From the IMG/VR virus record IMGVR_UViG_3300043015_002491, positions 1 to 64,000 of that record: a DNA stretch of 64,000 nucleotides, one strand, 5' to 3'. This document shows, piece by piece, positions 1 through 64,000 of this stretch. The translations under genes and the position numbers were made by a program. Numbering within the stretch: the stretch's first letter is position 1; each line of letters starts with the position of its first letter. The notes beneath the pieces were generated by a model. The model saw nothing but the letters and a program-made list of their open reading frames with translations, was not told where the DNA came from and did no database searches. The DNA comes from a virus.

Positions 1-23
1 AAACTTACTTTTCCTTTCATTTT

Positions 24-593
24 CTATTCTGACATATGTTGGTAAAAATCATCTAAAAAGAATAATGGTGTTTCAGCAACAGTATTATCTGTTATGAACC
101 CACAAATAGGCATCAATGCTTTCCACATGATAAAAAATACGATGAAGAAGAATATTAATGCAGAACTATATGATGTTACAAGGTCAACTATGTTCCAAAT
201 GTAAGGGGTTAAAAAATATAAAGCTATAAATATTAACATTAATGATAAATTTAACTTACCGAAAAATAAAAGCATGTTCATACCGAATCCACTACCATCA
301 GCCCCCCAAGTCTTAAAAATTACCCAAGATAAGCCACCCAACCAAAAATCTAATAGAAAGACAAATGAAAGTATCCCACCAGTTACACAATTTTCAATTT
401 TACCCTCTTTCGTTCTTATCACATAACTTAATAAAAATAGTATTGGGAATAAAGGTCCTATAAATGGCATTAAAAATAAATACACTAAAATTTGTGCACC
501 ACCTCTATGTAATAGTTCTCTACCGAATCCCCAACCTTTTAATAAATCAAATCCTCCTTTACCATCTGGTACTAATTTATCCCAATTACTCAT
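24..593 (-). CDS. hypothetical membrane protein
   Basis: 189 aa ORF with several hydrophobic segments. Confidence 0.6.
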   Translation of the reverse strand: MSNWDKLVPDGKGGFDLLKGWGFGRELLHRGGAQILVYLFLMPFIGPLFPILFLLSYVIRTKEGKIENCVTGGILSFVFLLDFWLGGLSWVIFKTWGADGSGFGMNMLLFFGKLNLSLMLIFIALYFLTPYIWNIVDLVTSYSSALIFFFIVFFIMWKALMPICGFITDNTVAETPLFFLDDFYQHMSE

Positions 594-669
594 AATATTA
601 TTTTTTTATTTGTTTAATACTGCAATATACGAAAAGTATTTTAATCTACCAAATATTTTTCAATTTTTT

Positions 670-1404
670 TTAAAACTTTATACCATTTCTAGTATAAAGA
701 AGTTCTTTAACCGTCCTCATACCCTTAGTAGCAACATTCTCAATCTTACTGATTGGTCTGTGAACATCAAAGTAACTTACTGGTTGTGGGTCAATATAGA
801 ATACTTCAGCATCCACACTAACATTATTAATCATGTCAATAGTGTAACCTATTTGGAAACTACATCCGACAATAATCACATAATCAGCATTCATTAAAGC
901 TTCATAAGCATCCTCCATGTTAAATGGGTATTCACCAAATAAAACAGTATGTGGTCTTAATTGACTACCATGTTCATCATCCTTATCACCAACATTTATC
1001 TCACCATAACCAATATCATATAACTTGGCCTTATGAGCAACTTGTGGTATATAATATGAACTACGAGCCTTAGTCAATTCCCCATGTAAATGTAATATGT
1101 TCTTCGAACCAGCTCTCTCATGTAAGTCGTCAACATTTTGAGTGATAACGGTAACATCAAAGAATTCTTCTAACTCAACGATATCTAAGTGTGCTTGATT
1201 AGGTTCAGCATCTGGTAACATCTTTCTAAGCATGTTATGGAATTCTAAAACCTTTTCTTTATCATTTTTCCAAGCTTCAGTCGTTGCAACTTCTTCAATC
1301 TTGTAATTATACCAAAGACCATCATTGGTATCTCTGAACGTGGCTACGTTACTCTCTGCGGAAACACCAGCTCCTGTAAATACTACAATCCTTTTTCCAC
1401 TCAT
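670..1404 (-). CDS. cobB: Sir2/CobB family NAD-dependent deacylase
   Basis: GAGVSAES, TQNVDDLHERAG, HLHGEL and RPHTVLFGE motifs. Confidence 0.92.
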   Translation of the reverse strand: MSGKRIVVFTGAGVSAESNVATFRDTNDGLWYNYKIEEVATTEAWKNDKEKVLEFHNMLRKMLPDAEPNQAHLDIVELEEFFDVTVITQNVDDLHERAGSKNILHLHGELTKARSSYYIPQVAHKAKLYDIGYGEINVGDKDDEHGSQLRPHTVLFGEYPFNMEDAYEALMNADYVIIVGCSFQIGYTIDMINNVSVDAEVFYIDPQPVSYFDVHRPISKIENVATKGMRTVKELLYTRNGIKF

Positions 1405-1859
1405 ATCTCATTTTCTTTTACAATATCATAAAACTTTAGAGTTCTAGCTACTTCATACCAATCATTCTCCGCATCAAACCCAGCCTTATCTTCAAATAAT
1501 ACATTGAAGTAAAACTTCTTCTCGTAATAACCATAACCATCACGGTCTGTAAGTACCTCTGGATTCTCATTTACATACTTGAAATGAATACCATTAGCTT
1601 CGAATAATTCCTTATACTGCTCAATTTCATGTGGGTGTGAGCAAGTATATATAATCATTACAATATCATCTCTCTTTGATATTTCTTGTAACACTTGTTT
1701 CGCAAATGGATAAAACTCACTTGGTATGTTACCACTCTCGTAATTTGGTTTTATAATTGTTGAATGTAAATCAAAAGCCCAATAGGTAAAACCCCAAGAT
1801 TCATGCTTTTTCATAGCACCGAAATGATTTTTTTCAATTGACCATGCTATTCCACCCAT
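1401..1859 (-). CDS. HAD-superfamily-like phage protein
   Basis: FDLHSTI motif I-like segment; C-terminal EDKAGF. Confidence 0.5.
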   Translation of the reverse strand: MGGIAWSIEKNHFGAMKKHESWGFTYWAFDLHSTIIKPNYESGNIPSEFYPFAKQVLQEISKRDDIVMIIYTCSHPHEIEQYKELFEANGIHFKYVNENPEVLTDRDGYGYYEKKFYFNVLFEDKAGFDAENDWYEVARTLKFYDIVKENEI

Positions 1860-2276
1860 AATTAATTGTTTTATTTATTAAAAATTTGTTTAAAATCAGA
1901 CGTATTCATTAATAAGAATACATCATTATGTTCAAATAATACTTGACTACCAGTGTAAGTAATCTTTTTAGGTTCATACTTTAACAATTCCTCAATTGTC
2001 ATATTTCTTTCACCTTGGTTGGAAACTCCAACTGTAATTGTTTGTTTTGTCTCTGCCATAACACAAATATAGTAAATTAATCTTATTTATACAACTTTTT
2101 ATTTAAGAATGTTAATTGTCCCATCTTTCCAATGTTCTACAATCCTCCCTTCCTTATCCATGTAAATCTTAGGTAACCCTTTACCCCAAGTATCTTCCTC
2201 AACTTGTTTAGCAAAATCCTTTTGGAATTGCTCTGACATTAAATATTCATTTATTGGGTCTTTATCTTCACTCATC

Positions 2277-2861
2277 CTATAATGGTTTATAATATTCTTT
2301 ACAATGGTCACATTGACTATAACACTTCCTATCACCCTCAATCTCACTCTGACAATAACTATAGTTCAATGAAGTCCAAACTACATCAACACCACACTCT
2401 CTGAACATTGTTATTGATTCAACCCATGACTCACCCCACTTATGATGATTGAAGTCTGGCTTAGGTGAATATATCTTACTTATACCAGATTGGATAATCG
2501 CTCTAGCACAATCAACACATGGGAAATATGTACAATACATTCTCGCACCATTAATATTAATACCAAGTCTGGCTGCTTTATAGATAGCATTACGTTCAGC
2601 ATGTTCTGTCCACATATACTTCATAGGTCTTTCATACCTACGTTGGTCTGTATCGTCATCAGCACCTCTAGGGAATCCATTATAACCAACAGTTAACTCT
2701 GTATTCTCCTTGTCATGAACAATTACAGCACCAGTTTGTGTGTTCTTATCTTTTGACCATTCAGCAACTGTTTCAGCCAAATCCATAAACCTATAATCCC
2801 ACTTAGTTAGATTAGGTTCATTTTTACCACATTTACAGTCAGTACATTTACATTCTCCCAT
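2277..2861 (-). CDS. dCMP deaminase
   Basis: HAERNAI and PCVDCARAIIQSGI zinc-binding motifs. Confidence 0.92.
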   Translation of the reverse strand: MGECKCTDCKCGKNEPNLTKWDYRFMDLAETVAEWSKDKNTQTGAVIVHDKENTELTVGYNGFPRGADDDTDQRRYERPMKYMWTEHAERNAIYKAARLGININGARMYCTYFPCVDCARAIIQSGISKIYSPKPDFNHHKWGESWVESITMFRECGVDVVWTSLNYSYCQSEIEGDRKCYSQCDHCKEYYKPL

Positions 2862-3484
2862 TACTTACTCTTTATTCTTTCTAAATTTCTTTGTGTTATT
2901 ATTTCTTTGACCCTTTGATATGATATTGGATAAAAGTCATGTGAATCAACACCCACATCAAATTGGTTTGGTGACAAATTAGGGCTATTATCAAGCATAC
3001 CATGAACGTGTCCGAACAGTTGCCATGCACCTCTATGACTTCTATTATATGTCATCATCGTATAATGACATAACACAATAGGTTGAAACCCATCACTAAC
3101 CTCATCATCATTTACCTTAATCTCAAGTAACTCATAGATACCACCATCAAATTCATCTCTATTAAAAGCCTTACTCATAACAGTTTTCTCATGATTACCC
3201 TTAATCAATACCTTATGTCCGTTAAGACTTTGAAGGATATGATGACAATCCTTTTCTCTCCCCAGTGCAAAGTCACCAAGACAGAAGATAAGGTCGTCTT
3301 CACCAACAACACTATTCCAGTTGTTAACCAATGTTTGGTTCATTTCCTTTGTGTCTTCAAATGGTCTTTCACAATACTTGATTATGTTAGCATGTAAGAA
3401 ATGTGGGTCCGAAGTGAACCATATTCTATCCGCTGGAAGACCACCAAAGTTAAAGGGAAAATTATCTTTTTTACTGTATTCCAT
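2861..3484 (-). CDS. calcineurin-like metallophosphoesterase
   Basis: SDPHF, LGDF, KGNHE and GHVH motifs. Confidence 0.88.
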   Translation of the reverse strand: MEYSKKDNFPFNFGGLPADRIWFTSDPHFLHANIIKYCERPFEDTKEMNQTLVNNWNSVVGEDDLIFCLGDFALGREKDCHHILQSLNGHKVLIKGNHEKTVMSKAFNRDEFDGGIYELLEIKVNDDEVSDGFQPIVLCHYTMMTYNRSHRGAWQLFGHVHGMLDNSPNLSPNQFDVGVDSHDFYPISYQRVKEIITQRNLERIKSK

Positions 3485-4241
3485 CCATTTCTACCTTTTG
3501 ATTCATTCTTGGTACTAACTCACTAAACCTTTCTCTATCCTTTGTTATCCAGATAGCACCATCGACAACCCATCTAGTTCTAAGAGTACCTGGAATTTCT
3601 GCATTACCAATTTCGTATTGTTCCTTAACACACATTCTACCTCTCTTGAAACCTGTTGGTTGGTCATTCCAATTCACCCCTTTCTCCATGCACATATCTT
3701 GCATTTCAGATGTAGACTTACCATTAAGTTCTTTGTGTGAATATAATGATTGTGCAGTCATACTGATAGAGTTTCTTACAGCATCAGTTTGTCTCCAAAC
3801 AAAATAGTTTTCAACTTCAATTGGGTCAGAAATACTAAACACCCTAGAATCAAAGAATGCTAACTTTTTAGTGATTCCATTATCCCTCATATATTCATTG
3901 AAGAATGCAGTAGCCATACTAGCTGTGATACTTGCAATCTTCTGAATGTTGTTATCGAAGTATGCGCTTGTTGTAATCTTATCAAAGTCTGTAAGTAACA
4001 AGCTAATCTCATCTGACTGAACATAACCTACCTTACAACCTTGTACATTCTCACAAAGCATCTTTGTAGTATAATCCATTGCATCCATCAAAAACTTATC
4101 GTATGGTCTTTCAAAACCCTTTGTAAATGTGTGGAATGCTTTACCATCAAGTCTGATAAGTGTATATGTTCTTCTTGGAAGGAAGTACTTAGTTCTACTT
4201 TCGTACTGTTCCTTCATGCGTGTTCCTAATGCGTCTTTCAT
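3471..4241 (-). CDS. tRNA(His) guanylyltransferase Thg1-like protein (3'-5' polymerase)
   Basis: RLDGKAFHTFT, YVQSDEISL, FDSR and WRQTDAVRNSI motifs. Confidence 0.93.
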   Translation of the reverse strand: MKDALGTRMKEQYESRTKYFLPRRTYTLIRLDGKAFHTFTKGFERPYDKFLMDAMDYTTKMLCENVQGCKVGYVQSDEISLLLTDFDKITTSAYFDNNIQKIASITASMATAFFNEYMRDNGITKKLAFFDSRVFSISDPIEVENYFVWRQTDAVRNSISMTAQSLYSHKELNGKSTSEMQDMCMEKGVNWNDQPTGFKRGRMCVKEQYEIGNAEIPGTLRTRWVVDGAIWITKDRERFSELVPRMNQKVEMDGIQ

Positions 4242-4582
4242 AGTTTTTCTTTTTTAATTTTATTCCAACCGATACTTAAAACGTATCTAGTTCCTTTTGT
4301 TATTTTTGTTACATGATGTTCTACAACATCTGGTCTAAACTTAAAGTATCTACCTCTTTGTTCAACACCATTTATATAAAACTTTCCACCATCTTTAGGT
4401 TTCTTAAGTATTAAATTAATTCTATGATGTTCATGGAATGGTATGATAGCTGAATCAATGTGTTTTGGTATTTCACTACCTTCTGGATATTTCAATAAAT
4501 AAACATCAAACTTAAATCTCTTTGAGTTGATGATACACTTTTTCATATATCCAGTTTTCTGTCTACCTTCTTCCCATTTCAT
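4238..4582 (-). CDS. 2OG-Fe(II) oxygenase-like protein
   Basis: HxD (HID), later H (EHHVT) and RYVLSIGW. Confidence 0.7.
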   Translation of the reverse strand: MKWEEGRQKTGYMKKCIINSKRFKFDVYLLKYPEGSEIPKHIDSAIIPFHEHHRINLILKKPKDGGKFYINGVEQRGRYFKFRPDVVEHHVTKITKGTRYVLSIGWNKIKKEKL

Positions 4583-4654
4583 ATGACAAATATATACAAA
4601 AAAAGGGAAACAAACAAGTGCTTCCCAATTTTTTTCAAAAAAAAATGAATTAAT

Positions 4655-6241
4655 TTAATAAACTGCTTTCACACTTACTGTATGATTAGTAGTTACCTTA
4701 GCTCTTTCTCTAATTTCTTCGAACTTAGCTTCATTATAAAGTACACCGTTCTCGAATACTAATTGTAACTCATCCTCAGCTTCGTTAAACCCTTCATCAC
4801 TAGATGTAAGTGTCTTATAACCAGTTTGAGTTTTAACTAACTTCAAGTCACCCTTCTTAGACTTCTTAAATGATTTAGTGATGTTACCATCAGCATCAAT
4901 TTCAGTTGGAGACTTAACCACATCTCTTTCCTCACCATTAACGATTGCGAAACAAGCCTTTACAGCGAAGTTTTGAGTGTCTCTGTTGATGTCAGCTTGT
5001 AAAAGCTTTCCACCCATACCTAATGCTAAGTTCTCTGCTGAGATACCTTCTTCTCTAAACATCTCGTATATTTCTCCAATTGAGTTGATATTTACACCAT
5101 CACCTTGGATTACTCTAACTTGTGGAGGTAGTACCTTATATCCCTTAGAGTTAGTTGTATAACCAAACTTATCGAAAAGGATTCTGAAAATCTCCTTAAG
5201 AGTATTAATTACGTGTCCAGAATCTGGTCTGATTACTAATTGATTTCCTGGCTCTGCTGGCCTTGAAAGAATCTTATCTCTAAGTCTATCACCCCAGTAC
5301 TTAGATACTGCTCTGATAATGTTATAAGAATCAGATACACAAGCTACGATACCAGTTGGGTATCTGTCTAATACCGCTTCCATGATATCAGCTTCACCTT
5401 CTTCACCTCTCAATGTCATAATTGAATGTTCAGTTGCTGGTATTGAAAGACCATATACTCTTTCTGTGTTATAGAATTCACAGATTCCCTTAGAAGCGAT
5501 AGTTGTATCAGAACCTAAGAAGTTAACTAAGTGTGCAGAACCACCGTTTCTTGCTGATTGTACAGAAGACACACCTCTGAATCCAAAGTCATTAAGTACG
5601 AAGTCCATAGATAATTCCTTAATATCTTCTGGTAAATCAGTTGTATCATCGAATGCTTTTCTAACAATCTTTCTAACTTCTCTTGAAAGTGTTGCTACTG
5701 TAATAGGATACCACACTTGTAATAATAGTGTTTCTAAGAAGTTAGTCACCCAGTAGCACTTATCGTCAGTATTTTCAATTGTTAATAGTACGTTTTTAAC
5801 ACCAACTACGGAACCCTCTGGTACAGCTTTAATCCTAACTGGTAACTTACCACCATGTTCTTTGATAATGTATTCAAACTTAGCTCTATCAAATACATCA
5901 GTTCTTCCGAATACACCATGTAAGTAAGCTTCAGCTTCATCTAACTCTTCAGTTGTGATAGCAACACCTTCTAAGTATTCCTTAAGGAAGATTTGTAACC
6001 CATAGAATACAGTTTCATCGAATTTTCCACCTCTTGATTCTAAATAAGATTTAATCTTAGTTGTACCCTTATCATAGAATGAGTGATGTGAGTATTTGTA
6101 TGCATCTCCAAGTAATGCTAAGTTATTTGGTTTGTCAAGTGCTTTTTCAATAAGTCCTTGAAGTCCTTCGATTGAAGCAAAGTCTTTGTTCTTAATAGCT
6201 TCGACCAATCTTTCTTTAATTTGTGTTTGTAAACTTTTCAT
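4655..6241 (-). CDS. nadV: nicotinamide phosphoribosyltransferase
   Basis: DAYKYSH, DFGFRG, PATEHS, VSDSY, IRPDSG and IQGDG motifs. Confidence 0.93.
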   Translation of the reverse strand: MKSLQTQIKERLVEAIKNKDFASIEGLQGLIEKALDKPNNLALLGDAYKYSHHSFYDKGTTKIKSYLESRGGKFDETVFYGLQIFLKEYLEGVAITTEELDEAEAYLHGVFGRTDVFDRAKFEYIIKEHGGKLPVRIKAVPEGSVVGVKNVLLTIENTDDKCYWVTNFLETLLLQVWYPITVATLSREVRKIVRKAFDDTTDLPEDIKELSMDFVLNDFGFRGVSSVQSARNGGSAHLVNFLGSDTTIASKGICEFYNTERVYGLSIPATEHSIMTLRGEEGEADIMEAVLDRYPTGIVACVSDSYNIIRAVSKYWGDRLRDKILSRPAEPGNQLVIRPDSGHVINTLKEIFRILFDKFGYTTNSKGYKVLPPQVRVIQGDGVNINSIGEIYEMFREEGISAENLALGMGGKLLQADINRDTQNFAVKACFAIVNGEERDVVKSPTEIDADGNITKSFKKSKKGDLKLVKTQTGYKTLTSSDEGFNEAEDELQLVFENGVLYNEAKFEEIRERAKVTTNHTVSVKAVY

Positions 6242-6266
6242 ATTATAAACTTTTATATAAAAATTA

Positions 6267-7289
6267 TTATTTAATTATTCCTTGTTCTGTTTTAACCATT
6301 CTTTCTAAAACCTTTACAAGTTTCCCAAAGAATTCTAAGTGTTCTGGTACTATCATTTTAGCATATACTTCATAGTCAAGTACATCCTCTATTGGAAACC
6401 AAATAACTTCTTCGATATCATCACCACCCTTTGGATTACCAGCCATCTTAGTGGCTAAGAAGAGAGTACTAAAGATTTCACTGTCTTCTTTAGCATGCCT
6501 CCAATCCTTAATCTTACCACTACATATGTATTTAAGTTCACTAGCTGATTCACATACACTAATACCTGGCGCTTCTTCATGAAGTTCTTTAAGTGCTGCG
6601 GTTTCGTAACTATCATCAGTCACTTCAACGTGACCACCAATAAATCTATATTGATTTTCACCTGGTTTTCTACCCAGAAGTATTGAACTTGTTGTTGGGT
6701 CATATACCACAATATCAGCACATGGCATGATAACTGGATATCTACCATAATTAGCATATACCACACCCTTCCTAAAATCTGTTGAATCTATAATTTCTTT
6801 TGACACTTCATCCCTAACCTTACTACCAGATATATCTACATCATTACCAATTAACTCAACTGTTTGGTATTTGCCATGGTAGTATGGTATAAATGAGTCT
6901 CTACCACCATAAAGTAAGAATGTTCTTTTACCGTATGGTTCTTGAATCTTTTGGTCAAGGATATATGACCAAGTTTCATTACTTCTTTGGTCTCTCATTG
7001 GTAGGATTGTTATTTCTGGATATTCTTTTTGAATCATAGCTTTTCTAGCCGCAAATTCTAAAGGATTTCTTTTAGTATTTTCTACAACTGGAATACCTAA
7101 AAATATAATAACTTTTTTGTGATTTTGACACACAGTATCAATTAACTCTTTATGTACTGGGTGTAATTCTGGTACTTGCATGCGTGAGACAATAACTCCA
7201 ACCTCGTAGTCGTTAACATTAATAACTGGGGGGATGTTTAACTCAATGTGTTCGTCTTTATAATCCATATTTTTAAATCGTTTTAACAA
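6267..7289 (-). CDS. bifunctional NMN adenylyltransferase / Nudix hydrolase (NadM-Nudix)
   Basis: N-terminal nucleotidyltransferase (RMQVPELHPVH, RNPL, SGSKVR) and C-terminal Nudix box (GGHVE...ALKELHEE); adjacent to nadV. Confidence 0.85.
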   Translation of the reverse strand: MLKRFKNMDYKDEHIELNIPPVINVNDYEVGVIVSRMQVPELHPVHKELIDTVCQNHKKVIIFLGIPVVENTKRNPLEFAARKAMIQKEYPEITILPMRDQRSNETWSYILDQKIQEPYGKRTFLLYGGRDSFIPYYHGKYQTVELIGNDVDISGSKVRDEVSKEIIDSTDFRKGVVYANYGRYPVIMPCADIVVYDPTTSSILLGRKPGENQYRFIGGHVEVTDDSYETAALKELHEEAPGISVCESASELKYICSGKIKDWRHAKEDSEIFSTLFLATKMAGNPKGGDDIEEVIWFPIEDVLDYEVYAKMIVPEHLEFFGKLVKVLERMVKTEQGIIK

Positions 7290-7339
7290 ATATAGGTAAA
7301 AAAAAAGGAACCCGCAAGGATTCCATTATTTTTTTTTAT

Positions 7340-7924
7340 TTATTTTTCGAGTTTATTTTTCAACTCTTGTAAAGCACTCAAATCACCAAGCGCAAATGTT
7401 GCTCTACCTTCAGCTTCTTTACGTTTTTTATTAACAATCTTTTTAACTTCTTCATCTTCAATACCATCAGCTCTACTAATGAAATTCTCTTTGTTAATAC
7501 CTTTAAGTAACCACCCAATGTGTTTGTCACCCTTCATAAACCTAGTTAATACCCAATCATAAAATACAACATACGTTTGAGAAGACATATACGTTGTTGT
7601 ATTTGCACCTTGAACCGCTAAGTGTTTACCATCAATTAATTTCTTAATAGGTGCTTCAGCTTCAACATTTGGGTTAAACATGTTGTGCATGTATTGAAAG
7701 AAATCATTCTTGAATTCTTCACTTTGAACACCCTCTAAAATATTATTAACTGAAACTAATTTATCATTAGTTATAACACACTTAAATTTACCCTTCGGTT
7801 TTACGAATACTTTCTCAACCTTATCGTTTGGGAAGTATGCTCTTACTAGGTGGTTCAAGAAATTCCTAGCTTTTTTATTTTCATAAATTTCGTCTAATTT
7901 TTTAAATACGTCTTCTCTATTCAT
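7340..7924 (-). CDS. hypothetical protein
   Basis: 194 aa ORF in operon orientation. Confidence 0.6.
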   Translation of the reverse strand: MNREDVFKKLDEIYENKKARNFLNHLVRAYFPNDKVEKVFVKPKGKFKCVITNDKLVSVNNILEGVQSEEFKNDFFQYMHNMFNPNVEAEAPIKKLIDGKHLAVQGANTTTYMSSQTYVVFYDWVLTRFMKGDKHIGWLLKGINKENFISRADGIEDEEVKKIVNKKRKEAEGRATFALGDLSALQELKNKLEK

Positions 7925-7937
7925 ATAAAAGTTTTTA

Positions 7938-8324
7938 TTATTGTAATAATTCTTTAACTACTGTTGATGCTAATCTACCATCATATTGACCATTATAAGA
8001 GTCCTTTAAAAATCCCATAATTTGACCCATATTAGCGTTTTCATTTTCAGAAATATAATCAGAAACTATTTCTGTTAACTGTTCGTTTGTTAATTGTTTT
8101 GGTAAATACCCTTCAAGGATGTTTAACTCAAATTCACTTAGCGAATTTGTAGCTTCAGCTGATTTAATCATTGACTTAATCTTAGATATCACTAACGCAT
8201 CTTCTGGCGTTTTAGATTCCTTAGTAATTTCAGTCTTAAGAACCCCTAAAAAGTCCTTCTTTTCGATTTCTTTAGCTTTATAAGCTGTCATGAAATCATT
8301 GCTAATTGTTTCAATTAAATTCAT
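7938..8324 (-). CDS. GatB/YqeY domain protein
   Basis: YLPKQLT, MGQIMG and DGRLASTVVK typical of YqeY. Confidence 0.85.
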   Translation of the reverse strand: MNLIETISNDFMTAYKAKEIEKKDFLGVLKTEITKESKTPEDALVISKIKSMIKSAEATNSLSEFELNILEGYLPKQLTNEQLTEIVSDYISENENANMGQIMGFLKDSYNGQYDGRLASTVVKELLQ

Positions 8325-8332
8325 CTTTATTT

Positions 8333-8752
8333 TTATTTTAATTTTCTATAATAATGGTAACCAACGTTACCGTCAATTGCATAATAAGACCATTTTAACT
8401 CACCCTTTTGAACTCTCTCACCCATTTCAACGAATCTAGTGTTCTTAGCATTTTCACTAACCCTAACATACTCATATGTTTTATTCTTAACACTCTGAGT
8501 CGTTGTTTTTTTAACATTACCAGTACTACTTTTTTTACTACTAATAACTTTTTTAGTTGGGGGTGTCGTTTTCTTAACTGGAGTTTTTTTAACTGGTGTC
8601 GTTTTCTTACTTGTAACACTATTTTTCTTAGCTGGAGCTTTCTTAGTACTTGAACTAGACTTAGTAGATGTTTTTTTGACATTACTACTGGTCTTTGTTG
8701 TCGTAGTTTTTTTACTTCCAGTCGTTGTTGTTTTCCTTACCCTTTTAGCCAT
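8333..8752 (-). CDS. Lys/Thr-rich basic (histone-like) protein
   Basis: low-complexity KKTTP repeats plus a short aromatic C-terminal domain. Confidence 0.55.
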   Translation of the reverse strand: MAKRVRKTTTTGSKKTTTTKTSSNVKKTSTKSSSSTKKAPAKKNSVTSKKTTPVKKTPVKKTTPPTKKVISSKKSSTGNVKKTTTQSVKNKTYEYVRVSENAKNTRFVEMGERVQKGELKWSYYAIDGNVGYHYYRKLK

Positions 8753-9013
8753 TCATATTTCGTTAACAAATATACTATTATTTTTTTTAATATACAAGTT
8801 AAAACGAAAAAATCAACATTAATTAACCATTTTTATGGTTTAATAATCTTAATTTATGTTCTTGTAAATGTCTATCTAATTCTTGCTTACCCAACAAATC
8901 ATTAAATTTATCAAAATATAGTTTTATATATCTCTCAGCAGCTACCCAATGATTAGCGTTTTCGCAACTATCTATAATATCAAAACCTTTTATTTTAGCT
9001 GTTATCTGTTTTA

Positions 9014-9574
9014 CTATTTCCATTTTTTTTCGTATGTTGTGAATGTTAATTGATATTTATCTTCTTTAATTGAGTATTCATCAATCATATTATATTCTCC
9101 CCTATCAAATTCTGGGAAATAGGTATCCCCCTCAATAAGACCATCAGAATCATAACCAACCCAAGTCACATAAATCCTATTTGGTTCGTAGTCATTCATT
9201 ACTTGGTTATATAATTTACCACCACCAATAACAAATATTTCCTTTTCCTTAAATGTATTAGCAATCTTTAAGGCTGATTCAAATGATTCACACACCCAAA
9301 CATTGTTTTTAGCTCGTATAGTATAACCAGGGTCACTAGATAAAACAATGTTTATTCTATTGGGTAATGGTTTACCTATTGATTCATAGGTCTTTCTACC
9401 CATAATAACAATATTGTCTTTTGTCCTAGCTTTGAAGTACTTTAAATCTGTTTTAAGACTAGTACCCCATGGCATATCACCATCTTTACCAATAACTCTA
9501 GTTTCAACAGCACAGGCTACTATAACATTAAGTATTACCTTTTTACCTTGTGAAAAATTCGTACCCATAATCAA
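9014..9574 (-). CDS. folA: dihydrofolate reductase
   Basis: IGKDGDMPW, IMGRKTYESIGKPLPNRINIV, IGGG and GDTYFP. Confidence 0.95.
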   Translation of the reverse strand: MIMGTNFSQGKKVILNVIVACAVETRVIGKDGDMPWGTSLKTDLKYFKARTKDNIVIMGRKTYESIGKPLPNRINIVLSSDPGYTIRAKNNVWVCESFESALKIANTFKEKEIFVIGGGKLYNQVMNDYEPNRIYVTWVGYDSDGLIEGDTYFPEFDRGEYNMIDEYSIKEDKYQLTFTTYEKKWK

Positions 9575-9788
9575 ATATTCAAAATTGTTTTTAATTTACT
9601 TAGTGTTTCTTCATCATCATGGTAAAAGTGTTCAACACATACAAATAATTCCCTAATCGTTTCGTTCAACATTTCATCTTCAGTATCACCTTTTAATATG
9701 TCTTCCACACCAGCTTGTAACATTAACCAATCTAACCCATTCATTGGTACTAAGGTCCCTTCCTCTACCATCTTTTCGTATTTTGTCA

Positions 9789-10166
9789 TTACTCAAATAC
9801 TTGTATCTTAGCATCCACTTCAGTTAATTCACTCCACGTACCTAAATACGTGACAGCTCTTACTTTTCTATTGTCAATCCAACAATACTCTTCACCATCC
9901 TTGATTCTTGGTTTGTCTGTTACCAATCCATGAAACTTAAAACCATGTTTATTAAGCCATGTCTCAGTTACCATCCTATCCTTAGATTCTCTAGCAGTGA
10001 AGAATGTTATATGGTGACCTTCATCGAACCATTTATTAATGATTTCCTTAGCACCTTCAATGGGTTCAGCATCTGGATAAAGATGAGCATCCTCATTCTT
10101 TATATCATCACAAATGGTACCATCTATATCTATTAGGAATATTTTTCTAGACATCTGCTTGTACAT
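9789..10166 (-). CDS. HAD-superfamily phosphatase-like protein
   Basis: DIDGTI, FTAR, KP and WIDN motifs. Confidence 0.75.
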   Translation of the reverse strand: MYKQMSRKIFLIDIDGTICDDIKNEDAHLYPDAEPIEGAKEIINKWFDEGHHITFFTARESKDRMVTETWLNKHGFKFHGLVTDKPRIKDGEEYCWIDNRKVRAVTYLGTWSELTEVDAKIQVFE

Positions 10167-10549
10167 ATTTAATTTTTTCTAATATTTCTGGTTTAATCCA
10201 AGACTCTAATTCTGTTTCAGAATAAGAAGCTTTAAATAATTTCATTAATAATTCAAAACGATACTTACCATCAAGTGTATTAATACCCATCGACTTTATA
10301 AAGTCCTCAACCACTTCTTCTGGTTCCTCAACACCTAATTCACGAAGTAATGAAAGTCTCTCACCGTAATCTAATCTATAACTAACATAATCAATCACAT
10401 CTTCCCATTCAGCTTCAAATTGGTCTTCTTCGTAATTGAAATGATTTTTAACAGCCGTTTCAATTCTATTAAAATCTTTTAAATCGATTTCTTCATTTTT
10501 AATGAGTTGTATGACTTCATTAATACAAGCTTCGTTATAAGTTTTTTTA

Positions 10550-10954
10550 TCACTCATTAGATTCTTTTTTTAAATATTTTTTCTTAACTTTTTCACTAAT
10601 AGGTATTGCGTTTCCATCCTCGTCAACACTAACAAATTTAATATCTGTCGCTAGTATCCTTTGTTGTTTACCGTTGTAAACATTGTGCCTTCTAGCTTCA
10701 ACAAGTAGTGTTACTGAAGTGTTACCAAACCTAACAACTTCAGCGTAAATCTTAATTACATGGCTTGGGCCAGCTGGTTTTTCCCAAACACATTTATCCA
10801 TTGTAACAGTCACCATTCTAGGTGTGTCACATACTTCCATCGCAAAGGCTACGGCATCTCCGTCAATCCAATACAATAGTTTACCTCCGAATAGAGTATT
10901 GTTAAACCCTAAATCCGAATGTTTAACTGGGTGCACTCCAATCAAATTCATCAC
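10550..10954 (-). CDS. acyl-CoA thioesterase (hotdog fold)
   Basis: DLGFNNTLFGGKLLYWID, GNTS and FVSVDEDG. Confidence 0.85.
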   Translation of the reverse strand: MMNLIGVHPVKHSDLGFNNTLFGGKLLYWIDGDAVAFAMEVCDTPRMVTVTMDKCVWEKPAGPSHVIKIYAEVVRFGNTSVTLLVEARRHNVYNGKQQRILATDIKFVSVDEDGNAIPISEKVKKKYLKKESNE

Positions 10955-10966
10955 AAATATACTATT

Positions 10967-11458
10967 TTAATCTTTATTATGCAACTCTAAATCTGTTATT
11001 TTTAAACAATAACAATCTCCCTTAAATTTCCACTCACAACCTTCAATAGTATCATCTATTTCCCCAGCCTTTCTGAAAGTGGCTTCTTTAAAGAAATCGT
11101 CTTTCTTTTTCCACCCAACAATCCAACCAGTTCTAAGTGATTTATGTACCACAACAAAGCAATACCAATCACACTTCTGCTTGGTGTTGTACGAGAATAT
11201 ATTATAAGTATGGTGTAACTCTGGTGGAACGTTCTGTTTTTTGGTTTTTACATCAACTTTTTTACCTTTAATTACTAAGTCATAATCATATTCACCAGCG
11301 TACTTAGCTTTTTCACCGTAATAATCCATAACGATAATTTCTCCCAAAGCACCAACTTCGTTACCCTTACCCTCTGTAACTGAACCTCTTAAAACATTAA
11401 ATTCGTATAACTCTTTACCCCTTTTTCTTTGGTCATCACTTATTTTTATCTTAATCAT
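10967..11458 (-). CDS. putative PD-(D/E)xK nuclease-like protein
   Basis: GALGE...YDYDL...VDVKTK pattern. Confidence 0.45.
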   Translation of the reverse strand: MIKIKISDDQRKRGKELYEFNVLRGSVTEGKGNEVGALGEIIVMDYYGEKAKYAGEYDYDLVIKGKKVDVKTKKQNVPPELHHTYNIFSYNTKQKCDWYCFVVVHKSLRTGWIVGWKKKDDFFKEATFRKAGEIDDTIEGCEWKFKGDCYCLKITDLELHNKD

Positions 11459-11469
11459 TAAATGTTTTT

Positions 11470-12036
11470 TTAATCATTAAAATTATATTCTTTTTTTGAA
11501 CCGTCAGCCTTAGAATATACAACCTTATTAGGTTTAAGAGTTAATACTTTATCATCATCAAGTGAACCACAATACTTTTTACCAGTACCAGCCTTAACAT
11601 AAGCAAGTGTTGAATGTGGGTGATAATCTGGGTAGTCAGTTGTATGAGGTAATTTAGTAAACATAGCATTCATGTCATGCAAATCTTGACCTTCAACATC
11701 AAATTTAACCACATCAAAACCTCTATTGGCGTTATCAAACATACCAATTTCTTTTAGTGTCACCTCTGGTGCTACCATCTTATCAACTAATTCTTCAATA
11801 GTTTCATCTGGAATGTCTGAATGAAGACCATAAAGAATGGTAACATGTGGTTCATTCTCTCTACCATATCCTGGGTCATCCTTCGTACCATGATAAATAT
11901 CTTCATCTTTTATTCTTGATTGAACTTCATTCCACCAATCTTGGTCTATGTCAAAGTATACCATAACACAACCATAGTCATAAACATTACCCTTTTCTTC
12001 TTTTAATAATTTATTAAAAATATCTGTTAATTTCAT
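11470..12036 (-). CDS. 2H phosphoesterase, Acb1/T4 gp57B-like (candidate anti-CBASS nuclease)
   Basis: two HxT/S motifs (PHVTILYGLH, YHPHSTLAY); GCVMVY N-terminus. Confidence 0.8.
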   Translation of the reverse strand: MKLTDIFNKLLKEEKGNVYDYGCVMVYFDIDQDWWNEVQSRIKDEDIYHGTKDDPGYGRENEPHVTILYGLHSDIPDETIEELVDKMVAPEVTLKEIGMFDNANRGFDVVKFDVEGQDLHDMNAMFTKLPHTTDYPDYHPHSTLAYVKAGTGKKYCGSLDDDKVLTLKPNKVVYSKADGSKKEYNFND

Positions 12037-12344
12037 ATCTTAGCTTTTTTATTTTGTTTTGAAACCCATTCAGTAAACTTAACCACTTTCTCATGTGTTA
12101 ATAGTTCTTCAACAGTGTTATATTTCCTACCCAATTCTGAGTGTGAAAAGTATTGATGGACCATAGGATGACAATCACCACATAGGTCTGCCCTACGGTT
12201 TTTCATTTCATCTCTTGAAAACATCTTCTTACACCAATTCTTAGAATGAATTTGTTTTGGTATAAGGTGGTGGGAAGTTGTTTCTTCTTCCCTACCACAT
12301 AAATCACATATACCTTCCATAAAACTTAATTTTACCACCACCAA
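12033..12344 (-). CDS. HNH endonuclease-like protein
   Basis: CDLC...HHLIPK...CGDCH..VH. Confidence 0.75.
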   Translation of the reverse strand: MVVVKLSFMEGICDLCGREEETTSHHLIPKQIHSKNWCKKMFSRDEMKNRRADLCGDCHPMVHQYFSHSELGRKYNTVEELLTHEKVVKFTEWVSKQNKKAKI

Positions 12345-13033
12345 TACATACCTCTGGTTTTGTAAGAAGAATAAAACTCGTCTTCTAATTCACCATTGTT
12401 ATAGGTATTGATGATTTCTCTATTTTCTTTTCTGTGTTTCCCCTTAGCTTTACGTCTTTCAACTTTTCTCCACCATTTAGGTACAGACCAACCACCATAC
12501 GGATTATCGCTGATATTATAAAGCTTAGACTTTAACTCAGCTTCTTCTTGGTAAAGTATTTCATCATGTTCTTTATAGTGTGTTATATAAGAACGTGATT
12601 TCTTCATCACCAATTTCCAAGGTTCAATATCAACCTTGTATTTAGGTCTCCACCAGTAATTTTTATCACTAGTATCTAACCTAAAATATTTTTGAAGACA
12701 TGACGGATAACTTAAATAAGTAGATTCATCAATTTTCTTAAAGTAAGGTTTAATGTCTTGCCACTTATTATTGTTTCTCCATTCCTTAACCCTAAAGTCC
12801 TTTCTCTTAGACCAAACCTCAACACCTAGATTATCAATAATCCATTGTAAGATTTCACCATCTGGACTCTTAGCGATGTCTTCTCTTAATACCCACTCAC
12901 CATTATAGCCGTGGGGGATAGGCTTCTCCAATTCAATCCAAGCTTGGTTGCGTTTGTGTTGCCAGTTTTTGTCAAGCTCTTTCTTAGTTCTAATTAGAGC
13001 TTTTTCCTTTTCAAAATACTTATTTCTCTTCAT
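12332..13033 (-). CDS. hypothetical basic Trp-rich protein
   Basis: 233 aa; PKWWRKVERRKAK segment; ends YWWW. Confidence 0.6.
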   Translation of the reverse strand: MKRNKYFEKEKALIRTKKELDKNWQHKRNQAWIELEKPIPHGYNGEWVLREDIAKSPDGEILQWIIDNLGVEVWSKRKDFRVKEWRNNNKWQDIKPYFKKIDESTYLSYPSCLQKYFRLDTSDKNYWWRPKYKVDIEPWKLVMKKSRSYITHYKEHDEILYQEEAELKSKLYNISDNPYGGWSVPKWWRKVERRKAKGKHRKENREIINTYNNGELEDEFYSSYKTRGMYWWW

Positions 13034-13054
13034 TTAACATAGGATTTAATACAC

Positions 13055-13108
13055 TTAGTTGTGTATTCGCCCTATGCCTCCTGTAGAAGTACTATTTAAT
13101 TTAATCAT
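13055..13108 (-). CDS. putative uORF MIKLNSTSTGGIGRIHN overlapping a hairpin in front of 12332..13033
   Basis: 17-codon ORF; CATAGGG..AATACAC pairs with GTGTATT..TCCTATG just before the downstream ATG. Confidence 0.4.
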   Translation of the reverse strand: MIKLNSTSTGGIGRIHN

Positions 13109-13452
13109 ATTATAATTTTTATTATTGCATTTCTTCTTTTGCAATATCTATTTCATCCTTATCTTCACCAATAAAATTATCATGTAAATAATCGATACAC
13201 ATTTTAGCCGATTTCTTAGCTTCAAAATATTTACTATCTTCAGCTAATTGGATTAGTGTACCTAACGCATTACAAATGGTTGTCATATCATCTAACACCA
13301 TTTTCTTAGCTGTACTCTCATCCTTGATTGTTTCAACAAGGTTTTCTGGTTTGGAAATTCTGATTGGGTCTTCCCTTTCAGAATCCATATCTATCATAAC
13401 TATATTTTTCATGTAACAAATATAAGACTAATTAATTAAAAAATCAAGTTAT

Positions 13453-14439
13453 TTATAATTTATTTAATTGGTCCATCTTTTTAGCTTGGTTCTTTTTCTT
13501 TAAATTTTTAATTTTATCATAATGACCAGCTTTTTTGTTTTGTTTAAGAGCTTCAGCGGCTTCTGAACCAGCTGGTTGACCGCCATGTAACAATAAAGCG
13601 AAATTATCATCACTACCCCATGCTAATGAATCATCAACATCTATCTTAAGACCTAACTCTTTAGCTTTTTCTGGTGTGTAAACAACAACACTATATCTAA
13701 GGTTATTATCCATGATAGTTTTTGCGTTGTTCTTATCCATTGATGCTATAAGTTTAAAATTTGATGGTACAGAACTTCTATTAGCTAACCAAAACTTTAA
13801 TGAAGTTGTATACGCATAAAATAAAGTATTAGGGAAAGCTTTAGCTGTTTCCATCCAAGCTTTAAAATAATCAGAAGAAAAGAAATCACCAGCCTCATGT
13901 ACCCTAATCAATTTTTCACCTTCTAAACCATGATATTTAATTGATTTAATTAATAAATCTTTCATACCTTCCATACCATTTTCTTTTCTGGCACCATTTA
14001 ATAAATCTAAATTTTTATGAGCATTTTTATAGGCTGCTGGGTATTGGGATTGTGCTCTTGCTGCATAACATCTAAATTCAGCTTCTTTACCTTGTAATAA
14101 TGAAGAACCATCAGAAAATTTCTTACCACCTGGTTCGGCAGCAAAAGTTTTACATGTAGTTGCTAATGGACATGTAAAACCAGCTGGTAGTGAAAAATAT
14201 GGCCAATCTAATTTAGAATTACCACCTTCACTAAATGTTAACACACAATCTTTATTCGCATCAATAGGCTCACTTATTACTTCCGAATCATCAGAACCAT
14301 CTATATGACCAAATACGTCAAAATCTTCTTCTTCAAACATATATTGTCTAATGAAATGTGTCCCACAAGAACCACCCATGACTTCATTAATTAAGTGGTT
14401 TTTCATTAAACCTTCCCTAAGCAAATTCTTAATACTCAT
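13453..14439 (-). CDS. Gp88-like (radical-SAM-like) phage protein
   Basis: FSLPAGFTCPLATTC...CYA, RVHEAGDFF and FYAYT. Confidence 0.65.
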   Translation of the reverse strand: MSIKNLLREGLMKNHLINEVMGGSCGTHFIRQYMFEEEDFDVFGHIDGSDDSEVISEPIDANKDCVLTFSEGGNSKLDWPYFSLPAGFTCPLATTCKTFAAEPGGKKFSDGSSLLQGKEAEFRCYAARAQSQYPAAYKNAHKNLDLLNGARKENGMEGMKDLLIKSIKYHGLEGEKLIRVHEAGDFFSSDYFKAWMETAKAFPNTLFYAYTTSLKFWLANRSSVPSNFKLIASMDKNNAKTIMDNNLRYSVVVYTPEKAKELGLKIDVDDSLAWGSDDNFALLLHGGQPAGSEAAEALKQNKKAGHYDKIKNLKKKNQAKKMDQLNKL

Positions 14440-14526
14440 ATTTTTTTTCTTTTACTATAAATATAAAAAAATATATAAAAAGTTTGGGTATTAAAATATA
14501 AGACGTATTGAGAATATAAAAATAAG

Positions 14527-14598
14527 TTCCCCCAGGGAATTTCGAAATCCCGACCCCTCCGTTAAAAGCGGAGTGCTCTGCCTCTGAGCTATGAGGGA
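14527..14598 (-). tRNA. tRNA-Lys(TTT)
   Basis: cloverleaf; anticodon arm CTCCG-CTTTTAA-CGGAG. Confidence 0.92.
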
Positions 14599-14626
14599 AT
14601 AAAATGCCTCTCTCGGCATCCGTCAC

Positions 14627-14730
14627 AACATTTTGTATTCTGTTAACCTATCTGAACTCTAAGACTCATTCGTCTTTTACAGACATGGACATCCATTATC
14701 AAGTTCGGGTCCTAACGGTAAAATCTTGTT
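14627..14730 (-). ncRNA. candidate 6S-like RNA
   Basis: rod-like pairing GTTA/TAAC, ACC/GGT, GAACT/AGTTC around an open centre; between tRNA genes. Confidence 0.4.
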
Positions 14731-14743
14731 AAAAACCAGTATG

Positions 14744-14824
14744 AGCGGGTAGTCAGAATCGAACTGACATCGCTGCATTGGAAGTGCAGTATAATACGCT
14801 TTCGCTCCGTTATACGATACCCGC
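14744..14824 (-). tRNA. tRNA-Gly(TCC) with expanded D-loop
   Basis: loop CTTCCAA; D-loop contains extra AGCGAAAGCG. Confidence 0.85.
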
Positions 14825-14829
14825 AATTG

Positions 14830-14903
14830 AGCCCACCACCAGAATCGAACTGGTATCTACGGTTTACAAGACCGTTGTAATAAAGCCGTTATACTAGGTG
14901 GGC
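14830..14903 (-). tRNA. tRNA-Thr(TGT)
   Basis: ACGGT-CTTGTAA-ACCGT. Confidence 0.9.
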
Positions 14904-14910
14904 TTATTAG

Positions 14911-14995
14911 TGGGAGCCGCTGGAATCGAACCAGCACCTATACAGGGCTACAGTTTTACAGACTGCCTCAACCAACCAATAGTTGACTCACTCCC
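14911..14995 (-). tRNA. tRNA-Tyr(GTA), divergent copy
   Basis: loop CTGTAAA; long variable arm; imperfect base of acceptor stem. Confidence 0.75.
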
Positions 14996-15046
14996 AAATT
15001 GACTTTTTACCTTATCCAAACGTAAGCTTAAAGTCTAACAGCGTAG

Positions 15047-15129
15047 TGGGCCTGGTAGGATTCGAACCTACACGCTCCGAAGAGACCAGATTTACAGTCT
15101 GGCGAGCCAACCAATTGCTCAACAGACCC
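15047..15129 (-). tRNA. tRNA-Tyr(GTA)
   Basis: CCAGA-CTGTAAA-TCTGG; long variable arm. Confidence 0.92.
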
Positions 15130-15134
15130 AAATA

Positions 15135-15191
15135 CAGAATGCGCTTTTATATTTACCCAAAAAATAGTTTAAATTTTGCTGAATGCATTCT
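15135..15191 (-). ncRNA. CAGCAA-family small RNA with Pro(TGG) anticodon stem-loop
   Basis: AGAATGC-ATTCAGCAA...TATTT-TTTGGGT-AAATA...GCATTCTG. Confidence 0.7.
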
Positions 15192-15195
15192 TTAG

Positions 15196-15269
15196 CTACC
15201 CAGGGAGGCCTCGAACCTCCAAATTCCACATTCAAAGTGTGGTGACTTTGCCAATTTGTCTACTGGGCA
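15196..15269 (-). tRNA. tRNA-Gln(TTG)
   Basis: CCACA-CTTTGAA-TGTGG. Confidence 0.88.
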
Positions 15270-15323
15270 ATAATGATTTTTTGTATCCTTTACCAAGAAA
15301 GCTTAAAATCTAACAGCATTATG

Positions 15324-15419
15324 TCTGGGGAATGGGATTCGAACCCATGGCAGACACTACCCTTGTGCCCGCACCACGTCCCAAGCGTGGCCACTTCAAC
15401 CTTACTCGTGCATCCCCAG
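15324..15419 (-). tRNA. tRNA-Pro(TGG) with 8-bp variable arm
   Basis: CCACG-CTTGGGA-CGTGG; variable stem GCGGGCAC/GTGTCTGC. Confidence 0.8.
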
Positions 15420-15430
15420 TTTAATTATAG

Positions 15431-15505
15431 TCGGATAGACTGGACTCGAACCAGCACAATGTCCTCATCCCAAATGAGGCGAGATACCAATTTCTCTACT
15501 ACCCG
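15431..15505 (-). tRNA. tRNA-Pro(TGG)
   Basis: CTCA-TTTGGGA-TGAG. Confidence 0.9.
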
Positions 15506-15568
15506 ATTAATTCTCAATACGTCAATGAACATTCTGATTATTTAATCTCTATCAGAAAAAAAGAGCAT

Positions 15569-15602
15569 AAAAAAACCCGTCTCAGTTTTCCTGGACGGGT
15601 TT
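15569..15602 (-). terminator. attenuator terminator of tRNA operon 1
   Basis: AAACCCGTCCAG-GAAAA-CTGAGACGGG-T7; 5' arm complementary to GGCGGGTTT (15664-15672) in the leader ORF. Confidence 0.85.
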
Positions 15603-15626
15603 CTATATCTTTTGAACCTTATGTGA

Positions 15627-15734
15627 TTACAATGTAGTTAAATCACTTTCAGTTAAACATAGCAAACCCGCCACACTCGGCTTCCCGCCTTGCGTATACT
15701 GTTTCGGTTGATATGTCGTAACTGTTAAGTTCAT
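15627..15734 (-). CDS. leader peptide 1 (MNLTVTTYQPKQYTQGGKPSVAGLLCLTESDLTTL)
   Basis: 35 aa ORF between promoter and terminator; codons 6-19 all T/Y/Q/P/K/G. Confidence 0.85.
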   Translation of the reverse strand: MNLTVTTYQPKQYTQGGKPSVAGLLCLTESDLTTL

Positions 15735-15784
15735 TTTTTCTATTTTTTAAATTATTAAATTTGTTCGTTTAATTTATATATATG

Positions 15785-15816
15785 CAAATATATGGTAAAA
15801 GTTTCAATTTGTCAAG
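15785..15816 (-). promoter_or_regulatory. Bacteroidota-type sigma-A promoter, tRNA operon 1
   Basis: CTTGAC...GAAACTTT...TATATTTG (-33/-7 TAnnTTTG); near-identical at four loci. Confidence 0.8.
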
Positions 15817-15870
15817 TATTTTTCAAAATATTTTTAAACTTTTTTATATGTGCTTGATAATCAAGTATTT

Positions 15871-16269
15871 TTATAAATTATTTTTATCCCTAGCTTTTAT
15901 CTCATCCCTAATCTTAGCTGCATCTTCATATCTTTCTTCTTCAATAGCGATTGCAAGTCTATCTTCTAGAGATATTTTCTTTTTAGTTTTAGGTGTGAAG
16001 CCAGTATCAAGTGGTGAATGAATCATTTCAACCTTAACTATTGAACCATGTTCTGTTTCCCAAACACTTCTTTTGAATTTATAACCATTCTCTTCAAATT
16101 CAGTAACTTCATTAGGTTCACCTAATTCACTTTCATATGGATTAGTAGTGTCATCATTTAATTCACTAAAGTCATTTAACTTATTTATTAAATCTCTCAT
16201 ACCTTTTAAGGGGTCATTTGATTTCTTCCCAAAGAAGTCATCAAATAAATCATCAAAATCATTAAACAT
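15871..16269 (-). CDS. UVR (UvrB/C) domain protein
   Basis: C-terminal LAIAIEEERYEDAAKIRDEI; likely start MFNDFDD. Confidence 0.7.
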   Translation of the reverse strand: MFNDFDDLFDDFFGKKSNDPLKGMRDLINKLNDFSELNDDTTNPYESELGEPNEVTEFEENGYKFKRSVWETEHGSIVKVEMIHSPLDTGFTPKTKKKISLEDRLAIAIEEERYEDAAKIRDEIKARDKNNL

Positions 16270-16952
16270 AATATTATTTTTTATTTTTGTTATACGATTA
16301 ATTGTACAAAATAGATACCATTTATTTTTTTCTGCCAATATGTCTGTATCTATATCTAATAGATGTCAAAAGATACCTAAATGGATTAATTTTAAGTAAA
16401 TAGAAATATAGTCCAAATAATGAAACTGATAATAGGTAAAAAATAGAAGTGGTAATTACATAGGAATCTCCTGTCGCTTTTAAAACCATGTAAAAAAGGG
16501 CATCGTACCCTAATGGGTTCATAAACATCGCCATCATTAGAACGATTGTGGCTATTTTCTTTCTGTTTACTACCCTCATCATCCATATTGTTTAAACTTT
16601 GTGTTACCATATTATTAAAATAAGCTAGTTTGATTTGGAAGCATGTTCTTCCAATATTCAAGCTGCTCATCAAGCTTCTTAATCTTTTTGTTAATAGAAG
16701 CCCTTTCTCTTACTAATTGCTTTCTAGCTTCAGTAAGTTCTCTTAATTTATTGTTAATATCGTCTTGACTGATTGTATTATTCTCAGCTAAGATGTTTAA
16801 CTTTTCTTTAATCTTCTTTTTCATATTATATAAATATGAGCATCTTGGTTTAAATACAAAAAAGTTAAGGCCAGTGGCTACCATTCTAGATGGAGTTCGG
16901 AGATTACTATTTCACACTTAGGACCCTAAGACCTTAACCTTTATATTATTAG

Positions 16953-17022
16953 TAGTACTGCTGGGATTCGAACCCAGGTCTCCCCCTCAACGGGAGCGTC
17001 TTGACCGCTACACCACAGTACG
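16953..17022 (-). tRNA. atypical tRNA-like gene (loop GTTGAGG, nominal TGA)
   Basis: T arm CTGGG-TTCGAAT-CCCAG and acceptor GTACTG/CAGTAC; non-canonical anticodon loop. Confidence 0.55.
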
Positions 17023-17107
17023 ACTCTAAGGGAGCGACCCCTAGAGTAAGGAATGTTAGATACTAAGCTTTGGGAGCGACCCATCGCATCATACCCACTA
17101 CCCCTAG

Positions 17108-17232
17108 TCGGAAGGGCTAGATTCGAACTAGCATCAAGTGGTTCCCATAGCTTTTAAATTGCTGAACTTAACCTTTTAAAACAGATTAATCTTTTTGCAT
17201 TACCACCGCCTCACCAGTTGGGCTACCTTCCG
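17108..17232 (-). ncRNA. tRNA body with anticodon loop replaced by ~60-nt CAGCAA module
   Basis: acceptor CGGAAGG/CCTTCCG, D and T arms intact; GTGGT/ACCAC stem encloses TTAATCTG-TTTTAAA-AGGTTAAGTTCAGCAA. Confidence 0.7.
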
Positions 17233-17277
17233 TTTAAAAGGAAGTGTTGTTAAAACGTTTTACCGCACCATTAATAT

Positions 17278-17340
17278 CAGAGTGACTTTTACGTAAATCA
17301 AATTAAAAGTTTGAGCGTTAAAAATTGCTGAAATCACTCT
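17278..17340 (-). ncRNA. CAGCAA-family small RNA with Lys(TTT) anticodon stem-loop
   Basis: AGAGTGA-TTTCAGCAA...TCAAA-CTTTTAA-TTTGA...TCACTCTG. Confidence 0.7.
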
Positions 17341-17364
17341 TTATATTCCTAATATTTTTGATAT

Positions 17365-17482
17365 CAGAATGGGACTTAATACGTGCTCTACCAATTGAGC
17401 TACTTGCCCAGAAGGACAAGGCTGGACTCGAACCAACAACAACGAGCTTAACAGGCTAAAATTTAATTGCTGTAGCCATTCT
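17365..17482 (-). ncRNA. CAGCAA-family RNA with circularly permuted tRNA(Asn)-like module (YrlA-like)
   Basis: AGAATGG-CTACAGCAA, AGC-CTGTTAA-GCT, T arm, acceptor closed by loop (CTTGTCC-TTCT-GGGCAAG), D arm, CCATTCTG. Confidence 0.8.
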
Positions 17483-17746
17483 TTATATATCTTATCTAAT
17501 CTCTCAAAGAACTATGGTACAAACTTACAACTTATTTTTTAATTATGCAAGTTTTTTTTTTATTTTTTTTTAAGATTTTTATTACCCTTTGTATGGATAG
17601 GGTCAAAAGGGCAATGCCTACAACCACTCCCACAACATATAGACCTACGTTTTAAGTAGGATTCTGTATATATTATTTTGCCATTCTCTAAATAATAATC
17701 TTTACCTTCTTCAAATCTAAAATCACTCATATTAATTAATATTTAG

Positions 17747-17819
17747 TGGAGCCACCGATACTCGAAATCGGAACTGCTGGTTGCAAACCAACTATTATCA
17801 CCACTTTAACTATGGCCCC
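17747..17819 (-). tRNA. tRNA-Ala(TGC)
   Basis: loop TTTGCAA; GGGGCCA/TGGCTCC with G3:U70. Confidence 0.88.
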
Positions 17820-17953
17820 AGTTTTGTTAGATTTCGTACCGTTATCACACTTCAGTACAAGTCACTTTCAATTTATCTAACACACTTCCTATGCTGGCTA
17901 ACTGGGTTATTTAAGCGAAATACGCCCCCAGCGCCTTTATGTGACACCGTTAG

Positions 17954-18030
17954 CGGTCTAGGAGGGTTTCGAACCCTCGTTTTAGAGCAGAGACAGTGCA
18001 ATTCCCCCCACCATGGGGGCTTACTAGACC
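17954..18030 (-). tRNA. tRNA-Asp(GTC), divergent copy
   Basis: loop CTGTCTC; acceptor GGTCTAG/CTAGACC; unusual D arm. Confidence 0.65.
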
Positions 18031-18085
18031 GTGCACTAACTAAGGGGGATGATTAAGCCCCAATCAATTGTCGTAGTTAGTAAAG

Positions 18086-18158
18086 CGGACGTGACGGGAG
18101 TTGAACCCGCTCCGAACTGCGTGACAGGCAGACATCTTAACCGTTTGACCTCACGTCC
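18086..18158 (-). tRNA. tRNA-Asp(GTC)
   Basis: CTGC-CTGTCAC-GCAG. Confidence 0.85.
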
Positions 18159-18232
18159 GTAATTGATAGTCTTTCCTATCAGTCATACTCAAAACTCCCA
18201 CTGGTCGTAACTCCAGTTATAGAGAGCGTTTG

Positions 18233-18317
18233 TAATGCGGACGGGGTTCGAACCCGCAATACCCAAGAGGGTCCAGATTGAAAGTCTGGTCGCTTAAACC
18301 AATTTGCATACCGCATC
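18233..18317 (-). tRNA. tRNA-Glu(TTC) with long variable arm
   Basis: CCAGA-CTTTCAA-TCTGG; variable arm ACCC-TCTT-GGGT. Confidence 0.8.
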
Positions 18318-18322
18318 ATATG

Positions 18323-18396
18323 TAACCCAGACGGGGCTCGAACCCGCAATCTCCACAGTGAAAGTGTGACGACTTAACCAGTTTGTCCACTGGGTC
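18323..18396 (-). tRNA. tRNA-Glu(TTC)
   Basis: CACA-CTTTCAC-TGTG. Confidence 0.88.
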
Positions 18397-18431
18397 AAAT
18401 TAAACCAAAATGTCAAAGAACTATTCTTTTG

Positions 18432-18503
18432 TGCGACCCCTCAGATTCGAACTGAGACCTCCTGGGCTTCAACCAGGCGAGCTACCATTAACTCCAGAGC
18501 CAC
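18432..18503 (-). tRNA. tRNA-Phe(GAA)
   Basis: CCTGG-TTGAAGC-CCAGG. Confidence 0.85.
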
Positions 18504-18513
18504 ATATGGGCAT

Positions 18514-18544
18514 AAAAAAAGGCCCTCCGTTTCGGGAGAGCCTT
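18514..18544 (-). terminator. attenuator terminator of tRNA operon 2
   Basis: AAGGCTCTCCCG-AAA-CGGAGGGCC-T7; 5' arm complementary to GGGAGAGTC (18594-18602) in the leader ORF. Confidence 0.85.
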
Positions 18545-18574
18545 CTTATCTAAGCTTTTATGTTTTTATAACAT

Positions 18575-18667
18575 TTAACTTATGACAATACTTGACTCTC
18601 CCAGGCTAAAATCGGCCTCAGCAAACGCTTCAAAAGCAAAATCAAATATGTTGTTAAATGTTCTCAT
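18575..18667 (-). CDS. leader peptide 2 (MRTFNNIFDFAFEAFAEADFSLGESSIVIS)
   Basis: 30 aa ORF; codons 8-20 all F/D/A/E. Confidence 0.85.
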   Translation of the reverse strand: MRTFNNIFDFAFEAFAEADFSLGESSIVIS

Positions 18668-18716
18668 TATTTCTATTTTTTAAATATTAAATTTTTTTGT
18701 TTTAATTATATATATG

Positions 18717-18748
18717 CAAATATAGGTCTAAAGTTTCAAAAAAGCAAG
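18717..18748 (-). promoter_or_regulatory. sigma-A promoter, tRNA operon 2
   Basis: CTTGC...GAAACTTT...TATATTTG. Confidence 0.8.
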
Positions 18749-18793
18749 TATTTTTACAAATTATTTTTAAAATTTTTTTTAATTACTTCATTA

Positions 18794-19738
18794 TCAACGA
18801 TTTAATTTTTTTACTCCTCTACCAAATAATTCAGATTCTTTTTCTCTTCTAGATTTTAGACCTGGATGTTTCTCAAATGATTTTTCACTAGTAGTCTTTA
18901 TTTTTTCTTTAGCCTTTTCATATTCACCCCTTTTAACTAATTGTATAAAGTCAGAGTTTCTAAAACCACTTCTACCCATATTAAAAGCCATAGATACCAT
19001 AGCATCATACATATCTTGGTTGATTGTATATTTAATACCTTTCTTGTCCCAACGTGATAAAACATCATTAATAACCTTTTCAGCATAAGCTAAATCATTT
19101 TTAAATAACTCTTCAGCAGTTTCTCTAGAAATTACTTGACCTAATTTAAACTTAGACCTTCTAATTTTTTCAGCATGCCCCCAACCAATTGTGATTGCAC
19201 CATCACCAAGTTTATAAGCTTTAAGTACTGGTTCACCCTTATGTTTTATACTACCTTCTTCATACTTAAGGTGATTTATTAAATTTTGTGATGCTTTAGT
19301 AGGTTTAGCTACTCTATTGTCTAATTCTTTATTAACTTGATTTTCTTTTTCACTACTAACTCTTTTAACTGGCGTTGAAGTTTCTATTGATGTTAATATA
19401 TCTTGTTTTATATCTGGCGCATTAGCACTTAATAACGAACTAACCGTGTTTAATGATAATAAACCCATTAAACTAATACTCACATATTTTACCATTTTTT
19501 TTCTAAACCCAGATGGGATATTTTTGGTCTTATTTAATAAAACTTCTAAGAATCTTTCACCTTGTGTTGGTGAATGAATGGTTGACATGGTTTTTTCAAG
19601 TTGATTTTTTGTTAAATCCCATTCAAATGTTCTAGACTCTTCTTCGTTTTCACATATTAGTATTAAATCATTTAAACTATTTTCAAATAACCTAGTTTCT
19701 AATTCTTCTCTTAACAAATTTTCTATTAGATGTTTCAT
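18794..19738 (-). CDS. phage lysozyme (GH24) with N-terminal extension
   Basis: EEG..AYK.GDGAITIGWGH, DAMVSMAFNMG and GLKSRREKESELF; likely start MKHLIENLLRE. Confidence 0.88.
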   Translation of the reverse strand: MKHLIENLLREELETRLFENSLNDLILICENEEESRTFEWDLTKNQLEKTMSTIHSPTQGERFLEVLLNKTKNIPSGFRKKMVKYVSISLMGLLSLNTVSSLLSANAPDIKQDILTSIETSTPVKRVSSEKENQVNKELDNRVAKPTKASQNLINHLKYEEGSIKHKGEPVLKAYKLGDGAITIGWGHAEKIRRSKFKLGQVISRETAEELFKNDLAYAEKVINDVLSRWDKKGIKYTINQDMYDAMVSMAFNMGRSGFRNSDFIQLVKRGEYEKAKEKIKTTSEKSFEKHPGLKSRREKESELFGRGVKKLNR

Positions 19739-19792
19739 ATTATATAAATATAACCCAACCATTCAAAAATTGTATAGTACCTTAATTTTTAG

Positions 19793-19874
19793 TGACCCTG
19801 GTGAGACTCGAACTCACACGCCTTTCGGCAGAGGCTTCTTAGACCCCCCTGTATACCAATTCCAGCACAGAGCC
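19793..19874 (-). tRNA. tRNA-Leu(AAG)
   Basis: GGGGT-CTAAGAA-GCCTC; Leu-type D loop and variable arm. Confidence 0.8.
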
Positions 19875-19879
19875 ATAAA

Positions 19880-19963
19880 CAGGTTGAGTTTTACGGGATT
19901 GAACCGCTTCGTTTTGTTTTGCAGACAAAATTTTAACCATTTAAAGTTTGCTGTACTCAACCT
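19880..19963 (-). ncRNA. CAGCAA-family RNA with Cys(GCA) anticodon arm and T-arm remnant
   Basis: AGGTTGAG-TACAGCAA...TTTGT-CTGCAAA-ACAAA..GCGG-TTCAATC-CCGT..CTCAACCTG. Confidence 0.75.
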
Positions 19964-19967
19964 TTAG

Positions 19968-20056
19968 TACGGAGGGCGGGATTCGAACCCGCAGATGTAT
20001 CTTACGTGTGCCGTGGGGTCTAAGCCCACCGACTTTACCAGTTTGTCCACCTCCGC
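19968..20056 (-). tRNA. tRNA-Leu(TAG)
   Basis: GTGGG-CTTAGAC-CCCAC; long variable arm. Confidence 0.82.
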
Positions 20057-20061
20057 ATTTG

Positions 20062-20144
20062 TACTCCCGCCCAGACTCGAACTGGGATTTACTTCACGTC
20101 TCTTCCATGTAAAAGAAGGATGTTACCAATTACACCACAGGAGC
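20062..20144 (-). tRNA. tRNA-Val(TAC), variant with expanded variable region
   Basis: loop TTTACAT. Confidence 0.7.
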
Positions 20145-20150
20145 ATTTTG

Positions 20151-20240
20151 TAGCGGGAGCTGGATTCGAACCAGCGAAATCAGATTCACTCTGCCTCTGG
20201 GTTATGAGCCCAGCGAGCCGACCAACTGCTCTACCCCGCA
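20151..20240 (-). tRNA. tRNA-Met(CAT), initiator-like, long variable arm
   Basis: CTGGG-CTCATAA-CCCAG (three G-C pairs); 1:72 mismatch. Confidence 0.8.
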
Positions 20241-20247
20241 ATATTAG

Positions 20248-20438
20248 TTGCCACGGTAGGAATCGAACCTACTGCCTCTCCCCTATGAACGGGAGCGAGC
20301 TTTGAACAAATTTAACAAACTCCAAACTATTCATGTTTAACCAGAAGTCCCCTTAACATGTGTCGGTTATTCCATATTAAACAATCCAAGCCCTTTTAAA
20401 ATTAAACCTTGGCATGTTCTCCAATGCTCTACGTGACT
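20248..20438 (-). tRNA. tRNA-like gene (CAT) with >100-nt insertion in the D-loop
   Basis: acceptor GTCACG/CGTGGC; D stem GAGC/GCTC separated by a long insert; intact T arm. Confidence 0.6.
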
Positions 20439-20449
20439 AAGTTTAGCCG

Positions 20450-20535
20450 TAGCCAGAGTGGGACTCGAACCCACACGCCCCTTTCGGAGCAAGGGATTTT
20501 AAGTCCCTCGTGTCTACCAATTCCACCATCTGGCC
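20450..20535 (-). tRNA. tRNA-Leu(TAA)
   Basis: AGGGA-CTTAAAA-TCCCT. Confidence 0.92.
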
Positions 20536-20559
20536 ATATTTTCAAAGAACACTTTGTTG

Positions 20560-20635
20560 TTGGGATAGAGGGATTCGAACCCCCGACCTTCTCGGTGTAA
20601 ACGAGACGCTACTGAACCAACTGAGCTATATCCCA
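20560..20635 (-). tRNA. tRNA-Val(TAC)
   Basis: CTCG-TTTACAC-CGAG. Confidence 0.9.
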
Positions 20636-21398
20636 ATGTGCTAGGTTTTACCCTAGCTTTATAAATCTTTCATTTTTGATGGCTTTACTTATCCATCTTG
20701 CTAATTCAGAACCTCTGATTTTAGCATCAAATGTAGTTGTACCTAAATCTGAAGATAACTTTAGCGTTTGTATTTCTTCTCTTTCAAACGAATCAGTTTC
20801 AATTACTTCTTCAACTGTTGCTATTGGGAATTGATATAATTCGTCCATAATCACAACATTGTAATATAAATTACCAGCAATATAGTGACTAAATGTAGCC
20901 ATATTCTTAGACTTCATTAAGTCTTTTTTTATTTCTATTTCATTAAACATAACCATTCTCTTTTTTCCATTTTTCATGCATCATATTAATCGTATGGTAA
21001 GGACTTCCTTTACCTTCAATAATTTCTTCGAACCCATTTTCTTTAGTAATAAGAGATTCTCCATATTCAATAGTACCCTTAAATTTACTACCATAACTAC
21101 TAGATTGAAGTGTTTTTGTTGCTGGGTCTACATCACCCCAAGAACTTCTCCATCCTCTAGGTTTAAGATACTCAATAAAATATTGTTTACCTGTTTCTGG
21201 ATAAAATACCACTTCTCTTCCAGTTTCATCTCTGTTCACTAAGAACTCTTGCCTACTAATTGTTTTCATTTTTTCTTTTTTAAAAACCTTGTTATTATCA
21301 TTAACCAATTAACATTATTTTTTTGTCCCTTAGTTAATCTTTCTCTTGTTCCTTCTAAATTACCTCTTAAAATTTCTTTTACCATTTTATTTTTTTAG

Positions 21399-21469
21399 AG
21401 GCGGGAGAGGGAATCGAACCCCCGTAAAAGCTTTTGCAGAGCTCCACCTAACCACTCGGTCATCCCGCC
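21399..21469 (-). tRNA. tRNA-Cys(GCA)
   Basis: AGCT-CTGCAAA-AGCT; U73. Confidence 0.88.
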
Positions 21470-21485
21470 ATTAATTTTTAAACAT

Positions 21486-21519
21486 AAAAAAAGTCCGACT
21501 CGTTTTACTGAATCGGACT
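21486..21519 (-). terminator. attenuator terminator of tRNA operon 3
   Basis: AGTCCGATTC-AGTAAAAC-GAGTCGGAC-T7; 5' arm complementary to GGTCGGACT (21560-21568). Confidence 0.85.
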
Positions 21520-21545
21520 CTCTGTTTATCTTATTTTTATTCAAG

Positions 21546-21626
21546 TTAAGACACAACACAGTCCGACCAGTTTACCACTAGTAAACATAAGTTAAGGACT
21601 AATAATATGTTGTTTCTTGTAATCAT
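21546..21626 (-). CDS. leader peptide 3 (MITRNNILLVLNLCLLVVNWSDCVVS)
   Basis: 26 aa ORF; 10 of codons 8-18 are L/V/C. Confidence 0.82.
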   Translation of the reverse strand: MITRNNILLVLNLCLLVVNWSDCVVS

Positions 21627-21656
21627 TGAATTTTTCTTTGTTTTTAAATATATATG

Positions 21657-21688
21657 CAAAGTTACTATAAAAGTTTCAATTTGTCAAG
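21657..21688 (-). promoter_or_regulatory. sigma-A promoter, tRNA operon 3
   Basis: CTTGAC...GAAACTTT...TAACTTTG. Confidence 0.8.
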
Positions 21689-21723
21689 TATTTTTATAAA
21701 AAAGTTTTATTTTTTTTTGTAAT

Positions 21724-22431
21724 TTAAGAATACCTCATCTTAATTATTCTAGCTATTATGTTGAATAGCTGTTCTTTAGACCTACCTTCACGTCTTTTTA
21801 AAAAGTCATTAATTAAGTCAGAAATTCTCTTTTCTTTTTCTCTTCCCATCTGATATTTGTATGATATTACATCGAAAAGACTCATAAAATAATATCCATT
21901 AAGTTCGGTAGCCCTATCAAGTATTGTATCACTATCATCCACCTTAGTATCTGTATAATCACCGCCAGCTCTTTGTGGAGCCCATTCGTCAAACGCTTCA
22001 ATGTCCATTTGAGTTAAACCTAATTCATTTGGTCTGTAAATACCCTTCTCATAATTAGAGATAAATTTATCCATATCAACCTTACCGTTTAGGTTTGATT
22101 TTAAAATTTCCCAATTTTCTTTATTAGGTACTACCACATCTAAGTCACCTGGCTCTAATGGTATTTCTTTACCACCAAATTGTTCAGAAATCTTATTAAT
22201 AAATTCTGGTAAACCATCATACATATAAAGTCTTGCAGAACCAGATATAAAGTATTTTTTATCAGATGGTTTTATACCAAATGCTTTAAATAATACGTTA
22301 TCAGATTCTTTAATTAACCTCATTAATTTATTATTAGCCTCATCAAGTATCATCGTTTCTTGTAATGCTTTTTCCAAATTAGTCCAAGCATCTCTAATCA
22401 TCATTTCTTCATATAAGTTAGATAACTTCAT
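21724..22431 (-). CDS. putative nucleotidyltransferase-fold protein
   Basis: ISGSARL...GDLDVVV (GS...DxD). Confidence 0.5.
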   Translation of the reverse strand: MKLSNLYEEMMIRDAWTNLEKALQETMILDEANNKLMRLIKESDNVLFKAFGIKPSDKKYFISGSARLYMYDGLPEFINKISEQFGGKEIPLEPGDLDVVVPNKENWEILKSNLNGKVDMDKFISNYEKGIYRPNELGLTQMDIEAFDEWAPQRAGGDYTDTKVDDSDTILDRATELNGYYFMSLFDVISYKYQMGREKEKRISDLINDFLKRREGRSKEQLFNIIARIIKMRYS

Positions 22432-22820
22432 ATTCTTTAAGTTTATTTACAACTTCTGTATTATATTGTTTTTCAATTGTAAGTTTTTTCAATGAAAATA
22501 ACATAAGGAATGGGTTTGGTCCCTTGATAAATAAAAAATTATAAGCAGACCATTCACTAGTCATATAATACTTCTCATTTTCCATAACTTCAATTAATGG
22601 GTACCCATGTTTGTCAATATATTTCCAATCATAAGTGTGACATATTTTACTCACTTTCTTTAAAAATAATAACAACTCTATCACTCTCATAATTACCAAT
22701 AAGCTTAACATTGAAATAACTACCATAACTATAAATATTAACGTTTATTCAAATATAAGAATTATTTCCCAAAATACCAAATTAATCTTTACATTTAACA
22801 CTATAAACCTATATTATGGT

Positions 22821-23144
22821 ATGGGATTTATTTATTTAATTACTGATTGGTCTTCGAACCCGACACGTTATAAGGTGGGTATCACTAAGAATAATGTTGA
22901 AAGTAGATTAAAGCAGTTGCAGACAGGTTCAAGTGGTGAATTAGTGTTACTTAAAACATACGAATCAGAACACTATCGTAAAATAGAAGGTATTCTCCAT
23001 CGTGGTTATAAAACCTACTCTACCGATGGTGGTAAAGAATGGTTTGAATTACCAGATGAAACAGCCCTAAACTTTTTAAATGAATGTGAGCAGATTGATA
23101 ATAATATCAAAATGCTCAAGGATAGTGGTAACCCTTTTATTTAA
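22821..23144 (+). CDS. GIY-YIG / T5orf172-like nuclease
   Basis: GFIYLI...YKVGIT...RLKQLQTG...EWF. Confidence 0.85.
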   Translation: MGFIYLITDWSSNPTRYKVGITKNNVESRLKQLQTGSSGELVLLKTYESEHYRKIEGILHRGYKTYSTDGGKEWFELPDETALNFLNECEQIDNNIKMLKDSGNPFI

Positions 23145-24351
23145 TAACTACCCCTTTTTGTTTTTCATAAACATAAAACTTCTTTCTAATTTCAATAAGA
23201 AGTTTATTTACCAAACCACTTTCAACACTCTTAGGTAAATCAGATTCATCAAAGATTGTATCCATGTTCTGGATTTCTTTATCCGCCATTTCAATTAGTG
23301 ATTCTAAATCAACTTCTCCACGTCTGATTGAAAGTAATTCTTGAGCATCTGGTCTACGGATAATAATACCCTTACCTTCACCAATCTCCTTAGCCATTCT
23401 GATAAGTCTCATGCAATGCATCATATTCTTACCATCGATTTGTTGACCATGTTTTTGCGTATCAACATATCTTGCTTCGTTTCTATTTTCAACCCATTCT
23501 TGGTATTCCTTATAATCCTTACAGTGTTGTGAATAACCATCCTTATTATACGTAAAGATAGCAATTGATTTTTCCTCCTTGGGGATACTTGACAATCTCA
23601 ATTGATTGGATATTCCAGCATTGTTGGATTCCCCAACCTTAACAAGGCCCTTATACCCAAGACCGAAAGTAGTACCTTCTTCATTCCCAAGGAATCTTTT
23701 AACTCTATTCTTAGACTCTTCATCAAAGTCAGATGAGAAACAATTAGCAGCTACACCATCATAATAAAGAGCATACATATCTCTAGCATTGGGAATATTA
23801 ACCACACCGCAGAATTTTTGTGCATCAGAAGGGTAACCCTCTCTTTCAAACCAATCTTTAATTGGAGTTGACTTCTCACCTTCAATTACATAACAGAAGT
23901 CAAGTAATTCTTTTCTAGTTACTTTTTCCTTTTCCCAGTTTTGTTTCTTGTTAAGACCCTTCGCCTTCTTGATTTGTTGTCTAGCATATCCACCAAATGA
24001 GTTTTTACACCCCTTTGTGATAAACTTGTTCTTCTCGTTGATAATAATATCAAAAAGTGGATTCTTAGAGACAATACAATCTTCTGGTGAATTAAGCAAT
24101 TCAAGTACCGTTGGGTTGTTGCTTTCAAGTAGTTCAAGGAAACGCCTTACTTCCCAACCAACATAATCTTTATTAATATTTATTTGTTCAACATACCCAG
24201 TACCTAGAATAAAGTCTTCTGGAAGGATATATACAAACTTCTTATCAATATCACTTGTCGGTGTTTGAGTTCCATAGGCTTGTGACCCTACAATGGTTTC
24301 AAAAAGGATGAGACCATTCTCTACTAAAAATTCGTGTGTAATCTGTTTCAT
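23137..24351 (-). CDS. Pol-beta superfamily nucleotidyltransferase (RlaP/NrdC.11-like)
   Basis: GSQAYGTQTPTSDIDKK, NPTVLELL and KNMMHCMRL. Confidence 0.82.
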   Translation of the reverse strand: MKQITHEFLVENGLILFETIVGSQAYGTQTPTSDIDKKFVYILPEDFILGTGYVEQININKDYVGWEVRRFLELLESNNPTVLELLNSPEDCIVSKNPLFDIIINEKNKFITKGCKNSFGGYARQQIKKAKGLNKKQNWEKEKVTRKELLDFCYVIEGEKSTPIKDWFEREGYPSDAQKFCGVVNIPNARDMYALYYDGVAANCFSSDFDEESKNRVKRFLGNEEGTTFGLGYKGLVKVGESNNAGISNQLRLSSIPKEEKSIAIFTYNKDGYSQHCKDYKEYQEWVENRNEARYVDTQKHGQQIDGKNMMHCMRLIRMAKEIGEGKGIIIRRPDAQELLSIRRGEVDLESLIEMADKEIQNMDTIFDESDLPKSVESGLVNKLLIEIRKKFYVYEKQKGVVIK

Positions 24352-24936
24352 TTTTTTATTTTATGTAAGATACAAAAAAGCTAGGTAAATACCAAATAAA
24401 ATCGGCATTAATAATGCAATACTCACTGCTAAGATTATTTTGATGAAATCAAATATCTTTAGCTTTTTTGTTCTCATTAGTCTTCAATTAACTTTTCCAC
24501 TTTTTCACAAGGTACACAGGTTAAACCTAATCCAGTTGTTGACACAGAACCAGTCTTTCTTGAAGCCACGGCTCCAAAACATAATCCAGTTCTCTTATCT
24601 TTAAAATATACAACATCGGTTCCATCGAAATCAACGTTGTCCGAAGTATTCACTGAACAACTTGTCAGTGCAATAACTACTACTAAAATAAATCCTATCT
24701 TTTTCATAAAGCAAATATAGTGAATTAATTATTACTTTGCAAGTTTTTCTTCTAAATATTCGTATAAGTTATCTCTAAAGACTGTATCATTACATCCCCA
24801 ACTAATTGCTATACCTTGTACATATTCTGGTAAAGCATCCCATATGGTTTGTAATTCCTCGTTGGAGTATTCATATCCAGTTACTTCTAATACAACATCG
24901 TGTATTGCTGCGAAATCTTCTTCTTCAAGTGTTACT

Positions 24937-25452
24937 TTAACTATCATATTTTATAAAACCGTTAATTATTAGATTATGTATGTATTTAGAATGTGCCATA
25001 TTTTTATCGTTTGCATACCCAAGTGCCATATGAAGTCCCCAATAGGGTCTACCAAGCCCTAATTCAGCTCTAATACCATGTAATTGTTCTCTATGTTCCT
25101 CTGGTACATTAAGCCACCAATGACCACTACTATTATCCTTAACTGAGTCTGTTCTTGGGTCTACTGAAAGGACTATTTCTATTTCCTTACCATCCCACTT
25201 TTTCTTAACTTCATCCCACTTACCATTCATATCTGAAGCCCTGTCATTAATGAATGTGACATGGGCACCACGAAGTGGTCTATTAAGTGGCAAATTATAC
25301 CTCTTTTTAATGAACCATGCGTAGTATTCAGCAAGTTCCCCTTCAATTAGAACCATCGCTACCCGTTTCCAAGTAGCCTGGTTTTTATGCTTGTTTGTTT
25401 TATCAGATGGGTCGAACTTAATCTTACCCTTAACCGTTATTGTGTTTACCAT
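24937..25452 (-). CDS. 2H phosphoesterase-like protein
   Basis: AHVTFI and a degenerate second motif LHMALG. Confidence 0.6.
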   Translation of the reverse strand: MVNTITVKGKIKFDPSDKTNKHKNQATWKRVAMVLIEGELAEYYAWFIKKRYNLPLNRPLRGAHVTFINDRASDMNGKWDEVKKKWDGKEIEIVLSVDPRTDSVKDNSSGHWWLNVPEEHREQLHGIRAELGLGRPYWGLHMALGYANDKNMAHSKYIHNLIINGFIKYDS

Positions 25453-25648
25453 CTACCCCAAATTTTGATTTATACCAAACTCTTTCATGTAAATAATAAA
25501 GAAACATTTTACTAATAACTTCTACACCCCCTATTGATAACCCAACTTTAACATCACCAGTTATTAAATAACCAACAAACATTGTGTCAAGTGTACCAAC
25601 AATTCTCCATGTAATTGTTTTAGCTATATGTCTTTTTTTTTCTACCAT
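25430..25648 (-). CDS. DUF2061-like small membrane protein
   Basis: KTITWRIVGTLDT...YYLHERVW. Confidence 0.85.
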   Translation of the reverse strand: MVEKKRHIAKTITWRIVGTLDTMFVGYLITGDVKVGLSIGGVEVISKMFLYYLHERVWYKSKFGVDGKHNNG

Positions 25649-25672
25649 ACAAATATAAAAATAAAAAAACTA

Positions 25673-26131
25673 TTATACAAACTTTTCAGTTAAAAAATTA
25701 ATAACATCACCTTGAATTGATTCATCAACCATGGTTTTCCAAGTATTATCACCATCTTTAATGGATTGTCTAATCTTAGTTGCAGAAACCCATGCTAGGT
25801 TATCTGGTGGTGTGAATTCATTTATTTCGTATCCAACACCTCTACCGTAGTTCACAGATTCAATATCTGGTATAACCATAACTTCCACATCATCACCCTT
25901 AGCTTCATGATATTTTTTAATCATTGAAACTGTTTGTTCAGTTGTAAAAGGATTTTTTTCATCTGGTTCAATGTCTCTAACCATAATAAGTGCTGGGACA
26001 CCTTCATCTAATTTCTGTTGTACTAAAGATATATGACCAGCATGGTAAGGTTGGTACCTACCAATAAAAATAGCCCTTTTTTTATCCTTGTTACTTGTCG
26101 GCTCTCCACCGTGATTTTTTTTAGTCCACAT
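25673..26131 (-). CDS. cytidylyl/adenylyltransferase-like protein
   Basis: IGRYQPYHAGH (HxGH) and SATKIR. Confidence 0.82.
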   Translation of the reverse strand: MWTKKNHGGEPTSNKDKKRAIFIGRYQPYHAGHISLVQQKLDEGVPALIMVRDIEPDEKNPFTTEQTVSMIKKYHEAKGDDVEVMVIPDIESVNYGRGVGYEINEFTPPDNLAWVSATKIRQSIKDGDNTWKTMVDESIQGDVINFLTEKFV

Positions 26132-26132
26132 A

Positions 26133-27092
26133 TTATTTCTTTTTTATTTTAGGGTGATTATTAAGAGTTTTAAGAGTTTGTTCCCACCCCTCAAAATGAA
26201 ATCCTCTATCATCAATATAAACAGTTGCTGGAAATTTATGATTTGAAACTTCATCTATTAAATGGTCCATACCATACTTCTCAAGCCATGGATATATAGC
26301 TGATTTTGGTCTACTAGATAATATCTTAAGTTTATAACCTAATCTTTTTAATTCTTCAAGTGATTCTTTAGCACCTTCCATTGGTGGGTCATATGCGTTA
26401 TCTAAACCTTGGAAACCCTTAGAATACTTATGTATTACACCATCAAAATCAATAGCTAAAACATCTTTTTTGTCTAAATTTTTAATTTCTTTAGGTCTAT
26501 GTCCGATAATTTCTCTACCCTCCAAATATAATAATATTTGTTCAACACAATCTTCTACTGAATAGTCTGATGAATTTATTGTTAAGTCTGGCTTTGTTGG
26601 TATTTCATATGGTGAGTCTATACCAGTAAAATTAGGTATCTCACCAGCCCTAGCTTTTTTATAAAGACCTTTCGGGTCTCTATCCTCACATACCGATAAA
26701 TCAGCATCAATAAACACCTCAATAAAGTTATCTTCACCAATAATATCTTTACACTTAATCCTCTCTTCCCTAAATGGTGAAATGAAAGCTGTGATGGTTA
26801 GTGTTCCAGATTCTGAAAACAGTTTAGCAACCTCACTAATCCTTCTCATATTTTCTTTTCTATCCTCATCAGAAAATGTTAAATCTTTATTAAGACCCAT
26901 TCTAATATTATCACCATCAAGTACTTGAGTTTTAATACCTAACTCAAATAAAGCTTGTTCTAAAGCATTACCTATAGTTGATTTACCAGAACCAGAAAGA
27001 CCTGTAAGCCATATAACTGGTGAGGAATGTTTAAATTTATTATTTTTGTCGATTTTTGACACCCTATTAGGGTGATACGTTAAATTATTCAT
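26133..27092 (-). CDS. cysC: adenylyl-sulfate kinase fused to a HAD-like domain
   Basis: WLTGLSGSGKST, LDGDNIR, RDPKGLYKKARAG and FTGIDSPYE; C-terminal DFDGVIH...YIDDR. Confidence 0.9.
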   Translation of the reverse strand: MNNLTYHPNRVSKIDKNNKFKHSSPVIWLTGLSGSGKSTIGNALEQALFELGIKTQVLDGDNIRMGLNKDLTFSDEDRKENMRRISEVAKLFSESGTLTITAFISPFREERIKCKDIIGEDNFIEVFIDADLSVCEDRDPKGLYKKARAGEIPNFTGIDSPYEIPTKPDLTINSSDYSVEDCVEQILLYLEGREIIGHRPKEIKNLDKKDVLAIDFDGVIHKYSKGFQGLDNAYDPPMEGAKESLEELKRLGYKLKILSSRPKSAIYPWLEKYGMDHLIDEVSNHKFPATVYIDDRGFHFEGWEQTLKTLNNHPKIKKK

Positions 27093-27149
27093 AAAATTTT
27101 ATTTGTTTAATTATCATTAAACATACAACATTTTAGTTAAATGTAAATA

Positions 27150-27872
27150 TTAATTATTAGCTAACCTCAACCTATTTGGGTGTGTAAAGTCTCTTAAAAA
27201 CGCATTCTTAACACCACCAATCTTCTCCAACCACTTTTCATAGTTCTTTTGATTGTCTTCTTCCCATTTAGCCATTTCACTATCTTTTGGTTTATATTTT
27301 CTACCCTTATCTTCCCATGGGTAAGGCATATTAACATAGTCTGGATACAATTCTCTATTGAAAACTCTTTCATCAACAAGAAAAACAACAGCAGTTAATG
27401 TGTTATTTAAATCTGGTTCTCTAAATTCAGCAAAAAGGATTCCGTTATCAGATAACAAATCTCTATGTTTTTGCATTGAACCGTAAAACTTATCATCTGG
27501 GTTTTCATTAGTCGTACCACCATTAAGTATGATAAATGTTTTATCTCTTGAAGCCCATCTATTATATGTGTCCTCAATACCTGGTAACTCTCTAGTACAT
27601 TGCTGATATTCAACCACAGCATGACCATATTGGATTCCAGCTTGTATTGGTGAGATGTTATATGGTACAAGACCGTACATTCTTAATTCTAAAAACCTTT
27701 CTGGTTTCCTAGGGGTTGAGTTTGGTTTAACCTTAACTTCATTAATATACTCTAAGAATTCTTCTTTACTCAATTTAACTAACATGTAAACATTTTCATT
27801 ATTCTCTGGTATCTCTAAAAGTCTAATATTACTTTCTAAGCACCATTCATAAGGTGTTTTTAACTCATTCAT
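27150..27872 (-). CDS. Pth2-like peptidyl-tRNA hydrolase
   Basis: IQAGIQYGHA, IILNGG and FREPDLNNTLTAV. Confidence 0.6.
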   Translation of the reverse strand: MNELKTPYEWCLESNIRLLEIPENNENVYMLVKLSKEEFLEYINEVKVKPNSTPRKPERFLELRMYGLVPYNISPIQAGIQYGHAVVEYQQCTRELPGIEDTYNRWASRDKTFIILNGGTTNENPDDKFYGSMQKHRDLLSDNGILFAEFREPDLNNTLTAVVFLVDERVFNRELYPDYVNMPYPWEDKGRKYKPKDSEMAKWEEDNQKNYEKWLEKIGGVKNAFLRDFTHPNRLRLANN

Positions 27873-29711
27873 AAATTATGTTTTTTAATTATTTCTTTTA
27901 ACTCTAAAATTTCTTCTTCTTTTCTATTAATAAGTTTGTTTAAATGGTTAATAGCAGTTTCTTTAACCTTTTCTCTATCATAACCAAATATACCACTGGA
28001 ATTATCCATAAAAGCTACTTCTTCATCTCTAAGCATGAATATAAAACTATATTGGGTACCACCATAACCATTAAAACCTGTTATATAAACACTATCAAAT
28101 ATAGTTTCCTTTATTTCATCATGGAATGAATTAGTATAATACAAAGTAGATGGTTCTGGTATATAGAAGACATGCCTATCACCACGATTGTAGTTTTCCC
28201 ATGGCACATTATTCATTAGATATTCAACATCCAATAAATCATTAAGCTCACACTTAATGTGCTTTGCTTTCATTTTTTCTAACATTTATTTTTTTTTAAT
28301 TAACTAAACTATGTTTTGTATATTTCTTTTTATGTTTTCCATGCCACGATATATATGAACCGCTTGAATGTTGTTTTTGTACGTAGTATTTACTAGCGCA
28401 TGATGATAACATAAAACTAATTATAGTTATTATTGTAATAGTTAATGCTTTAGTTTTTTTCATTTTTTTTATTGAAAGGTATTATTTAGTTATGATTCTT
28501 CAATTGTTTTACAATTAATACATTGTTTATAACCAGAATCAAAATGATTCCATTCATGGTTACATCTTTTAACTTTAATACGCCTTTTAAATTTTTTACT
28601 AATCTTTTTTAATTTACTTAAAAACATTAACTCCATTTAATAATACCAATTATATCAATAATAACCCAAATTAGATTCATTGTGACCAGACTCCAATCTC
28701 TATCTTTTAATAAAACAAAAAACATAGCTATGTGTCCAATTATAAATAGTATATAACTAGTCAAAATACTAGTTAATTTAAGAGATATTGTTAAAGCAGC
28801 TAAAATAGTTATAATAACACTTAACCATTTAATAATTTTTTTAATCTTCATCATCTAAATTAATCCCAAGTTTACCAAAGACTTCTTCACTAGTATAATA
28901 CCATTTCATCTTTCCTTGAGCAATCCCTATCAATAATGACCATAATTCACGTCCTTTTGGGTTCCATTCCCCATCAGTATCAACTATATGACCCTTATCA
29001 TCATCGTAACCAGTTTCTATCACAACAAATGACTTAATATACATATACCAAAGATATTGGAATGGTATAGCTAAATACCATCTATATCTCCAAATCTGAA
29101 CTATCTTGTTACATTCTTGAAATCTTTTCTCGCTCATGTTTTTCCTTTATAAGTCTATACTCGTGTTTATTAGTCTTATAAAAAGCACTTAATTGCTCTT
29201 CATATTTATCAATGTTATCCAACATATATGGTATTAATAATGAGCTTGGTGGTTCTGCATCGAAATTTTCATTTGCTCTTATCGATGGTAACACATCTTC
29301 CTTTAAATCCTTAACTTTTACTCCTTTTTTAGTTTCTTTAGCTTTTATTTCTTTAAGCATTTCTGGTCTATTTTCGCTAATCCATTCTAAATATAATGGG
29401 TCATTTTCTTCGACCCACCCATATGTCTTACCAGAATATTTCCCAGACCTAAATTTAAAGTTAGAATTCATTAGAAATTTCTATTATCATTAACAAATTT
29501 TGATGGATTATTTAGAACCCATTCGATTATTGGTCTCTGCATAGCACCTGGTACTGGAAAACCTTTCATGTAAAGCACTCCAGCCACAATGTGAAATTCT
29601 TCACCATTTGAAAACACCAATTCTTGTGATATTTCTGGTAATTTTACCGTTTCTGCATGCTTAAGACGGAATACTCTATCGCCTATTAATTTTTTTGCCA
29701 TAATTTTTAAT

Positions 29712-30770
29712 TTATAATCCTACATTATTATTTTCCATCTCAAAAAACCATGTTCTAGCCTTATTTGAAATGGTCCCAGAAAGTTCTTTTGGTTCAAAAC
29801 CATTACCAACAATAGTGTCAAGTTCTTCCTTAACAATGTCATTGTATATCCATTTAAGGAATACACCAACATTCTTTCTAGATACGTCAAGACCTTCCAT
29901 CTTAAGCTGTTCAAGCCCTTGATTAAGTCTTGATTCGGTAACAAAGTTATCTACCAACTCTTTGATGTTATTAACTCTTTCGATATCTACTGGTGCAAGA
30001 GTCTTTGTTTTAGATGACTGATGCTTTTCTCCCTTAACTTTAAACCAATATTTAGAGCTAGACCAACCTTCATCAATACAACGCCAAACAACACCTTCAC
30101 CAACACCACTCTGTCCGAATGCTTTACCTACTGGACATTCCTTTTCAACAGCTTCTGTGATTTCTACCATCTTATTAACAGCTTCTTTAGGGTTGTTAAA
30201 ATCAATAGTAGCTCTATAAGTTGGGAAATCTAAGATATTATAAATCTTTTCATCCTTTTCCTTAACTTGCATTAATTGGTCGTCAGTAAGCCACATGTTA
30301 TCTACTTTAATTGCAAAGATAACAAACATCTTATCAAGTCCATTAAGTGCAACACCCTTTTGAATATTACCACCACACCATTCACCATAGATTCTAACAA
30401 CTTCTGGTGTATAACCTATGTTACCAACACCCTTCATTACTTTAGCTAACAATTGCTCTGTATTTCTAGTGTGAGCAAATGCAGCAAACCCAGCATTATC
30501 ACTTTCTGGTGTGATAATGTTCTTTCTTGATTGTGCGTGGAATTCGTAATCAAAAGTAACTGGATTCCATGTGTAAACAATGGCTGCATTAGTACCATGT
30601 AACTTAACAGTTCCAACAAAATTAAGTATTGGATGTTCCACTTCACCTCTATTCATAATAGGGTGTCCAGTTTCTTCATCAATACCCATGTATCTGGTAC
30701 GATGGTCAACATCTTTAATTACATTCCTAAATTGTTCAATTGATGGGAATTTTTGAAACTTCTTTTCCAT
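29712..30770 (-). CDS. RNA ligase, Rnl2-like
   Basis: KLHGTN (motif I), YGEWCG, GEGVVW and FKVKGEKH. Confidence 0.85.
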   Translation of the reverse strand: MEKKFQKFPSIEQFRNVIKDVDHRTRYMGIDEETGHPIMNRGEVEHPILNFVGTVKLHGTNAAIVYTWNPVTFDYEFHAQSRKNIITPESDNAGFAAFAHTRNTEQLLAKVMKGVGNIGYTPEVVRIYGEWCGGNIQKGVALNGLDKMFVIFAIKVDNMWLTDDQLMQVKEKDEKIYNILDFPTYRATIDFNNPKEAVNKMVEITEAVEKECPVGKAFGQSGVGEGVVWRCIDEGWSSSKYWFKVKGEKHQSSKTKTLAPVDIERVNNIKELVDNFVTESRLNQGLEQLKMEGLDVSRKNVGVFLKWIYNDIVKEELDTIVGNGFEPKELSGTISNKARTWFFEMENNNVGL

Positions 30771-30802
30771 ACTTATTTTTTATTAATCAATAATATTTTA
30801 CA

Positions 30803-31129
30803 TTAAAATGGTATTTCATCATCTTCTGGTTGGTTTACAGGTGTAATATTACCAGTCTTAGCTTTACCATTTACCTTAAGTGCGTTAGCTGTTAAGTTAA
30901 CATAGTATTTACCATTATACTCATTACCTCTAATAGAGAAACTAACAACAACTGCATCACCAGCTTTAACTGAATCTAATAATTCAACTGAATCCTTCAG
31001 AAATTCAAATTTAACATCTTGTGGATATTGGTCATCCGTTGTAATTACAAGTTCTCTTTTTTTAAACCCAGAATCCCAAGTTTGCGTTTCATTAATAACC
31101 TTTACGGTTCCTTCCATTGTATAAATCAT
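30803..31129 (-). CDS. DUF3127 family OB-fold protein
   Basis: FKKRELVIT..QYPQ, GNEYNGKYY; acidic DDEIPF tail. Confidence 0.8.
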   Translation of the reverse strand: MIYTMEGTVKVINETQTWDSGFKKRELVITTDDQYPQDVKFEFLKDSVELLDSVKAGDAVVVSFSIRGNEYNGKYYVNLTANALKVNGKAKTGNITPVNQPEDDEIPF

Positions 31130-31178
31130 AATCTTTAATTTTTAACAAATATACATAATATTTCCCAACAATACAAAT

Positions 31179-31970
31179 TTATTTATTATTTTTTACTAAA
31201 AACTCACCATTCCTACCCATATGGTCTGGATAAAACATATATACTGGGGCTGATTGAACTACATCTTTAGTTTCAATATTCATAAGACTAAGTCTACCAT
31301 CATAAGTAGCACCAGTATCCATATTCCAAACATTCCCAATATTCATAGGAATACCCTTATCTTCGTAATTAATAGTTGGGGTGTGACCAATATAGATTTC
31401 ATTATATTGTTCCCATAACTTATCACCTGGATTTGTAGTACCAGTCTCCTTTATTCTAATCATATGACCCCAGAATTGTCTATCCCAATAAAATAAAGCG
31501 TTCTCACCCATCTTTTGACCAACTTCTAATTCGTACTGTTCATCAAGTGGAGTTCTAGGGTCAAAACCAGCATGCATGAAGATTCTATTATCTTCATCAA
31601 CATAATATAATTTAGCTTCACCTAAGAACTTTAAATGTTTCTCAACTAAGTCTGGGTGTTTTTTGTAACTATCAACAGTAGCTTTACCACCTTGATGCCA
31701 CCATATAGAATTAGGACTACTCATCTTAACCCCATGTTCAAGTGACCATTCAAGGAACCTTTCAGTCCACTCATCATGATTACCCTTCAAGTAAATAAGG
31801 TTCTTGATTTTCATCAATTCCTCAATACATTCAGCAACATCTGGCCATCCATCAGTTACATCACCAAGTGCTACGAGTCTATCATTCTCATAGTCAAAAT
31901 TAACAGCTTCTAAAACCTGTTTTAACGCTAGATACCCACCATGGATATCACCAATTACAAACTTTCTCAT
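31179..31970 (-). CDS. Ser/Thr-phosphatase-like metallophosphoesterase
   Basis: GDIHG, LGDVTD, KGNHD, GHTPT and DTGA. Confidence 0.9.
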   Translation of the reverse strand: MRKFVIGDIHGGYLALKQVLEAVNFDYENDRLVALGDVTDGWPDVAECIEELMKIKNLIYLKGNHDEWTERFLEWSLEHGVKMSSPNSIWWHQGGKATVDSYKKHPDLVEKHLKFLGEAKLYYVDEDNRIFMHAGFDPRTPLDEQYELEVGQKMGENALFYWDRQFWGHMIRIKETGTTNPGDKLWEQYNEIYIGHTPTINYEDKGIPMNIGNVWNMDTGATYDGRLSLMNIETKDVVQSAPVYMFYPDHMGRNGEFLVKNNK

Positions 31971-32251
31971 TTCTTTTTACTTTCTTTTTTTATACCCCAA
32001 TATGTTCCAAGTGTACCTCCAATAAGGAATGCTATGATTGGTAATGTTTGACCCTCAAGTATTGAGTTAGCACCAATAGACATTGATACAAGCCAAGCTA
32101 GTGCAATACCATTACTGGTAAGAATAGCTGGTAACATTCTACGTTCAGCTGTATAAATTACATTAACAGTCCTCAAATATATGAAAACTATTTGACTTAT
32201 CAAAACAACTAGTGCTGATAAGTATGAGTTATTTAATATCTCTTGCATCAA
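31967..32251 (-). CDS. small membrane protein (DUF5698-like)
   Basis: three hydrophobic helices; GGTLGTYWGI. Confidence 0.5.
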   Translation of the reverse strand: MMQEILNNSYLSALVVLISQIVFIYLRTVNVIYTAERRMLPAILTSNGIALAWLVSMSIGANSILEGQTLPIIAFLIGGTLGTYWGIKKESKKK

Positions 32252-32354
32252 TTCTTTTTTTATTTAACGAATCTCCTTCGATTATTAAACCATCTGGTCC
32301 ATCACTTAATCTCATTAATTTAATGTTTTAAGGGGGTACAATACCCCCCTGGTT

Positions 32355-33470
32355 TTACAATACGTTATACAACTTCTTATTGTCGTAATTCATCATATAC
32401 TCTCTTACACTTTCTACCTTACCATCGTTTAATCCGAAGAATAAACCTGTGTAAGCCTTGTGTGTCTTACCAGCAACTCTGAATACTTCCATTGCATATC
32501 TTTTCTTTTCCTTTGGAGTTATGTTCTTTGGTCTTAAGCCTTTCAACTCACCCCACATACCTTCCAACTCACCTATAAGGTTATTGTAACCCTCGTGAAG
32601 CTTAAATATTTCTTCTCTTCTTTCTGGGAAAGTAGCGGAAAATTCCTCAATCTCATTAGACTTAACAACATCCATTATATTGTGTTCAGCTAATTTCCCC
32701 TTCAAATGATGAACTGCCACATATGCTGGATTCTTTATCTTGATTCTATTGTGGTTTGCATCCACAACAACATAACCTTCCTCTGTGAATGGCATACCTT
32801 CAAAAGTTCTCTTGATAGCACCAACATTGTCAACATTCATGTCAAAAGCCTTAACTAATGGCACACCTATTGATATTGCGGTCATTTCAAGGTCTTTCCA
32901 AGATAACTCCTTAAGAGTCTTTCTATTTCTTACTGTCAAAAGGGAAACCTTAGATTCTCCGTGTGGAGTAACCACTATATTATATGGGGTCATTAACTCA
33001 AATACATATACATGGTCCTTATCCAACAAACAATCATTGAATGAATACTTGTTGTTTAGTGTATTCCAGAATAATTCATTGAAAGTAGTACCTAACTTGT
33101 TGTTTACTTCACCTTCCCCTTCAGCGGTTCCAGTTGTAGCTGCGAACCACTCTTTCTTATTCCAATCCCAGTATACTTGAATCATAGACCCATCTTCCTT
33201 AGTCAACACCTTAGCTGTATCCCAGTCAATTTTAGCAGCGTGACCTTCTTCAGCGTTGAAGAACTTGAAGAAAGATAAAGACATGATTTCCCAAGTATTC
33301 TTTTCAAGTATAAGCCCTCTGCACTCTTGCACAATAACCTCACCCATAGATGATTCTATTTGGTCATACTTGATAAGAACCTTGTCCTCATATTCCCTAG
33401 ACTTTAATTTAAAGTCAGTAAGCGTCTTAGCAAGTCCATTTTCTTTTATGTATTCTATTACTCTTAACAT
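32355..33470 (-). CDS. RNA ligase, T4 Rnl1-like
   Basis: ECRGLIL, KFFN, KEDGS (motif I), FEL, EGYVV and RIKIKN. Confidence 0.9.
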   Translation of the reverse strand: MLRVIEYIKENGLAKTLTDFKLKSREYEDKVLIKYDQIESSMGEVIVQECRGLILEKNTWEIMSLSFFKFFNAEEGHAAKIDWDTAKVLTKEDGSMIQVYWDWNKKEWFAATTGTAEGEGEVNNKLGTTFNELFWNTLNNKYSFNDCLLDKDHVYVFELMTPYNIVVTPHGESKVSLLTVRNRKTLKELSWKDLEMTAISIGVPLVKAFDMNVDNVGAIKRTFEGMPFTEEGYVVVDANHNRIKIKNPAYVAVHHLKGKLAEHNIMDVVKSNEIEEFSATFPERREEIFKLHEGYNNLIGELEGMWGELKGLRPKNITPKEKKRYAMEVFRVAGKTHKAYTGLFFGLNDGKVESVREYMMNYDNKKLYNVL

Positions 33471-34013
33471 GATTATTATTTTATGATTTACACAAATATA
33501 ATTAAAAAAAGGGAACCACCAAACGATTCCCTAATTATTTTTAATTATTCATCATCATCATCATCATCTTCACCCATTTCAAAATCTTCATTCATTTCAT
33601 TTCTAAGTTTATCTATAATCTTATATATGTCCTCATCTAACATATCCGCCATTGGATTTTCTAATCTTTGTGTTTCGTATAATTTTTTAGCTGAGAACAT
33701 TGAACATAACTCACCAAATAAATTTATATCATTTTCATCATGTATAATACCACTAATTAGAATCATGAAGTTACCCACATTAGTGATTATGTAGTCTTCT
33801 TTGTCAACCCCTTCTTTCATTAGGGCATCACCCATTTTAAAAATTTTTGCACTTAATTCATGGTGCCTTTTTTTGTTTTCCATCTTATTTAATTTGTGTT
33901 AATAATAAAAGCATTACAATACCAAAACCAATGATACATAAATTAACTTTTGTCGCTTCATCTAAATTTTTAAATCTCTTAAACATATTCAAATATATTA
34001 TTTTTTTTGGTTA

Positions 34014-34970
34014 TTAACCAAGTTTTTCTTCAGAAACTTTTCCAGAAAGATTTGGTCCATCTTCCCATTTACCCCAATACTTAATATCATTAGACATAAC
34101 TGGTTTACCACCCTTAGCTCTATTAACGGCTATTGTAATGTGTGGTTTTTCATTATCCGAATAATAACCCTCAACACCAACAGCTAAAGCCATATCAGAC
34201 ATACCAATACTAACAACCCTTAAGTTTACGGTCTTACCTAAGTCACCCTTAAGGTTTTCTGGTAACCCATTACCGAAGTTAATTGTCATGTGATGAGCAA
34301 TTATTTCCCAATCACCCCAAACATCACTTATTTTACTTCTAACCGCCTCTAGTAATTTAGTTCTAGATTTTTCATCCAATACAACACTTGCAAACATCTT
34401 TGGTTTATTTGAATACATAGGTTTTGCTTTAATAACTTTTTCAAGTGAAAGTGGTCCAACACTCTTATGAGATTGAATCATTGATTTAATTTTATCCAAT
34501 GGTACACCATGTGTATTCCTTTGCGCTAACTCTTCAGCAGAAAGACCGCCAGCACCTATATCAACAAATTTAATATTTTCATCAGCATAACCCATGTTTA
34601 ATGCTGCTTCAACATAATTCTTTGGTTCGTTAGCCTTGATGTTGGTATTGTCAACTATAACTGGTGACACACCCTTTTCCATAGCTTCCTTAGCCATCTT
34701 AAAGTTAAGTGAGTGCATCTTACTAAGTGGTGTGAAATCCTTATTAGAAATCATGTTTGAAAAGAATTCGTTATAATCACCTTGTGCTTCGATTCTGTCA
34801 TCAGTCGAGAATATGGCACCACCACCCTTAAGTTCTTTTGCTTTAGTCGATTTACCACTACCTGGTATCCCTCTCATCACAATAAGTTCTTGTTCTGGTT
34901 TTGACACTGTAACACCTAACGAGTTTTTCTCAACATTTTCTCTAAGTATTTTTCTTATATTTTCTTTCAT
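34014..34970 (-). CDS. polynucleotide kinase / 2H cyclic phosphodiesterase fusion (RNA end-healing)
   Basis: P-loop RGIPGSGKST, VDNTN and RNTHGVP; C-terminal HHMTI and PHITI. Confidence 0.85.
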   Translation of the reverse strand: MKENIRKILRENVEKNSLGVTVSKPEQELIVMRGIPGSGKSTKAKELKGGGAIFSTDDRIEAQGDYNEFFSNMISNKDFTPLSKMHSLNFKMAKEAMEKGVSPVIVDNTNIKANEPKNYVEAALNMGYADENIKFVDIGAGGLSAEELAQRNTHGVPLDKIKSMIQSHKSVGPLSLEKVIKAKPMYSNKPKMFASVVLDEKSRTKLLEAVRSKISDVWGDWEIIAHHMTINFGNGLPENLKGDLGKTVNLRVVSIGMSDMALAVGVEGYYSDNEKPHITIAVNRAKGGKPVMSNDIKYWGKWEDGPNLSGKVSEEKLG

Positions 34971-36789
34971 ACTAAAAATTCTTTAAATTTATTTTTCAAT
35001 TCTACCTCTGTTAAGTAAGTTTCAAGTTTTACCTTAGTTTCGTAATTTTCATTTTCACGCTCTAAAATATCATATGATACAATATCTTGTGGGAACTTAT
35101 GGCGTAATTCAATAAAGTGTTTAACACTTAACTCATAACCCTTAATTTCTTTACCTTCTTGATTAGTTCTATAATAAATAATACTATTTAAATAAATTGA
35201 CCTAATGGCATCTAACTCTTCATCTAACATAATATCTAATATCTCATCTATGGACATATTTAACCCTAAATATCTTAGAACCATATTTTTAATTTCATTA
35301 GGGATTGTTGAGAATGCTAGTGTTTCAATATCATATATTTTATGTAATCCAGCATCTTCCAATTCAAATCTTAATTCACTAGAATCTATGGTAACCCCTA
35401 TGAAGTTATCATCATCATAAAAAATATGGAAATCAAATAAGTCTAACGATGGTAAATAACCATCATCAGACAAAGGAATGTGTGTTACTATAATATTCTT
35501 AACGTTTATCATGTAACAAATATAATAAAAAAAATGAAACCTACAATGAAAAAATTAAATTATTTTCTTTTTTTTCTAGATTCTTCTAATAATTCTTCAG
35601 CTGTATCACTTAAATGTTTAGGCATAACACTAATTAAATCCATCTTCTCATCATCATTAGCATTCTTAAAAACACTTAACATGATGTCATCACTAGGTAA
35701 TTCATTAAAAATATCCGCAAGTTCTATTGGTTCCCCATTATCAGTTTCAAATCTATTACTAGTTTGATAAAAATGTACCTTCTCACCATTAGATAATTTC
35801 ATCTTTTTAAAAGATTCTTTCTTTTCTTTAGCTCCAACATTTTTTTCTTTAGACCATCTTCGTAACCCATCAATTGTTATAGGTCTTTTTTCAGTACCGT
35901 AATCACCACTATTAACAAATTCAATTAACTTTTCATATGGAATAACATAATCGTATTGACCTTTAACTATATGTTTCCAAAATAAAGTTGTGATGACATT
36001 ATCCTTAACCACTAACACTAGTAAATGACCTGGTAGGTCATTATTTGGTTTTATTGGTTCTTTAGAGTCATATATAATAATACCCAAGTCTCTACCAAAA
36101 GAATCACCAAATTCTAAGCTTTCAATAAAATCAATCCTTTCATCAATTATTTTTTTACCTTCATCACCTATTTGGTCTAGTAAAGCAGTAATCCTTTCTG
36201 GATACCTTTGTTTAACAAAATGCTTTATATCCTTTATCGCTTCTAATAATCTTTGTCTAATAAATTCTTTCATTACTCACCTTTTAATATTTGTTTAAAC
36301 TTTCTAAGTTGTTCTTTTATTACGTTTTTAGCTTTAAAACTAGGACCCTTTTTGTTTATCGGTACTTTCACAGTTTTGGGTGACTTATCACCACCATTAA
36401 CATTAATAGTATATTTTCTATTATCCTTAAAGGTAATTTCGTTAAATTCTTTATCCAACTGATTTATTTCCATCTTAAGCTTAGGACCATCAGCTGAGAT
36501 AATTCTATGTATTTGAACATCCCCTAGATATTCACCTTGTATAATATGATTTAACTCGGCTTCTTTTCTTTTTTGTTTACCCGCAGAAACCCAGTCATTT
36601 CTAATACCAATAACCTCACAATCACCACCTACAGTAGCACTCATAAGGTCATCATTGTACTGTCCACCAGACTTTCCACATTCACATTTTCTCCATTTGG
36701 TGTGAATTAGTCTAACTACGTCATCACAATTTTTACAGATAATTAACTTCATATTATATAAATATATTGAAACACGCAAAAAGATGAAG

Positions 36790-36879
36790 CGGAAGACAAG
36801 GGAATTGAACCCTCGGACCGCTCAAGGCGGCCAACGCATTAGCAGTGCGCCCCGACTAACCAACATTCGGCTATCTTCC
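36790..36879 (-). tRNA. tRNA-Ser(GCT)
   Basis: CGCA-CTGCTAA-TGCG; long variable arm; G73. Confidence 0.88.
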
Positions 36880-36884
36880 AAGTA

Positions 36885-36951
36885 CAGGATGGTTTTTTTA
36901 CGTAATCAAATTAGAAGTTTGGTCGTTAAAAATATTTGCTGAACCCATCCT
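36885..36951 (-). ncRNA. CAGCAA-family small RNA with Arg(TCT) anticodon stem-loop
   Basis: AGGATGG-GTTCAGCAA...CAAA-CTTCTAA-TTTG...CCATCCTG. Confidence 0.7.
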
Positions 36952-36955
36952 TTAG

Positions 36956-37028
36956 TACCCCTACAGGGATTCGAACCCCGATTCTCGGCTTAGAAGGCCG
37001 ATGTCCTATCCAATTGAACGATAGAGGC
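36956..37028 (-). tRNA. tRNA-Arg(TCT)
   Basis: TCGGC-CTTCTAA-GCCGA. Confidence 0.9.
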
Positions 37029-37133
37029 ATTTTGGTGAGAGGCTTTGGGTTAGATAAACCTCAATATTACATGAGAGACCCCCTAGAATGCATCACCATT
37101 GTGTGAGAACGTCTAAACGTTCCCGACTTTTAG

Positions 37134-37208
37134 TACACCTAGAAAGAATCGAACTTTCAATCTCTCAGTTCGTAGCCGAGTGCTTTAAATCCGTTAAGCT
37201 ATAGGTGT
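37134..37208 (-). tRNA. tRNA-Arg(ACG)
   Basis: CTCGG-CTACGAA-CTGAG. Confidence 0.88.
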
Positions 37209-37216
37209 ATATTAAG

Positions 37217-37286
37217 TACCGACTGTGAGGTTCGAACTCACTTAACCGTCCATATGAAGGACTGTTCTTTTCCACTAAGTGTCGGC
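37217..37286 (-). tRNA. short tRNA-Met(CAT)-like with reduced D arm
   Basis: GTCC-TTCATAT-GGAC; T arm present. Confidence 0.6.
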
Positions 37287-37317
37287 ATGTCGCTACTATT
37301 CGACCTATCAATATTTG

Positions 37318-37389
37318 CTCCTTGGGGGAATTTCGAAATCCCGACCTATCGCTTAACAGGCGATTGCTCTACCTCTGAGCTACCAAGGA
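37318..37389 (-). tRNA. tRNA-Asn(GTT)
   Basis: ATCGC-CTGTTAA-GCGAT. Confidence 0.9.
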
Positions 37390-37446
37390 ATAATTGTTTA
37401 TAGTTGGCCAAAACTAGTAAATAAATTAACTTTTGGCTGATTATAG

Positions 37447-37519
37447 TGGGCCCACTGAGACTCGAACTCAGAACAACTGATTATGAGTCAGCCGTTTTAA
37501 CCACTTAAACTACAGGCCC
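37447..37519 (-). tRNA. tRNA-Ile2/Met(CAT)
   Basis: CTGA-CTCATAA-TCAG; GGGCCTG acceptor resembles Ile2. Confidence 0.82.
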
Positions 37520-37523
37520 TTTG

Positions 37524-37613
37524 TACTGGTGGTGAGATTCGAACTCACGTTTGGTAACAACCTCAAGAACCGCTACGTTTCTCCAAGATATAAGCTTGGG
37601 ACGCTACACCAGC
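37524..37613 (-). ncRNA. tRNA-like RNA with Ile(TAT) anticodon hairpin displaced into the D-arm position
   Basis: acceptor GCTGGTG/CACCAGT; T arm GTGAG-TTCGAAT-CTCAC; CCAAG-CTTATAT-CTTGG inside the GCGT/ACGT stem. Confidence 0.55.
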
Positions 37614-37692
37614 ATTTGTAGAGTAGGTGGGGTATTCTCCCACAATAAAGGGTCATAGTCCAGCGGTTTGTAGTTTGAACCTACTATTCTAG

Positions 37693-37778
37693 TTGGTAGG
37701 GTGGGACTCGAACCCACATTGTGCTTTCGCACCCAGTGTATCAGACTGGTCCCTGTAAACCAATTCGGGTACCTACCA
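37693..37778 (-). tRNA. tRNA-Ile(GAT) with long variable arm
   Basis: CCAGT-CTGATAC-ACTGG; variable arm GTGC-GAAA-GCAC. Confidence 0.8.
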
Positions 37779-37785
37779 ATATTAA

Positions 37786-37875
37786 TGGCGGAGAGAGTGG
37801 GACTCGAACCCACACACCTCTAGGGCCTACGGTTTTCAAGACCGTTGCAGTTAGACCTACTCTGCTTACCTCTCC
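37786..37875 (-). tRNA. tRNA-Ser(TGA)
   Basis: ACGGT-CTTGAAA-ACCGT; CCA encoded. Confidence 0.9.
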
Positions 37876-37884
37876 GAATAAAGT

Positions 37885-37969
37885 ACCCCATTGTAGGATT
37901 CGAACCTACGGTCCCCTAAAGGGACACCCGTTACACACGGGTCGCATTAAGCCACTCTGCCAAATGGGT
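37885..37969 (-). tRNA. Ser-like tRNA body with anticodon loop TGTGTAA
   Basis: GGCAGAGTGGCTTAATGCG D arm and long variable arm; ACCCG-TGTGTAA-CGGGT (G33). Confidence 0.6.
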
Positions 37970-37976
37970 CACTTTG

Positions 37977-38049
37977 CACTGCGTTAGAGAATCGAACTCT
38001 ATCCATCCGAGGTTTTGGAGACCTGGCGCATACCATTATGCTACGCAGT
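37977..38049 (-). tRNA. tRNA-Trp(CCA)
   Basis: AGGT-CTCCAAA-ACCT. Confidence 0.85.
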
Positions 38050-38127
38050 ATGTGTTTCAATACGTCAAAGAACATATCGGTTTAAAAGCCGATATTATCA
38101 ATTATCTGTTATTAATCAGATAACCTT

Positions 38128-38203
38128 TGGGGTGCACGAGGAATTTCGAAATCCCGACCTTCCGAATCACAGTCGGATGCTCTGCCTCTGAGCTACGTAC
38201 ACC
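38128..38203 (-). tRNA. tRNA-His(GTG)
   Basis: TCCGA-CTGTGAT-TCGGA; G-1, C73 and CCA encoded. Confidence 0.92.
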
Positions 38204-38388
38204 ATATTTAAAGAACTACGAAGAATACAACCTTTCCCCTTTCTTTTTTTATTTTTATTTCACCATTATAGCCTCCGTCTTCAGCTTTCTTTTTATACTT
38301 GTCGTAGATGGTATCAAAGTCTTTCTTAACTTCTTTTTCTTTTTCTACCCCAAGTTTTCTAACTCTCTCTTCCATAATAATCGGACAT

Positions 38389-38422
38389 AAAAAAAGCCCG
38401 ACCAGTTTCCGAGTCGAGCTTT
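38389..38422 (-). terminator. attenuator terminator of tRNA operon 4
   Basis: AAAGCTCGACTCGG-AAA-CTGGTCGGGC-T7; 5' arm complementary to GAGTCGAGT (38471-38479). Confidence 0.85.
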
Positions 38423-38455
38423 ATATTATTTTAGTTTTTTTATTTACATCACAAC

Positions 38456-38539
38456 TTAAATAATGGACATACTCGACTCATTTAGAGAATTACGTCTCCA
38501 ATTACTAATCGAATTTCTATGTATGTTCATTGTTCTCAT
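38456..38539 (-). CDS. leader peptide 4 (MRTMNIHRNSISNWRRNSLNESSMSII)
   Basis: 27 aa ORF; codons 4-18 all M/N/I/H/R/S/W. Confidence 0.85.
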   Translation of the reverse strand: MRTMNIHRNSISNWRRNSLNESSMSII

Positions 38540-38574
38540 TGTTATAAAATTTTCTTTGTTTTTAAATATATATG

Positions 38575-38606
38575 CAAATATATGATAAAAGTTTCAATTT
38601 GGCAAG
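38575..38606 (-). promoter_or_regulatory. sigma-A promoter, tRNA operon 4
   Basis: CTTGCC...GAAACTTT...TATATTTG. Confidence 0.8.
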
Positions 38607-38632
38607 TATTTTTATAAAAAAATTTTAAAAAA

Positions 38633-39223
38633 TTATTTTAAACTATAAAATCTTGTTGGAACTTCTTCCTTTGAAAGTTTGAAACTTAAGTTTTTACATA
38701 ACTTTTCAAAAGTTTCAGCAACTTCTTTACCTTGTTGTGACATTAGTGGATTATGATTAGTTTTAAATGACTTTGAGTACGTATATTTTATAGCATCTCC
38801 TTCATCAACACCATCAAAGATACAGGTTGTATCGTTATATTGAAACATGATTTGTCCAGATTCATATAATTCACTTGATGAATTAACTTTAGGGTCCCAA
38901 TATTTACCTCGACCTTGTGTTGAAGGTGTATCTTTGTCTACGAATCTAACTATAACATCTGAAAAAGCTGGCTTCACTTCAAATTCAACATTTCCTAATG
39001 CTTGGTCTCTGTATTTTTTAAACTTATTTACAAAATTACTTATTTGTGGGTTTCTTAACAATTCTTCATATTGCCTTTTCCAATGTTTGAATCTATTTTC
39101 ATCTATGTTGTTCACAGTTACTTCATCATATGACTCATTTATTAATCCCTTTGAAGCAAGGTATCTTTGTTCGGCTAACATGTTAGCCTTTTGTATGTTT
39201 AATTTCTTATCAAATTTTCTCAT
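38633..39223 (-). CDS. hypothetical protein, MRKFDKK-leader family
   Basis: shared N-terminus MRKFDKKLNIQKANMLAEQRYL. Confidence 0.7.
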   Translation of the reverse strand: MRKFDKKLNIQKANMLAEQRYLASKGLINESYDEVTVNNIDENRFKHWKRQYEELLRNPQISNFVNKFKKYRDQALGNVEFEVKPAFSDVIVRFVDKDTPSTQGRGKYWDPKVNSSSELYESGQIMFQYNDTTCIFDGVDEGDAIKYTYSKSFKTNHNPLMSQQGKEVAETFEKLCKNLSFKLSKEEVPTRFYSLK

Positions 39224-39237
39224 AATAAATCTTTATT

Positions 39238-39669
39238 TTACAAATCTTCTCTAGAAATTATTTTATATTCATCTGGGTTTTGACCAATGTCAGATAAGAA
39301 TTGCACCATAGCTTCCTTATCATTGGAGTATATACCTTTACCAGCTTTAATCATTGGGTCGTCTGATGCACCATAACCAACTGGGTATGGTGTGGTTAGA
39401 TTTACGTGTTTGAAAATATCACCACTCTTAAATAGGTTATATAATATAACCATATTGTCATTTGCTACACCAAAGTCTCTTGAAGAACTAACGTATTTGG
39501 ATATTTCTCGAATTAAATCATAAAAATTGTTTATATCTTTTAAATCATATTTAGCGTCACTCATTTCATTAATAACTTCTTCATTTTTTGATTCCTTACT
39601 TTCAAGGTATCTTTGTTCAGCTAACAAATTAGCTTTTTGGATATTATATTTCTTATCAAATTTTCTCAT
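39238..39669 (-). CDS. hypothetical protein, MRKFDKK-leader family
   Basis: MRKFDKKYNIQKANLLAEQRYL. Confidence 0.7.
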   Translation of the reverse strand: MRKFDKKYNIQKANLLAEQRYLESKESKNEEVINEMSDAKYDLKDINNFYDLIREISKYVSSSRDFGVANDNMVILYNLFKSGDIFKHVNLTTPYPVGYGASDDPMIKAGKGIYSNDKEAMVQFLSDIGQNPDEYKIISREDL

Positions 39670-39810
39670 AATAAATCTTTATTTATAAATATCCATTATA
39701 AACAAAAAAACCACCCGAAGGTGGTTTTTTTATTAATCATGTTCCAATTCTTGACTTTCAAGTAATTATATAATTATAAGAATTTTAAACTTTCTTTTGG
39801 GTTTAACATA

Positions 39811-40674
39811 TTATCCTATATATATTTTATTACCGACTGTATATAGACTTCCAAATGTTTCACCATCAACATCTACAAATGTCTCTCCTTCTGATTTATA
39901 ATCATCAACACCTGGTCCATCTTTTACTTCTTTAACATAAAGAGTCCCACCTAAATTAACTGCAAAGAATCTACTCATATAATTTTTATCTGGTCCCATT
40001 GGTACTGGTGTTATCGGTGCTTTATATACAACACCTTCTTCATATTTAGGTATTTCCTCACCAATTTCAATTGCTTCACCTTCTAGTTGTTGGAACACGT
40101 CTTTTGTACGCATTCTCCAGTAAGGTGCAACCTTTGGGTTGTAGATTATTTCAGATTCTGGTGAACCTGGACTCTTAGAAGCTGTAGAAACCCTAACATC
40201 AGAACATTTAACTTTAGCTATAACATCCTTATTAGCGCCCTTATAAATCTCATAACCAGTTTTAACTCTATTTGTTAATAAACAATTAGTCATCTCAATA
40301 TCGAAAGACCATGGGTGGAAATTATTTCTTACACCTCCCTTTTCTACTTTATCAACTAAGTCACTTGGGTTGAAGTCTAATTTATCATCACCTAATAAAC
40401 CTGTTTTACCATTAGGTTCAACCTTCCATGTCATGAAAATACCTTTTCCAGTAATTGGGTCTCCAGTTTTAGCTAAGTTAAATCTAACCATGAATTGATT
40501 AGCTTTTGTAGTTGGGATATTTGGTACTCTGTCGTCTGTCGTTGGTTGTTCTACCTCTGGTTTTGACACCATACCTATTTCCTCTTCCTTTATTAAACCC
40601 TTTGAAGCAAGGTATCTTTGTTCGGCTAACATGTTAGCTTTTTGTATATTTAATTTCTTATCAAATCTTCTCAT
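39811..40674 (-). CDS. hypothetical protein, MRKFDKK-leader family
   Basis: MRRFDKKLNIQKANMLAEQRYL (start set at the second Met). Confidence 0.7.
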   Translation of the reverse strand: MRRFDKKLNIQKANMLAEQRYLASKGLIKEEEIGMVSKPEVEQPTTDDRVPNIPTTKANQFMVRFNLAKTGDPITGKGIFMTWKVEPNGKTGLLGDDKLDFNPSDLVDKVEKGGVRNNFHPWSFDIEMTNCLLTNRVKTGYEIYKGANKDVIAKVKCSDVRVSTASKSPGSPESEIIYNPKVAPYWRMRTKDVFQQLEGEAIEIGEEIPKYEEGVVYKAPITPVPMGPDKNYMSRFFAVNLGGTLYVKEVKDGPGVDDYKSEGETFVDVDGETFGSLYTVGNKIYIG

Positions 40675-40749
40675 TGGGTTTCTTTTAATTATAAATATCA
40701 CTAATAAAGAAAAAAAACTGTTCCTAAAACTCCCATAACTTCTTAATTA

Positions 40750-41910
40750 TTATAATAAATTTTTAAAATTTTCAATTTCCATTTTCTCAATAGCCTTACC
40801 CATTTCTGGTCCAGGCTTAACTCCTAACTCTCGTTGTACTTGGTCACCAGTTACACTCAATTCAAATTTAACAAAACTAGTGATTAACTCACCATTTAAC
40901 CTTGCAAGCATACCAAACTTAAGTATTTGAGTATCTTCAATACCAGACTTACTTTGTAACTTCTTAAACTTGTAAACTTGTTCTGGGTTTACGAATTGTT
41001 GTAAAGCAATTAGAAATGTAATAACCTTAACTTCTGATGAAGAATAAGTAAGCTTATTTAACTCCTTTGCAATAACATTAGGGTCATTATCCTTAAGTGT
41101 ATTAGCAATCACAATGATTGGGTCCTTATCGTTAACCCTATCTGTTTTACTAATCTTAAGACCTGGGAAAATTGATTCCCATAATTTGTAGTCATCAATA
41201 AGACTTAAGAAATGTTTAACATTCTTAGCCGTTTTAATCCCCTTTAATAACTCATCTCTGATTCTTTCTGGCGAAACACCTTCAAGACTGTTATCCTTCT
41301 TTAAAGCAGCATCTACAGCTGGGTCAAGCCCACTTCCGAATCTACCAGCGAATCTAATAGCTCTAAGTATTCTAAGTCTATCTTCACCGAATCTATCTTC
41401 AGCAGCACCAACAGTTCTAACAACACCATTCTTCAAGTCATCAATACCACCAACAAGGTCAACAACCTCACCAGTATCTATATCGTAAAATAATGCGTTA
41501 ATAGTTAAATCTCTTCTCTTAACATCGGTTTCAATATCTGTAAATCTAACAGCATCTGGTCTCCTACCACCAGATAGGTCTTCTCTAAATGTAGCAATTT
41601 CGTATTCATCTGAATCTGTGAATACATTGATTACACCAAAAGCTTTACCAGTTGGTAGTGTTTTAAACCCAGCATCAGCCATCATATCTTCAACCTTGTC
41701 TGGTACAGCATCAGTTGCGAGGTCATAATCTTTTGGTGTCTTTCCTAGTAATGCATCTCTAACAGCACCACCAACAACAAATAACTTATGTCCGTTTTTA
41801 ACGAAAACATCTTTAATTTGTCTAATATCATCTGGGATAGGCATGTTCATTTGCACCCTTTCTTCTCTTATGATATCTTCTCTAAGTATTTGTTTGATTT
41901 TATCTTTCAT
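40750..41910 (-). CDS. cca: CCA tRNA nucleotidyltransferase
   Basis: VGGAVRD, DYDLAT, RRDLTINA and EDRLRILRAIRFA. Confidence 0.92.
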   Translation of the reverse strand: MKDKIKQILREDIIREERVQMNMPIPDDIRQIKDVFVKNGHKLFVVGGAVRDALLGKTPKDYDLATDAVPDKVEDMMADAGFKTLPTGKAFGVINVFTDSDEYEIATFREDLSGGRRPDAVRFTDIETDVKRRDLTINALFYDIDTGEVVDLVGGIDDLKNGVVRTVGAAEDRFGEDRLRILRAIRFAGRFGSGLDPAVDAALKKDNSLEGVSPERIRDELLKGIKTAKNVKHFLSLIDDYKLWESIFPGLKISKTDRVNDKDPIIVIANTLKDNDPNVIAKELNKLTYSSSEVKVITFLIALQQFVNPEQVYKFKKLQSKSGIEDTQILKFGMLARLNGELITSFVKFELSVTGDQVQRELGVKPGPEMGKAIEKMEIENFKNLL

Positions 41911-41947
41911 ATCACAAATATAGAGAATTATTTTTAAATAAACAAGT

Positions 41948-43468
41948 TTATAACCTTTTTCTAAATAATTTTTTTATTATTTTTTTGTTTTCAGACATAA
42001 CACTTACATTTGATTCTATAAGACCTTTTTCTTGGAATTCATCTAAATCATCGTCTAATACCCATGCTTCACCATAGTCTTTTATATCAACCTTAGTTGC
42101 TTCTTCTGGGTGACCATAATTATATTCACCATAGTGTGGTTCGTAAAGTCTTATAGCATCAGCTTTTAATATTGTCTTATCAGTATATGTTTCTACAGTA
42201 TCATCACTAAATGCAAATGGTATTTCATAAATATCATCATCTAACATAATATAATCATCCTCATGTGTTATATATTGACCTTCACCATAATAATTGTGTT
42301 CTAATTCTACAGTATCATCTAATTTAGCATATTCACCTTCATATTTACCAGCTGTTAATTCTACTGGATATGACTCATCATCATACTTATACACCCATTC
42401 ATGGTCGTATGTTTTAATACAATCATCTATTAAATAAACACCATCATCTACGTATATTACATCGTCTTGGTGGGCGTACCCTTCTACATAACCATTTGGG
42501 GTTCTATATGATAAATAAAATGCTTCATCTTCATCAACAGTATCACCTTCATGGTCACCTAATTCAATATAAACTCCAGCATCTGCATGACCACCATGGG
42601 TGTCTTGTAAACGAAGCCAACCTTCACTACCATCAGCGGCTAAGGTACCACTTTCTGGGTCGTAGTATTGGAATGTGTCCATATATGGATATGTATCATA
42701 TTCACCTCCATTTTCAAGTGTTACTGTTGAGTTAGCTCTTTTACTAATACCCTTTTCTTCAGCGTAATTATTGAAAAAAGTATTAAATTCTTTGTTTGTT
42801 GTATAAACCCTATCCATGAAGTACTGGTCGTTATCCATATGCCAGATAAGAGCTCTACCTCTAACCTTGTTAGTTTCTGGGTTTAATAACACAAGACACT
42901 TAACTTCATTAGGATTGTCAGTATAAATCTTAAGGTATTCTTGAGCATAATCAAATCTCATACAAGAACCCATTGTTTCACCGTCTTCATAATTCTCACA
43001 ATGATATGCTTTAAGGATATCATCACCCTCAACAATTTTTAATTGTGATGTATCAGCTTTTTTAAGATGACTAATAAGGTCTTCTATTTCGTAATCCTTA
43101 ATATCCTTAATATCACTACCTAAATAATTAAGAAGTTTATTTATTTTAAAAAGCCTTTCCTTAACCTTTCCATTCATATCTGTATAACCTAGAGTGATTA
43201 ACTTTTCATTCTTTTTATCATAATCAACGTAATCAACATTAGCGTCATCTTTAATCTTATCACTATTAAAAAATGCTAATAGTTTTTTAGAAAGGGGGGT
43301 GTTGATATTATTTAACTTTTTAGTTAAGTTATCACCAACTTTTATTTCTTTTTCTAAAATTAATAAAAGTCTATTAGCCTTTACCCTATTCTCTCTCTCA
43401 GTTAATAGTTTAAAACCTTTAGTTTCCCTTATTGATTCGTTAAGTAATTTTTTAATTAATTTTTTCAT
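41948..43468 (-). CDS. hypothetical phage protein with acidic repeats
   Basis: GSCMR, GRALIW, MDRVY and YPYMDTF motifs. Confidence 0.65.
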   Translation of the reverse strand: MKKLIKKLLNESIRETKGFKLLTERENRVKANRLLLILEKEIKVGDNLTKKLNNINTPLSKKLLAFFNSDKIKDDANVDYVDYDKKNEKLITLGYTDMNGKVKERLFKINKLLNYLGSDIKDIKDYEIEDLISHLKKADTSQLKIVEGDDILKAYHCENYEDGETMGSCMRFDYAQEYLKIYTDNPNEVKCLVLLNPETNKVRGRALIWHMDNDQYFMDRVYTTNKEFNTFFNNYAEEKGISKRANSTVTLENGGEYDTYPYMDTFQYYDPESGTLAADGSEGWLRLQDTHGGHADAGVYIELGDHEGDTVDEDEAFYLSYRTPNGYVEGYAHQDDVIYVDDGVYLIDDCIKTYDHEWVYKYDDESYPVELTAGKYEGEYAKLDDTVELEHNYYGEGQYITHEDDYIMLDDDIYEIPFAFSDDTVETYTDKTILKADAIRLYEPHYGEYNYGHPEEATKVDIKDYGEAWVLDDDLDEFQEKGLIESNVSVMSENKKIIKKLFRKRL

Positions 43469-43469
43469 T

Positions 43470-45638
43470 TTATAATAAATCTTTAAATCTATTTATCGCT
43501 TCGAATAACTTATAATTTGAAAAGTGTGTTGGTAATGCTTCTATCTTAACCATACCACTCATAGTCTTACCAGTTTTCTTATCTGTTAATTCGATAAATA
43601 TTTCTTCTTTCTCAAAGTTAAACTTAGAATAATCAATTCTTAATTTAACCATTTCGTTTTCGAAACTATCCTTATTCATATCCAACTTCATGTCTGTCAT
43701 AATCTTACTTAACTTATCCCAGAATGGCCCACTCTTAGTTCCATAAGTAATGTATTTTGGTAGTTGGTCTATTCTAACATAACCACTAAAGTCTTTATGT
43801 GTCATATTATCTTGGAAATGAATGTATACAGTCTTTTTCGGTATGTTTATCTTTCTATCATAAATCTGTAGTGTTCTGTAAGCATCTGACATGTACATAC
43901 TATAACTATTAGTGTATTTATGAACCATATTGTGTAGTAACTCTCTAATGTTAGATAAGTCTGAATGATATTCATCACCAGATACATTTTTAAACCAATC
44001 TTTAGTTTCTTCATCATCACCAGTTTCATGGTGGAACTCAATAATTTCATCTTCAAACTCTTCTAGAAAGTGTTCAACAATATCATCTTCAATATCATCA
44101 TACACTTCTACTATCTGATTAATATCTACATTAAGAATTTGATTTTCTAATTCTCTAACCTCTTCATAAATCTCATAATCTTCGACTGGGATTTGGAAGG
44201 TGCTTGATAGGAAATCTTTAAATTCATCCATGTCATAGTCATCATATCTAATCAAGAAAAGCATGAATATTGATTTCTCAATTTCATTACGACTTATACT
44301 AAATAAACCGTCAGATTTATTGGCTACTTGTTGATTAGCTTCTCTATTAGCATCATAAGTCGCATCATAGATAATCTCATTTATTTTTTCTAAAACCTTA
44401 TCCTTCTTGTCTGAATTAATTATTAAGTTATTTAAAAAGTCTTTATCATAAACACCATCACTATAACCAACACCAGCTTTCTGGTCTTCAAGGTATTCTA
44501 AGAATCCTTTAATATCTAATCCTTCACTGTTAAATTTTATTTCTAGGTCATCTTTCTTTTGATTGAACATTTCTTCAATTGAATTATCATAATAATAACC
44601 TGGTTCTTCATCGTCAATATAAACATCTGGTTCATTATAATAACCACCTAATTGGTCATATATAGATAAGTCTGGGTCATCTAGATTTTTAAATTCAATG
44701 TCATCCCTAACTATGTCTTCTATTTGAAGGTCTGATGATAATAGTTTATTAATTTCATCATAATCATCTTCTTCTTCAGACTTTAATAATAAATTAACTA
44801 TTGGTTTTGTAGCATTACGTTTAACCAATTCATCGATAACCCAAGTTCTGGCGTTATTGGTGATTAATTTTCTATTAATCATAGAATCCAAATCATCATC
44901 ACTAATGTTACTCATATCACCCTTTAATTCTGGGTTAAAGAAAAATAATAACTCTTCATTATTATCTAAGAAGTTAGACACATTGATTTGTCTGTCATTC
45001 TTATCCATATATTGAGCACTCTGAACGTGAAATTGATACTTGTCAGTATTGTCTTTTTTATTAATGATAGTATAAATGGTACCACTCTTACCATATTGGT
45101 TAAACATATTATTCCTACCCTTATACTTTGGGTTTGTTGAATGTTTACCCCATGCTGTACACCATTCTGTTGCTGAACCTAGAGTACAAGCACCCTTTTC
45201 AGTCTTAGGTTTAAATACAAGCCACTTCTCACCATTATGTAATAATTCATAATCTTCTTGTTCTAAAGAATCAACTAACTTAGTCACATCTGTTTCACCA
45301 GCTTGTACAATATAGTCTTTAATAACATCATACATGTCTGGTAGCGTCTTAATCATGTTAGCTTTAAGTGGTAATTGTTTCTTATAAACAATTGATAAGT
45401 ATTCATTCGCTTTTGGTAAATCTTCTAGTTTAAGATTGTCCTTCTTAAACATATCAAGAAGTATTTTAGCATACTTACCAATCTTCTTAACTTCATCACC
45501 TTTAACTTTTGTCTTTGGGTCAGCTGAAACAATTTTATTAAATTCTTTTTCATCTATATCAGAGTAGTATTTTTCTCTGATTTCAGATGCTGTTAATTCC
45601 ATTATTAACTCTTCAAATATAAGACTAAGTTTTTTCAT
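43470..45638 (-). CDS. large hypothetical phage protein
   Basis: 722 aa; ACTLGSATEWCTAW...KYQFH motif. Confidence 0.65.
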   Translation of the reverse strand: MKKLSLIFEELIMELTASEIREKYYSDIDEKEFNKIVSADPKTKVKGDEVKKIGKYAKILLDMFKKDNLKLEDLPKANEYLSIVYKKQLPLKANMIKTLPDMYDVIKDYIVQAGETDVTKLVDSLEQEDYELLHNGEKWLVFKPKTEKGACTLGSATEWCTAWGKHSTNPKYKGRNNMFNQYGKSGTIYTIINKKDNTDKYQFHVQSAQYMDKNDRQINVSNFLDNNEELLFFFNPELKGDMSNISDDDLDSMINRKLITNNARTWVIDELVKRNATKPIVNLLLKSEEEDDYDEINKLLSSDLQIEDIVRDDIEFKNLDDPDLSIYDQLGGYYNEPDVYIDDEEPGYYYDNSIEEMFNQKKDDLEIKFNSEGLDIKGFLEYLEDQKAGVGYSDGVYDKDFLNNLIINSDKKDKVLEKINEIIYDATYDANREANQQVANKSDGLFSISRNEIEKSIFMLFLIRYDDYDMDEFKDFLSSTFQIPVEDYEIYEEVRELENQILNVDINQIVEVYDDIEDDIVEHFLEEFEDEIIEFHHETGDDEETKDWFKNVSGDEYHSDLSNIRELLHNMVHKYTNSYSMYMSDAYRTLQIYDRKINIPKKTVYIHFQDNMTHKDFSGYVRIDQLPKYITYGTKSGPFWDKLSKIMTDMKLDMNKDSFENEMVKLRIDYSKFNFEKEEIFIELTDKKTGKTMSGMVKIEALPTHFSNYKLFEAINRFKDLL

Positions 45639-45834
45639 TTTTATTTTTCTTTTTTATCCCATTTAACCAATTCACCATCACATACATCATTGGCAAATTC
45701 TTCAGCAGTTATAAATGACCACTTATCATCACCTTCAGTTCTCTTATAAAAGATAGGTCCATCAATATATCTAATTTGATATTGTATCTTATCTTTCTTG
45801 CTAGATTCTCTAAGTAATATTTTTATTCTATCTT

Positions 45835-46623
45835 TCATAACAGTTCCTCGTCTATTGTATGTTCATCATCATAAGCATTACTTGATAAATCACCAAGTTT
45901 TTCCATTATATCGTTCCTTCTAAGTAATTTAAATACAATATTCTCTACACTGTATTCACCACCCTCATCAAGCCCAGCTTGCCTCATCTTTCTAATTTTA
46001 TCTTTAAGTTTTTCAACTCTATCAACAACACTATTATTGTCTTTATCTTTTTCAATATCTTCAACAGATTTAACAATTTCTTTATATTTCTTTCTAATTG
46101 TTTCTTTATCTAATTTAACATCTTGTTTTTTTGGTTCTATAACCCATTCATCATCCATAATGGAATAAACACCTGTTGAATGGTGAGGTTGGTCTTCTGG
46201 TTGTAAATATAATTCAACTTCAAAACCCTTAATGGTGATATCATGGTCAGAATTCCACTTTCTAGTCTTAACGTCAAGTAAGTCTTTAACCATTTCTTTC
46301 TTATCACCTAATTCATTTATATCGAATATCAAATGAAGGTCAACATCTGAATACTTTGACCAATTAAAATTAGCTAATGAACCAGTCATTGTAATATCTA
46401 AGTATTCAAAATCTAAATCTAAAGATTCCCAATAATCTTCAGCAATCTTAATAAGTGTTTTTCTTATGTCTGGTTTTATCCTATCTTCTGTGTCCCATAT
46501 ATCTGGTTGGAGGGTGTCATTCATCTTAAATGCTGAAAAGTCTAATTCATCATTAAGTTCTGTAAGAAGTGACTCTATATGAAGACTCTCTTTTAATAAT
46601 CGTTTTACAATACATTTTCCCAT
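45835..46623 (-). CDS. nucleotidyltransferase-fold protein
   Basis: TGSLANFNWSKYSDVDLH...VELY. Confidence 0.7.
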   Translation of the reverse strand: MGKCIVKRLLKESLHIESLLTELNDELDFSAFKMNDTLQPDIWDTEDRIKPDIRKTLIKIAEDYWESLDLDFEYLDITMTGSLANFNWSKYSDVDLHLIFDINELGDKKEMVKDLLDVKTRKWNSDHDITIKGFEVELYLQPEDQPHHSTGVYSIMDDEWVIEPKKQDVKLDKETIRKKYKEIVKSVEDIEKDKDNNSVVDRVEKLKDKIRKMRQAGLDEGGEYSVENIVFKLLRRNDIMEKLGDLSSNAYDDEHTIDEELL

Positions 46624-46687
46624 ACTAATAAATATGTTGCTATAAACAAAAAAAGCCCTACAAAAGTAGAGCTTTTTTTTAATTAGA

Positions 46688-47175
46688 TGGGGGAAATCAA
46701 AAGGATTCTTCTTAACACCTTTAACATTTGGATTAATTACGGATTCGAACCGTTATTACCTTACTACCGATACTCCTAAGCGGTTAACTTAAGATTCTTC
46801 TCCACCATTTGACCTTGAAGCGGTCTTCCTACCTAGTACCGTGCCTTAACCCACTAATCAAAGGTTTATTAGGCTACAAGATGGGATTTATTTATTCACC
46901 CATAAGTAAGGTTACAAGTAGATATTTACATCTAGCTGTACCATTCAAATGCTCTAACGATAACTAGATTGTTAGCAACAATCATTGGCTACTCAGTCGC
47001 TTACTCCCCGAAGGAAGCTTGCACCTACGTTTTCACTATAATTGCTGTAGTTTACTCTCGGAAGATTTTCCATTGAGTATCCCACCACAGGAATCGTTAA
47101 CTCTTATCACCCTTGTAAATAGTGATTATTCGAGCATAATTATACATGCAAACTGTACAGGTTCACATGCCCCCA
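46688..47175 (-). ncRNA. large (~490 nt) structured ncRNA candidate
   Basis: no long ORF; GC above background; ends TGGGGG/CCCCCA pair; many hairpins; CGGTTCGAATCCG T-loop. Confidence 0.6.
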
Positions 47176-47189
47176 ATATTTTTAGTTAT

Positions 47190-47314
47190 CAGAATAGTGA
47201 TTTAGAATGATTAACATGGTCTAGACACATGGTTGTTTTTTGTTACTCAACAAGAGGACAATTTCTAAAACCTCTCTCTCTCTTTCTTAAAGAACTAATC
47301 GCTGTAACTATTCT
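47190..47314 (-). ncRNA. CAGCAA-family RNA variant (ACAGCGA)
   Basis: AGAATAGT-TACAGCGA...ACTATTCTG. Confidence 0.55.
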
Positions 47315-47661
47315 TTTATAACTTTTCTTCAATGAACGTTTGTTAATTACTTAACTGATACAAATATATCACATTATTTATCATTTGTCAAGTGTTTTGG
47401 TAAATATTTTTCAAATTCCTCAAGCCTAGCACCAAGAGTACTACCATTAGCTTCGAAAAATACCGAATCACCAATTACTCTAACATTACTAATATCCCAA
47501 TGAACTATATTACTTAAATTCATTGCTATCTCACCCTCATTGGGTAACCTTATCCACATATACTCATCCATAATACAATTATAATTAATTACAAATAAAT
47601 GTAAACAATAAAACCCCACAATTGTGGGGTTTTATTGAGTAATAATTAACTTTTATTATTT

Positions 47662-49023
47662 TTATTTACCAGTTAATTGTTTTGCCATTGAAGCACCAAT
47701 TAATGATTCTAATGGTGTACCACCCTTACTATCACCCATAATCATTGTTTCTGGGAATTTGATTTTAGATAACTCAGCAGCAACACCAATTTTAGTTTCT
47801 TTCTCAATTTGAGCTCTCTCTTGTGGTGTTAAACCAGCTGACACTAATCTTTGGTTCTCATAAGCTTGTGCATCTGCCGCTACTTTCTTCTTCTTAGAGT
47901 TTAATTTCTCAGTTTCTAAAGCAATTTCAGCTAACTTACGATTAGTTTCTTCTCGTTTTAATTGAGTTTCAATAGCGATTAAGGCTTTAACTTGCTCTTT
48001 CTCTTGTGTTACCCTTTCAGCAGCCTTATCTCTCTCCCCTTCAGCTACAATTCTTTGTTGTGCAGCCTTAGCGGTTTCAATCTTTTGTAATTCAATAGAT
48101 TTTTGCGCTGAAATATCCCTTGAATCTTCTAACTTCTTACGGAATTTTTCTTCTAATACTACTTGGTCTACAATAACTTGAGATACTATAATTTTGTTTT
48201 TTGTAATATCGTGTGCTATTCTAATTGGTAACCCAGTTTTCTTATCTATACGCTTATTAACTTCGTAACGTGTTTGAACTTCTTTAATTGTTCTACCTTC
48301 CTCATTTTGAATTACTGATTCAATCGTATCAGTGTGTTCAATTTTATCTACCGCATAACCACCAGATTTTAATTGTTCATCAAGCGTTGCTCTAAAGTTA
48401 GATGCGTCTCCAGATACATAATCTTCAGCGGTGAACATATAACCAGTGTTAATTACTTGTTCTTTAACTGTTGGGATAAGCGTATTATTAATTAAATTCT
48501 TTGGATGTATAATTTCTCTAACAATTTGACCAAATGATTCGTCATCTTGTGGTAACTGCATACGTACAGATAATTTAACACTACCAACTACTTTATCGAT
48601 AAATCTAATTGGAATACCACCTAATATTGGTCCTTCAATACCTTCAGTAGATTCACCATCACTAACCACCTTAATATCACTAAATGATTCCCATTCTTGA
48701 ACTCGTGAAAATGGCATCACTAATTTCCAACCTTGACTATATTCATAACTAACTTGACCTGTTGGGCTAACTATGTAATATTGATGCCCTGGTCTAGCGT
48801 AGAAGAATGCTGATGTTGACATCATTAATAACACTCCAATAACACCAACGATAAGAGATTTCTTACCAGTCCAGTTTGTTAAAAATTTTGGATGTGCTGG
48901 TAAAGTTTTTGTACCACCATATCCGTTTGGTACACTTTCAGATTCCGTTCTCAAATTCATAAATTTTGGTACAACGTATAATGCGATAGCTACCAATAAT
49001 AATAAAATTCCTAATACTGTCAT
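47662..49023 (-). CDS. SPFH/band-7 domain membrane protein
   Basis: N-terminal TM helices, SPFH core, coiled-coil, AGLTPQERA. Confidence 0.75.
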   Translation of the reverse strand: MTVLGILLLLVAIALYVVPKFMNLRTESESVPNGYGGTKTLPAHPKFLTNWTGKKSLIVGVIGVLLMMSTSAFFYARPGHQYYIVSPTGQVSYEYSQGWKLVMPFSRVQEWESFSDIKVVSDGESTEGIEGPILGGIPIRFIDKVVGSVKLSVRMQLPQDDESFGQIVREIIHPKNLINNTLIPTVKEQVINTGYMFTAEDYVSGDASNFRATLDEQLKSGGYAVDKIEHTDTIESVIQNEEGRTIKEVQTRYEVNKRIDKKTGLPIRIAHDITKNKIIVSQVIVDQVVLEEKFRKKLEDSRDISAQKSIELQKIETAKAAQQRIVAEGERDKAAERVTQEKEQVKALIAIETQLKREETNRKLAEIALETEKLNSKKKKVAADAQAYENQRLVSAGLTPQERAQIEKETKIGVAAELSKIKFPETMIMGDSKGGTPLESLIGASMAKQLTGK

Positions 49024-49118
49024 TTTCTTTTTTTTTTAATTGTTTATACTTATTTAATTATTACAGTCACAAATATAAGACTTTTTTTTTAATCTGCAAA
49101 CTTTTTTTTTGATTTTTT

Positions 49119-49652
49119 TTAAATCTTTTCTAAAACATTTTGAAAAAGTATTCTACCAAACCTTGATACTCTTTCTTTAAACTCTTCAAATGTGCCGTTA
49201 TTATTGATAATAACATCAGCACATGATTTATCAATATTAAATGATGTTGCTGGTTCAAGAGGTAATCTATCTGATGCGTCAACCCAAATAATAAGGTCAA
49301 AAAGCCCTTGCTTCATACATTCTTGTATTTCATCGTTATCTCTCATTCCAACATAACAATCAGAAATTTCAAGAATACCCTTAGCTAGTCTTGCCCTATC
49401 CTCTTTATTGTAATCACAAATAGATTCATACCACTCTTGTCTATGATTAACTCTATCCTCGAAACATTCTTCTGAAGACGTATAACCATACTTGTCTTTT
49501 AATTTTTCATAAAGAAAGATGTCAGCTGCTGCTTGAGATGATGATTTAAACTGTAAACCAAACTCTTCACCTAGTAGTTCAGCAAATGTGTCTTTTCCGT
49601 GCCTTGCATTTCCAATAATCAATAATTTAGGTGTTTTATTCATAATTTTCAT
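49119..49652 (-). CDS. deoxynucleoside monophosphate kinase-like P-loop protein
   Basis: IIGNARHGKDT, GMR and D.IINNNGT. Confidence 0.65.
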   Translation of the reverse strand: MKIMNKTPKLLIIGNARHGKDTFAELLGEEFGLQFKSSSQAAADIFLYEKLKDKYGYTSSEECFEDRVNHRQEWYESICDYNKEDRARLAKGILEISDCYVGMRDNDEIQECMKQGLFDLIIWVDASDRLPLEPATSFNIDKSCADVIINNNGTFEEFKERVSRFGRILFQNVLEKI

Positions 49653-49805
49653 ATTTAAATTTATATTTTTTACATTTATTTTTCATAATATCTTTTGTAT
49701 TTTATACAATATTACAATATTTTTTTGGGATACGCAAGTTTTTAGACAAAAAAAAATCCCCACCTATGAAGATGAGGACTTTTTCCATTATTAACCATTA
49801 AAAAT

Positions 49806-49853
49806 CAGAATCGTTTTATTTTGCAGATAAATATTCATTGCTGAACCGATTCT
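49806..49853 (-). ncRNA. minimal CAGCAA-family RNA with Cys(GCA) anticodon stem-loop
   Basis: AGAATCG-GTTCAGCAA..TTTAT-CTGCAAA-ATAAA-ACGATTCTG. Confidence 0.7.
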
Positions 49854-49968
49854 TAAACAACTATGAAAGACAGAAAAACATTTGGTGCGGTGGAGACGAC
49901 TTAACATCTTATTCTTAAGAATGGAAGAACCATATTTATATGGAAAACTTAAGAACCACCACATGTTG

Positions 49969-50803
49969 TAGCGGGGGAGGGAATCGAAAATGAACTTTCC
50001 CCACTCTCACATATATTTATGTTATATAACATAATATTTTAAATCTTCTATAATGAAACCTTTATACACTGAAACCGAATTTGAAAATGCAAAATCAACT
50101 GATAAATTACCTTGCGAATGTTACCATTGTGGTAAGAGATTCACGGCAATGAAAAAATCAATAAAGCAAGAAATCAAACATAAAAGAGGTAGAATAAAAT
50201 TCTGTTCTCAAACTTGTAACTCAGCAAATCAAAAAACTAGTAAACTGGTTAAATGTGATAACTGCGGAACAGAGTTCTTGAAAAAACCTAACCAAATCAC
50301 TAAATCTAAGAATAACTTCTGTTCTAGGTCTTGTAACACATCTTATAATAACAAGAATAAGACTTGGGGTACTAGACGTTCCAAACTTGAAATTTGGTTA
50401 GAAGAACAATTAAGCATTCTATACCCAAATTTACATATTGATTATAATAAACCAAATGCGATTGGGTCTGAATTAGATATTCACATACCTTCTCTTAACT
50501 TAGCAATCGAATTAAATGGTATATTTCACTATGAACCTATATATGGTGTAGATAAACTACAAAAGATTCAAGAGAATGACCATTCTAAATCAAAAGCATG
50601 CCATGATAATCAAATCGATTTATGTGTTATCGATACTTCTGGTCAGAAATACTTTAAACCAAAGTCATCACAGAAGTATCTTGATATCATCACTAATATT
50701 CTCAATGAACGCTTATCAACTTCCTAGTCACCAAAAATGGTGTGCAACAGTCACTACGTGCAAGTGAGTTGATTTCGACTGTCTAGCGGGGGAGGGAATC
50801 GAA
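49969..50803 (+). mobile_element. endonuclease cassette inserted at tRNA-Met 3' end
   Basis: 20-bp direct repeat TAGCGGGGGAGGGAATCGAA at 49969-49988 and 50784-50803. Confidence 0.65.
50053..50727 (+). CDS. putative homing endonuclease (zinc-binding repeats plus Vsr/DUF559-like domain)
   Basis: CxxC..FCSxxC repeats; SKLE..ELDI..LAIELNGIFHY. Confidence 0.75.
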   Translation: MKPLYTETEFENAKSTDKLPCECYHCGKRFTAMKKSIKQEIKHKRGRIKFCSQTCNSANQKTSKLVKCDNCGTEFLKKPNQITKSKNNFCSRSCNTSYNNKNKTWGTRRSKLEIWLEEQLSILYPNLHIDYNKPNAIGSELDIHIPSLNLAIELNGIFHYEPIYGVDKLQKIQENDHSKSKACHDNQIDLCVIDTSGQKYFKPKSSQKYLDIITNILNERLSTS

Positions 50804-50855
50804 CCCCCGACCTCAAGGTTATGAGCCTTGCGAGCTACCTCTGCTCTACCCCGCA
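50784..50855 (-). tRNA. tRNA-Met(CAT), initiator-like
   Basis: CAAGG-CTCATAA-CCTTG; 1:72 mismatch. Confidence 0.9.
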
Positions 50856-50962
50856 ATATTAGTTCTTCGACTAGGACTTTCACCTAAAGATACTACTTAC
50901 GTTAGTATTCGAAGAATTGTACTTAAACGTTATTCCAAAATTCAGTACCAATATTTTAATAT

Positions 50963-51022
50963 CAGAATGGTATCTTTACAATAAATATTCAAAATTTAAC
51001 TTTAACTTGCTGTAACCATTCT
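50963..51022 (-). ncRNA. CAGCAA-family small RNA (possible Ser TGA loop)
   Basis: AGAATGGT-TACAGCAA...TAAAT-TTTGAAT-ATTTA...ACCATTCTG. Confidence 0.65.
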
Positions 51023-51637
51023 TTTCATTAGGATTAGTTTTTAACACTATTTATATAACACTTCAATAAAACAACAAATGAATTTATTACGCTAACCCTA
51101 TACTTGTGGGTCTTCTAGGAATCACACCTAGTATTAACATTACAAGGAGGTGAAGTGAGTGTAACGTCAATATATTTATTAAGACCCTTAATATCTTTTT
51201 TTTTTGTCTTTCAAGATGTCAATGAACTAACGTTCTTTTTATATATACAAATATATAGATATATTTTTGTTTTGTCAAGTTTTTTTTAAACTTTTTTTTC
51301 TAAAATATTAAAATCATCTGTATATTCCTCTATTATCACATAAATATGCTGTGTATCAGAAAAATTATAAACAACATTTACAACCCTATAATATTTATCA
51401 TACTCAGTTAAAAATATTAATTCGTGAGTCCTTGGTATGGCGGTAACCTTCATACTTTGTTTAACAATATTCCATTTCTCATCAAGTATTGTTACTTCAT
51501 GTTTTTTAAACCATTTAAACATATAATTTTTTTAATTAAAATAACTATATTAAAAAAAAAATAAAGATTTAGACTTTATTTTACTAAATTTTGATATTTA
51601 TTTATAAATAGAATAACACTTAAAAAAATTAGAAATT

Positions 51638-51724
51638 ATGGGTTGCGGATGTAAAAAGAAAAATAAACCACAAACTAATACAACTAACAGTAACACACAA
51701 AGTAGTAGTAGTACTAGTAAATAA
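51638..51724 (+). CDS. 28-aa MGCGCKKK small protein
   Basis: ORF after a TATTTAT motif and before a terminator hairpin; below the ORF track cutoff. Confidence 0.55.
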   Translation: MGCGCKKKNKPQTNTTNSNTQSSSSTSK

Positions 51725-52117
51725 AAGAAATAAAAAAAGGGACTTTATCGAGTCCCTTTTTTATTTTTAAAAAGTATTATTATTTTGGTAAATCCTTACC
51801 CTTACCGAAAATTTTAACCACTGATGCACCTAACATTGTACCAGAAAAGATAAGCATTGAATCGAACATTTCTTTATCTATTTTATAGAAATTAAACCCA
51901 TCAGCAATAAATGCTGCAAATGCTAATAATCCAGCAATAATACCCATTGTTTTTTTTGATGAGAATTTTTCTTCATTCTTATCTTCCGTAAAGATGTCTT
52001 TAATAAATTCTTTCATAGTTTATAAGTTTTAAGTTTTGTTTATATACAATAAATATTTAACAAAACAAAAAAAGCCTCAATAATGAGGCTCTTTAAGAAA
52101 CTTATAATCATGGAGAA

Positions 52118-52561
52118 TTACGAAATAGAAACAACTTCTAATTCAAAAACTAAGTCTTTTCCAGCTAATGGATGATTAGCATCCAAAACAACTGTATCTT
52201 CTTTTACTTCTTTAACTGTTACAACCATCGGACCTTGAGGACCGTCAGCTTGAAGTAACTCACCTTCTTTAACTGTTGGTGGTACATATTGTTTTTCAAC
52301 TTCTTGAAGTCTATCACTTAATATAGGTCCATAAGCCTTATCTGAAGTGATTGTAACTGTTTTAGTTTCACCTTCTTTCATTCCTTGTAATGCTTCTTCG
52401 AAACCTGGGATAACTAACCCTTTTCCTAATTGCACTTCTAATGGTTCTTTATCTTGAAAATCTGTACCCTCTACAGCCTTAGAAGAATCAAAAACTTCAT
52501 CGTTAGTAAATTTACCTGTGTAATGCACCTTAACTGTGCTGTCTTCTTTAATAATTGACAT
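52118..52561 (-). CDS. FKBP-type peptidyl-prolyl isomerase (SlyD/SlpA-like)
   Basis: VHYTG...FDSS...IPGFEEAL...DANHPLAGKDLVF. Confidence 0.92.
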   Translation of the reverse strand: MSIIKEDSTVKVHYTGKFTNDEVFDSSKAVEGTDFQDKEPLEVQLGKGLVIPGFEEALQGMKEGETKTVTITSDKAYGPILSDRLQEVEKQYVPPTVKEGELLQADGPQGPMVVTVKEVKEDTVVLDANHPLAGKDLVFELEVVSIS

Positions 52562-52701
52562 AATAACTTTTTTTTTTTATTTTTAATTATGGTACAAATA
52601 TACCACCTTTATTTTAAATTGTCAAGTAAAAACGAAAAAACCCTCACTAGGAGGGTTTCTTAATTTCCATCTGGCGAAATCAGAATGGAATGCTTGAGCA
52701 G

Positions 52702-53070
52702 TGGAGTTGCTCGGATTCGAACCGAGGTCTTACTTACTCATAAAGAGCTTTCTACATGCTTATCTGGTTTCTAATTCCAGCAAAGTTTAACAGTTCCCTT
52801 ATTTTAGTAGTTCGTTTTACTGATAACTAATCTTCTACCCTTATTTTAACACCTTTGGTTGGTCGTTCCTGTGGGTTTCCCCAGTGCATTACTCTGTTAG
52901 GCGAATGCTACCTCTCCTACACCTACTTCTACAGAAGCAGTGTCAAGGAAGTTTTCAGCGATGTCAAATTCGTTTCCATCTAAAAATTTGATAGGTAATT
53001 AAAGTGTTTCCAATCTAACACTGCATGCTTACTAATCACGACTATAAGCAATCAATAGCCAGTCAACCCC
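52702..53070 (-). ncRNA. ssrA: tmRNA
   Basis: 5' GGGGTTGACTGG and 3' CTCGGTTCGAATCCGAGCAACTCCA with G3:U70; tag ORF 52897-52977 ending AFA-stop. Confidence 0.9.
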
Positions 53071-53679
53071 ATAATATTAAAGAACGTATCTTATAAATAT
53101 ACACAAATATATTAAAAGTTTTTTTAAATGTCAAGTAAAATTAAAAAAAAATGAGGAAATCTTTCGAAATCCCCATTTTAAAAATCGGAGTGTTAATTTT
53201 GTTATTTGTTAATCAGTAAGTAATTGTTTACTTGCTGGCATGTTATTATTTGAATTTTTTAGAGTTTCAATCTCTTTTTTATTGTAGTTTATAGTTCTTA
53301 CAAACTTATCATCCAAGTCTTTTATTTTAGTGTCTAACTTGTCACACCTTGAATCTATGAATCTTCTAGTTTCATCATCCTCTTGATTCATTTGTTGATA
53401 AATTTCAGTGACATGACGTTCCAAATCACTAATTAGGTTTTCAAACCTTTTATCTAACTCATTATAGATGTTTTCATTTTCTCTATCGAAATCATTAACA
53501 TCAACCTTTTTTTTCAACTTAACAAACGCAACCACAATAGCTGTAACTACTGCAACTACACCTAATGTTGCTAAGACTGTTATTAAAATTATCATTTCCA
53601 TATTAATTTAATTTTTTAATAACACCCCGATTTATTATAAATGTAATAAAAACCCAACTAAGTAAAGTGGTGTCTTAAA

Positions 53680-54426
53680 TTATTTCTTGTTTGTTACAAT
53701 ACCATCAATGATACCATACTCTAGAGCTTCGTCAGCTGTAAGCCAATTATCTCTATTACAATCTGCTAATACTTGTGCGACATCCTTACCACAATAATCA
53801 GCAAGCATACCAAATAATTTATCATTATACTTGATAGCTTCAGCAATACTAATTCTCATATCTTCTACGTGACCTTGAGCCCCAGCAGATACTTGATGTA
53901 ACATTACCTTAGAACTTGGTAGAGAATATCTTTTACCCTTAGTTCCAGCACCTAATAGGATTGAACCCATCGATGCGGCCATACCAGTATTAATTGTTTG
54001 AATATCTGAACTAACATAATTCATAACATCAACCATTGATAAACCAGATTTAACTGAACCACCTGGTGAGTCAACATGCATTGTAATCGTCTTACCTGGT
54101 TCTAAGTTATCTAAGAACATTAACTGTGCTTGAACAACTGTACTCATTTGGTCATTAACTGGACCAGCAACCCAAAGAATCCTATCCATCATAAGTCTTG
54201 AGAAGATATCCATTTGAGTTACTCTCATTTCTCTTTCTTCCAAGATGTATGGTGTAAGACTTCCACTTACTTGAGTGTTATTGTATATAGTAGCTTGTAA
54301 GTTCTCCCAATAATGGAATTGAATACTACTAATCCCCATATGCTTTGTAGCATAATCTTTAAATTCACTATAAAAATCTAACATATTATTCTTCGTTTGT
54401 ATAAATAAAGACTGGGGTATATTCAC
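53680..54426 (-). CDS. clpP: ATP-dependent Clp protease proteolytic subunit
   Basis: DIFSRLMMDRI, DSPGGSV, GMAASMGS and MLHQ; true start probably M at ~54384. Confidence 0.95.
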   Translation of the reverse strand: MNIPQSLFIQTKNNMLDFYSEFKDYATKHMGISSIQFHYWENLQATIYNNTQVSGSLTPYILEEREMRVTQMDIFSRLMMDRILWVAGPVNDQMSTVVQAQLMFLDNLEPGKTITMHVDSPGGSVKSGLSMVDVMNYVSSDIQTINTGMAASMGSILLGAGTKGKRYSLPSSKVMLHQVSAGAQGHVEDMRISIAEAIKYNDKLFGMLADYCGKDVAQVLADCNRDNWLTADEALEYGIIDGIVTNKK

Positions 54427-55346
54427 CCATCCAAGACCCTATTATATTATATTGGAAATATTCCATAGCTTCTTCATATGTCATATCATCACGTTCAACT
54501 AGTATTTCCAAAATCTTTTCTACACTATAAGCAGCAACTGGACCTAAATTAATCCTTTCAGCAACACCTATGATGGCTTCATCGAAACCATCACAGATTA
54601 ATGCTTCTTCGTTGTATTCTGCAACTTCTTCTGGAGTCATTATACTTCAGCTTCTTCTTTCTCTACTTGGTATAATGTTTTGATAGATTCACGAACAACT
54701 TCGTATCTTTCATAACCATACTTAGAAAGTAATCCAGAGAATGTTTCGATATCACCCTTCTTAATTTCTAACTTGTCTTTTTCTGTATCAAAATACACAC
54801 CAGCTAAGGCTTCTTCCGCTACGATTACTTTTTGCCAATCCTCTAATTGTTCAAAGATTTGTTCATTAACAAAAATGTATAAGTCATTTTTTGTTTCAAA
54901 CTTTAACAATGGATTTGCTTTAACAACCTTAGTGATTGTTTTACATTTGTTGTCAGAAAGTAACTTGATATTTACATATCTGTCCAATTCTGCGTTTGCG
55001 ATTACACCATCAAAAATCTCTTGTGTGTCATCAAATGGTTCTTCATACTTTGCCATAAAAATTTAATTTATATTGATTATTAATTAATTTACTTCATTAA
55101 ATGTGCTATAAAACTTATAATAAGACCGATACCTATAATAACTAAACCTAACGCTAAAGGAATCCATAATGGAGATGTTACCCACCACCAAGACCAATTA
55201 GCTACTTGACCAATCTCGGCCAATTTCATGACTAGGAATACAATGAAAATAAATCCACCTAAACCTATACCATTACTTGTCACTTTTTCTTTACTCATAT
55301 CATTTAATTTTTAACAAATATATAAACTTTATTATTTATATGCAAG

Positions 55347-56372
55347 TTATTTTTTAATATTTTTTAATTTTTCTATTACCTCTTTTTCTGAATCACTTAA
55401 CTCAGTTGGCATTTCGATATCTAAAATAATCATCATATCACCTCTAATATTTGTATTATATTTAAACAAACCTTTATTAACTACCCTTAAATTATCACCA
55501 ATTTTGCTATATTCTGGTACTGTAACCCTAATTTTACCACCGTCAATAGTTGGTACTTCCACTTTATCACCTAAGACTAACTGAGGATAACTTAATTTAA
55601 GGTTATACTTCAAGTTATCACCATTTCTAATAAAATTATCATTGTTATTGACAAATAATTTAATTAGAAGTCTACCAGGTGTGCCTTGTTTAACACCATG
55701 ACCCATACCAACATATTCCATTGTATCACCATCCTTAACACCCTTTGGGATTGTCACTTCAACCGTTTCTTCTTTATTAATTGTACCATTACCATGACAT
55801 GTACCACATATATTTTCAACAACTGAACCACTACCACCGCATTGGTCACAATCGATAACTTGTCTCATTTGACCTAGAGGTGTGTTAATAACATTCATTA
55901 TACTACCATTACCTTTACACTTAGGACAAGTTTTTTTACCCGTTCCACCATCAGAATTACAAGTCATACATGGCGCATTTCTCCTATATTTAAATTTCTT
56001 AGTGACACCGTTAAAAACTTCTTCTAATGAAATTCTTACATTTATAACTAAATCATGACCTCGACTTTGCTCTCGTTTAGTAAACGGATTCCTACCACCA
56101 CCAAAACCAAATTCACGCATTATATCTTCCATAGATTGACTACCAAATGGATTACCACCCCTAGGGTCAGCTGAACCAAACCTATCATAATTAGTTCTTT
56201 TGTTAGAATCACTTAATACATCATAAGCTTCAGCAATATCTTTAAATTTTTCTTCACCATCTGGGTTTACGTCTGGGTGATACTTTTTAGATAACTTTCT
56301 ATAAGCTTTTTTAATGTCCGATTCTGTGGCGTTTTTTTCAACACCCAATATTCCATAATAATCTTTACTCAT
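55347..56372 (-). CDS. dnaJ: DnaJ chaperone
   Basis: J domain with HPD; four CxxCxGxG-type repeats; C-terminal domain. Confidence 0.95.
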
Positions 56373-56405
56373 CTATTTATTTTTTTACAAATATAGCTAT
56401 AATTA

Positions 56406-57071
56406 TTGAATATGTACAGGGTAATACTCACTAAAAACGGAAAATATAAGCAAACACTTCATAGATGTAAAACTATGGAGACATCTTTTATTAACTATAA
56501 TAGATTTATTGAGGAAAATAAGACAGTATTATTCCCAAGGAAACATATAAATTATAACGGAATTAAATCGGTTGAATATCGCATTTATGTTGTTAAAGAC
56601 ACTGAAGAAGGTGATGAGTTTAGAATACTCAGAGATAAAATGGGTAGGACTTATGAAGAGCAGCCATTATTTGGAATTTGGACAGTTTTGGCTGACCATG
56701 AATATGAAATTGAGGAAACATTTTGGATGTTTGGTAAAGACCCTAAGTATGATAGGGTTACTATACATGATATCGCAAAACCAATGATGGAAGGTGCTTA
56801 TAAACAAAAAATGACAAAACAAATAATTATTGTACATAATAAATTAGTCTTACATAATGAAGAACAATTCGAAATGATTATTTGTAAGAATAAACTTGAT
56901 GCTCAAAGACTCCATCATACCCTACATAAGGCTTGTAAAAAGAATAAAATAAAGAGTGTTATATTCATGGGTACAGCTAGTCCAGCTACCGTATCAAGAA
57001 TGTATGAATTAATTCAAGAAAAGACTGGGTGGCCAATTGAAAAAGTGCGTAGGACTTCTACTCGCCCTTAA
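56406..57071 (+). CDS. hypothetical protein
   Basis: 221 aa plus-strand ORF divergent from dnaJ. Confidence 0.65.
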   Translation: MNMYRVILTKNGKYKQTLHRCKTMETSFINYNRFIEENKTVLFPRKHINYNGIKSVEYRIYVVKDTEEGDEFRILRDKMGRTYEEQPLFGIWTVLADHEYEIEETFWMFGKDPKYDRVTIHDIAKPMMEGAYKQKMTKQIIIVHNKLVLHNEEQFEMIICKNKLDAQRLHHTLHKACKKNKIKSVIFMGTASPATVSRMYELIQEKTGWPIEKVRRTSTRP

Positions 57072-57492
57072 AAGACTTCAAAAATTCAATCTTTTTATGT
57101 TTAGGTTGCTTTTTAACCTTATTTTCTAATTTAAGAGCTTCAGATTTGCTTTCTACTGCACGATAAGCTTCTAATATTACAGGTAACCTACCTCTGGTAT
57201 ATTTCGCTCCATTGCCGCTTCTATGGGCTTCTAAACGTTTAATTATGTTATTAGTCATGCCACAATATAGTGTTCCATCAGCACATCTAAGTATGTAAAC
57301 ACACCAGGTTGGTTCGTAGCCATCTAAAAACTGAACAGCATCAGATTCAAGTAGCATAGCCATATTCATCTTAGGGTTACCCTTACCAATACCTTCTAAC
57401 AAACCAAGTTCGTTCCATTTATTGATAATTTCTTCACGCATTTTTTTTAAGCGTTTTATCCCGTCACTATTAGTATTTAATAATCTACTCAT
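57058..57492 (-). CDS. GIY-YIG nuclease (UPF0213-like) with N-terminal extension
   Basis: VYILRCADGTLYCGMTNN..RL..H..G.GAKYTRGR. Confidence 0.85.
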   Translation of the reverse strand: MSRLLNTNSDGIKRLKKMREEIINKWNELGLLEGIGKGNPKMNMAMLLESDAVQFLDGYEPTWCVYILRCADGTLYCGMTNNIIKRLEAHRSGNGAKYTRGRLPVILEAYRAVESKSEALKLENKVKKQPKHKKIEFLKSFKGE

Positions 57493-57964
57493 ATTAAACC
57501 TTGCTCATCTTGAAGGTAATCTTCAAGGTTCTTTATTATTCTTGTTAAATCCTTATAATCTTGACTTTCTTTACCACCGTCTTTTAGTTCAACTAAAAGC
57601 TCTTCTACACGATATAAAAGAGCTAGTAATTGGTGTTCTCTATGATTAGTCCTCTCTCCCCCCATCAGTTTCGATTTCAGATTCTGGTGAATCCTTACCT
57701 TCATCAGCACCTTGACCTATATCAAAGTTCTTAGTAAGGTCTTCAACAATTTTATTTATTCTTTCCATATCAGCTTCAGCAACTTGTACTGGGTTGATAC
57801 ATTCAATTCTTTCTTCACCATCCGTTGGTATAAAGAAAGCCATTGCGTTTGCTTTTTTTTGAACTAAAGCATCATTCACTGAGTTAGCGAATGGTTGTAT
57901 AATATCTGGATTCATCATCATTTCTCTATCCAAATAAAATACTAAATAAGTTGTTTGTTCGTTT

Positions 57965-58387
57965 TTACTCATTATTACTATTATTATTACTATTATTATT
58001 ACTATTATTATATTTTTCCCTAGCCCTAGAACTAATCATTTCTGGGTCACCATCTTCATCGAGTCTAACAAATACAAGTGTATTATTAGCTATTAATTTT
58101 TGTTCCCCAGAATAAGGGTTGTGTCTCCTAACTTCTATTTCGATAGTCACTGAAGTTCTACCTAATTTAACCACTTCACCGTAAATTTTTACGATTCGGT
58201 TAACCTTAACCTTTTTATTAAATGAGACCTCACCAAATTTAGCTGTAACCACTCTTGGTGTGTCAGCAGCTTCAGCTGCCAAGATTCCCCCAGCTTCATC
58301 CATCCAACCTAGTAACTTACCACCGAAAAGATTTCCATGTGTTCCTAAGTCAGATTCCTTAACAATTCTTGATGTTATTAGTTCCAT
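57965..58387 (-). CDS. acyl-CoA thioesterase (second copy)
   Basis: DLGTHGNLFGGKLLGWMDE and GRTS. Confidence 0.85.
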   Translation of the reverse strand: MELITSRIVKESDLGTHGNLFGGKLLGWMDEAGGILAAEAADTPRVVTAKFGEVSFNKKVKVNRIVKIYGEVVKLGRTSVTIEIEVRRHNPYSGEQKLIANNTLVFVRLDEDGDPEMISSRAREKYNNSNNNSNNNSNNE

Positions 58388-58733
58388 TATTGTTTTATAT
58401 ATTCTTCGTAACTAACTTCTTCTACATGTTCAAGTAAATTAGTTTTATTATTCACCCAGTCACTTGGAGTGAAGTATTCGGCTAATAAATTGTTAATAGT
58501 TTCTTCTTTTTCATTTTTAGAAACTATACTCGCTTTCAATGGATTTCCATTGTCATCAACCAAATACACTATTGATTCAGACTCATCTTTTTTAATTACT
58601 TTTGTAATAATTTTCATCATTTATCTTTTAAACCTTATTATTTAATTATAACTTAAATCTAACTAAAAAAAATGAAAGTGTAAAGCATAAAAAAGGTTTA
58701 TATGAAAAAATCACATAAACCTTTTAATTTTAT

Positions 58734-58903
58734 CGGAATGCGGGAGCGTTTACTTCAGAGCTCTGTAATGAAGGTTGTTTTTTATAGTACACATCCTAAG
58801 TTTTTTAGTGTACCAAATAGGTGCTAACAACTTTAAAAACACCACCTTTCAACTGTACTTAATATAAATCTAATTTGTTAAAAAGTTTGCAGTATGCATT
58901 CCT
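58734..58903 (-). ncRNA. CAGCAA-family RNA variant (ACTGCAA) directly downstream of the DUF2828 gene
   Basis: GGAATGC-ATACTGCAA...GCATTCCG; begins a few nt after the stop codon. Confidence 0.6.
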
Positions 58904-58909
58904 TATATT

Positions 58910-60361
58910 TTAAACACGAATTGCTTCGTATCTTTCTGAACTAATAATATTCATCATCATTCCGTAAGGAGTGATATCATTACCAGCTAATAAGCTTGTT
59001 AATAACGCTGGGCTGAAACCAGACACCAACGCAGTACCTTGCTTATCGAATTGTACTGGGTTATTGTCATTTCTTGATTGAATGTTCCAGTATACAACCT
59101 TTGGCATTGTGTACCCAGCATCTGCATACATGTTTTCAATCATTCTTTGAGCAGTTGGATTCCAATCAGAATCACCTCTCCAACCATCGCCAGTAGCTTG
59201 GTTGAATTCCATATCCGAAAGGATAAGAATCATAGTTGGCATTTCTGACTCAGCAACATTACTAGCTTTTGCTTTTTGAAGCAATACCTTGAATGTCTTT
59301 TCTAAGTCTGTACTACCACCCCATTCTGCTCTAGATAGTTGGTTGAATCTGTCTCTTAAATCACCCTTTAAGTATTGTAACTTTGGGTTAGAGTGGAAAG
59401 TGAAGAATGCATCCTTGAATGGTCCTTCATTTCTCTCAGAGATATATAAACCTAATGAGATAGCTACATCCATACAGCTGATATTTGCGTTACCGCCAGC
59501 TGACACACCCATTGAGCCAGAAACGTCTACCACTGGTAAAACTCTTTCTTTATTACCTTCCATGTAGTTAGGTAAAGCTTTCCATTGTTCAACAGCACCA
59601 TCAGCTGAACCATATTTCAAGTTCTTAGTAATGTCGTATGGATATACAGCACCAGCATTAATCTTAGTTTCACCCTTTGAAAGTGAATCCAAATATGCTT
59701 GGAATCTGCTACCATCATTCTTAGAGAATGCCTTCATGTAATCAGACATTGCCTTAGATGGTACGTGTTCGTATGTAATCGCACCGAATTCTCTAGCACA
59801 CATTAATTGCTCAACAGTGTTAGATAACTCAGAAAGCATCTTTCTATACGCCTTTGGTGTTAACCCTAAGTGTTTTCTTAAGGTACTAGCCCATCTCTTC
59901 TTTTCCCTATTCTTAGTGTTACCTCTTGGCATCCACTTAGCCGCAAGTCCATTACCATCTTTTAACGCTTTTTCAATTTCGTTAAGAGCTTCTTTCTCTA
60001 ATTTAGTACCAACTAATATTAAATAGTCATCATACCTACCGTACTCAGCAATAAGTCCTATGTTCTTCTTAAGTGCTGAAGTTTTAGTATTAGCAAGATA
60101 AGTTAAAATATCTCTGAAAGTACCTCTTTCACCAGCTCCACCTCTAACGTCTCTAGCCCAGAATAAAATCTTCATAGCTGTTAACGAATCTTCAGCGAAA
60201 GCTTTAGAAAATGCATTAATCTTTCTTTGTTTATCTTGCCCTCTTAAAGCACCAATTTGGAAAAATAGGTCTACACAAGAATTAAGTGTAGTTGAATTTG
60301 TTGTCATACCATTTTCAGTAACAGTATCTTCAGTTCTTAAAGCGTCAATTAAATTTGCCAT
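58910..60361 (-). CDS. DUF2828 family protein with C-terminal vWA domain (TROVE/Ro60-like architecture)
   Basis: TENG, DLFF, FWARDVRGGAGER and AAKWMPR; MIDAS DVSGSM, ILSDMEF, YWN and SGFSP. Confidence 0.85.
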   Translation of the reverse strand: MANLIDALRTEDTVTENGMTTNSTTLNSCVDLFFQIGALRGQDKQRKINAFSKAFAEDSLTAMKILFWARDVRGGAGERGTFRDILTYLANTKTSALKKNIGLIAEYGRYDDYLILVGTKLEKEALNEIEKALKDGNGLAAKWMPRGNTKNREKKRWASTLRKHLGLTPKAYRKMLSELSNTVEQLMCAREFGAITYEHVPSKAMSDYMKAFSKNDGSRFQAYLDSLSKGETKINAGAVYPYDITKNLKYGSADGAVEQWKALPNYMEGNKERVLPVVDVSGSMGVSAGGNANISCMDVAISLGLYISERNEGPFKDAFFTFHSNPKLQYLKGDLRDRFNQLSRAEWGGSTDLEKTFKVLLQKAKASNVAESEMPTMILILSDMEFNQATGDGWRGDSDWNPTAQRMIENMYADAGYTMPKVVYWNIQSRNDNNPVQFDKQGTALVSGFSPALLTSLLAGNDITPYGMMMNIISSERYEAIRV

Positions 60362-60636
60362 AGTGTTAAAAATTTGAATTGTTAATTAATTTTAGTGTTC
60401 ACAAATATATAACCTTTTTTTCCTTTTGTCAACTTTTTTTTTAAAATTATTTTAATAAATTTTGTAATTTTACCTGTAACTCATTGAGTTTCTTTTGGTT
60501 ATTCTCAATAATTTTTTGTTCATTATCTGGCATAGTTATGGGGTATTGTGATTTAAGTCTAGAAATCTCCCTTTGAAGTCTATCACCTTCTCTAATGTAA
60601 TTGTCGTAAGCTTGCGCTTTTTCTTCTTGTGTCATA

Positions 60637-61149
60637 TTAATTTATTTTAGTGAACCAAGCCCTAATAGTTGACGTTGTGTTTTGTATATTAGTGAACTCA
60701 GCGTTATTTATTTGTCCGTCATCAACGAAGTAGTATCCGACATTGGCACTGTAGTGACTTCCACCAAATGGCATGAAGTATTTAAGCGTTAATTCATAAT
60801 TTGTTGATGATGGTAGTAATGATAGCGTGTATGGTCTTTGTGCGTTTTGATTTAATACATAATCATCACCAGTTGTAAATTCTATAGTATCGTTTGGATA
60901 TTCTGTAGCAAATGCTGATACCACTTTTGTTAATACCCATCTTGTACCAACTAGTGGGTTTGTTTGGTTACCAGTACCTGGAAGTGTACCACCATGAGTG
61001 TATGTATTTTGCCAATTAGTTGTGTCAACTTCTTCTGGCACTTCTTCTAACGCAATAAATTCTTCTTTTTTACAAGAAGAAAATAAAAGTGCTATTATAA
61101 CTAATATAAATGTAAATATTAAAATTGTCTTTTTTGTTTCTAATTTCAT
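60637..61149 (-). CDS. putative lipoprotein
   Basis: signal peptide with LFSSC lipobox. Confidence 0.65.
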   Translation of the reverse strand: MKLETKKTILIFTFILVIIALLFSSCKKEEFIALEEVPEEVDTTNWQNTYTHGGTLPGTGNQTNPLVGTRWVLTKVVSAFATEYPNDTIEFTTGDDYVLNQNAQRPYTLSLLPSSTNYELTLKYFMPFGGSHYSANVGYYFVDDGQINNAEFTNIQNTTSTIRAWFTKIN

Positions 61150-61737
61150 GTCCTTTAATTAATGGTTCTCTACAAATGTAAGAAAGATATTTTAATTATC
61201 CAAATCTTTTTTAACAAATCTTACAATAATACCACCAATTTCTAATTCAATGACATCCTTATGTTGAAACTCTGTACTTTCTGGATTAGCTTTATAGAAT
61301 AAATGTTCATCCATCTTCTTATGGTCTGTTTCACTCATTTCATATAATAAAACTAACCCTTCTTTATTAATCTCATCGTTATTAATTACTTCTGAAACCG
61401 TTTTTATAATATCATCATATTTCATATTAAAACCTTGTAAAAATATTCTTTAAAAATGTACCTAATTTTTGATACCACTTTTTCTTTATTATAATTATAC
61501 CGTTTGGGTTTGATTTAACTTTTTCACCTAAACCACTTTTAATTTCATTAATAAACCTGTTTTTCTTCCTTTCAACATCTTCTTTAATAGCTTTAATATC
61601 ATTATTAATGGAATCAATCGTTTCTACTTTTTCTAAACTTTCTTCCTTTTCTAGACCACTAATAAAAGTTTTATTATGTTCTTTAAATTTTGAAAGGACT
61701 GCTTCTAACGGTATCTTACCCTCTAATTTTGGTTTAC

Positions 61738-62172
61738 TCATATTCTATTTATTTTACCCTTTAACCCTGGAAACAGTGGTTCTGGTAATTCATTTTTATC
61801 AAACCAACCCCAATCCAGATTCTCATGGTCTAATGTAGGTATAAATTCGCTATTTGTCAAGCCTTCGTAATAATGAAACTCTAAATTTTTACTCTTATGG
61901 TAGATTTTATCTATAAATTTATAAGAAATAATATTTGGGTTTATCTGCATTTCTTCATTAACTTCTCTTTTAAGCCCTTCTAATACATCTTCACCGTCTT
62001 CAATACCACCACTAACTAATGACCATGTATTAGGTTCATCACCAAAGTCATTTCTAAGTAATAATAGGATTCTACCAGTCGAGTTACACTTAACCAATAC
62101 TCCAGCCGCAGTTCTTTTGTTTTCGTTTTCCATTAACATATATCTAACTTTATTTTTAATTAAATCTTTCAT
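61738..62172 (-). CDS. Nudix hydrolase
   Basis: GGIEDGEDVLEGLKREVNEE. Confidence 0.9.
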   Translation of the reverse strand: MKDLIKNKVRYMLMENENKRTAAGVLVKCNSTGRILLLLRNDFGDEPNTWSLVSGGIEDGEDVLEGLKREVNEEMQINPNIISYKFIDKIYHKSKNLEFHYYEGLTNSEFIPTLDHENLDWGWFDKNELPEPLFPGLKGKINRI

Positions 62173-62231
62173 ATTATATAAATATTGACTTATTGGATGA
62201 TAAACGTTATCTTTAAAGAAAAATTAAAGTT

Positions 62232-62558
62232 ATGGTAAATTTATTTATTTTCGTATTAGTTGCTTATGGGATTAGTAACATTTTAATCTATGGTTCAATC
62301 TTTGAAGGTTGGAGAACCTTACTATCTAAATTAGGGACTGGCGATAAGAGTCTTTATAAACTATTCACTTGCATGATGTGTTTACCTACTTGGGTAGGGT
62401 TTGGTTTATCTTATTTGTTACAATCACAAGGGATTGATACACCTATGACCACTTATGGTATTGAGAATTTATACTTATCTATATTTTTAGATGGTGTATT
62501 AAGTAGTGGAGCTGTTTATGCGTTTAACGTATTAGTTGAATACTTTGAGGGTGAATAA
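62232..62558 (+). CDS. membrane protein with CxxC (DUF1360-like)
   Basis: LFTCMMCLPTWVG. Confidence 0.55.
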   Translation: MVNLFIFVLVAYGISNILIYGSIFEGWRTLLSKLGTGDKSLYKLFTCMMCLPTWVGFGLSYLLQSQGIDTPMTTYGIENLYLSIFLDGVLSSGAVYAFNVLVEYFEGE

Positions 62559-62587
62559 TAAAAAAGCCCCAATTAAGGGGCTCTTTA

Positions 62588-63232
62588 TTAATAACTTCCA
62601 ATTTTTTCTTCTTCACATACTGGACAAACTTCATCTGGTCCAGAACAATTACATGTTATATTTGGTACATCGAATTCTTCTAATTCAACCTTACCATTCT
62701 TAGGTGGTAATTCAATATCTTGACCTTTAACATTAGTGATTTTAATTTCACCATTTACCTTTTCAGTTGTTTTTTTAACTTCTTCTGGGTTAGCTGGTGG
62801 TGGTGGTAGTGTTTCTTCCACATTAACATCATCTTCTAACTCAAAGTTATCCATATCACCTAACGATGGCATAACACCTGGTTTATTAAAAGTAAATTTA
62901 AGTTCTTGTAATTCGTGTAAAGTTTTTTCTTTAAATAATTTTTTAAGTTCTTCTACCTTTTGTTTAAGTAATTCATATTTCTTTTCTCTTTCAATATTAA
63001 CGCTAATAACACCTTCAACATAATCTAATAAGTCGTCAATTGTTACACCTTCCTTTTCAGTGAAGAACATATAGTAATTTTGAGATTCATCAACTAACTC
63101 TTTTTTAATCACATCACTATTTGGTACCGTCCACCCTTCTTTAAAGACAGCATCAACAATTTGCATACCTTGGATGTATCTAATACCAACAATGTGGGGT
63201 TGTAATGAATCTAATCTTTCTTGTATTGACAT
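62588..63232 (-). CDS. hypothetical protein
   Basis: 214 aa; C-terminal CxC..CxxC. Confidence 0.6.
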   Translation of the reverse strand: MSIQERLDSLQPHIVGIRYIQGMQIVDAVFKEGWTVPNSDVIKKELVDESQNYYMFFTEKEGVTIDDLLDYVEGVISVNIEREKKYELLKQKVEELKKLFKEKTLHELQELKFTFNKPGVMPSLGDMDNFELEDDVNVEETLPPPPANPEEVKKTTEKVNGEIKITNVKGQDIELPPKNGKVELEEFDVPNITCNCSGPDEVCPVCEEEKIGSY

Positions 63233-63470
63233 AAAACAATTTTATTTTTAAATATAAATACCAGTTACGATACTCATTAAGATATATGCTATAGACATGC
63301 TCAATACCCATAACGAAGTATTTTTAACTAAATACTTCTTAGGATTTTCAGTACTTGATTTCACCCAAGCTTGAGTAAAGTAGTACCCATGTCTAATAAC
63401 GTTTAAACATGACATAAATAACAAAATAAGTAAAATTTTATTGAGCATATCTATTAACATAATTTTTTAT

Positions 63471-63644
63471 TTAAGCTTTTTTCTTATCAGAAATTTCAAG
63501 TCTAAGCTCTTGAGCTACTTTTTTAATTTCTTGTAACCCTTGTCTAACTCTAGTTCCAGCAGCTTTATTGCTCTTACTATAGAATTTTTCTACATCTTCG
63601 TTAAGTCCTTCTACTAAAGCTTTTAAATTTTCAAATTTTTCCAT
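63471..63644 (-). CDS. histone H1-like (Hc1 family) protein
   Basis: 57 aa; KFYSKSNKAAGTRVRQGLQEIKKVAQELR; below the ORF track cutoff. Confidence 0.8.
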   Translation of the reverse strand: MEKFENLKALVEGLNEDVEKFYSKSNKAAGTRVRQGLQEIKKVAQELRLEISDKKKA

Positions 63645-64000
63645 TTTAATTTAATTTTTAATTATTATTATTGTTATTATTATTTGCGCTAGGTGCGTTA
63701 GCACTTGGCGCTGTATATGAATTCCATTTGGAAATCATAGTTTCAATTTTAACTATTTCAGCCAGTGATTCTTTAATTTCATCAACTAAATACTCAATAT
63801 TACTTTCACTACTATTGATAAGTCTTTGGAGTTTCTCTTCAGCCTTTAATTTATCACTAGCTAACTCAGCTAATATAATTTCAATCATTCTCATGTGGTA
63901 AATATAAGGTATTAAAAATATTAATCAACCCTTAAACACGTTTTTTTACCCTTTTTTAAGGGATTCGTCTAAAATTTTGTAGATTTCTATGAAGTTATCC

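What the first reader, a model, noticed from the sequence alone, without database searches (positions are those of the whole stretch)
14527..38606. Four codon-matched leader-peptide attenuators gate four phage tRNA operons and together cover all 20 amino acids
Seen: four copies of one architecture on the minus strand, namely promoter (TTG...GAAACTTT...TAnnTTTG), a 26-35 aa ORF, a GC hairpin plus T7, then a tRNA array. In each, a 9-nt segment just after the control codons is complementary to the terminator 5' arm. The control-codon runs match the array downstream: TTYQPKQYTQGGKP (Pro, Gln, Tyr, Thr, Gly, Lys tRNAs), FDFAFEAFAEADF (Phe, Glu, Asp, Ala), LLVLNLCLLVV (Cys, Val, Leu) and MNIHRNSISNWRRNS (His, Trp, Ser, Ile, Asn, Met, Arg). 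The sets are 6+4+3+7 = 20 amino acids. Known: this is the logic of trp/his/ilv attenuation, and phage tRNAs can offset anticodon nucleases such as PrrC and PARIS. Inference: the phage senses depletion or cleavage of specific host tRNAs by ribosome stalling and switches on only the array that resupplies them. I know of no description of multi-codon attenuators controlling phage tRNA arrays.
Basis: partly seen in the sequence, partly recalled or inferred. Interest (0 to 1): 0.97.

Follow-up and report, generated by a model that had tools for sequence, protein, structure and literature searches.

The report
Leader-peptide attenuators gating phage tRNA arrays
In this giant-phage fragment each of four blocks of tRNA genes sits behind a tiny test gene written in the codons those tRNAs read and wired to a switchable transcription stop, so the phage probably makes a tRNA block only when those codons are decoded slowly.

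Summary
Four minus-strand units share one design: a private Bacteroidota-type promoter, a 26-35 aa leader ORF, an intrinsic terminator and a tRNA array. The promoter motif occurs 4 times in the 122.5-kb record, only here. Three control-codon runs are the longest runs of their array's amino-acid set in all six frames. In all four leaders, codons 20-25 are the best complement of that leader's own terminator 5' arm. Co-transcriptional folding sequesters the arm only while a ribosome sits within the control run.

Four related jumbo-phage genomes keep the same four leader classes. Three more distant ones sort their tRNAs differently, and their leaders follow (Leu/Ser, Ile/Arg, Asn/Gln/Tyr and others). 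The true pairing is the single best of 5040 and of 720 permutations.

Best reading: ribosome-mediated (trp/his/ilv-type) attenuation used as feedback on tRNA supply. Translation, the response and the trigger (anticodon nuclease or other shortage) are untested.

Ten full-text searches found no published account. This scan had already noted the same design on other DNA. I class it as a new variant of a known kind.

The parts
15785..15821 (-). Promoter of unit 1: TTG, a 20-nt spacer, then TATATTTG (-33/-7 type)
15627..15734 (-). Leader ORF 1 (35 aa). Control run TTYQPKQYTQGGKP at codons 6-19.
15663..15676 (-). Antiterminator segment of unit 1 (leader codons 20-24). It pairs with the terminator 5' arm.
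15569..15601 (-). Attenuator terminator 1 (hairpin -16.7 kcal/mol plus T7)
14526..15505 (-). tRNA array 1: Pro, Pro (long), Gln, Tyr, Tyr, Thr, Gly (UCC, Rfam only, about 14745-14825), Lys
18717..18753 (-). Promoter of unit 2
18575..18667 (-). Leader ORF 2 (30 aa). Control run FDFAFEAFAEADF at codons 8-20.
18593..18602 (-). Antiterminator segment of unit 2 (codons 22-25)
18514..18544 (-). Attenuator terminator 2
17746..18503 (-). tRNA array 2: Phe, Glu, Glu (long), Asp, Ala
21657..21693 (-). Promoter of unit 3
21546..21626 (-). Leader ORF 3 (26 aa). Control run LLVLNLCLLVV at codons 8-18.
21557..21569 (-). Antiterminator segment of unit 3 (codons 20-24)
21486..21520 (-). Attenuator terminator 3
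19792..21469 (-). tRNA array 3: Cys, two ORFs (121 and 109 aa), Val, Leu (UAA), Met-like (CAU, long), Val (long), Leu (UAG), Leu (AAG)
38575..38611 (-). Promoter of unit 4
38456..38539 (-). Leader ORF 4 (27 aa). Control run MNIHRNSISNWRRNS at codons 4-18.
38470..38480 (-). Antiterminator segment of unit 4 (codons 20-24)
38389..38421 (-). Attenuator terminator 4
36789..38202 (-). tRNA array 4: His, Trp, an odd long tRNA called Thr (UGU), Ser (UGA), Ile (long), Met, Asn, Arg (ACG), Arg (UCU), Ser (GCU)

Best explanation
Each unit is a ribosome-mediated transcription attenuator of the trp/his/thr/ilv type, placed in front of a tRNA operon instead of a biosynthetic operon.

Proposed mechanism:
1. 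A private Bacteroidota-type promoter starts a transcript whose first feature is a short ORF.
2. Codons about 4-19 of that ORF are drawn almost only from the codons read by the tRNAs encoded downstream.
3. Codons 20-25 are complementary to the 5' arm of the intrinsic terminator that follows.
4. If every control codon is decoded promptly, the ribosome runs over codons 20-25 while RNA polymerase makes the terminator. The hairpin forms and the array stays off.
5. If any one of the polled aminoacyl-tRNAs is scarce, the ribosome stalls inside the run. Codons 20-25 stay free and capture the terminator arm, and polymerase reads into the array.

The product (tRNA) relieves the stall, so each unit is a negative-feedback, OR-type gauge of the supply of its own tRNA set.

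Shown here: the anatomy, paralogue and orthologue covariation, leader-array tracking, and stall-window geometry in silico.

Inferred: that the leaders are translated, the polarity of the switch, and what makes the tRNAs scarce (host anticodon nucleases, decay of host tRNA during infection, or codon-usage mismatch).
For: - Anatomy and uniqueness. An unbiased scan of the whole record looked at 22 terminator-like sites. It asked for a terminator preceded within 60 nt by a 14-60 aa ORF that carries a significant complement to the terminator arm. Only these four units passed.
- Composition: three control runs are the top six-frame runs for their sets. The leader-by-array z-score matrix is best on the diagonal in 4 of 4 rows and columns for the window.
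- Antiterminator: cognate-specific pairing at codons 20-25 in all four units, with different stem sequences in each paralogue.
- Kinetic folding, with the 3' arm not yet made: the arm is sequestered (8-12 of 11-13 nt) for A-site codons 4 to about 16-18. It is free beyond about codon 18-20, matching the end of the control runs.
- Relatives: 31 of the 32 RlaP-linked loci that carry tRNAs start with a Cys tRNA. Of these, 29 have a Cys/Val/Leu-rich ATG leader plus terminator by script. L027 has a GTG-start leader read by eye, and L058 gave the same script output as L027. 18 of 19 Phe arrays have a Phe/Glu/Asp/Ala leader.
- Different partitions tracked in G010, G011 and G012. Permutations reaching the observed score: 1 of 5040 and 1 of 720.
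- Set membership conserved in 120 of 121 cells. A Ser AGC/TCG box switch between G006 and G007 keeps serine.
- Codon level: 158 of 170 array anticodons have a readable codon in their leader, against 146.9 +/- 3.3 under synonymous resampling (P 0.0005). For the non-redundant genomes it is 82 of 91 against 75.9 (P 0.009); for the window alone 25 of 26 (P 0.033).
- A TAnnTTTG box lies within 130 nt upstream of 26 of 33 leaders, against 1.8 expected.
Against: - There are no expression, Term-seq or ribosome data.
- At equilibrium, with the full terminator present, leaders 3 and 4 keep the terminator even with a stalled ribosome. The antiterminator wins only in the co-transcriptional model.
- By the simple duplex test, 16 of 33 auto-detected units in all genomes show no significant antiterminator. 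This includes the Phe/Glu/Asp/Ala class of G007 and G008.
- Tracking has exceptions. There is an Asn codon in leader 3. ARAGORN calls Met(CAU) in array 3 and 'Thr' in array 4. A His tRNA sits in the Phe/Glu/Asp/Ala arrays of L028, L029 and L032 without a His codon in the leader. A Pro tRNA sits in the L027 and L058 arrays without a Pro codon. Gln codons occur in the G010 Pro/Phe/Val leader.
- G011 is not significant (2 of 6).
- Orthologous units are not independent, so the pooled P values are inflated.
- More tRNA cannot cure amino-acid starvation, yet starvation would also stall the ribosome. The signal is therefore ambiguous.
Confidence: 0.8

Rival explanations
1. General translation-stress sensor. 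The leaders report any slowing of ribosomes (antibiotics, ribosome-targeting toxins, global starvation). The codon content has no isotype-specific meaning.
For: Any stall within codons 4 to about 17 would free the antiterminator. A bacterial tRNA array that is switched on by translational stress is known in Anabaena (PMC8421152 and PMC10272220; search-listing abstracts and term searches only).
Against: This does not explain why leader composition follows array content through different partitions. It also does not explain why set membership is conserved in 120 of 121 cells, or why isoacceptor codons are covered beyond synonymous expectation.
Confidence: 0.07
2. Reversed polarity (pyrBI-like coupling). 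A closely following ribosome suppresses the terminator, so good decoding turns the arrays on and stalling turns them off.
For: The leader ORF ends near the terminator, with 21-34 nt from the stop codon to the arm.
Against: That distance exceeds the reach of a ribosome at the stop codon (about 12-15 nt downstream, from my knowledge of footprints). A cognate-specific antiterminator segment inside the ORF would have no use in this scheme. Positive feedback on tRNA supply has no evident logic.
Confidence: 0.05
3. Not regulatory. The hairpins are constitutive partial terminators or processing sites, and the small ORFs encode peptides with a function of their own or are not translated.
For: There is no direct evidence of translation. 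The N-termini (M-R/K-T-x-N-N-I) are conserved among classes.
Against: Peptide order is not conserved; only the amino-acid set is. The part after the run varies freely as protein but stays complementary to a changing terminator. Composition tracks the arrays.
Confidence: 0.05

Closest known systems
Multivalent leader-peptide attenuators of enterobacterial amino-acid operons (ilvGMEDA leader: Ile/Leu/Val; thr leader: Thr/Ile; also trpL, hisL, leuL, pheL). Recalled from textbook knowledge.
   Same: A short leader ORF with clustered regulatory codons, an intrinsic terminator, a mutually exclusive antiterminator, and a stall-dependent switch. Some respond to more than one amino acid.
   Different: The regulated genes here are tRNAs, not biosynthetic enzymes. 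Up to 7-8 amino acids and several isoacceptors are polled per leader. The element is phage-encoded and in four copies that together cover all 20 amino acids. There is no Rfam membership: Thr_leader 22.8 bits against a cut-off of 55, Trp_leader 20.4 against 41.
pheST attenuator (pheM leader) of E. coli. Recalled.
   Same: A leader-peptide attenuator whose target is a component of the translation apparatus.
   Different: The target is a synthetase, with a single amino acid, and it is chromosomal.
T-box riboswitches
   Same: Transcription attenuation that reports tRNA status.
   Different: T-boxes bind uncharged tRNA directly, without translation, one tRNA per element. No T-box family match is listed in the window.
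Long tRNA array (trn operon) of Anabaena sp. PCC 7120
   Same: An accessory tRNA array that is kept silent and induced when translation is impaired.
   Different: It is controlled by the repressor TrcR. The words 'leader peptide' and 'attenuat' are absent from both papers (PMC8421152, PMC10272220; term searches only).
Phage tRNA sets that offset host anticodon nucleases (T4 Pnkp/Rnl1 against PrrC; T5 tRNAs). Recalled, not read here.
   Same: The phage carries its own tRNAs plus RNA-repair genes: RlaP, two RNA ligases and a kinase-like protein lie between arrays 3 and 4.
   Different: No conditional, codon-matched control of such tRNA genes was found in print.

Membership tests
Ribosome-mediated leader-peptide transcription attenuators | Short leader ORF with a cluster of regulatory codons | tested here: met
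   ORFs of 26-35 aa. Three of the runs are the longest six-frame runs for their sets. Translation itself was not tested.
Ribosome-mediated leader-peptide transcription attenuators | Intrinsic terminator between the leader and the regulated genes | tested here: met
   Hairpins of -14.3 to -16.7 kcal/mol followed by T7, lying 8-185 nt before the first tRNA
Ribosome-mediated leader-peptide transcription attenuators | Alternative antiterminator pairing, placed so that a ribosome stalled at the regulatory codons permits it | tested here: met
   Cognate-specific complement at codons 20-25. In the co-transcriptional model the arm is sequestered only for stalls up to about codon 16-18. At equilibrium, leaders 3 and 4 keep the terminator.
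Ribosome-mediated leader-peptide transcription attenuators | Regulated genes synthesise (or charge) the amino acid named by the regulatory codons | tested here: not met
   The downstream genes are tRNAs
Ribosome-mediated leader-peptide transcription attenuators | Read-through rises when the cognate aminoacyl-tRNA is limiting | not testable with these tools
   This needs reporters, Term-seq or Ribo-seq.
Rfam leader families (Thr_leader RF00506, Trp_leader RF00513 and others) | Covariance-model score at or above the gathering cut-off | tested here: not met
   No leader family at gathering score. Leader 4 scores 22.8 against 55 and 20.4 against 41 bits. None is listed for leaders 1-3 at E up to 1.
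T-box riboswitch | Specifier loop and T-box motif that bind tRNA, without translation | tested here: not met
   No T-box match is listed or 76
Phage counter-defence tRNA sets | Phage-encoded tRNAs that restore decoding after host tRNA cleavage | not testable with these tools
   tRNAs and RNA-repair genes are present.

The most novel reading that the evidence does not exclude
A clade of Bacteroidota jumbo phages runs a modular tRNA homeostat that resolves individual isoacceptors. Every elongator tRNA the phage carries is placed behind a leader that polls its own codons, including separate codon boxes for Leu, Ser and Arg. Loss of any single host tRNA, for example to an anticodon nuclease, is then detected by the ribosome and answered by transcription of the matching replacement set. 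The RNA-repair genes lie in the same region. This would be the first attenuator class whose output is tRNA, and a new kind of sensing layer in phage counter-defence.
Probability: 0.5. Interest if true: 0.92.

Novelty: new variant of a known kind. Interest (0 to 1): 0.88.

Why it matters
Phage tRNA genes are usually treated as constitutive codon-usage helpers or as spare parts against anticodon nucleases. How their expression is controlled is largely unknown.

Here the control logic can be read from the sequence. A ribosome acts as the gauge, the codons name the tRNAs being gauged, and the output refills the gauge.

If this is confirmed, leader-peptide attenuation extends from metabolism to the translation machinery itself. 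It would explain why tRNAs in these phages are sorted into fixed isotype blocks. It would also supply ready-made, orthogonal sensors of the availability of single tRNAs, and a direct handle for asking which host tRNAs become limiting during infection or defence.

Tried and rejected
- Exact promoter pattern in viral contigs. It gave 3 stretches, all without tRNAs and with the match lying in sequence that carries no promoter, leader or tRNA context. These are chance matches.
- blastn of 14400-21800 against phage records. 322 records matched only at single tRNA genes (2% coverage or less). No close relative is in that collection.
- Relatives found through the lysozyme-like gene (16 loci at 37-54% identity). 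Only 2 loci hold one tRNA-Ala each. There is no leader upstream of it in L009 and no array in L011. Five of their records hold 1 tRNA in all. They gave no help and no contradiction.
- GP88-like gene as query: no relatives found.
- First pattern typed with the wrong spacing: 0 matches. Corrected.
- Run of Leu/Val/Cys at 51670-51720(-), ranked top for set 3. It has no start codon and lies in a frame full of stops. It is not a leader.
- Two auto-detected units look like false positives: L073+ at 11877 and L093+ at 3642. They were kept in all counts of 33 units.
- Sequencing runs. The 6 rows holding half or more of the words are labelled estuary metagenome, and one may be the source. The two RNA runs hold only 0.14-0.15 of the words and were never laid, so they say nothing about expression.
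- Literature. Searches found no account of leader-peptide control of tRNA genes. For PMC8421152, PMC10272220, PMC12686479, PMC3082878 and PMC2965389 I saw only search listings and term-search passages. Supplementary files were not consulted.
- The consensus TTG-N17-23-TAnnTTTG for Bacteroidota promoters, the ribosome footprint size and the named classical attenuators are recalled, not taken from a call.

Full report
**What is there**

The window is the first 64 kb of a 122,509-base IMG/VR virus record rated about 35% complete, so it is a fragment of a jumbo phage. All 31 ARAGORN tRNA genes and a tmRNA of the record lie in the window, on the minus strand. Rfam confirms 27 tRNAs at gathering score, including a weak extra one at 14750-14819.

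Reading the four regions upstream of the arrays shows the same order each time:
- an AT-rich stretch with TTG, 20 nt, then TAnnTTTG;
- 38-58 nt later an ATG that opens a 26-35 aa ORF;
- 25-34 nt after its stop a GC-rich hairpin followed by T7;
- then tRNA genes.

The composite promoter motif occurs four times in the window and in the whole record, nowhere else, and never for the reversed control.

**Is it more than chance?**

Each array's amino-acid set was taken from ARAGORN and Rfam, independently of the leaders. On that basis three control runs (TTYQPKQYTQGGKP, FDFAFEAFAEADF, MNIHRNSISNWRRNS) are the longest runs of their set anywhere in the six-frame translation of the record. The background fractions of the sets are 0.32, 0.237 and 0.293.

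The third leader (LLVLNLCLLVV) has one foreign Asn codon. The only longer Cys/Leu/Val run is in a stop-ridden frame without a start.

The 4x4 matrix of leader composition against array set is maximal on the diagonal in every row and column.

The match also holds at codon level. Leader 4 carries AGA and CGT, for the two Arg tRNAs, and TCN and AGT, for the two Ser tRNAs. Leader 3 carries TTA, CTA and CTT, for the three Leu tRNAs. In the window, 25 of 26 anticodons are covered, against 22.5 expected under synonymous resampling (P 0.033).

**The switch**

For each unit, the best complement to the terminator's 5' arm anywhere between the ATG and the arm lies at leader codons 20-24/25. RNAduplex energies are -13.5 to -16.4 kcal/mol; 5, 6, 0 and 0 of 500 shuffles do as well.

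The four terminator stems differ in sequence, and each antiterminator segment matches only its own. The cognate pair is best in all rows and columns. The four paralogues therefore give covariation for the alternative pairing.

Folding results:
- With the complete terminator present and a stalled ribosome masked, leaders 1 and 2 switch to the antiterminator. Leaders 3 and 4 keep the terminator.
- In the co-transcriptional situation, with the 3' arm not yet made, all four sequester 8-12 of the 11-13 arm nucleotides while the A site is at codons 4 to about 16-18. They release it once the ribosome is beyond about codon 18-20.

That window coincides with the control runs (codons 4/8 to 18-20).

A blind scan of the whole record covered 22 terminator-like sites. 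It asked for a terminator preceded within 60 nt by a 14-60 aa ORF that carries a significant complement. It returned only these four units.

**Relatives**

Nothing close exists among deposited phage genomes, and the exact promoter is absent from other viral contigs.

The RlaP-like gene 1.5 kb upstream of leader 3 retrieved 46 viral loci at 39-74% identity.
- 32 of them carry tRNAs in the flanks, and 31 of these begin with a Cys tRNA followed by Val and Leu.
- A terminator with a Cys/Val/Leu-rich ATG leader precedes 29 of the 31 by script. L027 has a GTG-start leader of the same kind, and L058 gave the same script output as L027.
- 18 of 19 Phe arrays have a Phe/Glu/Asp/Ala leader.

I then fetched all tRNA regions of seven larger relatives.

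G006-G009 (288-369 kb, three of them rated complete) have the same four classes heading the same four isotype groups.

G010, G011 and G012 are more distant (RlaP 39-55% identical). They sort their tRNAs differently, and the leaders change accordingly.

| Genome | Leader run | Array served |
|---|---|---|
| G010 | TTGTTTTTKTGKGK | Thr/Lys/Gly |
| G010 | ADCADE | Asp/Cys/Glu/Ala |
| G010 | LSLSLSLSLSLS | Leu/Ser |
| G010 | NNNNQQQYQQNNY | Asn/Gln/Tyr |
| G010 | PQFQFVVPF | Pro/Phe/Val |
| G010 | HIHKHQIWH | Trp/His |
| G010 | RIIRIRRR | Ile/Arg |
| G011 | QQQQQQ | four Gln tRNAs |
| G012 | six further pairings, e.g. YYYEVE | Glu/Tyr |

**Tracking test**

The pipeline found 33 units in the eight genomes; two look like false positives and were kept. 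Permuting leaders against arrays within each genome gives the number of permutations that reach the observed score:

| Genome | Permutations reaching observed |
|---|---|
| Window | 1 of 24 |
| G006 | 1 of 24 |
| G007 | 1 of 24 |
| G008 | 1 of 6 |
| G009 | 1 of 2 |
| G010 | 1 of 5040 |
| G011 | 2 of 6 |
| G012 | 1 of 720 |

Almost every isotype of an array appears in its leader.

At anticodon level, 158 of 170 are covered, against 146.9 +/- 3.3 under synonymous resampling. For the four non-redundant partitions it is 82 of 91 against 75.9 (P 0.009). The Leu/Ser leader of G010 uses TTG, TTA, CTA, TCA, TCG, TCC and AGT, which serve all six isoacceptors of its array.

Among 11 distinct Phe/Glu/Asp/Ala leaders, 120 of 121 cells at codons 8-18 stay within the set. 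They exchange D/E, A/D and E/A and use synonymous codons. Codons 19-29 change freely as protein. A Ser AGC/TCG box switch separates G006 from G007. This pattern points to selection on which tRNAs are called, not on a peptide.

The antiterminator complement is significant (10 or fewer of 200 shuffles) in 17 of 33 units. Where it is found, it sits just after the run.

A TAnnTTTG box lies within 130 nt upstream of 26 of 33 leaders, against 1.8 expected. From the recalled promoter consensus, this points to Bacteroidota hosts.

**Against the reading**

- There is no expression evidence.
- The antiterminator is weak or undetected in 16 of 33 units.
- Two window leaders need the kinetic model.
- Tracking is not perfect. 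Examples are the Asn codon in leader 3, the long CAU tRNA in array 3, and the odd 'Thr' in array 4 (40.6 bits as tRNA). A His tRNA sits in three relatives' Phe/Glu/Asp/Ala arrays and a Pro tRNA in L027/L058 without matching codons. Gln codons occur in a Pro/Phe/Val leader.
- Orthologues are not independent samples.

**Comparison with what is known**

The design works like the multivalent ilvGMEDA and thr attenuators. The target, however, is tRNA genes. The number of amino acids polled is far larger. None of the leaders reaches an Rfam leader family: the best are 22.8 against 55 and 20.4 against 41 bits. It is not a T-box, since no match is listed.

The nearest published conditional tRNA array that I could find is the Anabaena trn operon. 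It is controlled by the repressor TrcR, and its papers contain neither 'leader peptide' nor 'attenuat'.

Ten full-text searches gave no account of leader-peptide control of tRNA genes. The library lacks most subscription journals, and supplements were closed.

This scan had already noted the same design in at least eight other genomes. Those are unchecked AI notes on other DNA and are not counted as evidence here.

**Verdict**

The trigger of the stall remains open: anticodon nucleases, decay of host tRNA, or codon mismatch. The neighbouring RlaP, two RNA ligases and a kinase-like gene fit a tRNA-damage setting. I class the finding as a new variant of a known kind of regulation, of high interest and directly testable.

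Noticed in passing
window 15323-15419, 18232-18317, 20061-20144, 20150-20240, 37692-37778, 37883-37970 (all -): Several tRNAs of isotypes that normally have short variable arms are 84-97 nt long, with an extra arm or insert. They are Pro, Glu, Val, Met-like CAU, Ile and an odd 'Thr'. Most lie next to a normal-length copy of the same anticodon. The CAU one has three G-C pairs in its anticodon stem by my reading, so it may be initiator-like.
   Followed up: partly
window about 14745-14825 (-): tRNA-Gly (UCC) with an enlarged D-arm. ARAGORN misses it and it scores 30.7 bits in Rfam. Relatives have an ordinary Gly (UCC) at the same place in the array.
   Followed up: partly
window 23137-24351, 29712-30770, 32355-33470, 34014-34970 (-): An RNA-repair set lies between arrays 3 and 4: an RlaP-type nucleotidyltransferase, an RNA ligase (PF09414), a T4 Rnl1-like ligase (PF09511) and an AAA_33 kinase-like protein.
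   Followed up: partly
window 4655-6241 and 6267-7289 (-): NAD-salvage genes: a nicotinamide phosphoribosyltransferase-like protein and a NUDIX protein. An APS-kinase/HAD fusion lies at 26133-27092.
   Followed up: no
window 52699-53070 (-) and 50783-50856 (-): A phage-encoded tmRNA (84.2 bits, tag ending VAFA) and a lone tRNA-Met (CAU). Neither is behind a leader-attenuator.
   Followed up: no
window 38208-38375 (-); 20648-20977 and 20943-21308 (-): Small ORFs sit inside the read-through transcripts: 55 aa between terminator 4 and tRNA-His, and 109 and 121 aa between tRNA-Cys and tRNA-Val. They have no Pfam or PHROG match.
   Followed up: partly
window 17382-17444 (-); 16953-17022 (-); 17107-17232 (-): Three odd features downstream of array 2: a sub-threshold Y RNA-like (YrlA) match (42.3 against 69 bits); a 68-nt tRNA with a Ser UGA anticodon but no long arm; and an ARAGORN 'Pro (GGG) with intron' call made only in intron mode.
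   Followed up: no
window 15560-15570, 18505-18515, 21476-21487, 38384-38390 (-): All four terminator T runs are followed directly by ATG (TTTTTTTATG). The meaning is unknown.
   Followed up: no
L089 and L090 (G010); L025, L040, L041: Relatives carry tRNAs with stop-codon anticodons: CUA (called Pyl) in G010, and UCA (called SeC) inside Phe/Glu/Asp/Ala arrays. These may be suppressor tRNAs.
   Followed up: no
window 19762-18794 (-): A lysozyme-domain gene starts 30 nt after the last tRNA of array 3, with no terminator-like site between. It may therefore be co-transcribed with the array and end at the leader-2 attenuator.
   Followed up: no

Follow-up and report, generated by a model that had tools for sequence, protein, structure and literature searches.

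A giant phage record (IMGVR_UViG_3300043015_002491), whose first 64,000 nt form the window analyzed here, carries ten elements, all on the minus strand, read here as small noncoding RNAs of a single modular family. Their common part, the handle, is a 6-7 bp stem joining the two ends, with an unpaired N-U-WCAGCAA beside the 5' strand and C-U-G at the 3' side. Across phages, bacteria and an archaeal MAG, RNAs with such a handle show a tight and specific linkage to DUF2828 genes. On balance, we favour a reading in which a divergent Ro60 has Y-RNA-like partners, and these present anticodon arms in tRNA damage and repair.

A covarying handle shared by ten RNAs

In nine of the ten copies, hereafter the open copies, a 7-bp stem strand is followed by N-U, WCAGCAA, a cargo, the complementary strand and a G. 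The stems differ (AGAATGC, AGAGTGA, AGAATGG twice, AGGTTGA, AGGATGG, AGAATAG, AGAATCG and GGAATGC), and every one of them pairs, so that the shared, covarying stem with WCAGCAA proposed in the initial annotation was borne out at 9/9 open copies, in a family far above chance expectation. WCAGCAA was observed 30 times against 14.1 ± 3.7 in shuffles, and 30 was reached in none of 100 shuffles. A strict scan of the whole 122.5-kb record (7-bp stem, NN, NCNGCRA, complementary strand, G) yielded nine matches on the minus strand and two on the plus strand. When the 5' motif alone served as the start, 8 of 21 minus-strand candidates had a downstream complementary 7-mer plus G, compared with one in the upstream control and none with reversed or shuffled stems. 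A relaxed scan of the sequence revealed no additional convincing copy. Covariation was found in the handle, pseudoknot and anticodon-like stems, that of copy J coming from alignment A3; in the scan-gathered sets, pairing and the C-G-C-A are imposed by the scan itself.

All ten proposed copies are present at the low coordinates given below. Four of them carry an anticodon stem-loop alone. Copy A (15135-15191), between tRNA-Gln and tRNA-Tyr, combines an AGAATGC/GCATTCT handle with a 5-bp hairpin and a Pro-like loop, TTTGGGT; it scores 51.4 bits with model R1 and 39.7 bits with R2, a model made from bacterial copies only, with no phage sequences. Copies C (17278-17340; AGAGTGA/TCACTCT, loop CTTTTAA, Lys UUU) and F (36885-36951; AGGATGG/CCATCCT, loop CTTCTAA, Arg UCU) are matched by the strict scan, R1 and R2. 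Copy C is present in the Lys-type alignment, and a single loop base distinguishes copy F from the Lys-type copy of G003. The 48-nt copy H (49806-49853; AGAATCG/CGATTCT), matched by the strict scan and R1, displays CTGCAAA (Cys GCA).

The same Cys GCA loop recurs in copy E (19880-19963), between two tRNA-Leu genes, where a 7-9 bp handle encloses the anticodon-type hairpin and a T-arm-like hairpin. Copy E, absent from the training set, is matched by R1 with 32.5 bits (E 5.9e-5), and its slot in relatives holds the loops CTTAAAA and TTTCAAC.

Whole tRNA-like bodies are found in copies D and B. Copy D (17365-17482; AGAATGG/CCATTCT) has a 3-bp hairpin with the loop CTGTTAA (Asn GUU) and, in addition, a permuted tRNA-like domain consisting of a T arm, an acceptor hairpin with a short closing loop and a D arm. 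Its orthologues in G002, G010, G020 and G021 are flanked by the handle, and loops of Asn, Arg and Ser type occur among D-type orthologues. In copy B (17108-17232) the tRNA-like body is in normal order (acceptor, D arm, T arm), and a closed handle hairpin followed by GT-TCAGCAA replaces the anticodon loop; the MFE fold is cloverleaf-like, its anticodon stem harbouring the handle hairpin. Copy B is circularly permuted, in line with the initial annotation; the closed form occurs once on the minus strand, as copy B, and not at all on the plus strand.

Copy I (50963-51022; AGAATGG/CCATTCT, then TT-ACAGCAA), with a weak hairpin and a Ser-like loop, TTTGAAT, is the top match of both R1 (56 bits) and R2 (40.5 bits). 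Copy G (47190-47314), 3' of a Band_7 gene, joins an AGAATAG/CTATTCT handle and the motif variant ACAGCGA to a 100-nt cargo (R1, E 0.008), and has a promoter-like site (47391-47363) and a terminator-like site (47637-47606) of its own. Finally, copy J (58734-58902; GGAATGC/GCATTCC, AT-ACTGCAA) starts 8 nt past the DUF2828 stop codon. Its 145-nt cargo ends in a conserved pseudoknot adjoining the 3' handle strand, and a terminator-like hairpin (58691-58725, minus strand), 9 nt after the copy, closes the DUF2828-J unit.

Linkage of handle RNAs to DUF2828 genes

Of 68 loci in related phages, at least 42 have a handle that starts no more than 150 nt past the DUF2828 stop codon, and the 1.26 Mb around phage DUF2828 genes holds 130 same-strand matches versus 9 on the opposite strand. 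The bias recurs in 509 kb around 79 DUF2828 genes on contigs of many phyla (208 same-strand versus 25 opposite-strand matches). An adjoining copy was found in 63 of these 79 bacterial and archaeal loci, with tandem arrays of up to 10 copies of differing cargo. In the 1.5 kb upstream of DUF2828, handles number 1.60 per kb, compared with 0.08-0.11 per kb in coding sequence and elsewhere. In a motif-free count, ACAGCAA was the top-enriched 7-mer upstream of DUF2828 (134 observed versus 9.1 expected), occurring there in 56/79 loci.

The co-occurrence predicted earlier also emerged from 121 sampled genomes of one bacterial family, where the handle model matched 4 of 5 DUF2828-positive and 0 of 116 negative genomes (Fisher p 5.9e-7), although the positives may overlap the model's training loci. 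Each handle in the four matched genomes lies 100-500 nt upstream of the gene. R2 finds copies I, A, F and C of the window as well as copies in phages wV8, adrianh, LP-083-2 and Snenia; handle RNA is present in cultured Felixounavirus, Listeria and mycobacterial phages.

The handle is placed upstream of DUF2828 in bacteria, while in phages it lies downstream, with copies scattered over distances of up to 45 kb. In complete relatives, copy number is low regardless of tRNA number (2 copies with 8 tRNAs in G001, 1-2 copies with 48 tRNAs in G004). The system is a widespread feature of DUF2828 RNA-repair loci, not a peculiarity of this phage, and the ten RNAs are very likely the RNA partner of DUF2828. 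The adjacency of handle and gene could reflect co-transcription or cis-regulation. In three metatranscriptome runs, 5-15% of the sampled words were present.

A predicted Ro60-like protein amid RNA-repair genes

The 483-aa protein encoded at 58910-60361 (minus strand), assigned by Pfam to DUF2828/DUF7788, is predicted to be a divergent Ro60, with a Ro60/TROVE-like HEAT-repeat ring plus a vWA domain, and is the proposed handle binder. Its AF2 model (pLDDT 83.1, pTM 0.79) retrieved Ro60/TROVE structures as all of the top 13 Foldseek PDB matches, nearly over the full length (E 5e-9 to 1e-4). This predicted fold agrees with the analogy to Ro60 drawn for the DUF2828-vWA protein in the initial annotation. 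D279, S281 and S283 are invariant. The best structural match was the Ro60 of Thermus phage phiLo (PDB 9KOP, 9L5Y), itself a phage-encoded Ro60 fold, with 15-16% sequence identity to the window protein.

Pfam matches around the phage locus comprise Rnl1, a second RNA ligase, a kinase, a phosphoesterase and further repair-type genes (Thg1-like, CCA-adding enzyme, RlaP). On the contigs, 19 of 79 loci have RtcB no farther than 3 kb away, and RlaP and WYL are also found near DUF2828.

Anticodon-like loops and tRNA parts in the cargo

We counted as anticodon-like any hairpin with at least 4 bp and a 7-nt loop of the form Y-U-NNN-R, leaving out T-loops. Seven of the nine open copies in the window qualify, against 0.4 expected from shuffled cargo, as do 9/69 elements of related phages (1.4 expected) and 52/175 genome-contig elements (6.0 expected), a 6- to 17-fold enrichment in which Lys UUU is most frequent. 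The claim that the cargo is usually anticodon-like thus holds in the window but is not universal, since 60/69 related-phage and 123/175 genome-contig elements lack such a loop.

Five loops (Lys, Asn, Cys twice, Arg) are, by eye, those of the phage's own tRNAs. The Lys loop is kept constant while its stem covaries in the Lys-type alignment, the rows of which were picked by hand, and a Lys-loop copy is kept at one tRNA-array slot in five relatives. In the closest relative, H and I have orthologues whose loops are different and not anticodon-like; the orthologue of H in L009 shows another loop. Short copies form the most conserved and most numerous class. The cargo has probably been selected as an anticodon-arm mimic.

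The initial annotation had further placed the Pro, Arg and one Cys copy in the operons of the matching tRNAs, which is only partly true. Copy F follows tRNA-Arg(TCT) by 3 nt and copy A lies 130-240 nt after two tRNA-Pro genes, but between copy E and tRNA-Cys lie about 1.4 kb and two ORFs.

Comparison with known RNAs

By handle architecture, the closest described RNA is the Dictyostelium Class I RNA (RF01414, Dicty_Class_I_RNA), not YrlA. Its consensus opens with the first strand of a 6-bp end-joining stem, the initial base being G, continues with C-UUACAGCAA and a variable interior, and closes with the complementary strand and U-G; handle and register are the same as in copy I (stem, UU, ACAGCAA ... 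C-U-G). Class I RNAs are also alike in being 42-65 nt long, with many dispersed genes per genome, variable interiors and compensatory stem changes, according to Kjellin et al. 2021 (PMC7919456), who report them as unique to dictyostelids, with their own DUSE promoters and the RRM protein Rnp1A as known direct binder; the available text of that paper describes neither a tRNA-like cargo nor a Ro-like partner. RF01414 gave seven sub-threshold matches in 22 records, six of them on independently found handle RNAs, and none in 14 control genomes. The gathering score of 41.5 was not reached by any match (best, 30.5 bits). Copy A (26.4 bits) was the only one of the window's ten to match, and nine handle-rich loci gave no match at E <= 1.

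YrlA (RF02553), the partner of Ro60/Rsr, resembles the present RNAs in adjoining a Ro60-fold gene on the same strand, often in an RtcB repair operon, and in pairing its ends to form a stem with a short unpaired motif. Its tRNA-like order of T arm, closed acceptor hairpin and D arm is matched in copy D, L338 and L353. Of the YrlA-type module proposed earlier, what stood is a specific, sub-threshold match of copy D to the tRNA-like core of YrlA (42.3 bits against a gathering score of 69, E 6e-7, model positions 24-84 of 114), but the gathering score was reached by no copy; sub-threshold RF02553 matches also occurred in 9 of 14 control genomes, five of nine inspected being tandem tRNAs. In contrast to YrlA systems, the protein here is DUF2828/DUF7788 rather than Pfam TROVE, up to ten copies occur per genome, and most of them carry an anticodon arm only or no tRNA part. 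The Ro-binding stem takes the place of the anticodon loop in YrlA, whereas an anticodon loop is present here. The motif differs as well, WCAGCAA as against the GNCGAAN0-1G given for YrlA in PMC4201824, where the phages of Table S2 are listed with canonical TROVE proteins.

The phiLo Ro60 is reported to bind two phage Y-RNA-like RNAs, Yrl1 and Yrl2, that possess a terminal stem and a CGAA motif in a bulge (PMC12135203). Like the present RNAs, these partners are encoded by the phage, and their 5'-3' stem flanks a motif-holding bulge; they differ in the motif and in lying upstream of the gene, and the accessible part of PMC12135203 does not report anticodon display.

Proposed role and alternatives

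Most likely, the Ro60-like DUF2828 protein binds these RNAs at the handle, in parallel with Y RNAs, which bind Ro60 via a terminal stem with a bulged motif. The RNAs would be co-transcribed with tRNAs or with the DUF2828 gene. Since the variable cargo is built of tRNA parts, the particle would expose a tRNA anticodon arm. As their likeliest role, we infer that the processed RNAs, held by the protein, may serve as bait or decoy substrates for anticodon-loop ribonucleases, and that handle and protein may hold a cut RNA together while neighbouring ligases reseal it. A decoy or bait function, as opposed to another role in tRNA damage or repair, is proposed tentatively. Their association with a Ro-like gene, seen in many phages and bacteria, suggests that the conflict over tRNA cleavage and repair has a participant not described before.

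The same particle might have another job. The handle RNA would then tether the Ro-like ring to an enzyme, be it an exoribonuclease, an RtcB/Rnl ligase or a tRNA-modifying or charging enzyme, with the tRNA-like cargo as docking site, and damaged tRNA would be degraded or repaired without any decoy. Y RNAs link Ro60 to PNPase in D. radiodurans (PMC4201824), phiLo Ro60 forms ternary complexes with host PNPase (PMC12135203), and for jumbo-phage TROVE proteins a role as repair platform, together with a tRNA-like partner, has been put forward (PMC7824862), as far as these sources are accessible. RtcB, RlaP and WYL beside DUF2828 in bacteria, and the ligase, kinase and CCA-enzyme genes of the phage, would fit such a tether. 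It leaves unexplained, however, the panel of different anticodon loops in one genome and the constant Lys loop on a drifting stem, and the minimal copies (48-63 nt) would offer an anticodon arm as their only docking site. We regard both the tethering role and a docking function of the cargo as unlikely.

Permuted and split tRNA genes are known from the red alga Cyanidioschyzon and from Nanoarchaeum. The copies could similarly be permuted or intron-bearing tRNA genes, cut at the handle and ligated by RtcB or Rnl, with the handle serving as processing signal and the short ones being decayed remnants. Copy D indeed has its 3' half before its 5' half with pairing flanks, copy B shows the same architecture in normal order, and bacterial Rfam-tRNA matches of 109-126 nt hold a closed handle within the 5' strand of the anticodon stem. 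The handle also resembles a 7-bp acceptor stem plus one base, and RNA ligases are encoded nearby. Yet the flank is a plain helix with a one-sided bulge rather than a bulge-helix-bulge, and no splicing endonuclease family was among the Pfam matches of 71 window ORFs. Extra bases separate T arm and handle in copy E, and neither ARAGORN nor Rfam tRNA called any of the ten copies. The same flank also bears cargo unable to become a tRNA, including the conserved and abundant short copies. Such an origin is very unlikely.

It is about as unlikely that the handle is no stable trans-acting RNA but acts in cis in the DUF2828 operon or in tRNA-array transcripts, for instance as a protein-binding site for autoregulation or as a signal for processing by an RNase. 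The bacterial copies, same-strand and within 1.5 kb upstream of DUF2828, would suit this, as would phage-array copies 3-5 nt from flanking tRNAs. The downstream and remote phage copies and the promoter-like and terminator-like sites of copy G argue against it, and neither tandem arrays with differing cargo nor conserved cargo would be expected of a leader. Finally, several dispersed copies with terminal inverted repeats could suggest repeats or miniature mobile elements, or a pattern arising by chance in AT-rich intergenic DNA, a reading of almost negligible probability, as the stems covary rather than being identical, strand bias is strict, the family is kept across phyla beside one gene family, and the shuffle and reversed-stem controls already contradict it.

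Architecture of the handle RNAs

The initial annotation described a family of ten dispersed small RNAs with a shared stem and CAGCAA motif, and this is borne out: read on the minus strand, nine elements have ends built to the same plan and the tenth is permuted. The positions listed for them (15135, 17108, 17278, 17365, 19880, 36885, 47190, 49806, 50963 and 58734; copies A to J, respectively) are the low ends of the elements. Each of the nine open copies comprises, in order, one strand of a 7-bp stem (consensus AGAATGG), a dinucleotide ending in U, the motif WCAGCAA, a variable interior that we term the cargo, the complementary strand and a G. The stem and the unpaired N-U-WCAGCAA together form the handle. 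For copy B (17108-17232, minus strand), a loop joins both stem strands, so that the handle is closed and the ends of the cargo are free. N-U-WCAGCAA lies directly 3' of the 5' stem strand in eight of the ten copies, with variants in G (ACAGCGA) and J (ACTGCAA). Copies A, C, F, H and I are 48-67 nt long; the other five, with tRNA-like or larger cargo, measure 84-169 nt. A second helix between handle and cargo, proposed by eye, was inconsistent across copies and was dropped.

The handle pattern is not due to chance. WCAGCAA occurred 30 times against 14.1 ± 3.7 expected, a count of at least 30 being reached in 0 of 100 shuffles. Over the whole record, the strict architecture was found nine times on the minus strand versus twice on the plus strand. 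When only the 5' motif was used as a starting point, a complementary 7-mer followed by G was present downstream at 8 of 21 minus-strand sites, while the controls yielded one (searching upstream), none (reversed stem) and none (shuffled stem). A relaxed scan added no extra copies. All copies are located within 15-59 kb, with none in the remaining 58 kb of the record.

Anticodon-like loops in the cargo

In copies A, C, F and H, the cargo is a hairpin of 4-5 bp that closes a loop of 7 nt (TTTGGGT, CTTTTAA, CTTCTAA and CTGCAAA, respectively), and in copy I it is a weak hairpin with the loop TTTGAAT. Copy E has a T-arm-like hairpin added to its cargo, while G and J enclose larger cargo. Within copy D, the arms of a complete tRNA-like body follow one another in permuted order; its anticodon arm, a 3-bp hairpin with the loop CTGTTAA on two closing pairs, lies just upstream of the part that aligns with the bacterial Y RNA YrlA. 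The tRNA-like body of copy B is in the normal order, with the closed handle replacing the anticodon loop. Bacterial loci encode tRNAs 109-126 nt in length, in which a closed handle is built into the 5' strand of the anticodon stem; these have the three-dimensional plan of copy D, circularly permuted.

Seven of the nine open copies had a stem of 4 bp or more topped by a Y-U-NNN-R loop, against 0.4 expected from shuffled cargo with T-loops excluded. Among elements from related phages, 9 of 69 had an anticodon-like loop (1.4 expected); among those from genome contigs, the count was 52 of 175 (6.0 expected). In both sets Lys UUU was the commonest. In an alignment of 13 Lys/Arg-type copies, with rows hand-picked from phages and five bacterial lineages, conservation was confined to CAGCAA, the loop and the A that closes it, and both sides changed in all five stem pairs.

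Neither ARAGORN nor the Rfam tRNA model called any of the ten copies a canonical tRNA (copy E, 22.7 bits, E 0.36). The possibility that the copies are armless minimal tRNAs was dropped because the same handle bears cargo without an anticodon arm and occurs far from tRNA genes. Trans-splicing that would insert anticodon arms into the body of copy B was dismissed since the handles of different copies are not mutually complementary. At the junction, a 7-bp helix carries a one-sided bulge instead of forming a bulge-helix-bulge, and no splicing endonuclease family was among the Pfam matches of the 71 window ORFs of at least 90 aa.

The DUF2828 protein

The ORF at 58910-60361 (minus strand) matched DUF7788 (5.9e-49) and DUF2828 (7.6e-33) in Pfam; there was no TROVE match, nor any match in PADLOC or NCBIfam. 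We built an AF2 model from 28 homologues (pLDDT 83.1, pTM 0.79), for which the best 13 PDB matches in Foldseek were all Ro60/TROVE structures (E 5e-9 to 1e-4, 506-583 aligned columns). They came from Thermus phage phiLo, Xenopus, human and Deinococcus, with vWA domains next in the ranking. The model has the predicted layout of a Ro60-type protein, a HEAT-repeat ring and then a vWA domain. This link rests on the predicted fold, because the match of the 28-homologue profile to TROVE chains among PDB sequences was not significant (E 0.52). Residues D279, S281 and S283 of a D-x-S-x-S motif are invariant in the 28 homologues and would form the metal site typical of vWA domains.

Copy J starts 8 nt past the DUF2828 stop codon and is followed after 9 nt by a terminator-like hairpin. 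DUF2828 homologues were present in 711 of 50,697 GenBank phage records, annotated as RNA-binding, vWFA or Ro-like proteins, and the hosts of these phages include the laboratory organisms E. coli K-12 and M. smegmatis. In a protein search aimed at a dictyostelid DUF2828, which gave more than 7,900 clusters, the homologues listed were close phage-like relatives only; among the matches listed by a protein atlas search, all clusters were viral.

Handle RNAs in related phages

We fetched 76 loci with DUF2828 homologues (32-80% identity), 68 of them with enough flanking sequence. In at least 42 of these 68, the start of a handle lay no more than 150 nt from the DUF2828 stop codon, and about a dozen further loci had imperfect handle stems as judged by eye. 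The RNAs that directly follow a DUF2828 gene, which we call J-type, share a 3' pseudoknot with both helices covarying. A strict scan of 1.26 Mb of related-phage DNA gave 130 gene-strand versus 9 opposite-strand matches. R1, a covariance model from 43 short copies, was matched most often in the window phage (seven times). The number of copies does not track that of tRNAs, with two copies and eight tRNAs in the complete genome G001 and one to two copies and 48 tRNAs in G004.

Several classes of copy recur at conserved positions. Five relatives (G002, G003, G005, G010/G011 and G013) carry a Lys-loop copy between tRNA-Gln (or Pro) and tRNA-Tyr (or Gln), E-type copies lie between Leu tRNAs with the loops CTTAAAA or TTTCAAC, and D-type copies display Asn, Arg(CCU) or Ser(GCU) loops. 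The closest relative has orthologues of H and I with different loops.

Scanning a viral collection with a 17-letter handle pattern gave mostly chance occurrences among the matches listed. From 80 such loci that were fetched, nine had a paired handle; eight of these were credible and lay in six contigs, four of which encode DUF2828, the other two being fragments estimated as 4% and 15% complete.

The complete 380-kb genome G001 (record L012) has two DUF2828 genes (75536-76243 and 308557-309243), and an adjacent J-type RNA was seen only at the first. In one relative (L013), the first 60 nt past the DUF2828 stop codon hold a bare hairpin of the two handle strands in place of a J-type RNA; lacking the CAGCAA motif and cargo, it looks like a deletion remnant.

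Handle RNAs in bacteria, archaea and cultured phages

A profile scan of one genome per prokaryotic species identified 79 loci with DUF2828 homologues of 35-53% identity, from Ruminococcus, Clostridia, Treponema, Chloroflexi, Saccharibacteria, an Asgard MAG and others. The strict scan of these loci found 208 gene-strand versus 25 opposite-strand matches. Over the 1.5 kb that precede DUF2828, handles reached a density of 1.60 per kb, compared to 0.11 in coding sequence and 0.08 elsewhere, and 63 of the 79 loci had 1 to 10 adjacent copies. A motif-free count of 7-mers upstream of DUF2828 returned ACAGCAA as the most enriched (134 versus 9.1 expected, at 56 of 79 loci), and the tRNA T-loop word GGTTCGA was enriched there as well. 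RtcB was encoded within 3 kb at 19 of the 79 loci, and RlaP and WYL regulators were also neighbours. This arrangement corresponds to the one known from rsr-Y RNA-rtcB operons.

The initial annotation had proposed that the RNAs act with the DUF2828 protein, and co-occurrence assessed with covariance models agrees with this. R1 matched 26 of 29 DUF2828-bearing phage records. R2, built from 48 bacterial copies only, was applied to 121 genomes of the bacterial family containing Ruminococcus flavefaciens ND2009, five of which have DUF2828. It matched four of the five, each time 100-500 nt upstream of the gene, and none of the other 116 (Fisher p 5.9e-7); the positives may overlap training loci, so the test is informative in its 0/116 negatives. 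R2 also found copies I, A, F and C of the window.

Handle RNAs adjoin DUF2828 in cultured phages too: Escherichia phages wV8 and adrianh, within the tRNA array, and Listeria phage LP-083-2, where RtcB is 1.3 kb away. Mycobacterium phage Snenia has three copies near DUF2828, one of them YrlA-like and one with a Ser loop.

Other structured RNAs were seen at such loci. A freshwater-1 RNA (RF02979, 82.7 bits, above the gathering score) occupies positions 1007-1068 of L276, a contig from a Micavibrio-labelled MAG, within an array of handle RNAs and tRNAs upstream of the DUF2828 gene. The LP-083-2 locus (L354, positions 1471-2022) contains a sub-threshold match to ROOL RNA (RF03087; 87.4 bits versus a gathering score of 99.1, E 3.8e-16), ~650 nt upstream of three handle RNAs and the DUF2828 gene.

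Comparison with YrlA RNA

No Rfam 15 family reached its threshold on any copy. The likeness to YrlA put forward in the initial annotation stood for copy D, which aligned to RF02553 at 42.3 bits (E 6e-7 in 7.2 kb, model positions 24-84 of 114), though short of the gathering score of 69. The YrlA-order domain of T arm, closed acceptor hairpin and D arm is found in copy D only (1 of 10); copy B has the same arms, but in normal order. The YrlA resemblance of D-type copies is real. According to Chen et al. (PMC4201824), YrlA carries an Rsr-binding motif, GNCGAAN0-1G, near its 5' end, whereas the window copies have WCAGCAA instead; the phages analysed in that study encode canonical TROVE proteins, while the window phage encodes DUF2828/DUF7788. 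Location less than 4 kb from a Ro60-type gene and on the same strand, as used for Y RNAs, applies to copy J. Copies I, H and G are 8-11.6 kb and copies A-F 22-44 kb downstream of DUF2828, on the same strand throughout. We rejected sub-threshold YrlA matches as a detector because they were present in 9 of 14 control genomes and five of the nine inspected were neighbouring tRNAs.

Comparison with Dictyostelium Class I RNAs

Kjellin et al. (PMC7919456) describe Class I RNAs, which they report from dictyostelids only, as 42-65 nt long; a stem connects their ends, an 11-nt motif adjoins the 5' strand, and CUGU lies at the 3' end. A preprint on these RNAs gives four pull-down partners, one of unknown function, DDB_G0281243 being among the four. 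Class I RNAs are transcribed from DUSE promoters and are bound directly by Rnp1A/CIBP.

The handle matches the consensus of Class I RNA (RF01414), namely a stem starting from G, C-UUACAGCAA, a variable interior, the complementary strand and U-G. The Class I end stem, in which the 5' G pairs with the C of the 3' C-U-G(U), recurs in the nine open copies, and in eight of the ten copies N-U-WCAGCAA takes the position of the 11-nt motif (core UUACAGCAA) 3' of the 5' stem strand. The ~42-65 nt of Class I RNAs, which also have a variable interior, compare with 48-67 nt for five window copies and 84-169 nt for the other five. In 22 records, RF01414 gave seven matches (24-30.5 bits), of which six fell on handle RNAs; 14 control genomes had none. 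All seven stayed below the gathering score of 41.5 bits. On the window, copy A scored 26.4 bits and the other nine copies had no match at E ≤ 10, and nine handle-RNA-rich loci gave no match at E ≤ 1. In the literature searched, no paper joined DUF2828, Class I RNAs and Ro60/Y RNA.

Gene context and proposed function

The viral contig is 122.5 kb long and estimated to be 35% complete, the window being its first 64 kb; relatives are phages of 353-380 kb, three of them with terminal repeats. The genes of the window are all oriented on the minus strand, with 31 tRNAs and one tmRNA. RNA-repair and NAD genes are dense, as judged by Pfam: a Thg1-like enzyme, a 2H phosphoesterase, RlaP, a metallophosphoesterase, a P-loop kinase, a CCA-adding enzyme and two RNA ligases (PF09414 and Rnl1). 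The set also includes a Band_7 protein, Sir2, NAMPT and Nudix. Three metatranscriptome runs share 5-15% of sampled words from window positions 14400-21600.

By analogy with Ro60 and its Y RNAs and with the phiLo phage pair, the DUF2828 ring would bind the stem-plus-motif handle, leaving the cargo exposed. PrrC, PARIS, colicin D and colicin E5 typically target Lys, Arg, Asn, Tyr and Asp tRNAs. We favour a particle that serves as a protein-held, resealable bait or decoy, since the cargo appears to copy the part of the tRNA that anticodon nucleases recognise and the genes around the locus would seal exactly the ends that these nucleases leave; we infer every step beyond binding. The main alternative to a decoy is that the RNA acts as a sentinel or a repair tether.

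The resealable decoy can be extended to a wider proposal, which we offer tentatively and consider rather doubtful as a whole. The phage, bacterial and archaeal handle RNAs and the dictyostelid Class I RNAs would form one ancient family, in which the stem and UUACAGCAA are the docking site for DUF2828 and the interior is a programmable anticodon-arm display. Each copy would present a different anticodon arm, and together the copies would serve cells and phages against anticodon nucleases as a panel of decoys that ligases can reseal, or of sentinels. If this holds, a protein partner and an origin could be assigned to Class I RNAs, and an RNA ligand to the DUF2828 proteins, plant and fungal ones included.

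For DUF2828, a large family without assigned function, the analysis provides a predicted Ro60-like fold, points to a probable RNA ligand whose motif is defined, and places the family in tRNA repair loci with RtcB. The Ro60-Y RNA principle would thereby also apply to a second family of proteins, one with a recognition motif of its own. The modular RNA design, whose variable part appears to copy anticodon arms, leads to a concrete, testable hypothesis on how phages and bacteria handle anticodon nucleases. The analysis also links the handle RNAs to Class I RNAs, which are abundant in Dictyostelium and which PMC7919456 reports as absent outside dictyostelids.

Additional features of the window

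An early guess of Bacteroidota-type promoters was dropped, as sigma-70-like TTGACA-17-TATATT sites were found. Several tRNAs measure 84-97 nt and have a variable region extended by ~10-20 nt over the usual length, even though their types (Pro, Glu, Val, Met, Ile and Thr) are normally short-armed (15323-15419, 18232-18317, 20061-20144, 20150-20240, 37692-37778 and 37883-37970, all minus strand). They often adjoin a normal-length tRNA with the same or a similar anticodon, and the complete relative G004 pairs long and short forms likewise. More tRNA-like sequences with a T-arm and acceptor-like ends were recognised by eye only at ~17945-18060, 37215-37290 and 37525-37640 (minus strand), called by neither ARAGORN nor Rfam. 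A structured intergenic stretch downstream of copy G contains a sub-threshold match to the manA RNA motif (RF01745; ~46690-46904, minus strand; 27.6 bits versus a gathering score of 55.2, E 0.0012).

Finally, after the tRNA-Met at 50783-50856 (minus strand) comes an ORF on the plus strand with a zinc-finger match (50053-50727), past which the 3' end of the tRNA is repeated near 49968-50010. The region 49968-50856 looks like an insertion that duplicated the tRNA-Met end, and it is flanked by copies H and I.

What the first reader, a model, noticed from the sequence alone, without database searches (positions are those of the whole stretch)
15569..15816. Attenuator 1: T/Y/Q/P/K/G sensor for the Pro-Pro-Gln-Tyr-Tyr-Thr-Gly-Lys array
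Leader codons 6-19 (ACG ACA TAT CAA CCG AAA CAG TAT ACG CAA GGC GGG AAG CCG) are 14 consecutive codons for exactly the six amino acids of the array, often sampling both synonymous codons. GGCGGGTTT (15664-15672) can pair with the terminator arm AAACCCGTC.
Basis: partly seen in the sequence, partly recalled or inferred. Interest (0 to 1): 0.85.

Follow-up and report, generated by a model that had tools for sequence, protein, structure and literature searches.

The report
Codon-matched attenuator gating phage tRNAs
An uncultured giant phage places a block of eight tRNA genes behind a tiny test gene written in exactly the six amino acids those tRNAs carry and wired to a switchable transcription stop, so it probably makes these tRNAs only when ribosomes read those codons slowly.

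Summary
On the minus strand, 15815..15569 holds a promoter, a 35-codon ORF, and a hairpin with a T7 run. Eight tRNA genes follow: Pro, Pro, Gln, Tyr, Tyr, Thr, Gly, Lys.

- **Codon match:** Codons 6-19 all encode those six amino acids. This is the longest such run among 555 short ORFs on the contig.
- **Alternative pairing:** A 9-base segment just after the run pairs with the terminator's 5' arm.
- **Sister units:** The window has three sister units covering the other amino acids; together the four arrays cover all 20.
- **Relatives:** Two related IMG/VR phages have the same design, one of them with its tRNAs split into different blocks. The true leader-to-array assignment ranks first of 24, 6 and 24 permutations.
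- **Covariation:** In 11 U1-type homologues the segment and both terminator arms change together.
- **Controls:** Cellular genomes and three unrelated tRNA-rich phages lack the design.

The best reading is a leader-peptide attenuator in which slow decoding lets transcription run into the tRNA genes, giving feedback control of tRNA supply.

Weak points: the U1 switch must be kinetic, because the terminator wins at equilibrium, and the RNA evidence is thin. Seven literature searches found no published account. This scan has already noted the same design on other phage DNA.

The parts
15785..15815 (-). Promoter of unit U1. It has TTGACA at 15815..15810 and TATATT at 15792..15787 (11 of 12 to the sigma-70 consensus). 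It also reads as TTG, 20 nt, then a TAnnTTTG-type box at 15792..15785.
   Evidence: A 23-base word around it occurs 3 times in the window (15818, 21690, 38608), against 0.01 expected. Each copy lies upstream of a tRNA array.
15627..15734 (-). Leader ORF of 35 codons plus the stop. It has no Shine-Dalgarno sequence but an A-rich upstream context like the phage's other genes.
   Evidence: All 11 distinct U1-type homologues keep an ORF of 31-36 codons whose stop lies 22-26 nt before the terminator arm.
15678..15719 (-). Sensor run: codons 6-19, 14 consecutive codons for T, Y, Q, P, K and G. Codon 4 is also Thr.
   Evidence: Of codons 2-19, 14 of 18 are readable by the array's own anticodons under strict wobble rules. 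All 6 anticodon species are sampled. Seven codons of the run each make up at most 9% of their amino acid's codons in the phage's long ORFs.
15664..15672 (-). Segment 2, the 5' strand of the antiterminator (codons 21-24). It is complementary to the terminator's 5' arm.
15569..15602 (-). Intrinsic terminator: 5' arm 15602..15591, loop 15590..15586, 3' arm 15585..15573, T7 run 15575..15569.
   Evidence: duplex energy of the two arms -16.7 kcal/mol.
14526..15505 (-). The regulated array: tRNA-Pro(UGG) twice, Gln(UUG), Tyr(GUA) twice, Thr(UGU), Gly(UCC) and Lys(UUU).
   Evidence: ARAGORN; Rfam; Gly at 14819..14750.
21486..21690 (-). Sister unit U2: promoter, leader ORF 21626..21546 rich in L, V and C, and terminator 21523..21486. 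tRNA-Cys starts 16 nt after the T-run, followed by Val, Leu, Met, Val, Leu, Leu.
18514..18750 (-). Sister unit U4: promoter variant, leader ORF 18667..18575 rich in F, D, A and E, and terminator 18545..18514. tRNA-Phe starts 10 nt after the T-run, followed by Glu, Glu, Asp, Ala.
38389..38608 (-). Sister unit U3: promoter, leader ORF 38539..38456 and terminator 38422..38389. Of the leader's 26 residues, 24 fall in the array set H, W, T, S, I, M, N, R. A 55-codon ORF follows, then the ten-tRNA array 38202..36789.
   Evidence: P 2.4e-9; 10 of 10 anticodon species sampled.

Best explanation
This is a ribosome-mediated (leader-peptide) transcription attenuator that gates a phage tRNA operon.

Transcription starts at the promoter near 15815..15785, and a ribosome translates the 35-codon leader. 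If codons 4-19 are decoded slowly, because aminoacyl-tRNAs for Thr, Tyr, Gln, Pro, Lys or Gly are scarce, the ribosome lags upstream of segment 2 (15672..15664). Segment 2 then pairs with the terminator's 5' arm as that arm emerges. The terminator cannot form, and RNA polymerase runs on into the eight tRNA genes.

If decoding is fast, the ribosome covers segment 2, or stands between it and the arm, while the terminator is being made. The hairpin forms and transcription stops at the T7 run.

Because the products are the very tRNAs that read the sensor codons, the circuit is a negative feedback on tRNA supply. Three sister units do the same for the other amino acids.

Shown by computation: the anatomy, the codon-to-tRNA match, its recurrence and co-variation, and the competing pairing with its covariation. 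Inferred: that the ORF is translated, the direction of the response, its kinetics, and the physiological trigger.
For: **1. Match of leader to array.** Between codon 2 and segment 2, 15 of 18 sensor residues belong to the array's six amino acids, and all 6 are represented. The run of 14 is the longest among 555 short ORFs. Under strict wobble rules, 14 of 18 codons are readable by the array's own anticodons, and 6 of 6 anticodon species are sampled.

**2. Specificity within the genome.** In the 4x4 leader-by-array matrix of the window, the true assignment ranks 1 of 24, scoring 3.03 against 2.09 for the next best. U1 scores 0.83 against its own array and 0.11, 0.00 and 0.28 against the other three.

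**3. Independent replication.**
- G002, a complete 368.5-kb phage with 65 tRNA matches, has four such units; the true assignment ranks 1 of 24.
- G001 splits its tRNAs into different blocks, {P,N,D,A,Y}, {S,F,M,R,W} and {G,I,Q,R,V,M}, and its three leaders follow that split; rank 1 of 6.

**4. Unbiased sweep.** The detector looked for a terminator, an ORF of 15-45 codons ending at most 60 nt upstream, and a tRNA at most 400 nt downstream. It ignored composition. Run over all loci held, it gave 86 units with 47 distinct leaders, and 46 of the 47 belong to this family. Grouped only by the first tRNA:

| First tRNA | Leaders | Composition of codons 8-19 |
|---|---|---|
| Phe | 17 | F, A, D, E |
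| Cys | 14 | L, V, C |
| Pro | 10 | Q, K, G, P, Y, T |

**5. Antiterminator.** The best partner of the terminator's 5' arm lies within codons 19-31, just after the sensor, in all 11 units. It beats codon-shuffled leaders in most: shuffles at or below the observed energy were 12, 5, 18, 1, 0, 3, 51, 2, 461, 6 and 4 of 500.

Across 11 U1-type homologues, segment 2 and both arms change in step in three sequence classes. Own leader-arm pairs average -13.6 kcal/mol against -10.4 for swapped pairs, and 2 of 20000 permutations reach the observed total.

**6. Ribosome-position model on the nascent RNA, before the 3' arm is made.** For U1, the probability of the 2:3 pairing is at least 0.95 with the A-site on codons 1-17 and about 0 on codons 18-28. 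In the units modelled, the boundary lies close to where the run of array-matching codons ends.

**7. The arrays need read-through.** The first tRNA starts 10 nt (U4) and 16 nt (U2) after the T-run, which leaves no room for a separate promoter.

**8. Controls.**
- The U1 leader pattern hits 12 places in 596 Gb of cellular genomes; 0 of 12 has a terminator or tRNAs downstream. In viral contigs, 13 of 14 do.
- The same detector finds 0, 1 (uninformative) and 0 distinct units in the tRNA regions of three unrelated phages with 24, 26 and 21 tRNAs.

**9. The missing Shine-Dalgarno sequence is normal here.** Of 86 long ORFs, 3 have an SD-like core, against 6% at random positions. The leaders share the A-rich upstream context of real genes.
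Against: - **No experiment.** The only RNA data are assembled contigs. One contig (X19 and X20, a single sample) spans 15667..15494 across the terminator. Another (X17) spans 15838..15689 across the promoter. Either could be DNA carry-over.
- **Equilibrium favours the terminator.** For U1 the terminator is favoured wherever the ribosome sits (P 0.68-0.94). Only 3 of 11 units (U4, U3, G002_L016) switch at equilibrium. The decision must therefore be kinetic, which I could not model.
- **Simple occlusion is incomplete for this unit.** In U1-type units the stop codon lies 22-36 nt beyond segment 2. A ribosome waiting at the stop no longer covers segment 2, and the model gives P(2:3) = 0.90 there.
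- **The match is imperfect.** Codons 2, 3 and 5 (N, L, V) are outside the set. GGC is not read by the only Gly tRNA found (UCC) under strict wobble.
- **Extra tRNAs are not mirrored.** Extra tRNAs in the F/D/A/E-type (U4-type) arrays of relatives (His, Pro, Asn, Ser, Cys, Met, suppressors) do not appear in those leaders.
- **Some units are weaker.** U2 has only 10 of 18 sensor residues in its array set and is not among the top short ORFs for that set. G002_L020 has no significant segment 2 (461 of 500 shuffles). Three U1-type homologues have weak pairings (28-49 of 300 shuffles).
- **Limited independence.** Homologous units are not independent. The independent evidence amounts to four unit types plus the three differently partitioned units of G001.
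- **Circularity in part.** The U1-type loci were found with a pattern taken from the leader, so their leader similarity is by construction. Only their terminators and arrays are independent observations.
Confidence: 0.8

Rival explanations
1. The element is a real attenuator, but what it reads is general translational capacity or the timing of infection, not the six tRNA species specifically. With no ribosomes, or with slow ones of any cause, transcription reads through. Once translation is brisk, it stops. The codon match would then be a by-product of shared ancestry between leaders and arrays, or only a fine-tuning.
For: Without a ribosome, the nascent-RNA model forms the antiterminator with P of at least 0.88 in 10 of 11 units, so the default state is 'on'. 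The leaders share a similar N-terminal start, which implies duplication.
Against: A general sensor has no need for leader composition to follow array content. Yet it does in 46 of 47 distinct leaders, and in G001, where the blocks are partitioned differently. All anticodon species of the arrays are sampled in U1 (6 of 6) and U3 (10 of 10).
Confidence: 0.08
2. Translation of the leader controls something other than termination. It might control processing or stability of the tRNA precursor, or the terminated leader RNA or the peptide might act in trans. The hairpin would then be a constitutive, leaky terminator.
For: At equilibrium, the U1 terminator forms regardless of ribosome position. Released attenuator RNAs and leader peptides with trans functions are described for trpL in Sinorhizobium (abstracts listed).
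Against: Segment 2 is complementary to the terminator's 5' arm, co-varies with it, and is placed exactly after the sensor codons. This is what a termination switch needs and what a processing signal does not. The peptide sequence is not conserved, only its amino-acid set.
Confidence: 0.06
3. The leader is not translated. Its triplets are read directly by tRNAs or by a protein, as in a T-box-like or protein-mediated riboswitch.
For: No direct evidence of translation exists. There is no Shine-Dalgarno sequence.
Against: Rfam at gathering thresholds finds only tRNAs in 13000..39000, with no T-box or other cis-regulatory family. Every unit has an ATG, an open frame of 24-37 codons and a stop at a fixed distance from the terminator; for U1-type units this distance is 22-26 nt in 11 of 11. 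The phage's real genes also lack a Shine-Dalgarno sequence.
Confidence: 0.03
4. The arrangement is a chance combination of an ordinary small gene and an ordinary terminator that insulates the upstream operon.
For: Over the whole 34-residue ORF the enrichment is only P 3.4e-3. Short ORFs abound in AT-rich DNA: there are 555 on the contig.
Against: The design recurs four times in the window, and the true leader-to-array assignment ranks 1 of 24. It is replicated in G001 and G002 and in dozens of IMG/VR contigs. It is absent from the controls.
Confidence: 0.01

Closest known systems
Leader-peptide (ribosome-mediated) transcription attenuators of amino-acid operons in Proteobacteria: trp, his, leu and pheA, and the multivalent thr and ilvGMEDA leaders (textbook knowledge, recalled; related abstracts listed)
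   Same: Both have a short leader ORF enriched in regulatory codons, an intrinsic terminator, and an alternative pairing that overlaps the terminator's 5' arm and depends on where the ribosome stands. Like thr and ilv, this leader is multivalent: it senses several amino acids.
   Different: - The regulated genes are tRNAs, that is, the readers of the sensor codons, not biosynthetic enzymes. The loop closes on tRNA supply rather than on amino-acid supply.
- Six to eight amino acids are sensed per leader, and all 20 across the four units.
- The model finds no effective 1:2 protector pairing, so no translation predicts read-through rather than super-attenuation.
- The system is phage-borne, and its promoter and initiation context look Bacteroidota-like (recalled consensus).
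The silent long tRNA array (trn operon) of Anabaena sp. PCC 7120, induced under translational stress (PMC8421152, term look-up only; PMC10272220, outline and abstract read)
   Same: An accessory block of many tRNA genes is kept off and is switched on when translation is impaired.
   Different: By the abstract of PMC10272220, control there is by a protein repressor, TrcR of the ribbon-helix-helix family. PMC8421152 contains no occurrence of 'attenuat', 'leader' or 'terminator'. That system is cellular rather than phage-borne, and no codon-matched leader is described.
T-box riboswitches of aminoacyl-tRNA synthetase and amino-acid genes in Firmicutes (recalled)
   Same: A terminator/antiterminator decision in a 5' leader reports on the state of a specific tRNA.
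   Different: A T-box binds one uncharged tRNA directly through a specifier codon, without translation. Here there is an ORF with many codons, and no T-box match was found in Rfam.
Phage tRNA sets thought to replace host tRNAs lost to host shut-off or to anticodon nucleases
   Same: Both concern phage-borne tRNA arrays as a supply of translation capacity during infection.
   Different: As far as I recall, those accounts concern which tRNAs are carried and how they escape cleavage. They do not describe a sensor that switches their transcription.

Membership tests
Leader-peptide transcription attenuators | A short ORF in the 5' leader, enriched in codons for the sensed amino acid(s) | tested here: met
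   The ORF has 35 codons. Codons 6-19 all belong to the six-amino-acid set, and this is the longest such run among 555 short ORFs. In the sensor, 15 of 18 residues belong to the set.
Leader-peptide transcription attenuators | An intrinsic terminator (GC-rich hairpin plus U-tract) between the leader ORF and the regulated genes | tested here: met
   The hairpin 15602..15573 with its T7 run is present in the minimum-energy fold. All 11 units modelled have one.
Leader-peptide transcription attenuators | A mutually exclusive antiterminator pairing that uses the terminator's 5' arm | tested here: met
   The pairing is 9 bp, -15.0 kcal/mol, matched by 12 of 500 shuffles. It co-varies across 11 homologues. 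Own pairs beat swapped pairs, with 2 of 20000 permutations reaching the observed total.
Leader-peptide transcription attenuators | The ribosome's position on the regulatory codons decides which pairing forms | tested here: inconclusive
   In the nascent-RNA model, 2:3 forms with the A-site on codons 1-17 and is blocked on codons 18-28. In the full-length equilibrium model, the terminator wins at every position for U1. A ribosome at the stop codon leaves segment 2 free. Kinetics could not be modelled.
Leader-peptide transcription attenuators | A 1:2 protector hairpin that makes termination the default when the leader is not translated (trp type) | tested here: not met
   Without a ribosome, the nascent RNA forms the antiterminator with P 0.99 for U1 and at least 0.88 in 10 of 11 units. 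This is a feature of the trp subtype, not of attenuation as such.
Leader-peptide transcription attenuators | Read-through responds to the supply of charged tRNA in vivo or in vitro | not testable with these tools
   The phage is uncultured. Only assembled RNA contigs were available.
T-box riboswitch | A match to the T-box leader model (stem I with specifier loop, T-box sequence) | tested here: not met
   Rfam at gathering thresholds over 13000..39000 returned 26 tRNA matches and nothing else.
TrcR-type repression of accessory tRNA arrays (Anabaena) | A ribbon-helix-helix repressor and its operator upstream of the array | not tested
   No search for a TrcR homologue or operator was made. The comparison rests on the abstract of PMC10272220.

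The most novel reading that the evidence does not exclude
The four units together form a complete tRNA homeostat that resolves individual isoacceptors. Each block of phage tRNA genes is transcribed only when ribosomes report that its own codons are read slowly, and by default when translation has collapsed. This would let the phage sense and repair any hole in the host's tRNA pool, whether the cause is codon-usage mismatch, host shut-off, or defence nucleases that cut anticodon loops. It would also stop the phage spending transcription on tRNAs once the pool is restored. tRNA-depleting defences would then trigger their own countermeasure.
Probability: 0.35. Interest if true: 0.92.

Novelty: new variant of a known kind. 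Interest (0 to 1): 0.85.

Why it matters
Leader-peptide attenuation is a textbook mechanism. In the cases I know and could find, it controls enzymes that make or charge amino acids. Here the same logic appears to control the genes for the tRNAs themselves, in a virus, with leaders that each sample six to eight amino acids and that together cover all twenty.

If true, this has three consequences:
- Phage tRNA sets are regulated on demand rather than simply expressed.
- It offers a concrete, testable link between tRNA depletion (by host shut-off or by anticodon-nuclease defences) and phage counter-measures.
- It provides natural, compact sensors of decoding speed for chosen codons that could serve as reporters.

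Tried and rejected
**Cultured relatives.** A blastn search of 14400..16400 against 50,697 phage records gave only tRNA-sized matches (at most 5% of the query) and no relative. A tblastn search with a 722-aa protein gave only weak hits (27% identity over 28%) to PA5oct-like Pseudomonas jumbo phages. No cultured relative was found.

**Flanking proteins as probes.** The search for related loci with the 235-aa and 328-aa flanking proteins found no relatives.

**Chance hits.** L005, L006 and L007 from the promoter-word scan were chance hits without tRNAs. L026 from the U1 pattern was also a chance hit.

**U4-type pattern.** One search reports 81 stretches and lists 80 locus ids; my script examined those 80:
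- 30 hold a family unit with a detected terminator;
- 1 has the leader and tRNA-Phe but no terminator by my detector;
- 13 have the motif in unrelated short ORFs;
- 36 have it in no ORF of 15-60 codons.

**Detector miss.** My generic detector missed U1 of the window itself, because its loop-size limit was exceeded.

**Alignment.** The MAFFT alignment of the 11 U1-type units (A1) did not keep the terminators in register. I therefore did not use the count of structure pairs and compared duplexes sequence by sequence instead.

**E. coli tRNA-Phe.** I half-remembered that E. coli tRNA-Phe genes have an attenuator-like leader. The pheV region of K-12 shows a promoter running straight into the tRNA with no leader ORF, so I dropped the idea. 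pheU was not examined.

**Literature.** Seven searches found no account of leader-peptide attenuators in front of tRNA genes. The library lacks most subscription journals, and supplements were closed.

**Sequencing runs.** The DNA is held by estuary and seawater metagenome runs. The RNA runs gave only contigs, which cannot show transcript ends. The parts without cover say nothing.

**Host.** No host was established. The Bacteroidota suggestion rests on a recalled promoter consensus.
Full report
**What is there.** The window is AT-rich phage DNA. The contig has 31% GC and is an IMG/VR record of 122,509 bases, estimated 35% complete. The window carries 31 tRNA genes and a tmRNA gene, all on the minus strand.

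Read on that strand, the finding's interval contains, in order:
- a promoter: TTGACA at 15815..15810, then 17 nt, then TATATT at 15792..15787, matching 11 of 12 consensus positions;
- an ORF of 35 codons at 15734..15627;
- a GC-rich hairpin followed by seven T at 15602..15569;
- 63 nt further on, the first of eight tRNA genes.

ARAGORN calls Pro, Pro, Gln, Tyr, Tyr, Thr and Lys. Rfam adds a tRNA at 14819..14750 (30.7 bits). Its anticodon loop reads UCC (Gly), and its D-loop carries a 12-base insertion.

**The observation.** Over the whole ORF the enrichment is modest (19 of 34, P 3.4e-3).

I defined the sensor objectively as codon 2 up to the start of the pairing segment. By that definition, 15 of 18 residues are in the set and all six amino acids occur. 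Under strict wobble rules, 14 of the 18 codons can be read by the array's own anticodons, and all six anticodon species are sampled. GGC is the exception within the run. Seven codons of the run each make up at most 9% of their amino acid's codons in the phage's long ORFs, so this is not ordinary coding sequence.

The stated pairing is real. The 9-base segment at 15672..15664 pairs with the terminator's 5' arm at 15602..15594, at -15.0 kcal/mol, and 12 of 500 codon-shuffled leaders do as well.

**It is one of four.** A 23-base promoter word occurs three times in the window, against 0.01 expected. A variant heads a fourth unit. Each promoter is followed by a short ORF, a hairpin with a T-run, and a tRNA array.

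| Unit | Leader ORF | Leader rich in | Array |
|---|---|---|---|
| U2 | 21626..21546 | L, V, C | Cys, Val, Leu, Met, Val, Leu, Leu |
| U4 | 18667..18575 | F, D, A, E | Phe, Glu, Glu, Asp, Ala |
| U3 | 38539..38456 | 24 of 26 residues in {H,W,T,S,I,M,N,R}, P 2.4e-9 | ten tRNAs for those amino acids |

The four arrays together cover all 20 amino acids. In the 4x4 matrix of leaders against arrays, the true assignment ranks first of 24 permutations, scoring 3.03 against 2.09 for the next best. In U4 and U2 the first tRNA starts 10 and 16 nt after the T-run. These arrays can therefore be expressed only by reading through the terminator. The tmRNA gene has its own promoter and no leader.

**Relatives.** A scan of IMG/VR with the promoter word found G001, a 149-kb record estimated 46% complete. 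A flanking protein led to G002, a 368,549-base record rated 100% complete with 65 tRNA matches.

G002 has four units of the same four types; the true assignment ranks 1 of 24. G001 is the more telling case. Its tRNAs are divided differently, into {P,N,D,A,Y}, {S,F,M,R,W} and {G,I,Q,R,V,M}, and its three leaders follow that division. The true assignment ranks 1 of 6, with own-array fractions of 0.70, 0.67 and 0.68.

Patterns drawn from the U1 and U4 leaders found many more contigs. Of 14 U1-pattern loci, 13 hold a unit with a terminator and Pro/Gln/Tyr/Thr/Gly/Lys tRNAs. Of 80 U4-pattern loci examined, 30 hold a unit with Phe/Glu/Asp/Ala tRNAs.

A detector blind to composition was run on both strands of everything held. 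It looked for a terminator, an ORF of 15-45 codons ending at most 60 nt upstream, and a tRNA at most 400 nt downstream. It returned 86 units with 47 distinct leaders, and 46 of them belong to the family. Grouped only by their first tRNA, the 17 Phe-first leaders are F/A/D/E-rich, the 14 Cys-first are L/V/C-rich, and the 10 Pro-first are Q/K/G/P/Y/T-rich.

Among ten U1-type leaders, 14-18 of 18 sensor residues stay within the six-amino-acid set although their order differs. Selection is therefore on which codons are present, not on the peptide.

**Controls.** The U1 pattern hits 12 places in the 596-Gb collection of cellular genomes, and none has a terminator or tRNAs downstream. The same detector was run on the tRNA regions of Yersinia phage fHe-Yen9-04, Vibrio phage D482 and Bacillus phage Tsamsa, which carry 24, 26 and 21 tRNAs. 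It finds 0, 1 and 0 distinct units, and the single hit is uninformative because its 'array' spans all 20 amino acids.

The lack of a Shine-Dalgarno sequence before the leaders is normal for this phage. Of 86 long ORFs, 3 have an SD-like core, against 6% at random positions, and there is an A-rich patch at -14 to -11 that the leaders share.

**The switch.** In all 11 units modelled, the minimum-energy fold contains the terminator. In all 11, the best partner of the terminator's 5' arm within the ORF lies in codons 19-31, directly after the sensor. Nine of the 11 beat codon shuffles at 18 of 500 or better, one is weak (51 of 500), and one fails (G002_L020, 461 of 500).

Across 11 distinct U1-type homologues, the segment sits at codons 20-25 in every case. 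The stop lies 22-26 nt before the arm in every case. The core of the segment and of both arms changes in step in three sequence classes (the letters are). Own leader-arm pairs average -13.6 kcal/mol against -10.4 for swapped pairs, and 2 of 20000 permutations reach the observed total. The own arm is the single best partner for only 4 of 11 leaders, because members of a class are interchangeable. The covariation is thus at class level and represents at least two compensatory events.

**Ribosome model.** With a 30-nt footprint moved codon by codon over the full-length RNA at equilibrium, the terminator wins almost everywhere. For U1 its probability is 0.68-0.94, and only U4, U3 and G002_L016 switch.

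On the nascent RNA cut just before the 3' arm, the picture changes. The antiterminator forms with P of at least 0.95 when the A-site is on U1 codons 1-17, and it is abolished on codons 18-28. The boundary falls close to where the run of array-matching codons ends in the units modelled.

Two things follow:
- Without any ribosome the antiterminator forms (P at least 0.88 in 10 of 11 units). The default is read-through, unlike the trp attenuator.
- In U1-type units the stop codon lies 22-36 nt past the segment. A ribosome parked at the stop no longer covers the segment (P 0.90). Fast translation must therefore act through timing, or through the ribosome standing between the two strands. This step is inferred.

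**Mechanism proposed.** Slow decoding of the sensor codons keeps the ribosome upstream. The segment captures the terminator's 5' arm, and the polymerase continues into the tRNA genes. Fast decoding brings the ribosome onto or beyond the segment in time, the terminator folds, and transcription stops. Because the products read the sensor codons, the loop is negative feedback on tRNA supply. It is on by default at the start of infection or when translation fails.

**RNA evidence.** The DNA is held by estuary and seawater metagenome runs from many studies. Four RNA runs gave only contigs:
- one contig, in two runs of a single sample, spans 15667..15494 across the terminator into tRNA-Pro;
- another spans 15838..15689 across the promoter.

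These are compatible with read-through transcripts and with transcription entering from upstream. DNA carry-over cannot be excluded.

**Comparison with what is known.** The anatomy is that of leader-peptide attenuators of amino-acid operons (recalled textbook knowledge). The differences are the regulated genes (tRNAs), the breadth of each sensor, the default state, and the phage setting.

Seven full-text searches found no account of such control of tRNA genes. The closest functional parallel I could read is the Anabaena trn operon, an accessory tRNA array induced by translational stress. It is controlled by the repressor TrcR (abstract). The earlier paper on it contains none of the words 'attenuat', 'leader' or 'terminator'. 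E. coli pheV has no leader. Rfam finds no T-box here.

**Earlier notes of this scan.** Notes on this genome describe the sister units and the four-unit system. Follow-up reports on two of them, and on several other phage genomes including a crAss-like one, reached the same reading. I treated these as leads and derived every result above from my own calls. One note supplied the pointer to the Anabaena work, which I then checked.

**Verdict.** I classify the element as a new variant of a known kind of regulator, with high interest. It still lacks any experimental test, and for this particular unit it lacks a worked-out kinetic account.

Noticed in passing
window 14750-14819 (-): A tRNA-Gly(UCC) with a 12-base insertion in the D-loop. 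Rfam finds it (30.7 bits), but ARAGORN does not call it.
   Followed up: partly
window 15323-15419, 20150-20240, 37883-37970 and others (-): Several tRNA genes are unusually long for their type (Pro 97 nt, Met 91 nt, Thr 88 nt, Ile 87 nt, Glu 86 nt by ARAGORN). They may carry insertions or introns.
   Followed up: no
window 38208-38375 (-); L008 (reverse strand) 1244-1411: A 55-codon Lys/Glu-rich ORF sits between the U3 terminator and its first tRNA. A 55-codon ORF of similar character occupies the same position in one G001 unit.
   Followed up: no
window 52701-53070 (-): A phage tmRNA gene with its own promoter directly upstream, preceded by a terminator and lacking a leader ORF. In a phage that appears to use ribosome stalling as a signal, a ribosome-rescue RNA is notable.
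   Followed up: no
L011 (G001), L016:1528-1603 (G002); L060, L103, L112: Relatives carry tRNAs with anticodon CUA, which would act as amber suppressors (ARAGORN labels them Pyl). Inside some Phe/Glu/Asp/Ala arrays there are tRNAs with anticodon UCA, which would read opal (labelled SeC).
   Followed up: no
promoters of all units: window 15815-15785, 21687-21655, 38605-38575, 18750-17717; G001 and G002 loci: Every unit's promoter reads TTG, about 19-20 nt, then a TAnnTTTG-type box. The phage's genes lack Shine-Dalgarno sequences (3 of 86). Together with 31% GC, this suggests a Bacteroidota host. The promoter consensus is recalled, not tested.
   Followed up: partly
window 17022-17745 (-): This stretch, between tRNA-Ser and tRNA-Ala, has tRNA-like arms but no tRNA call.
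   Followed up: no
   Followed up: no
window 15689-15838 (-): An RNA-library contig identical to the window spans the U1 promoter itself. Transcription from the upstream gene (15871..16338) may enter the leader, or the library may hold DNA.
   Followed up: no
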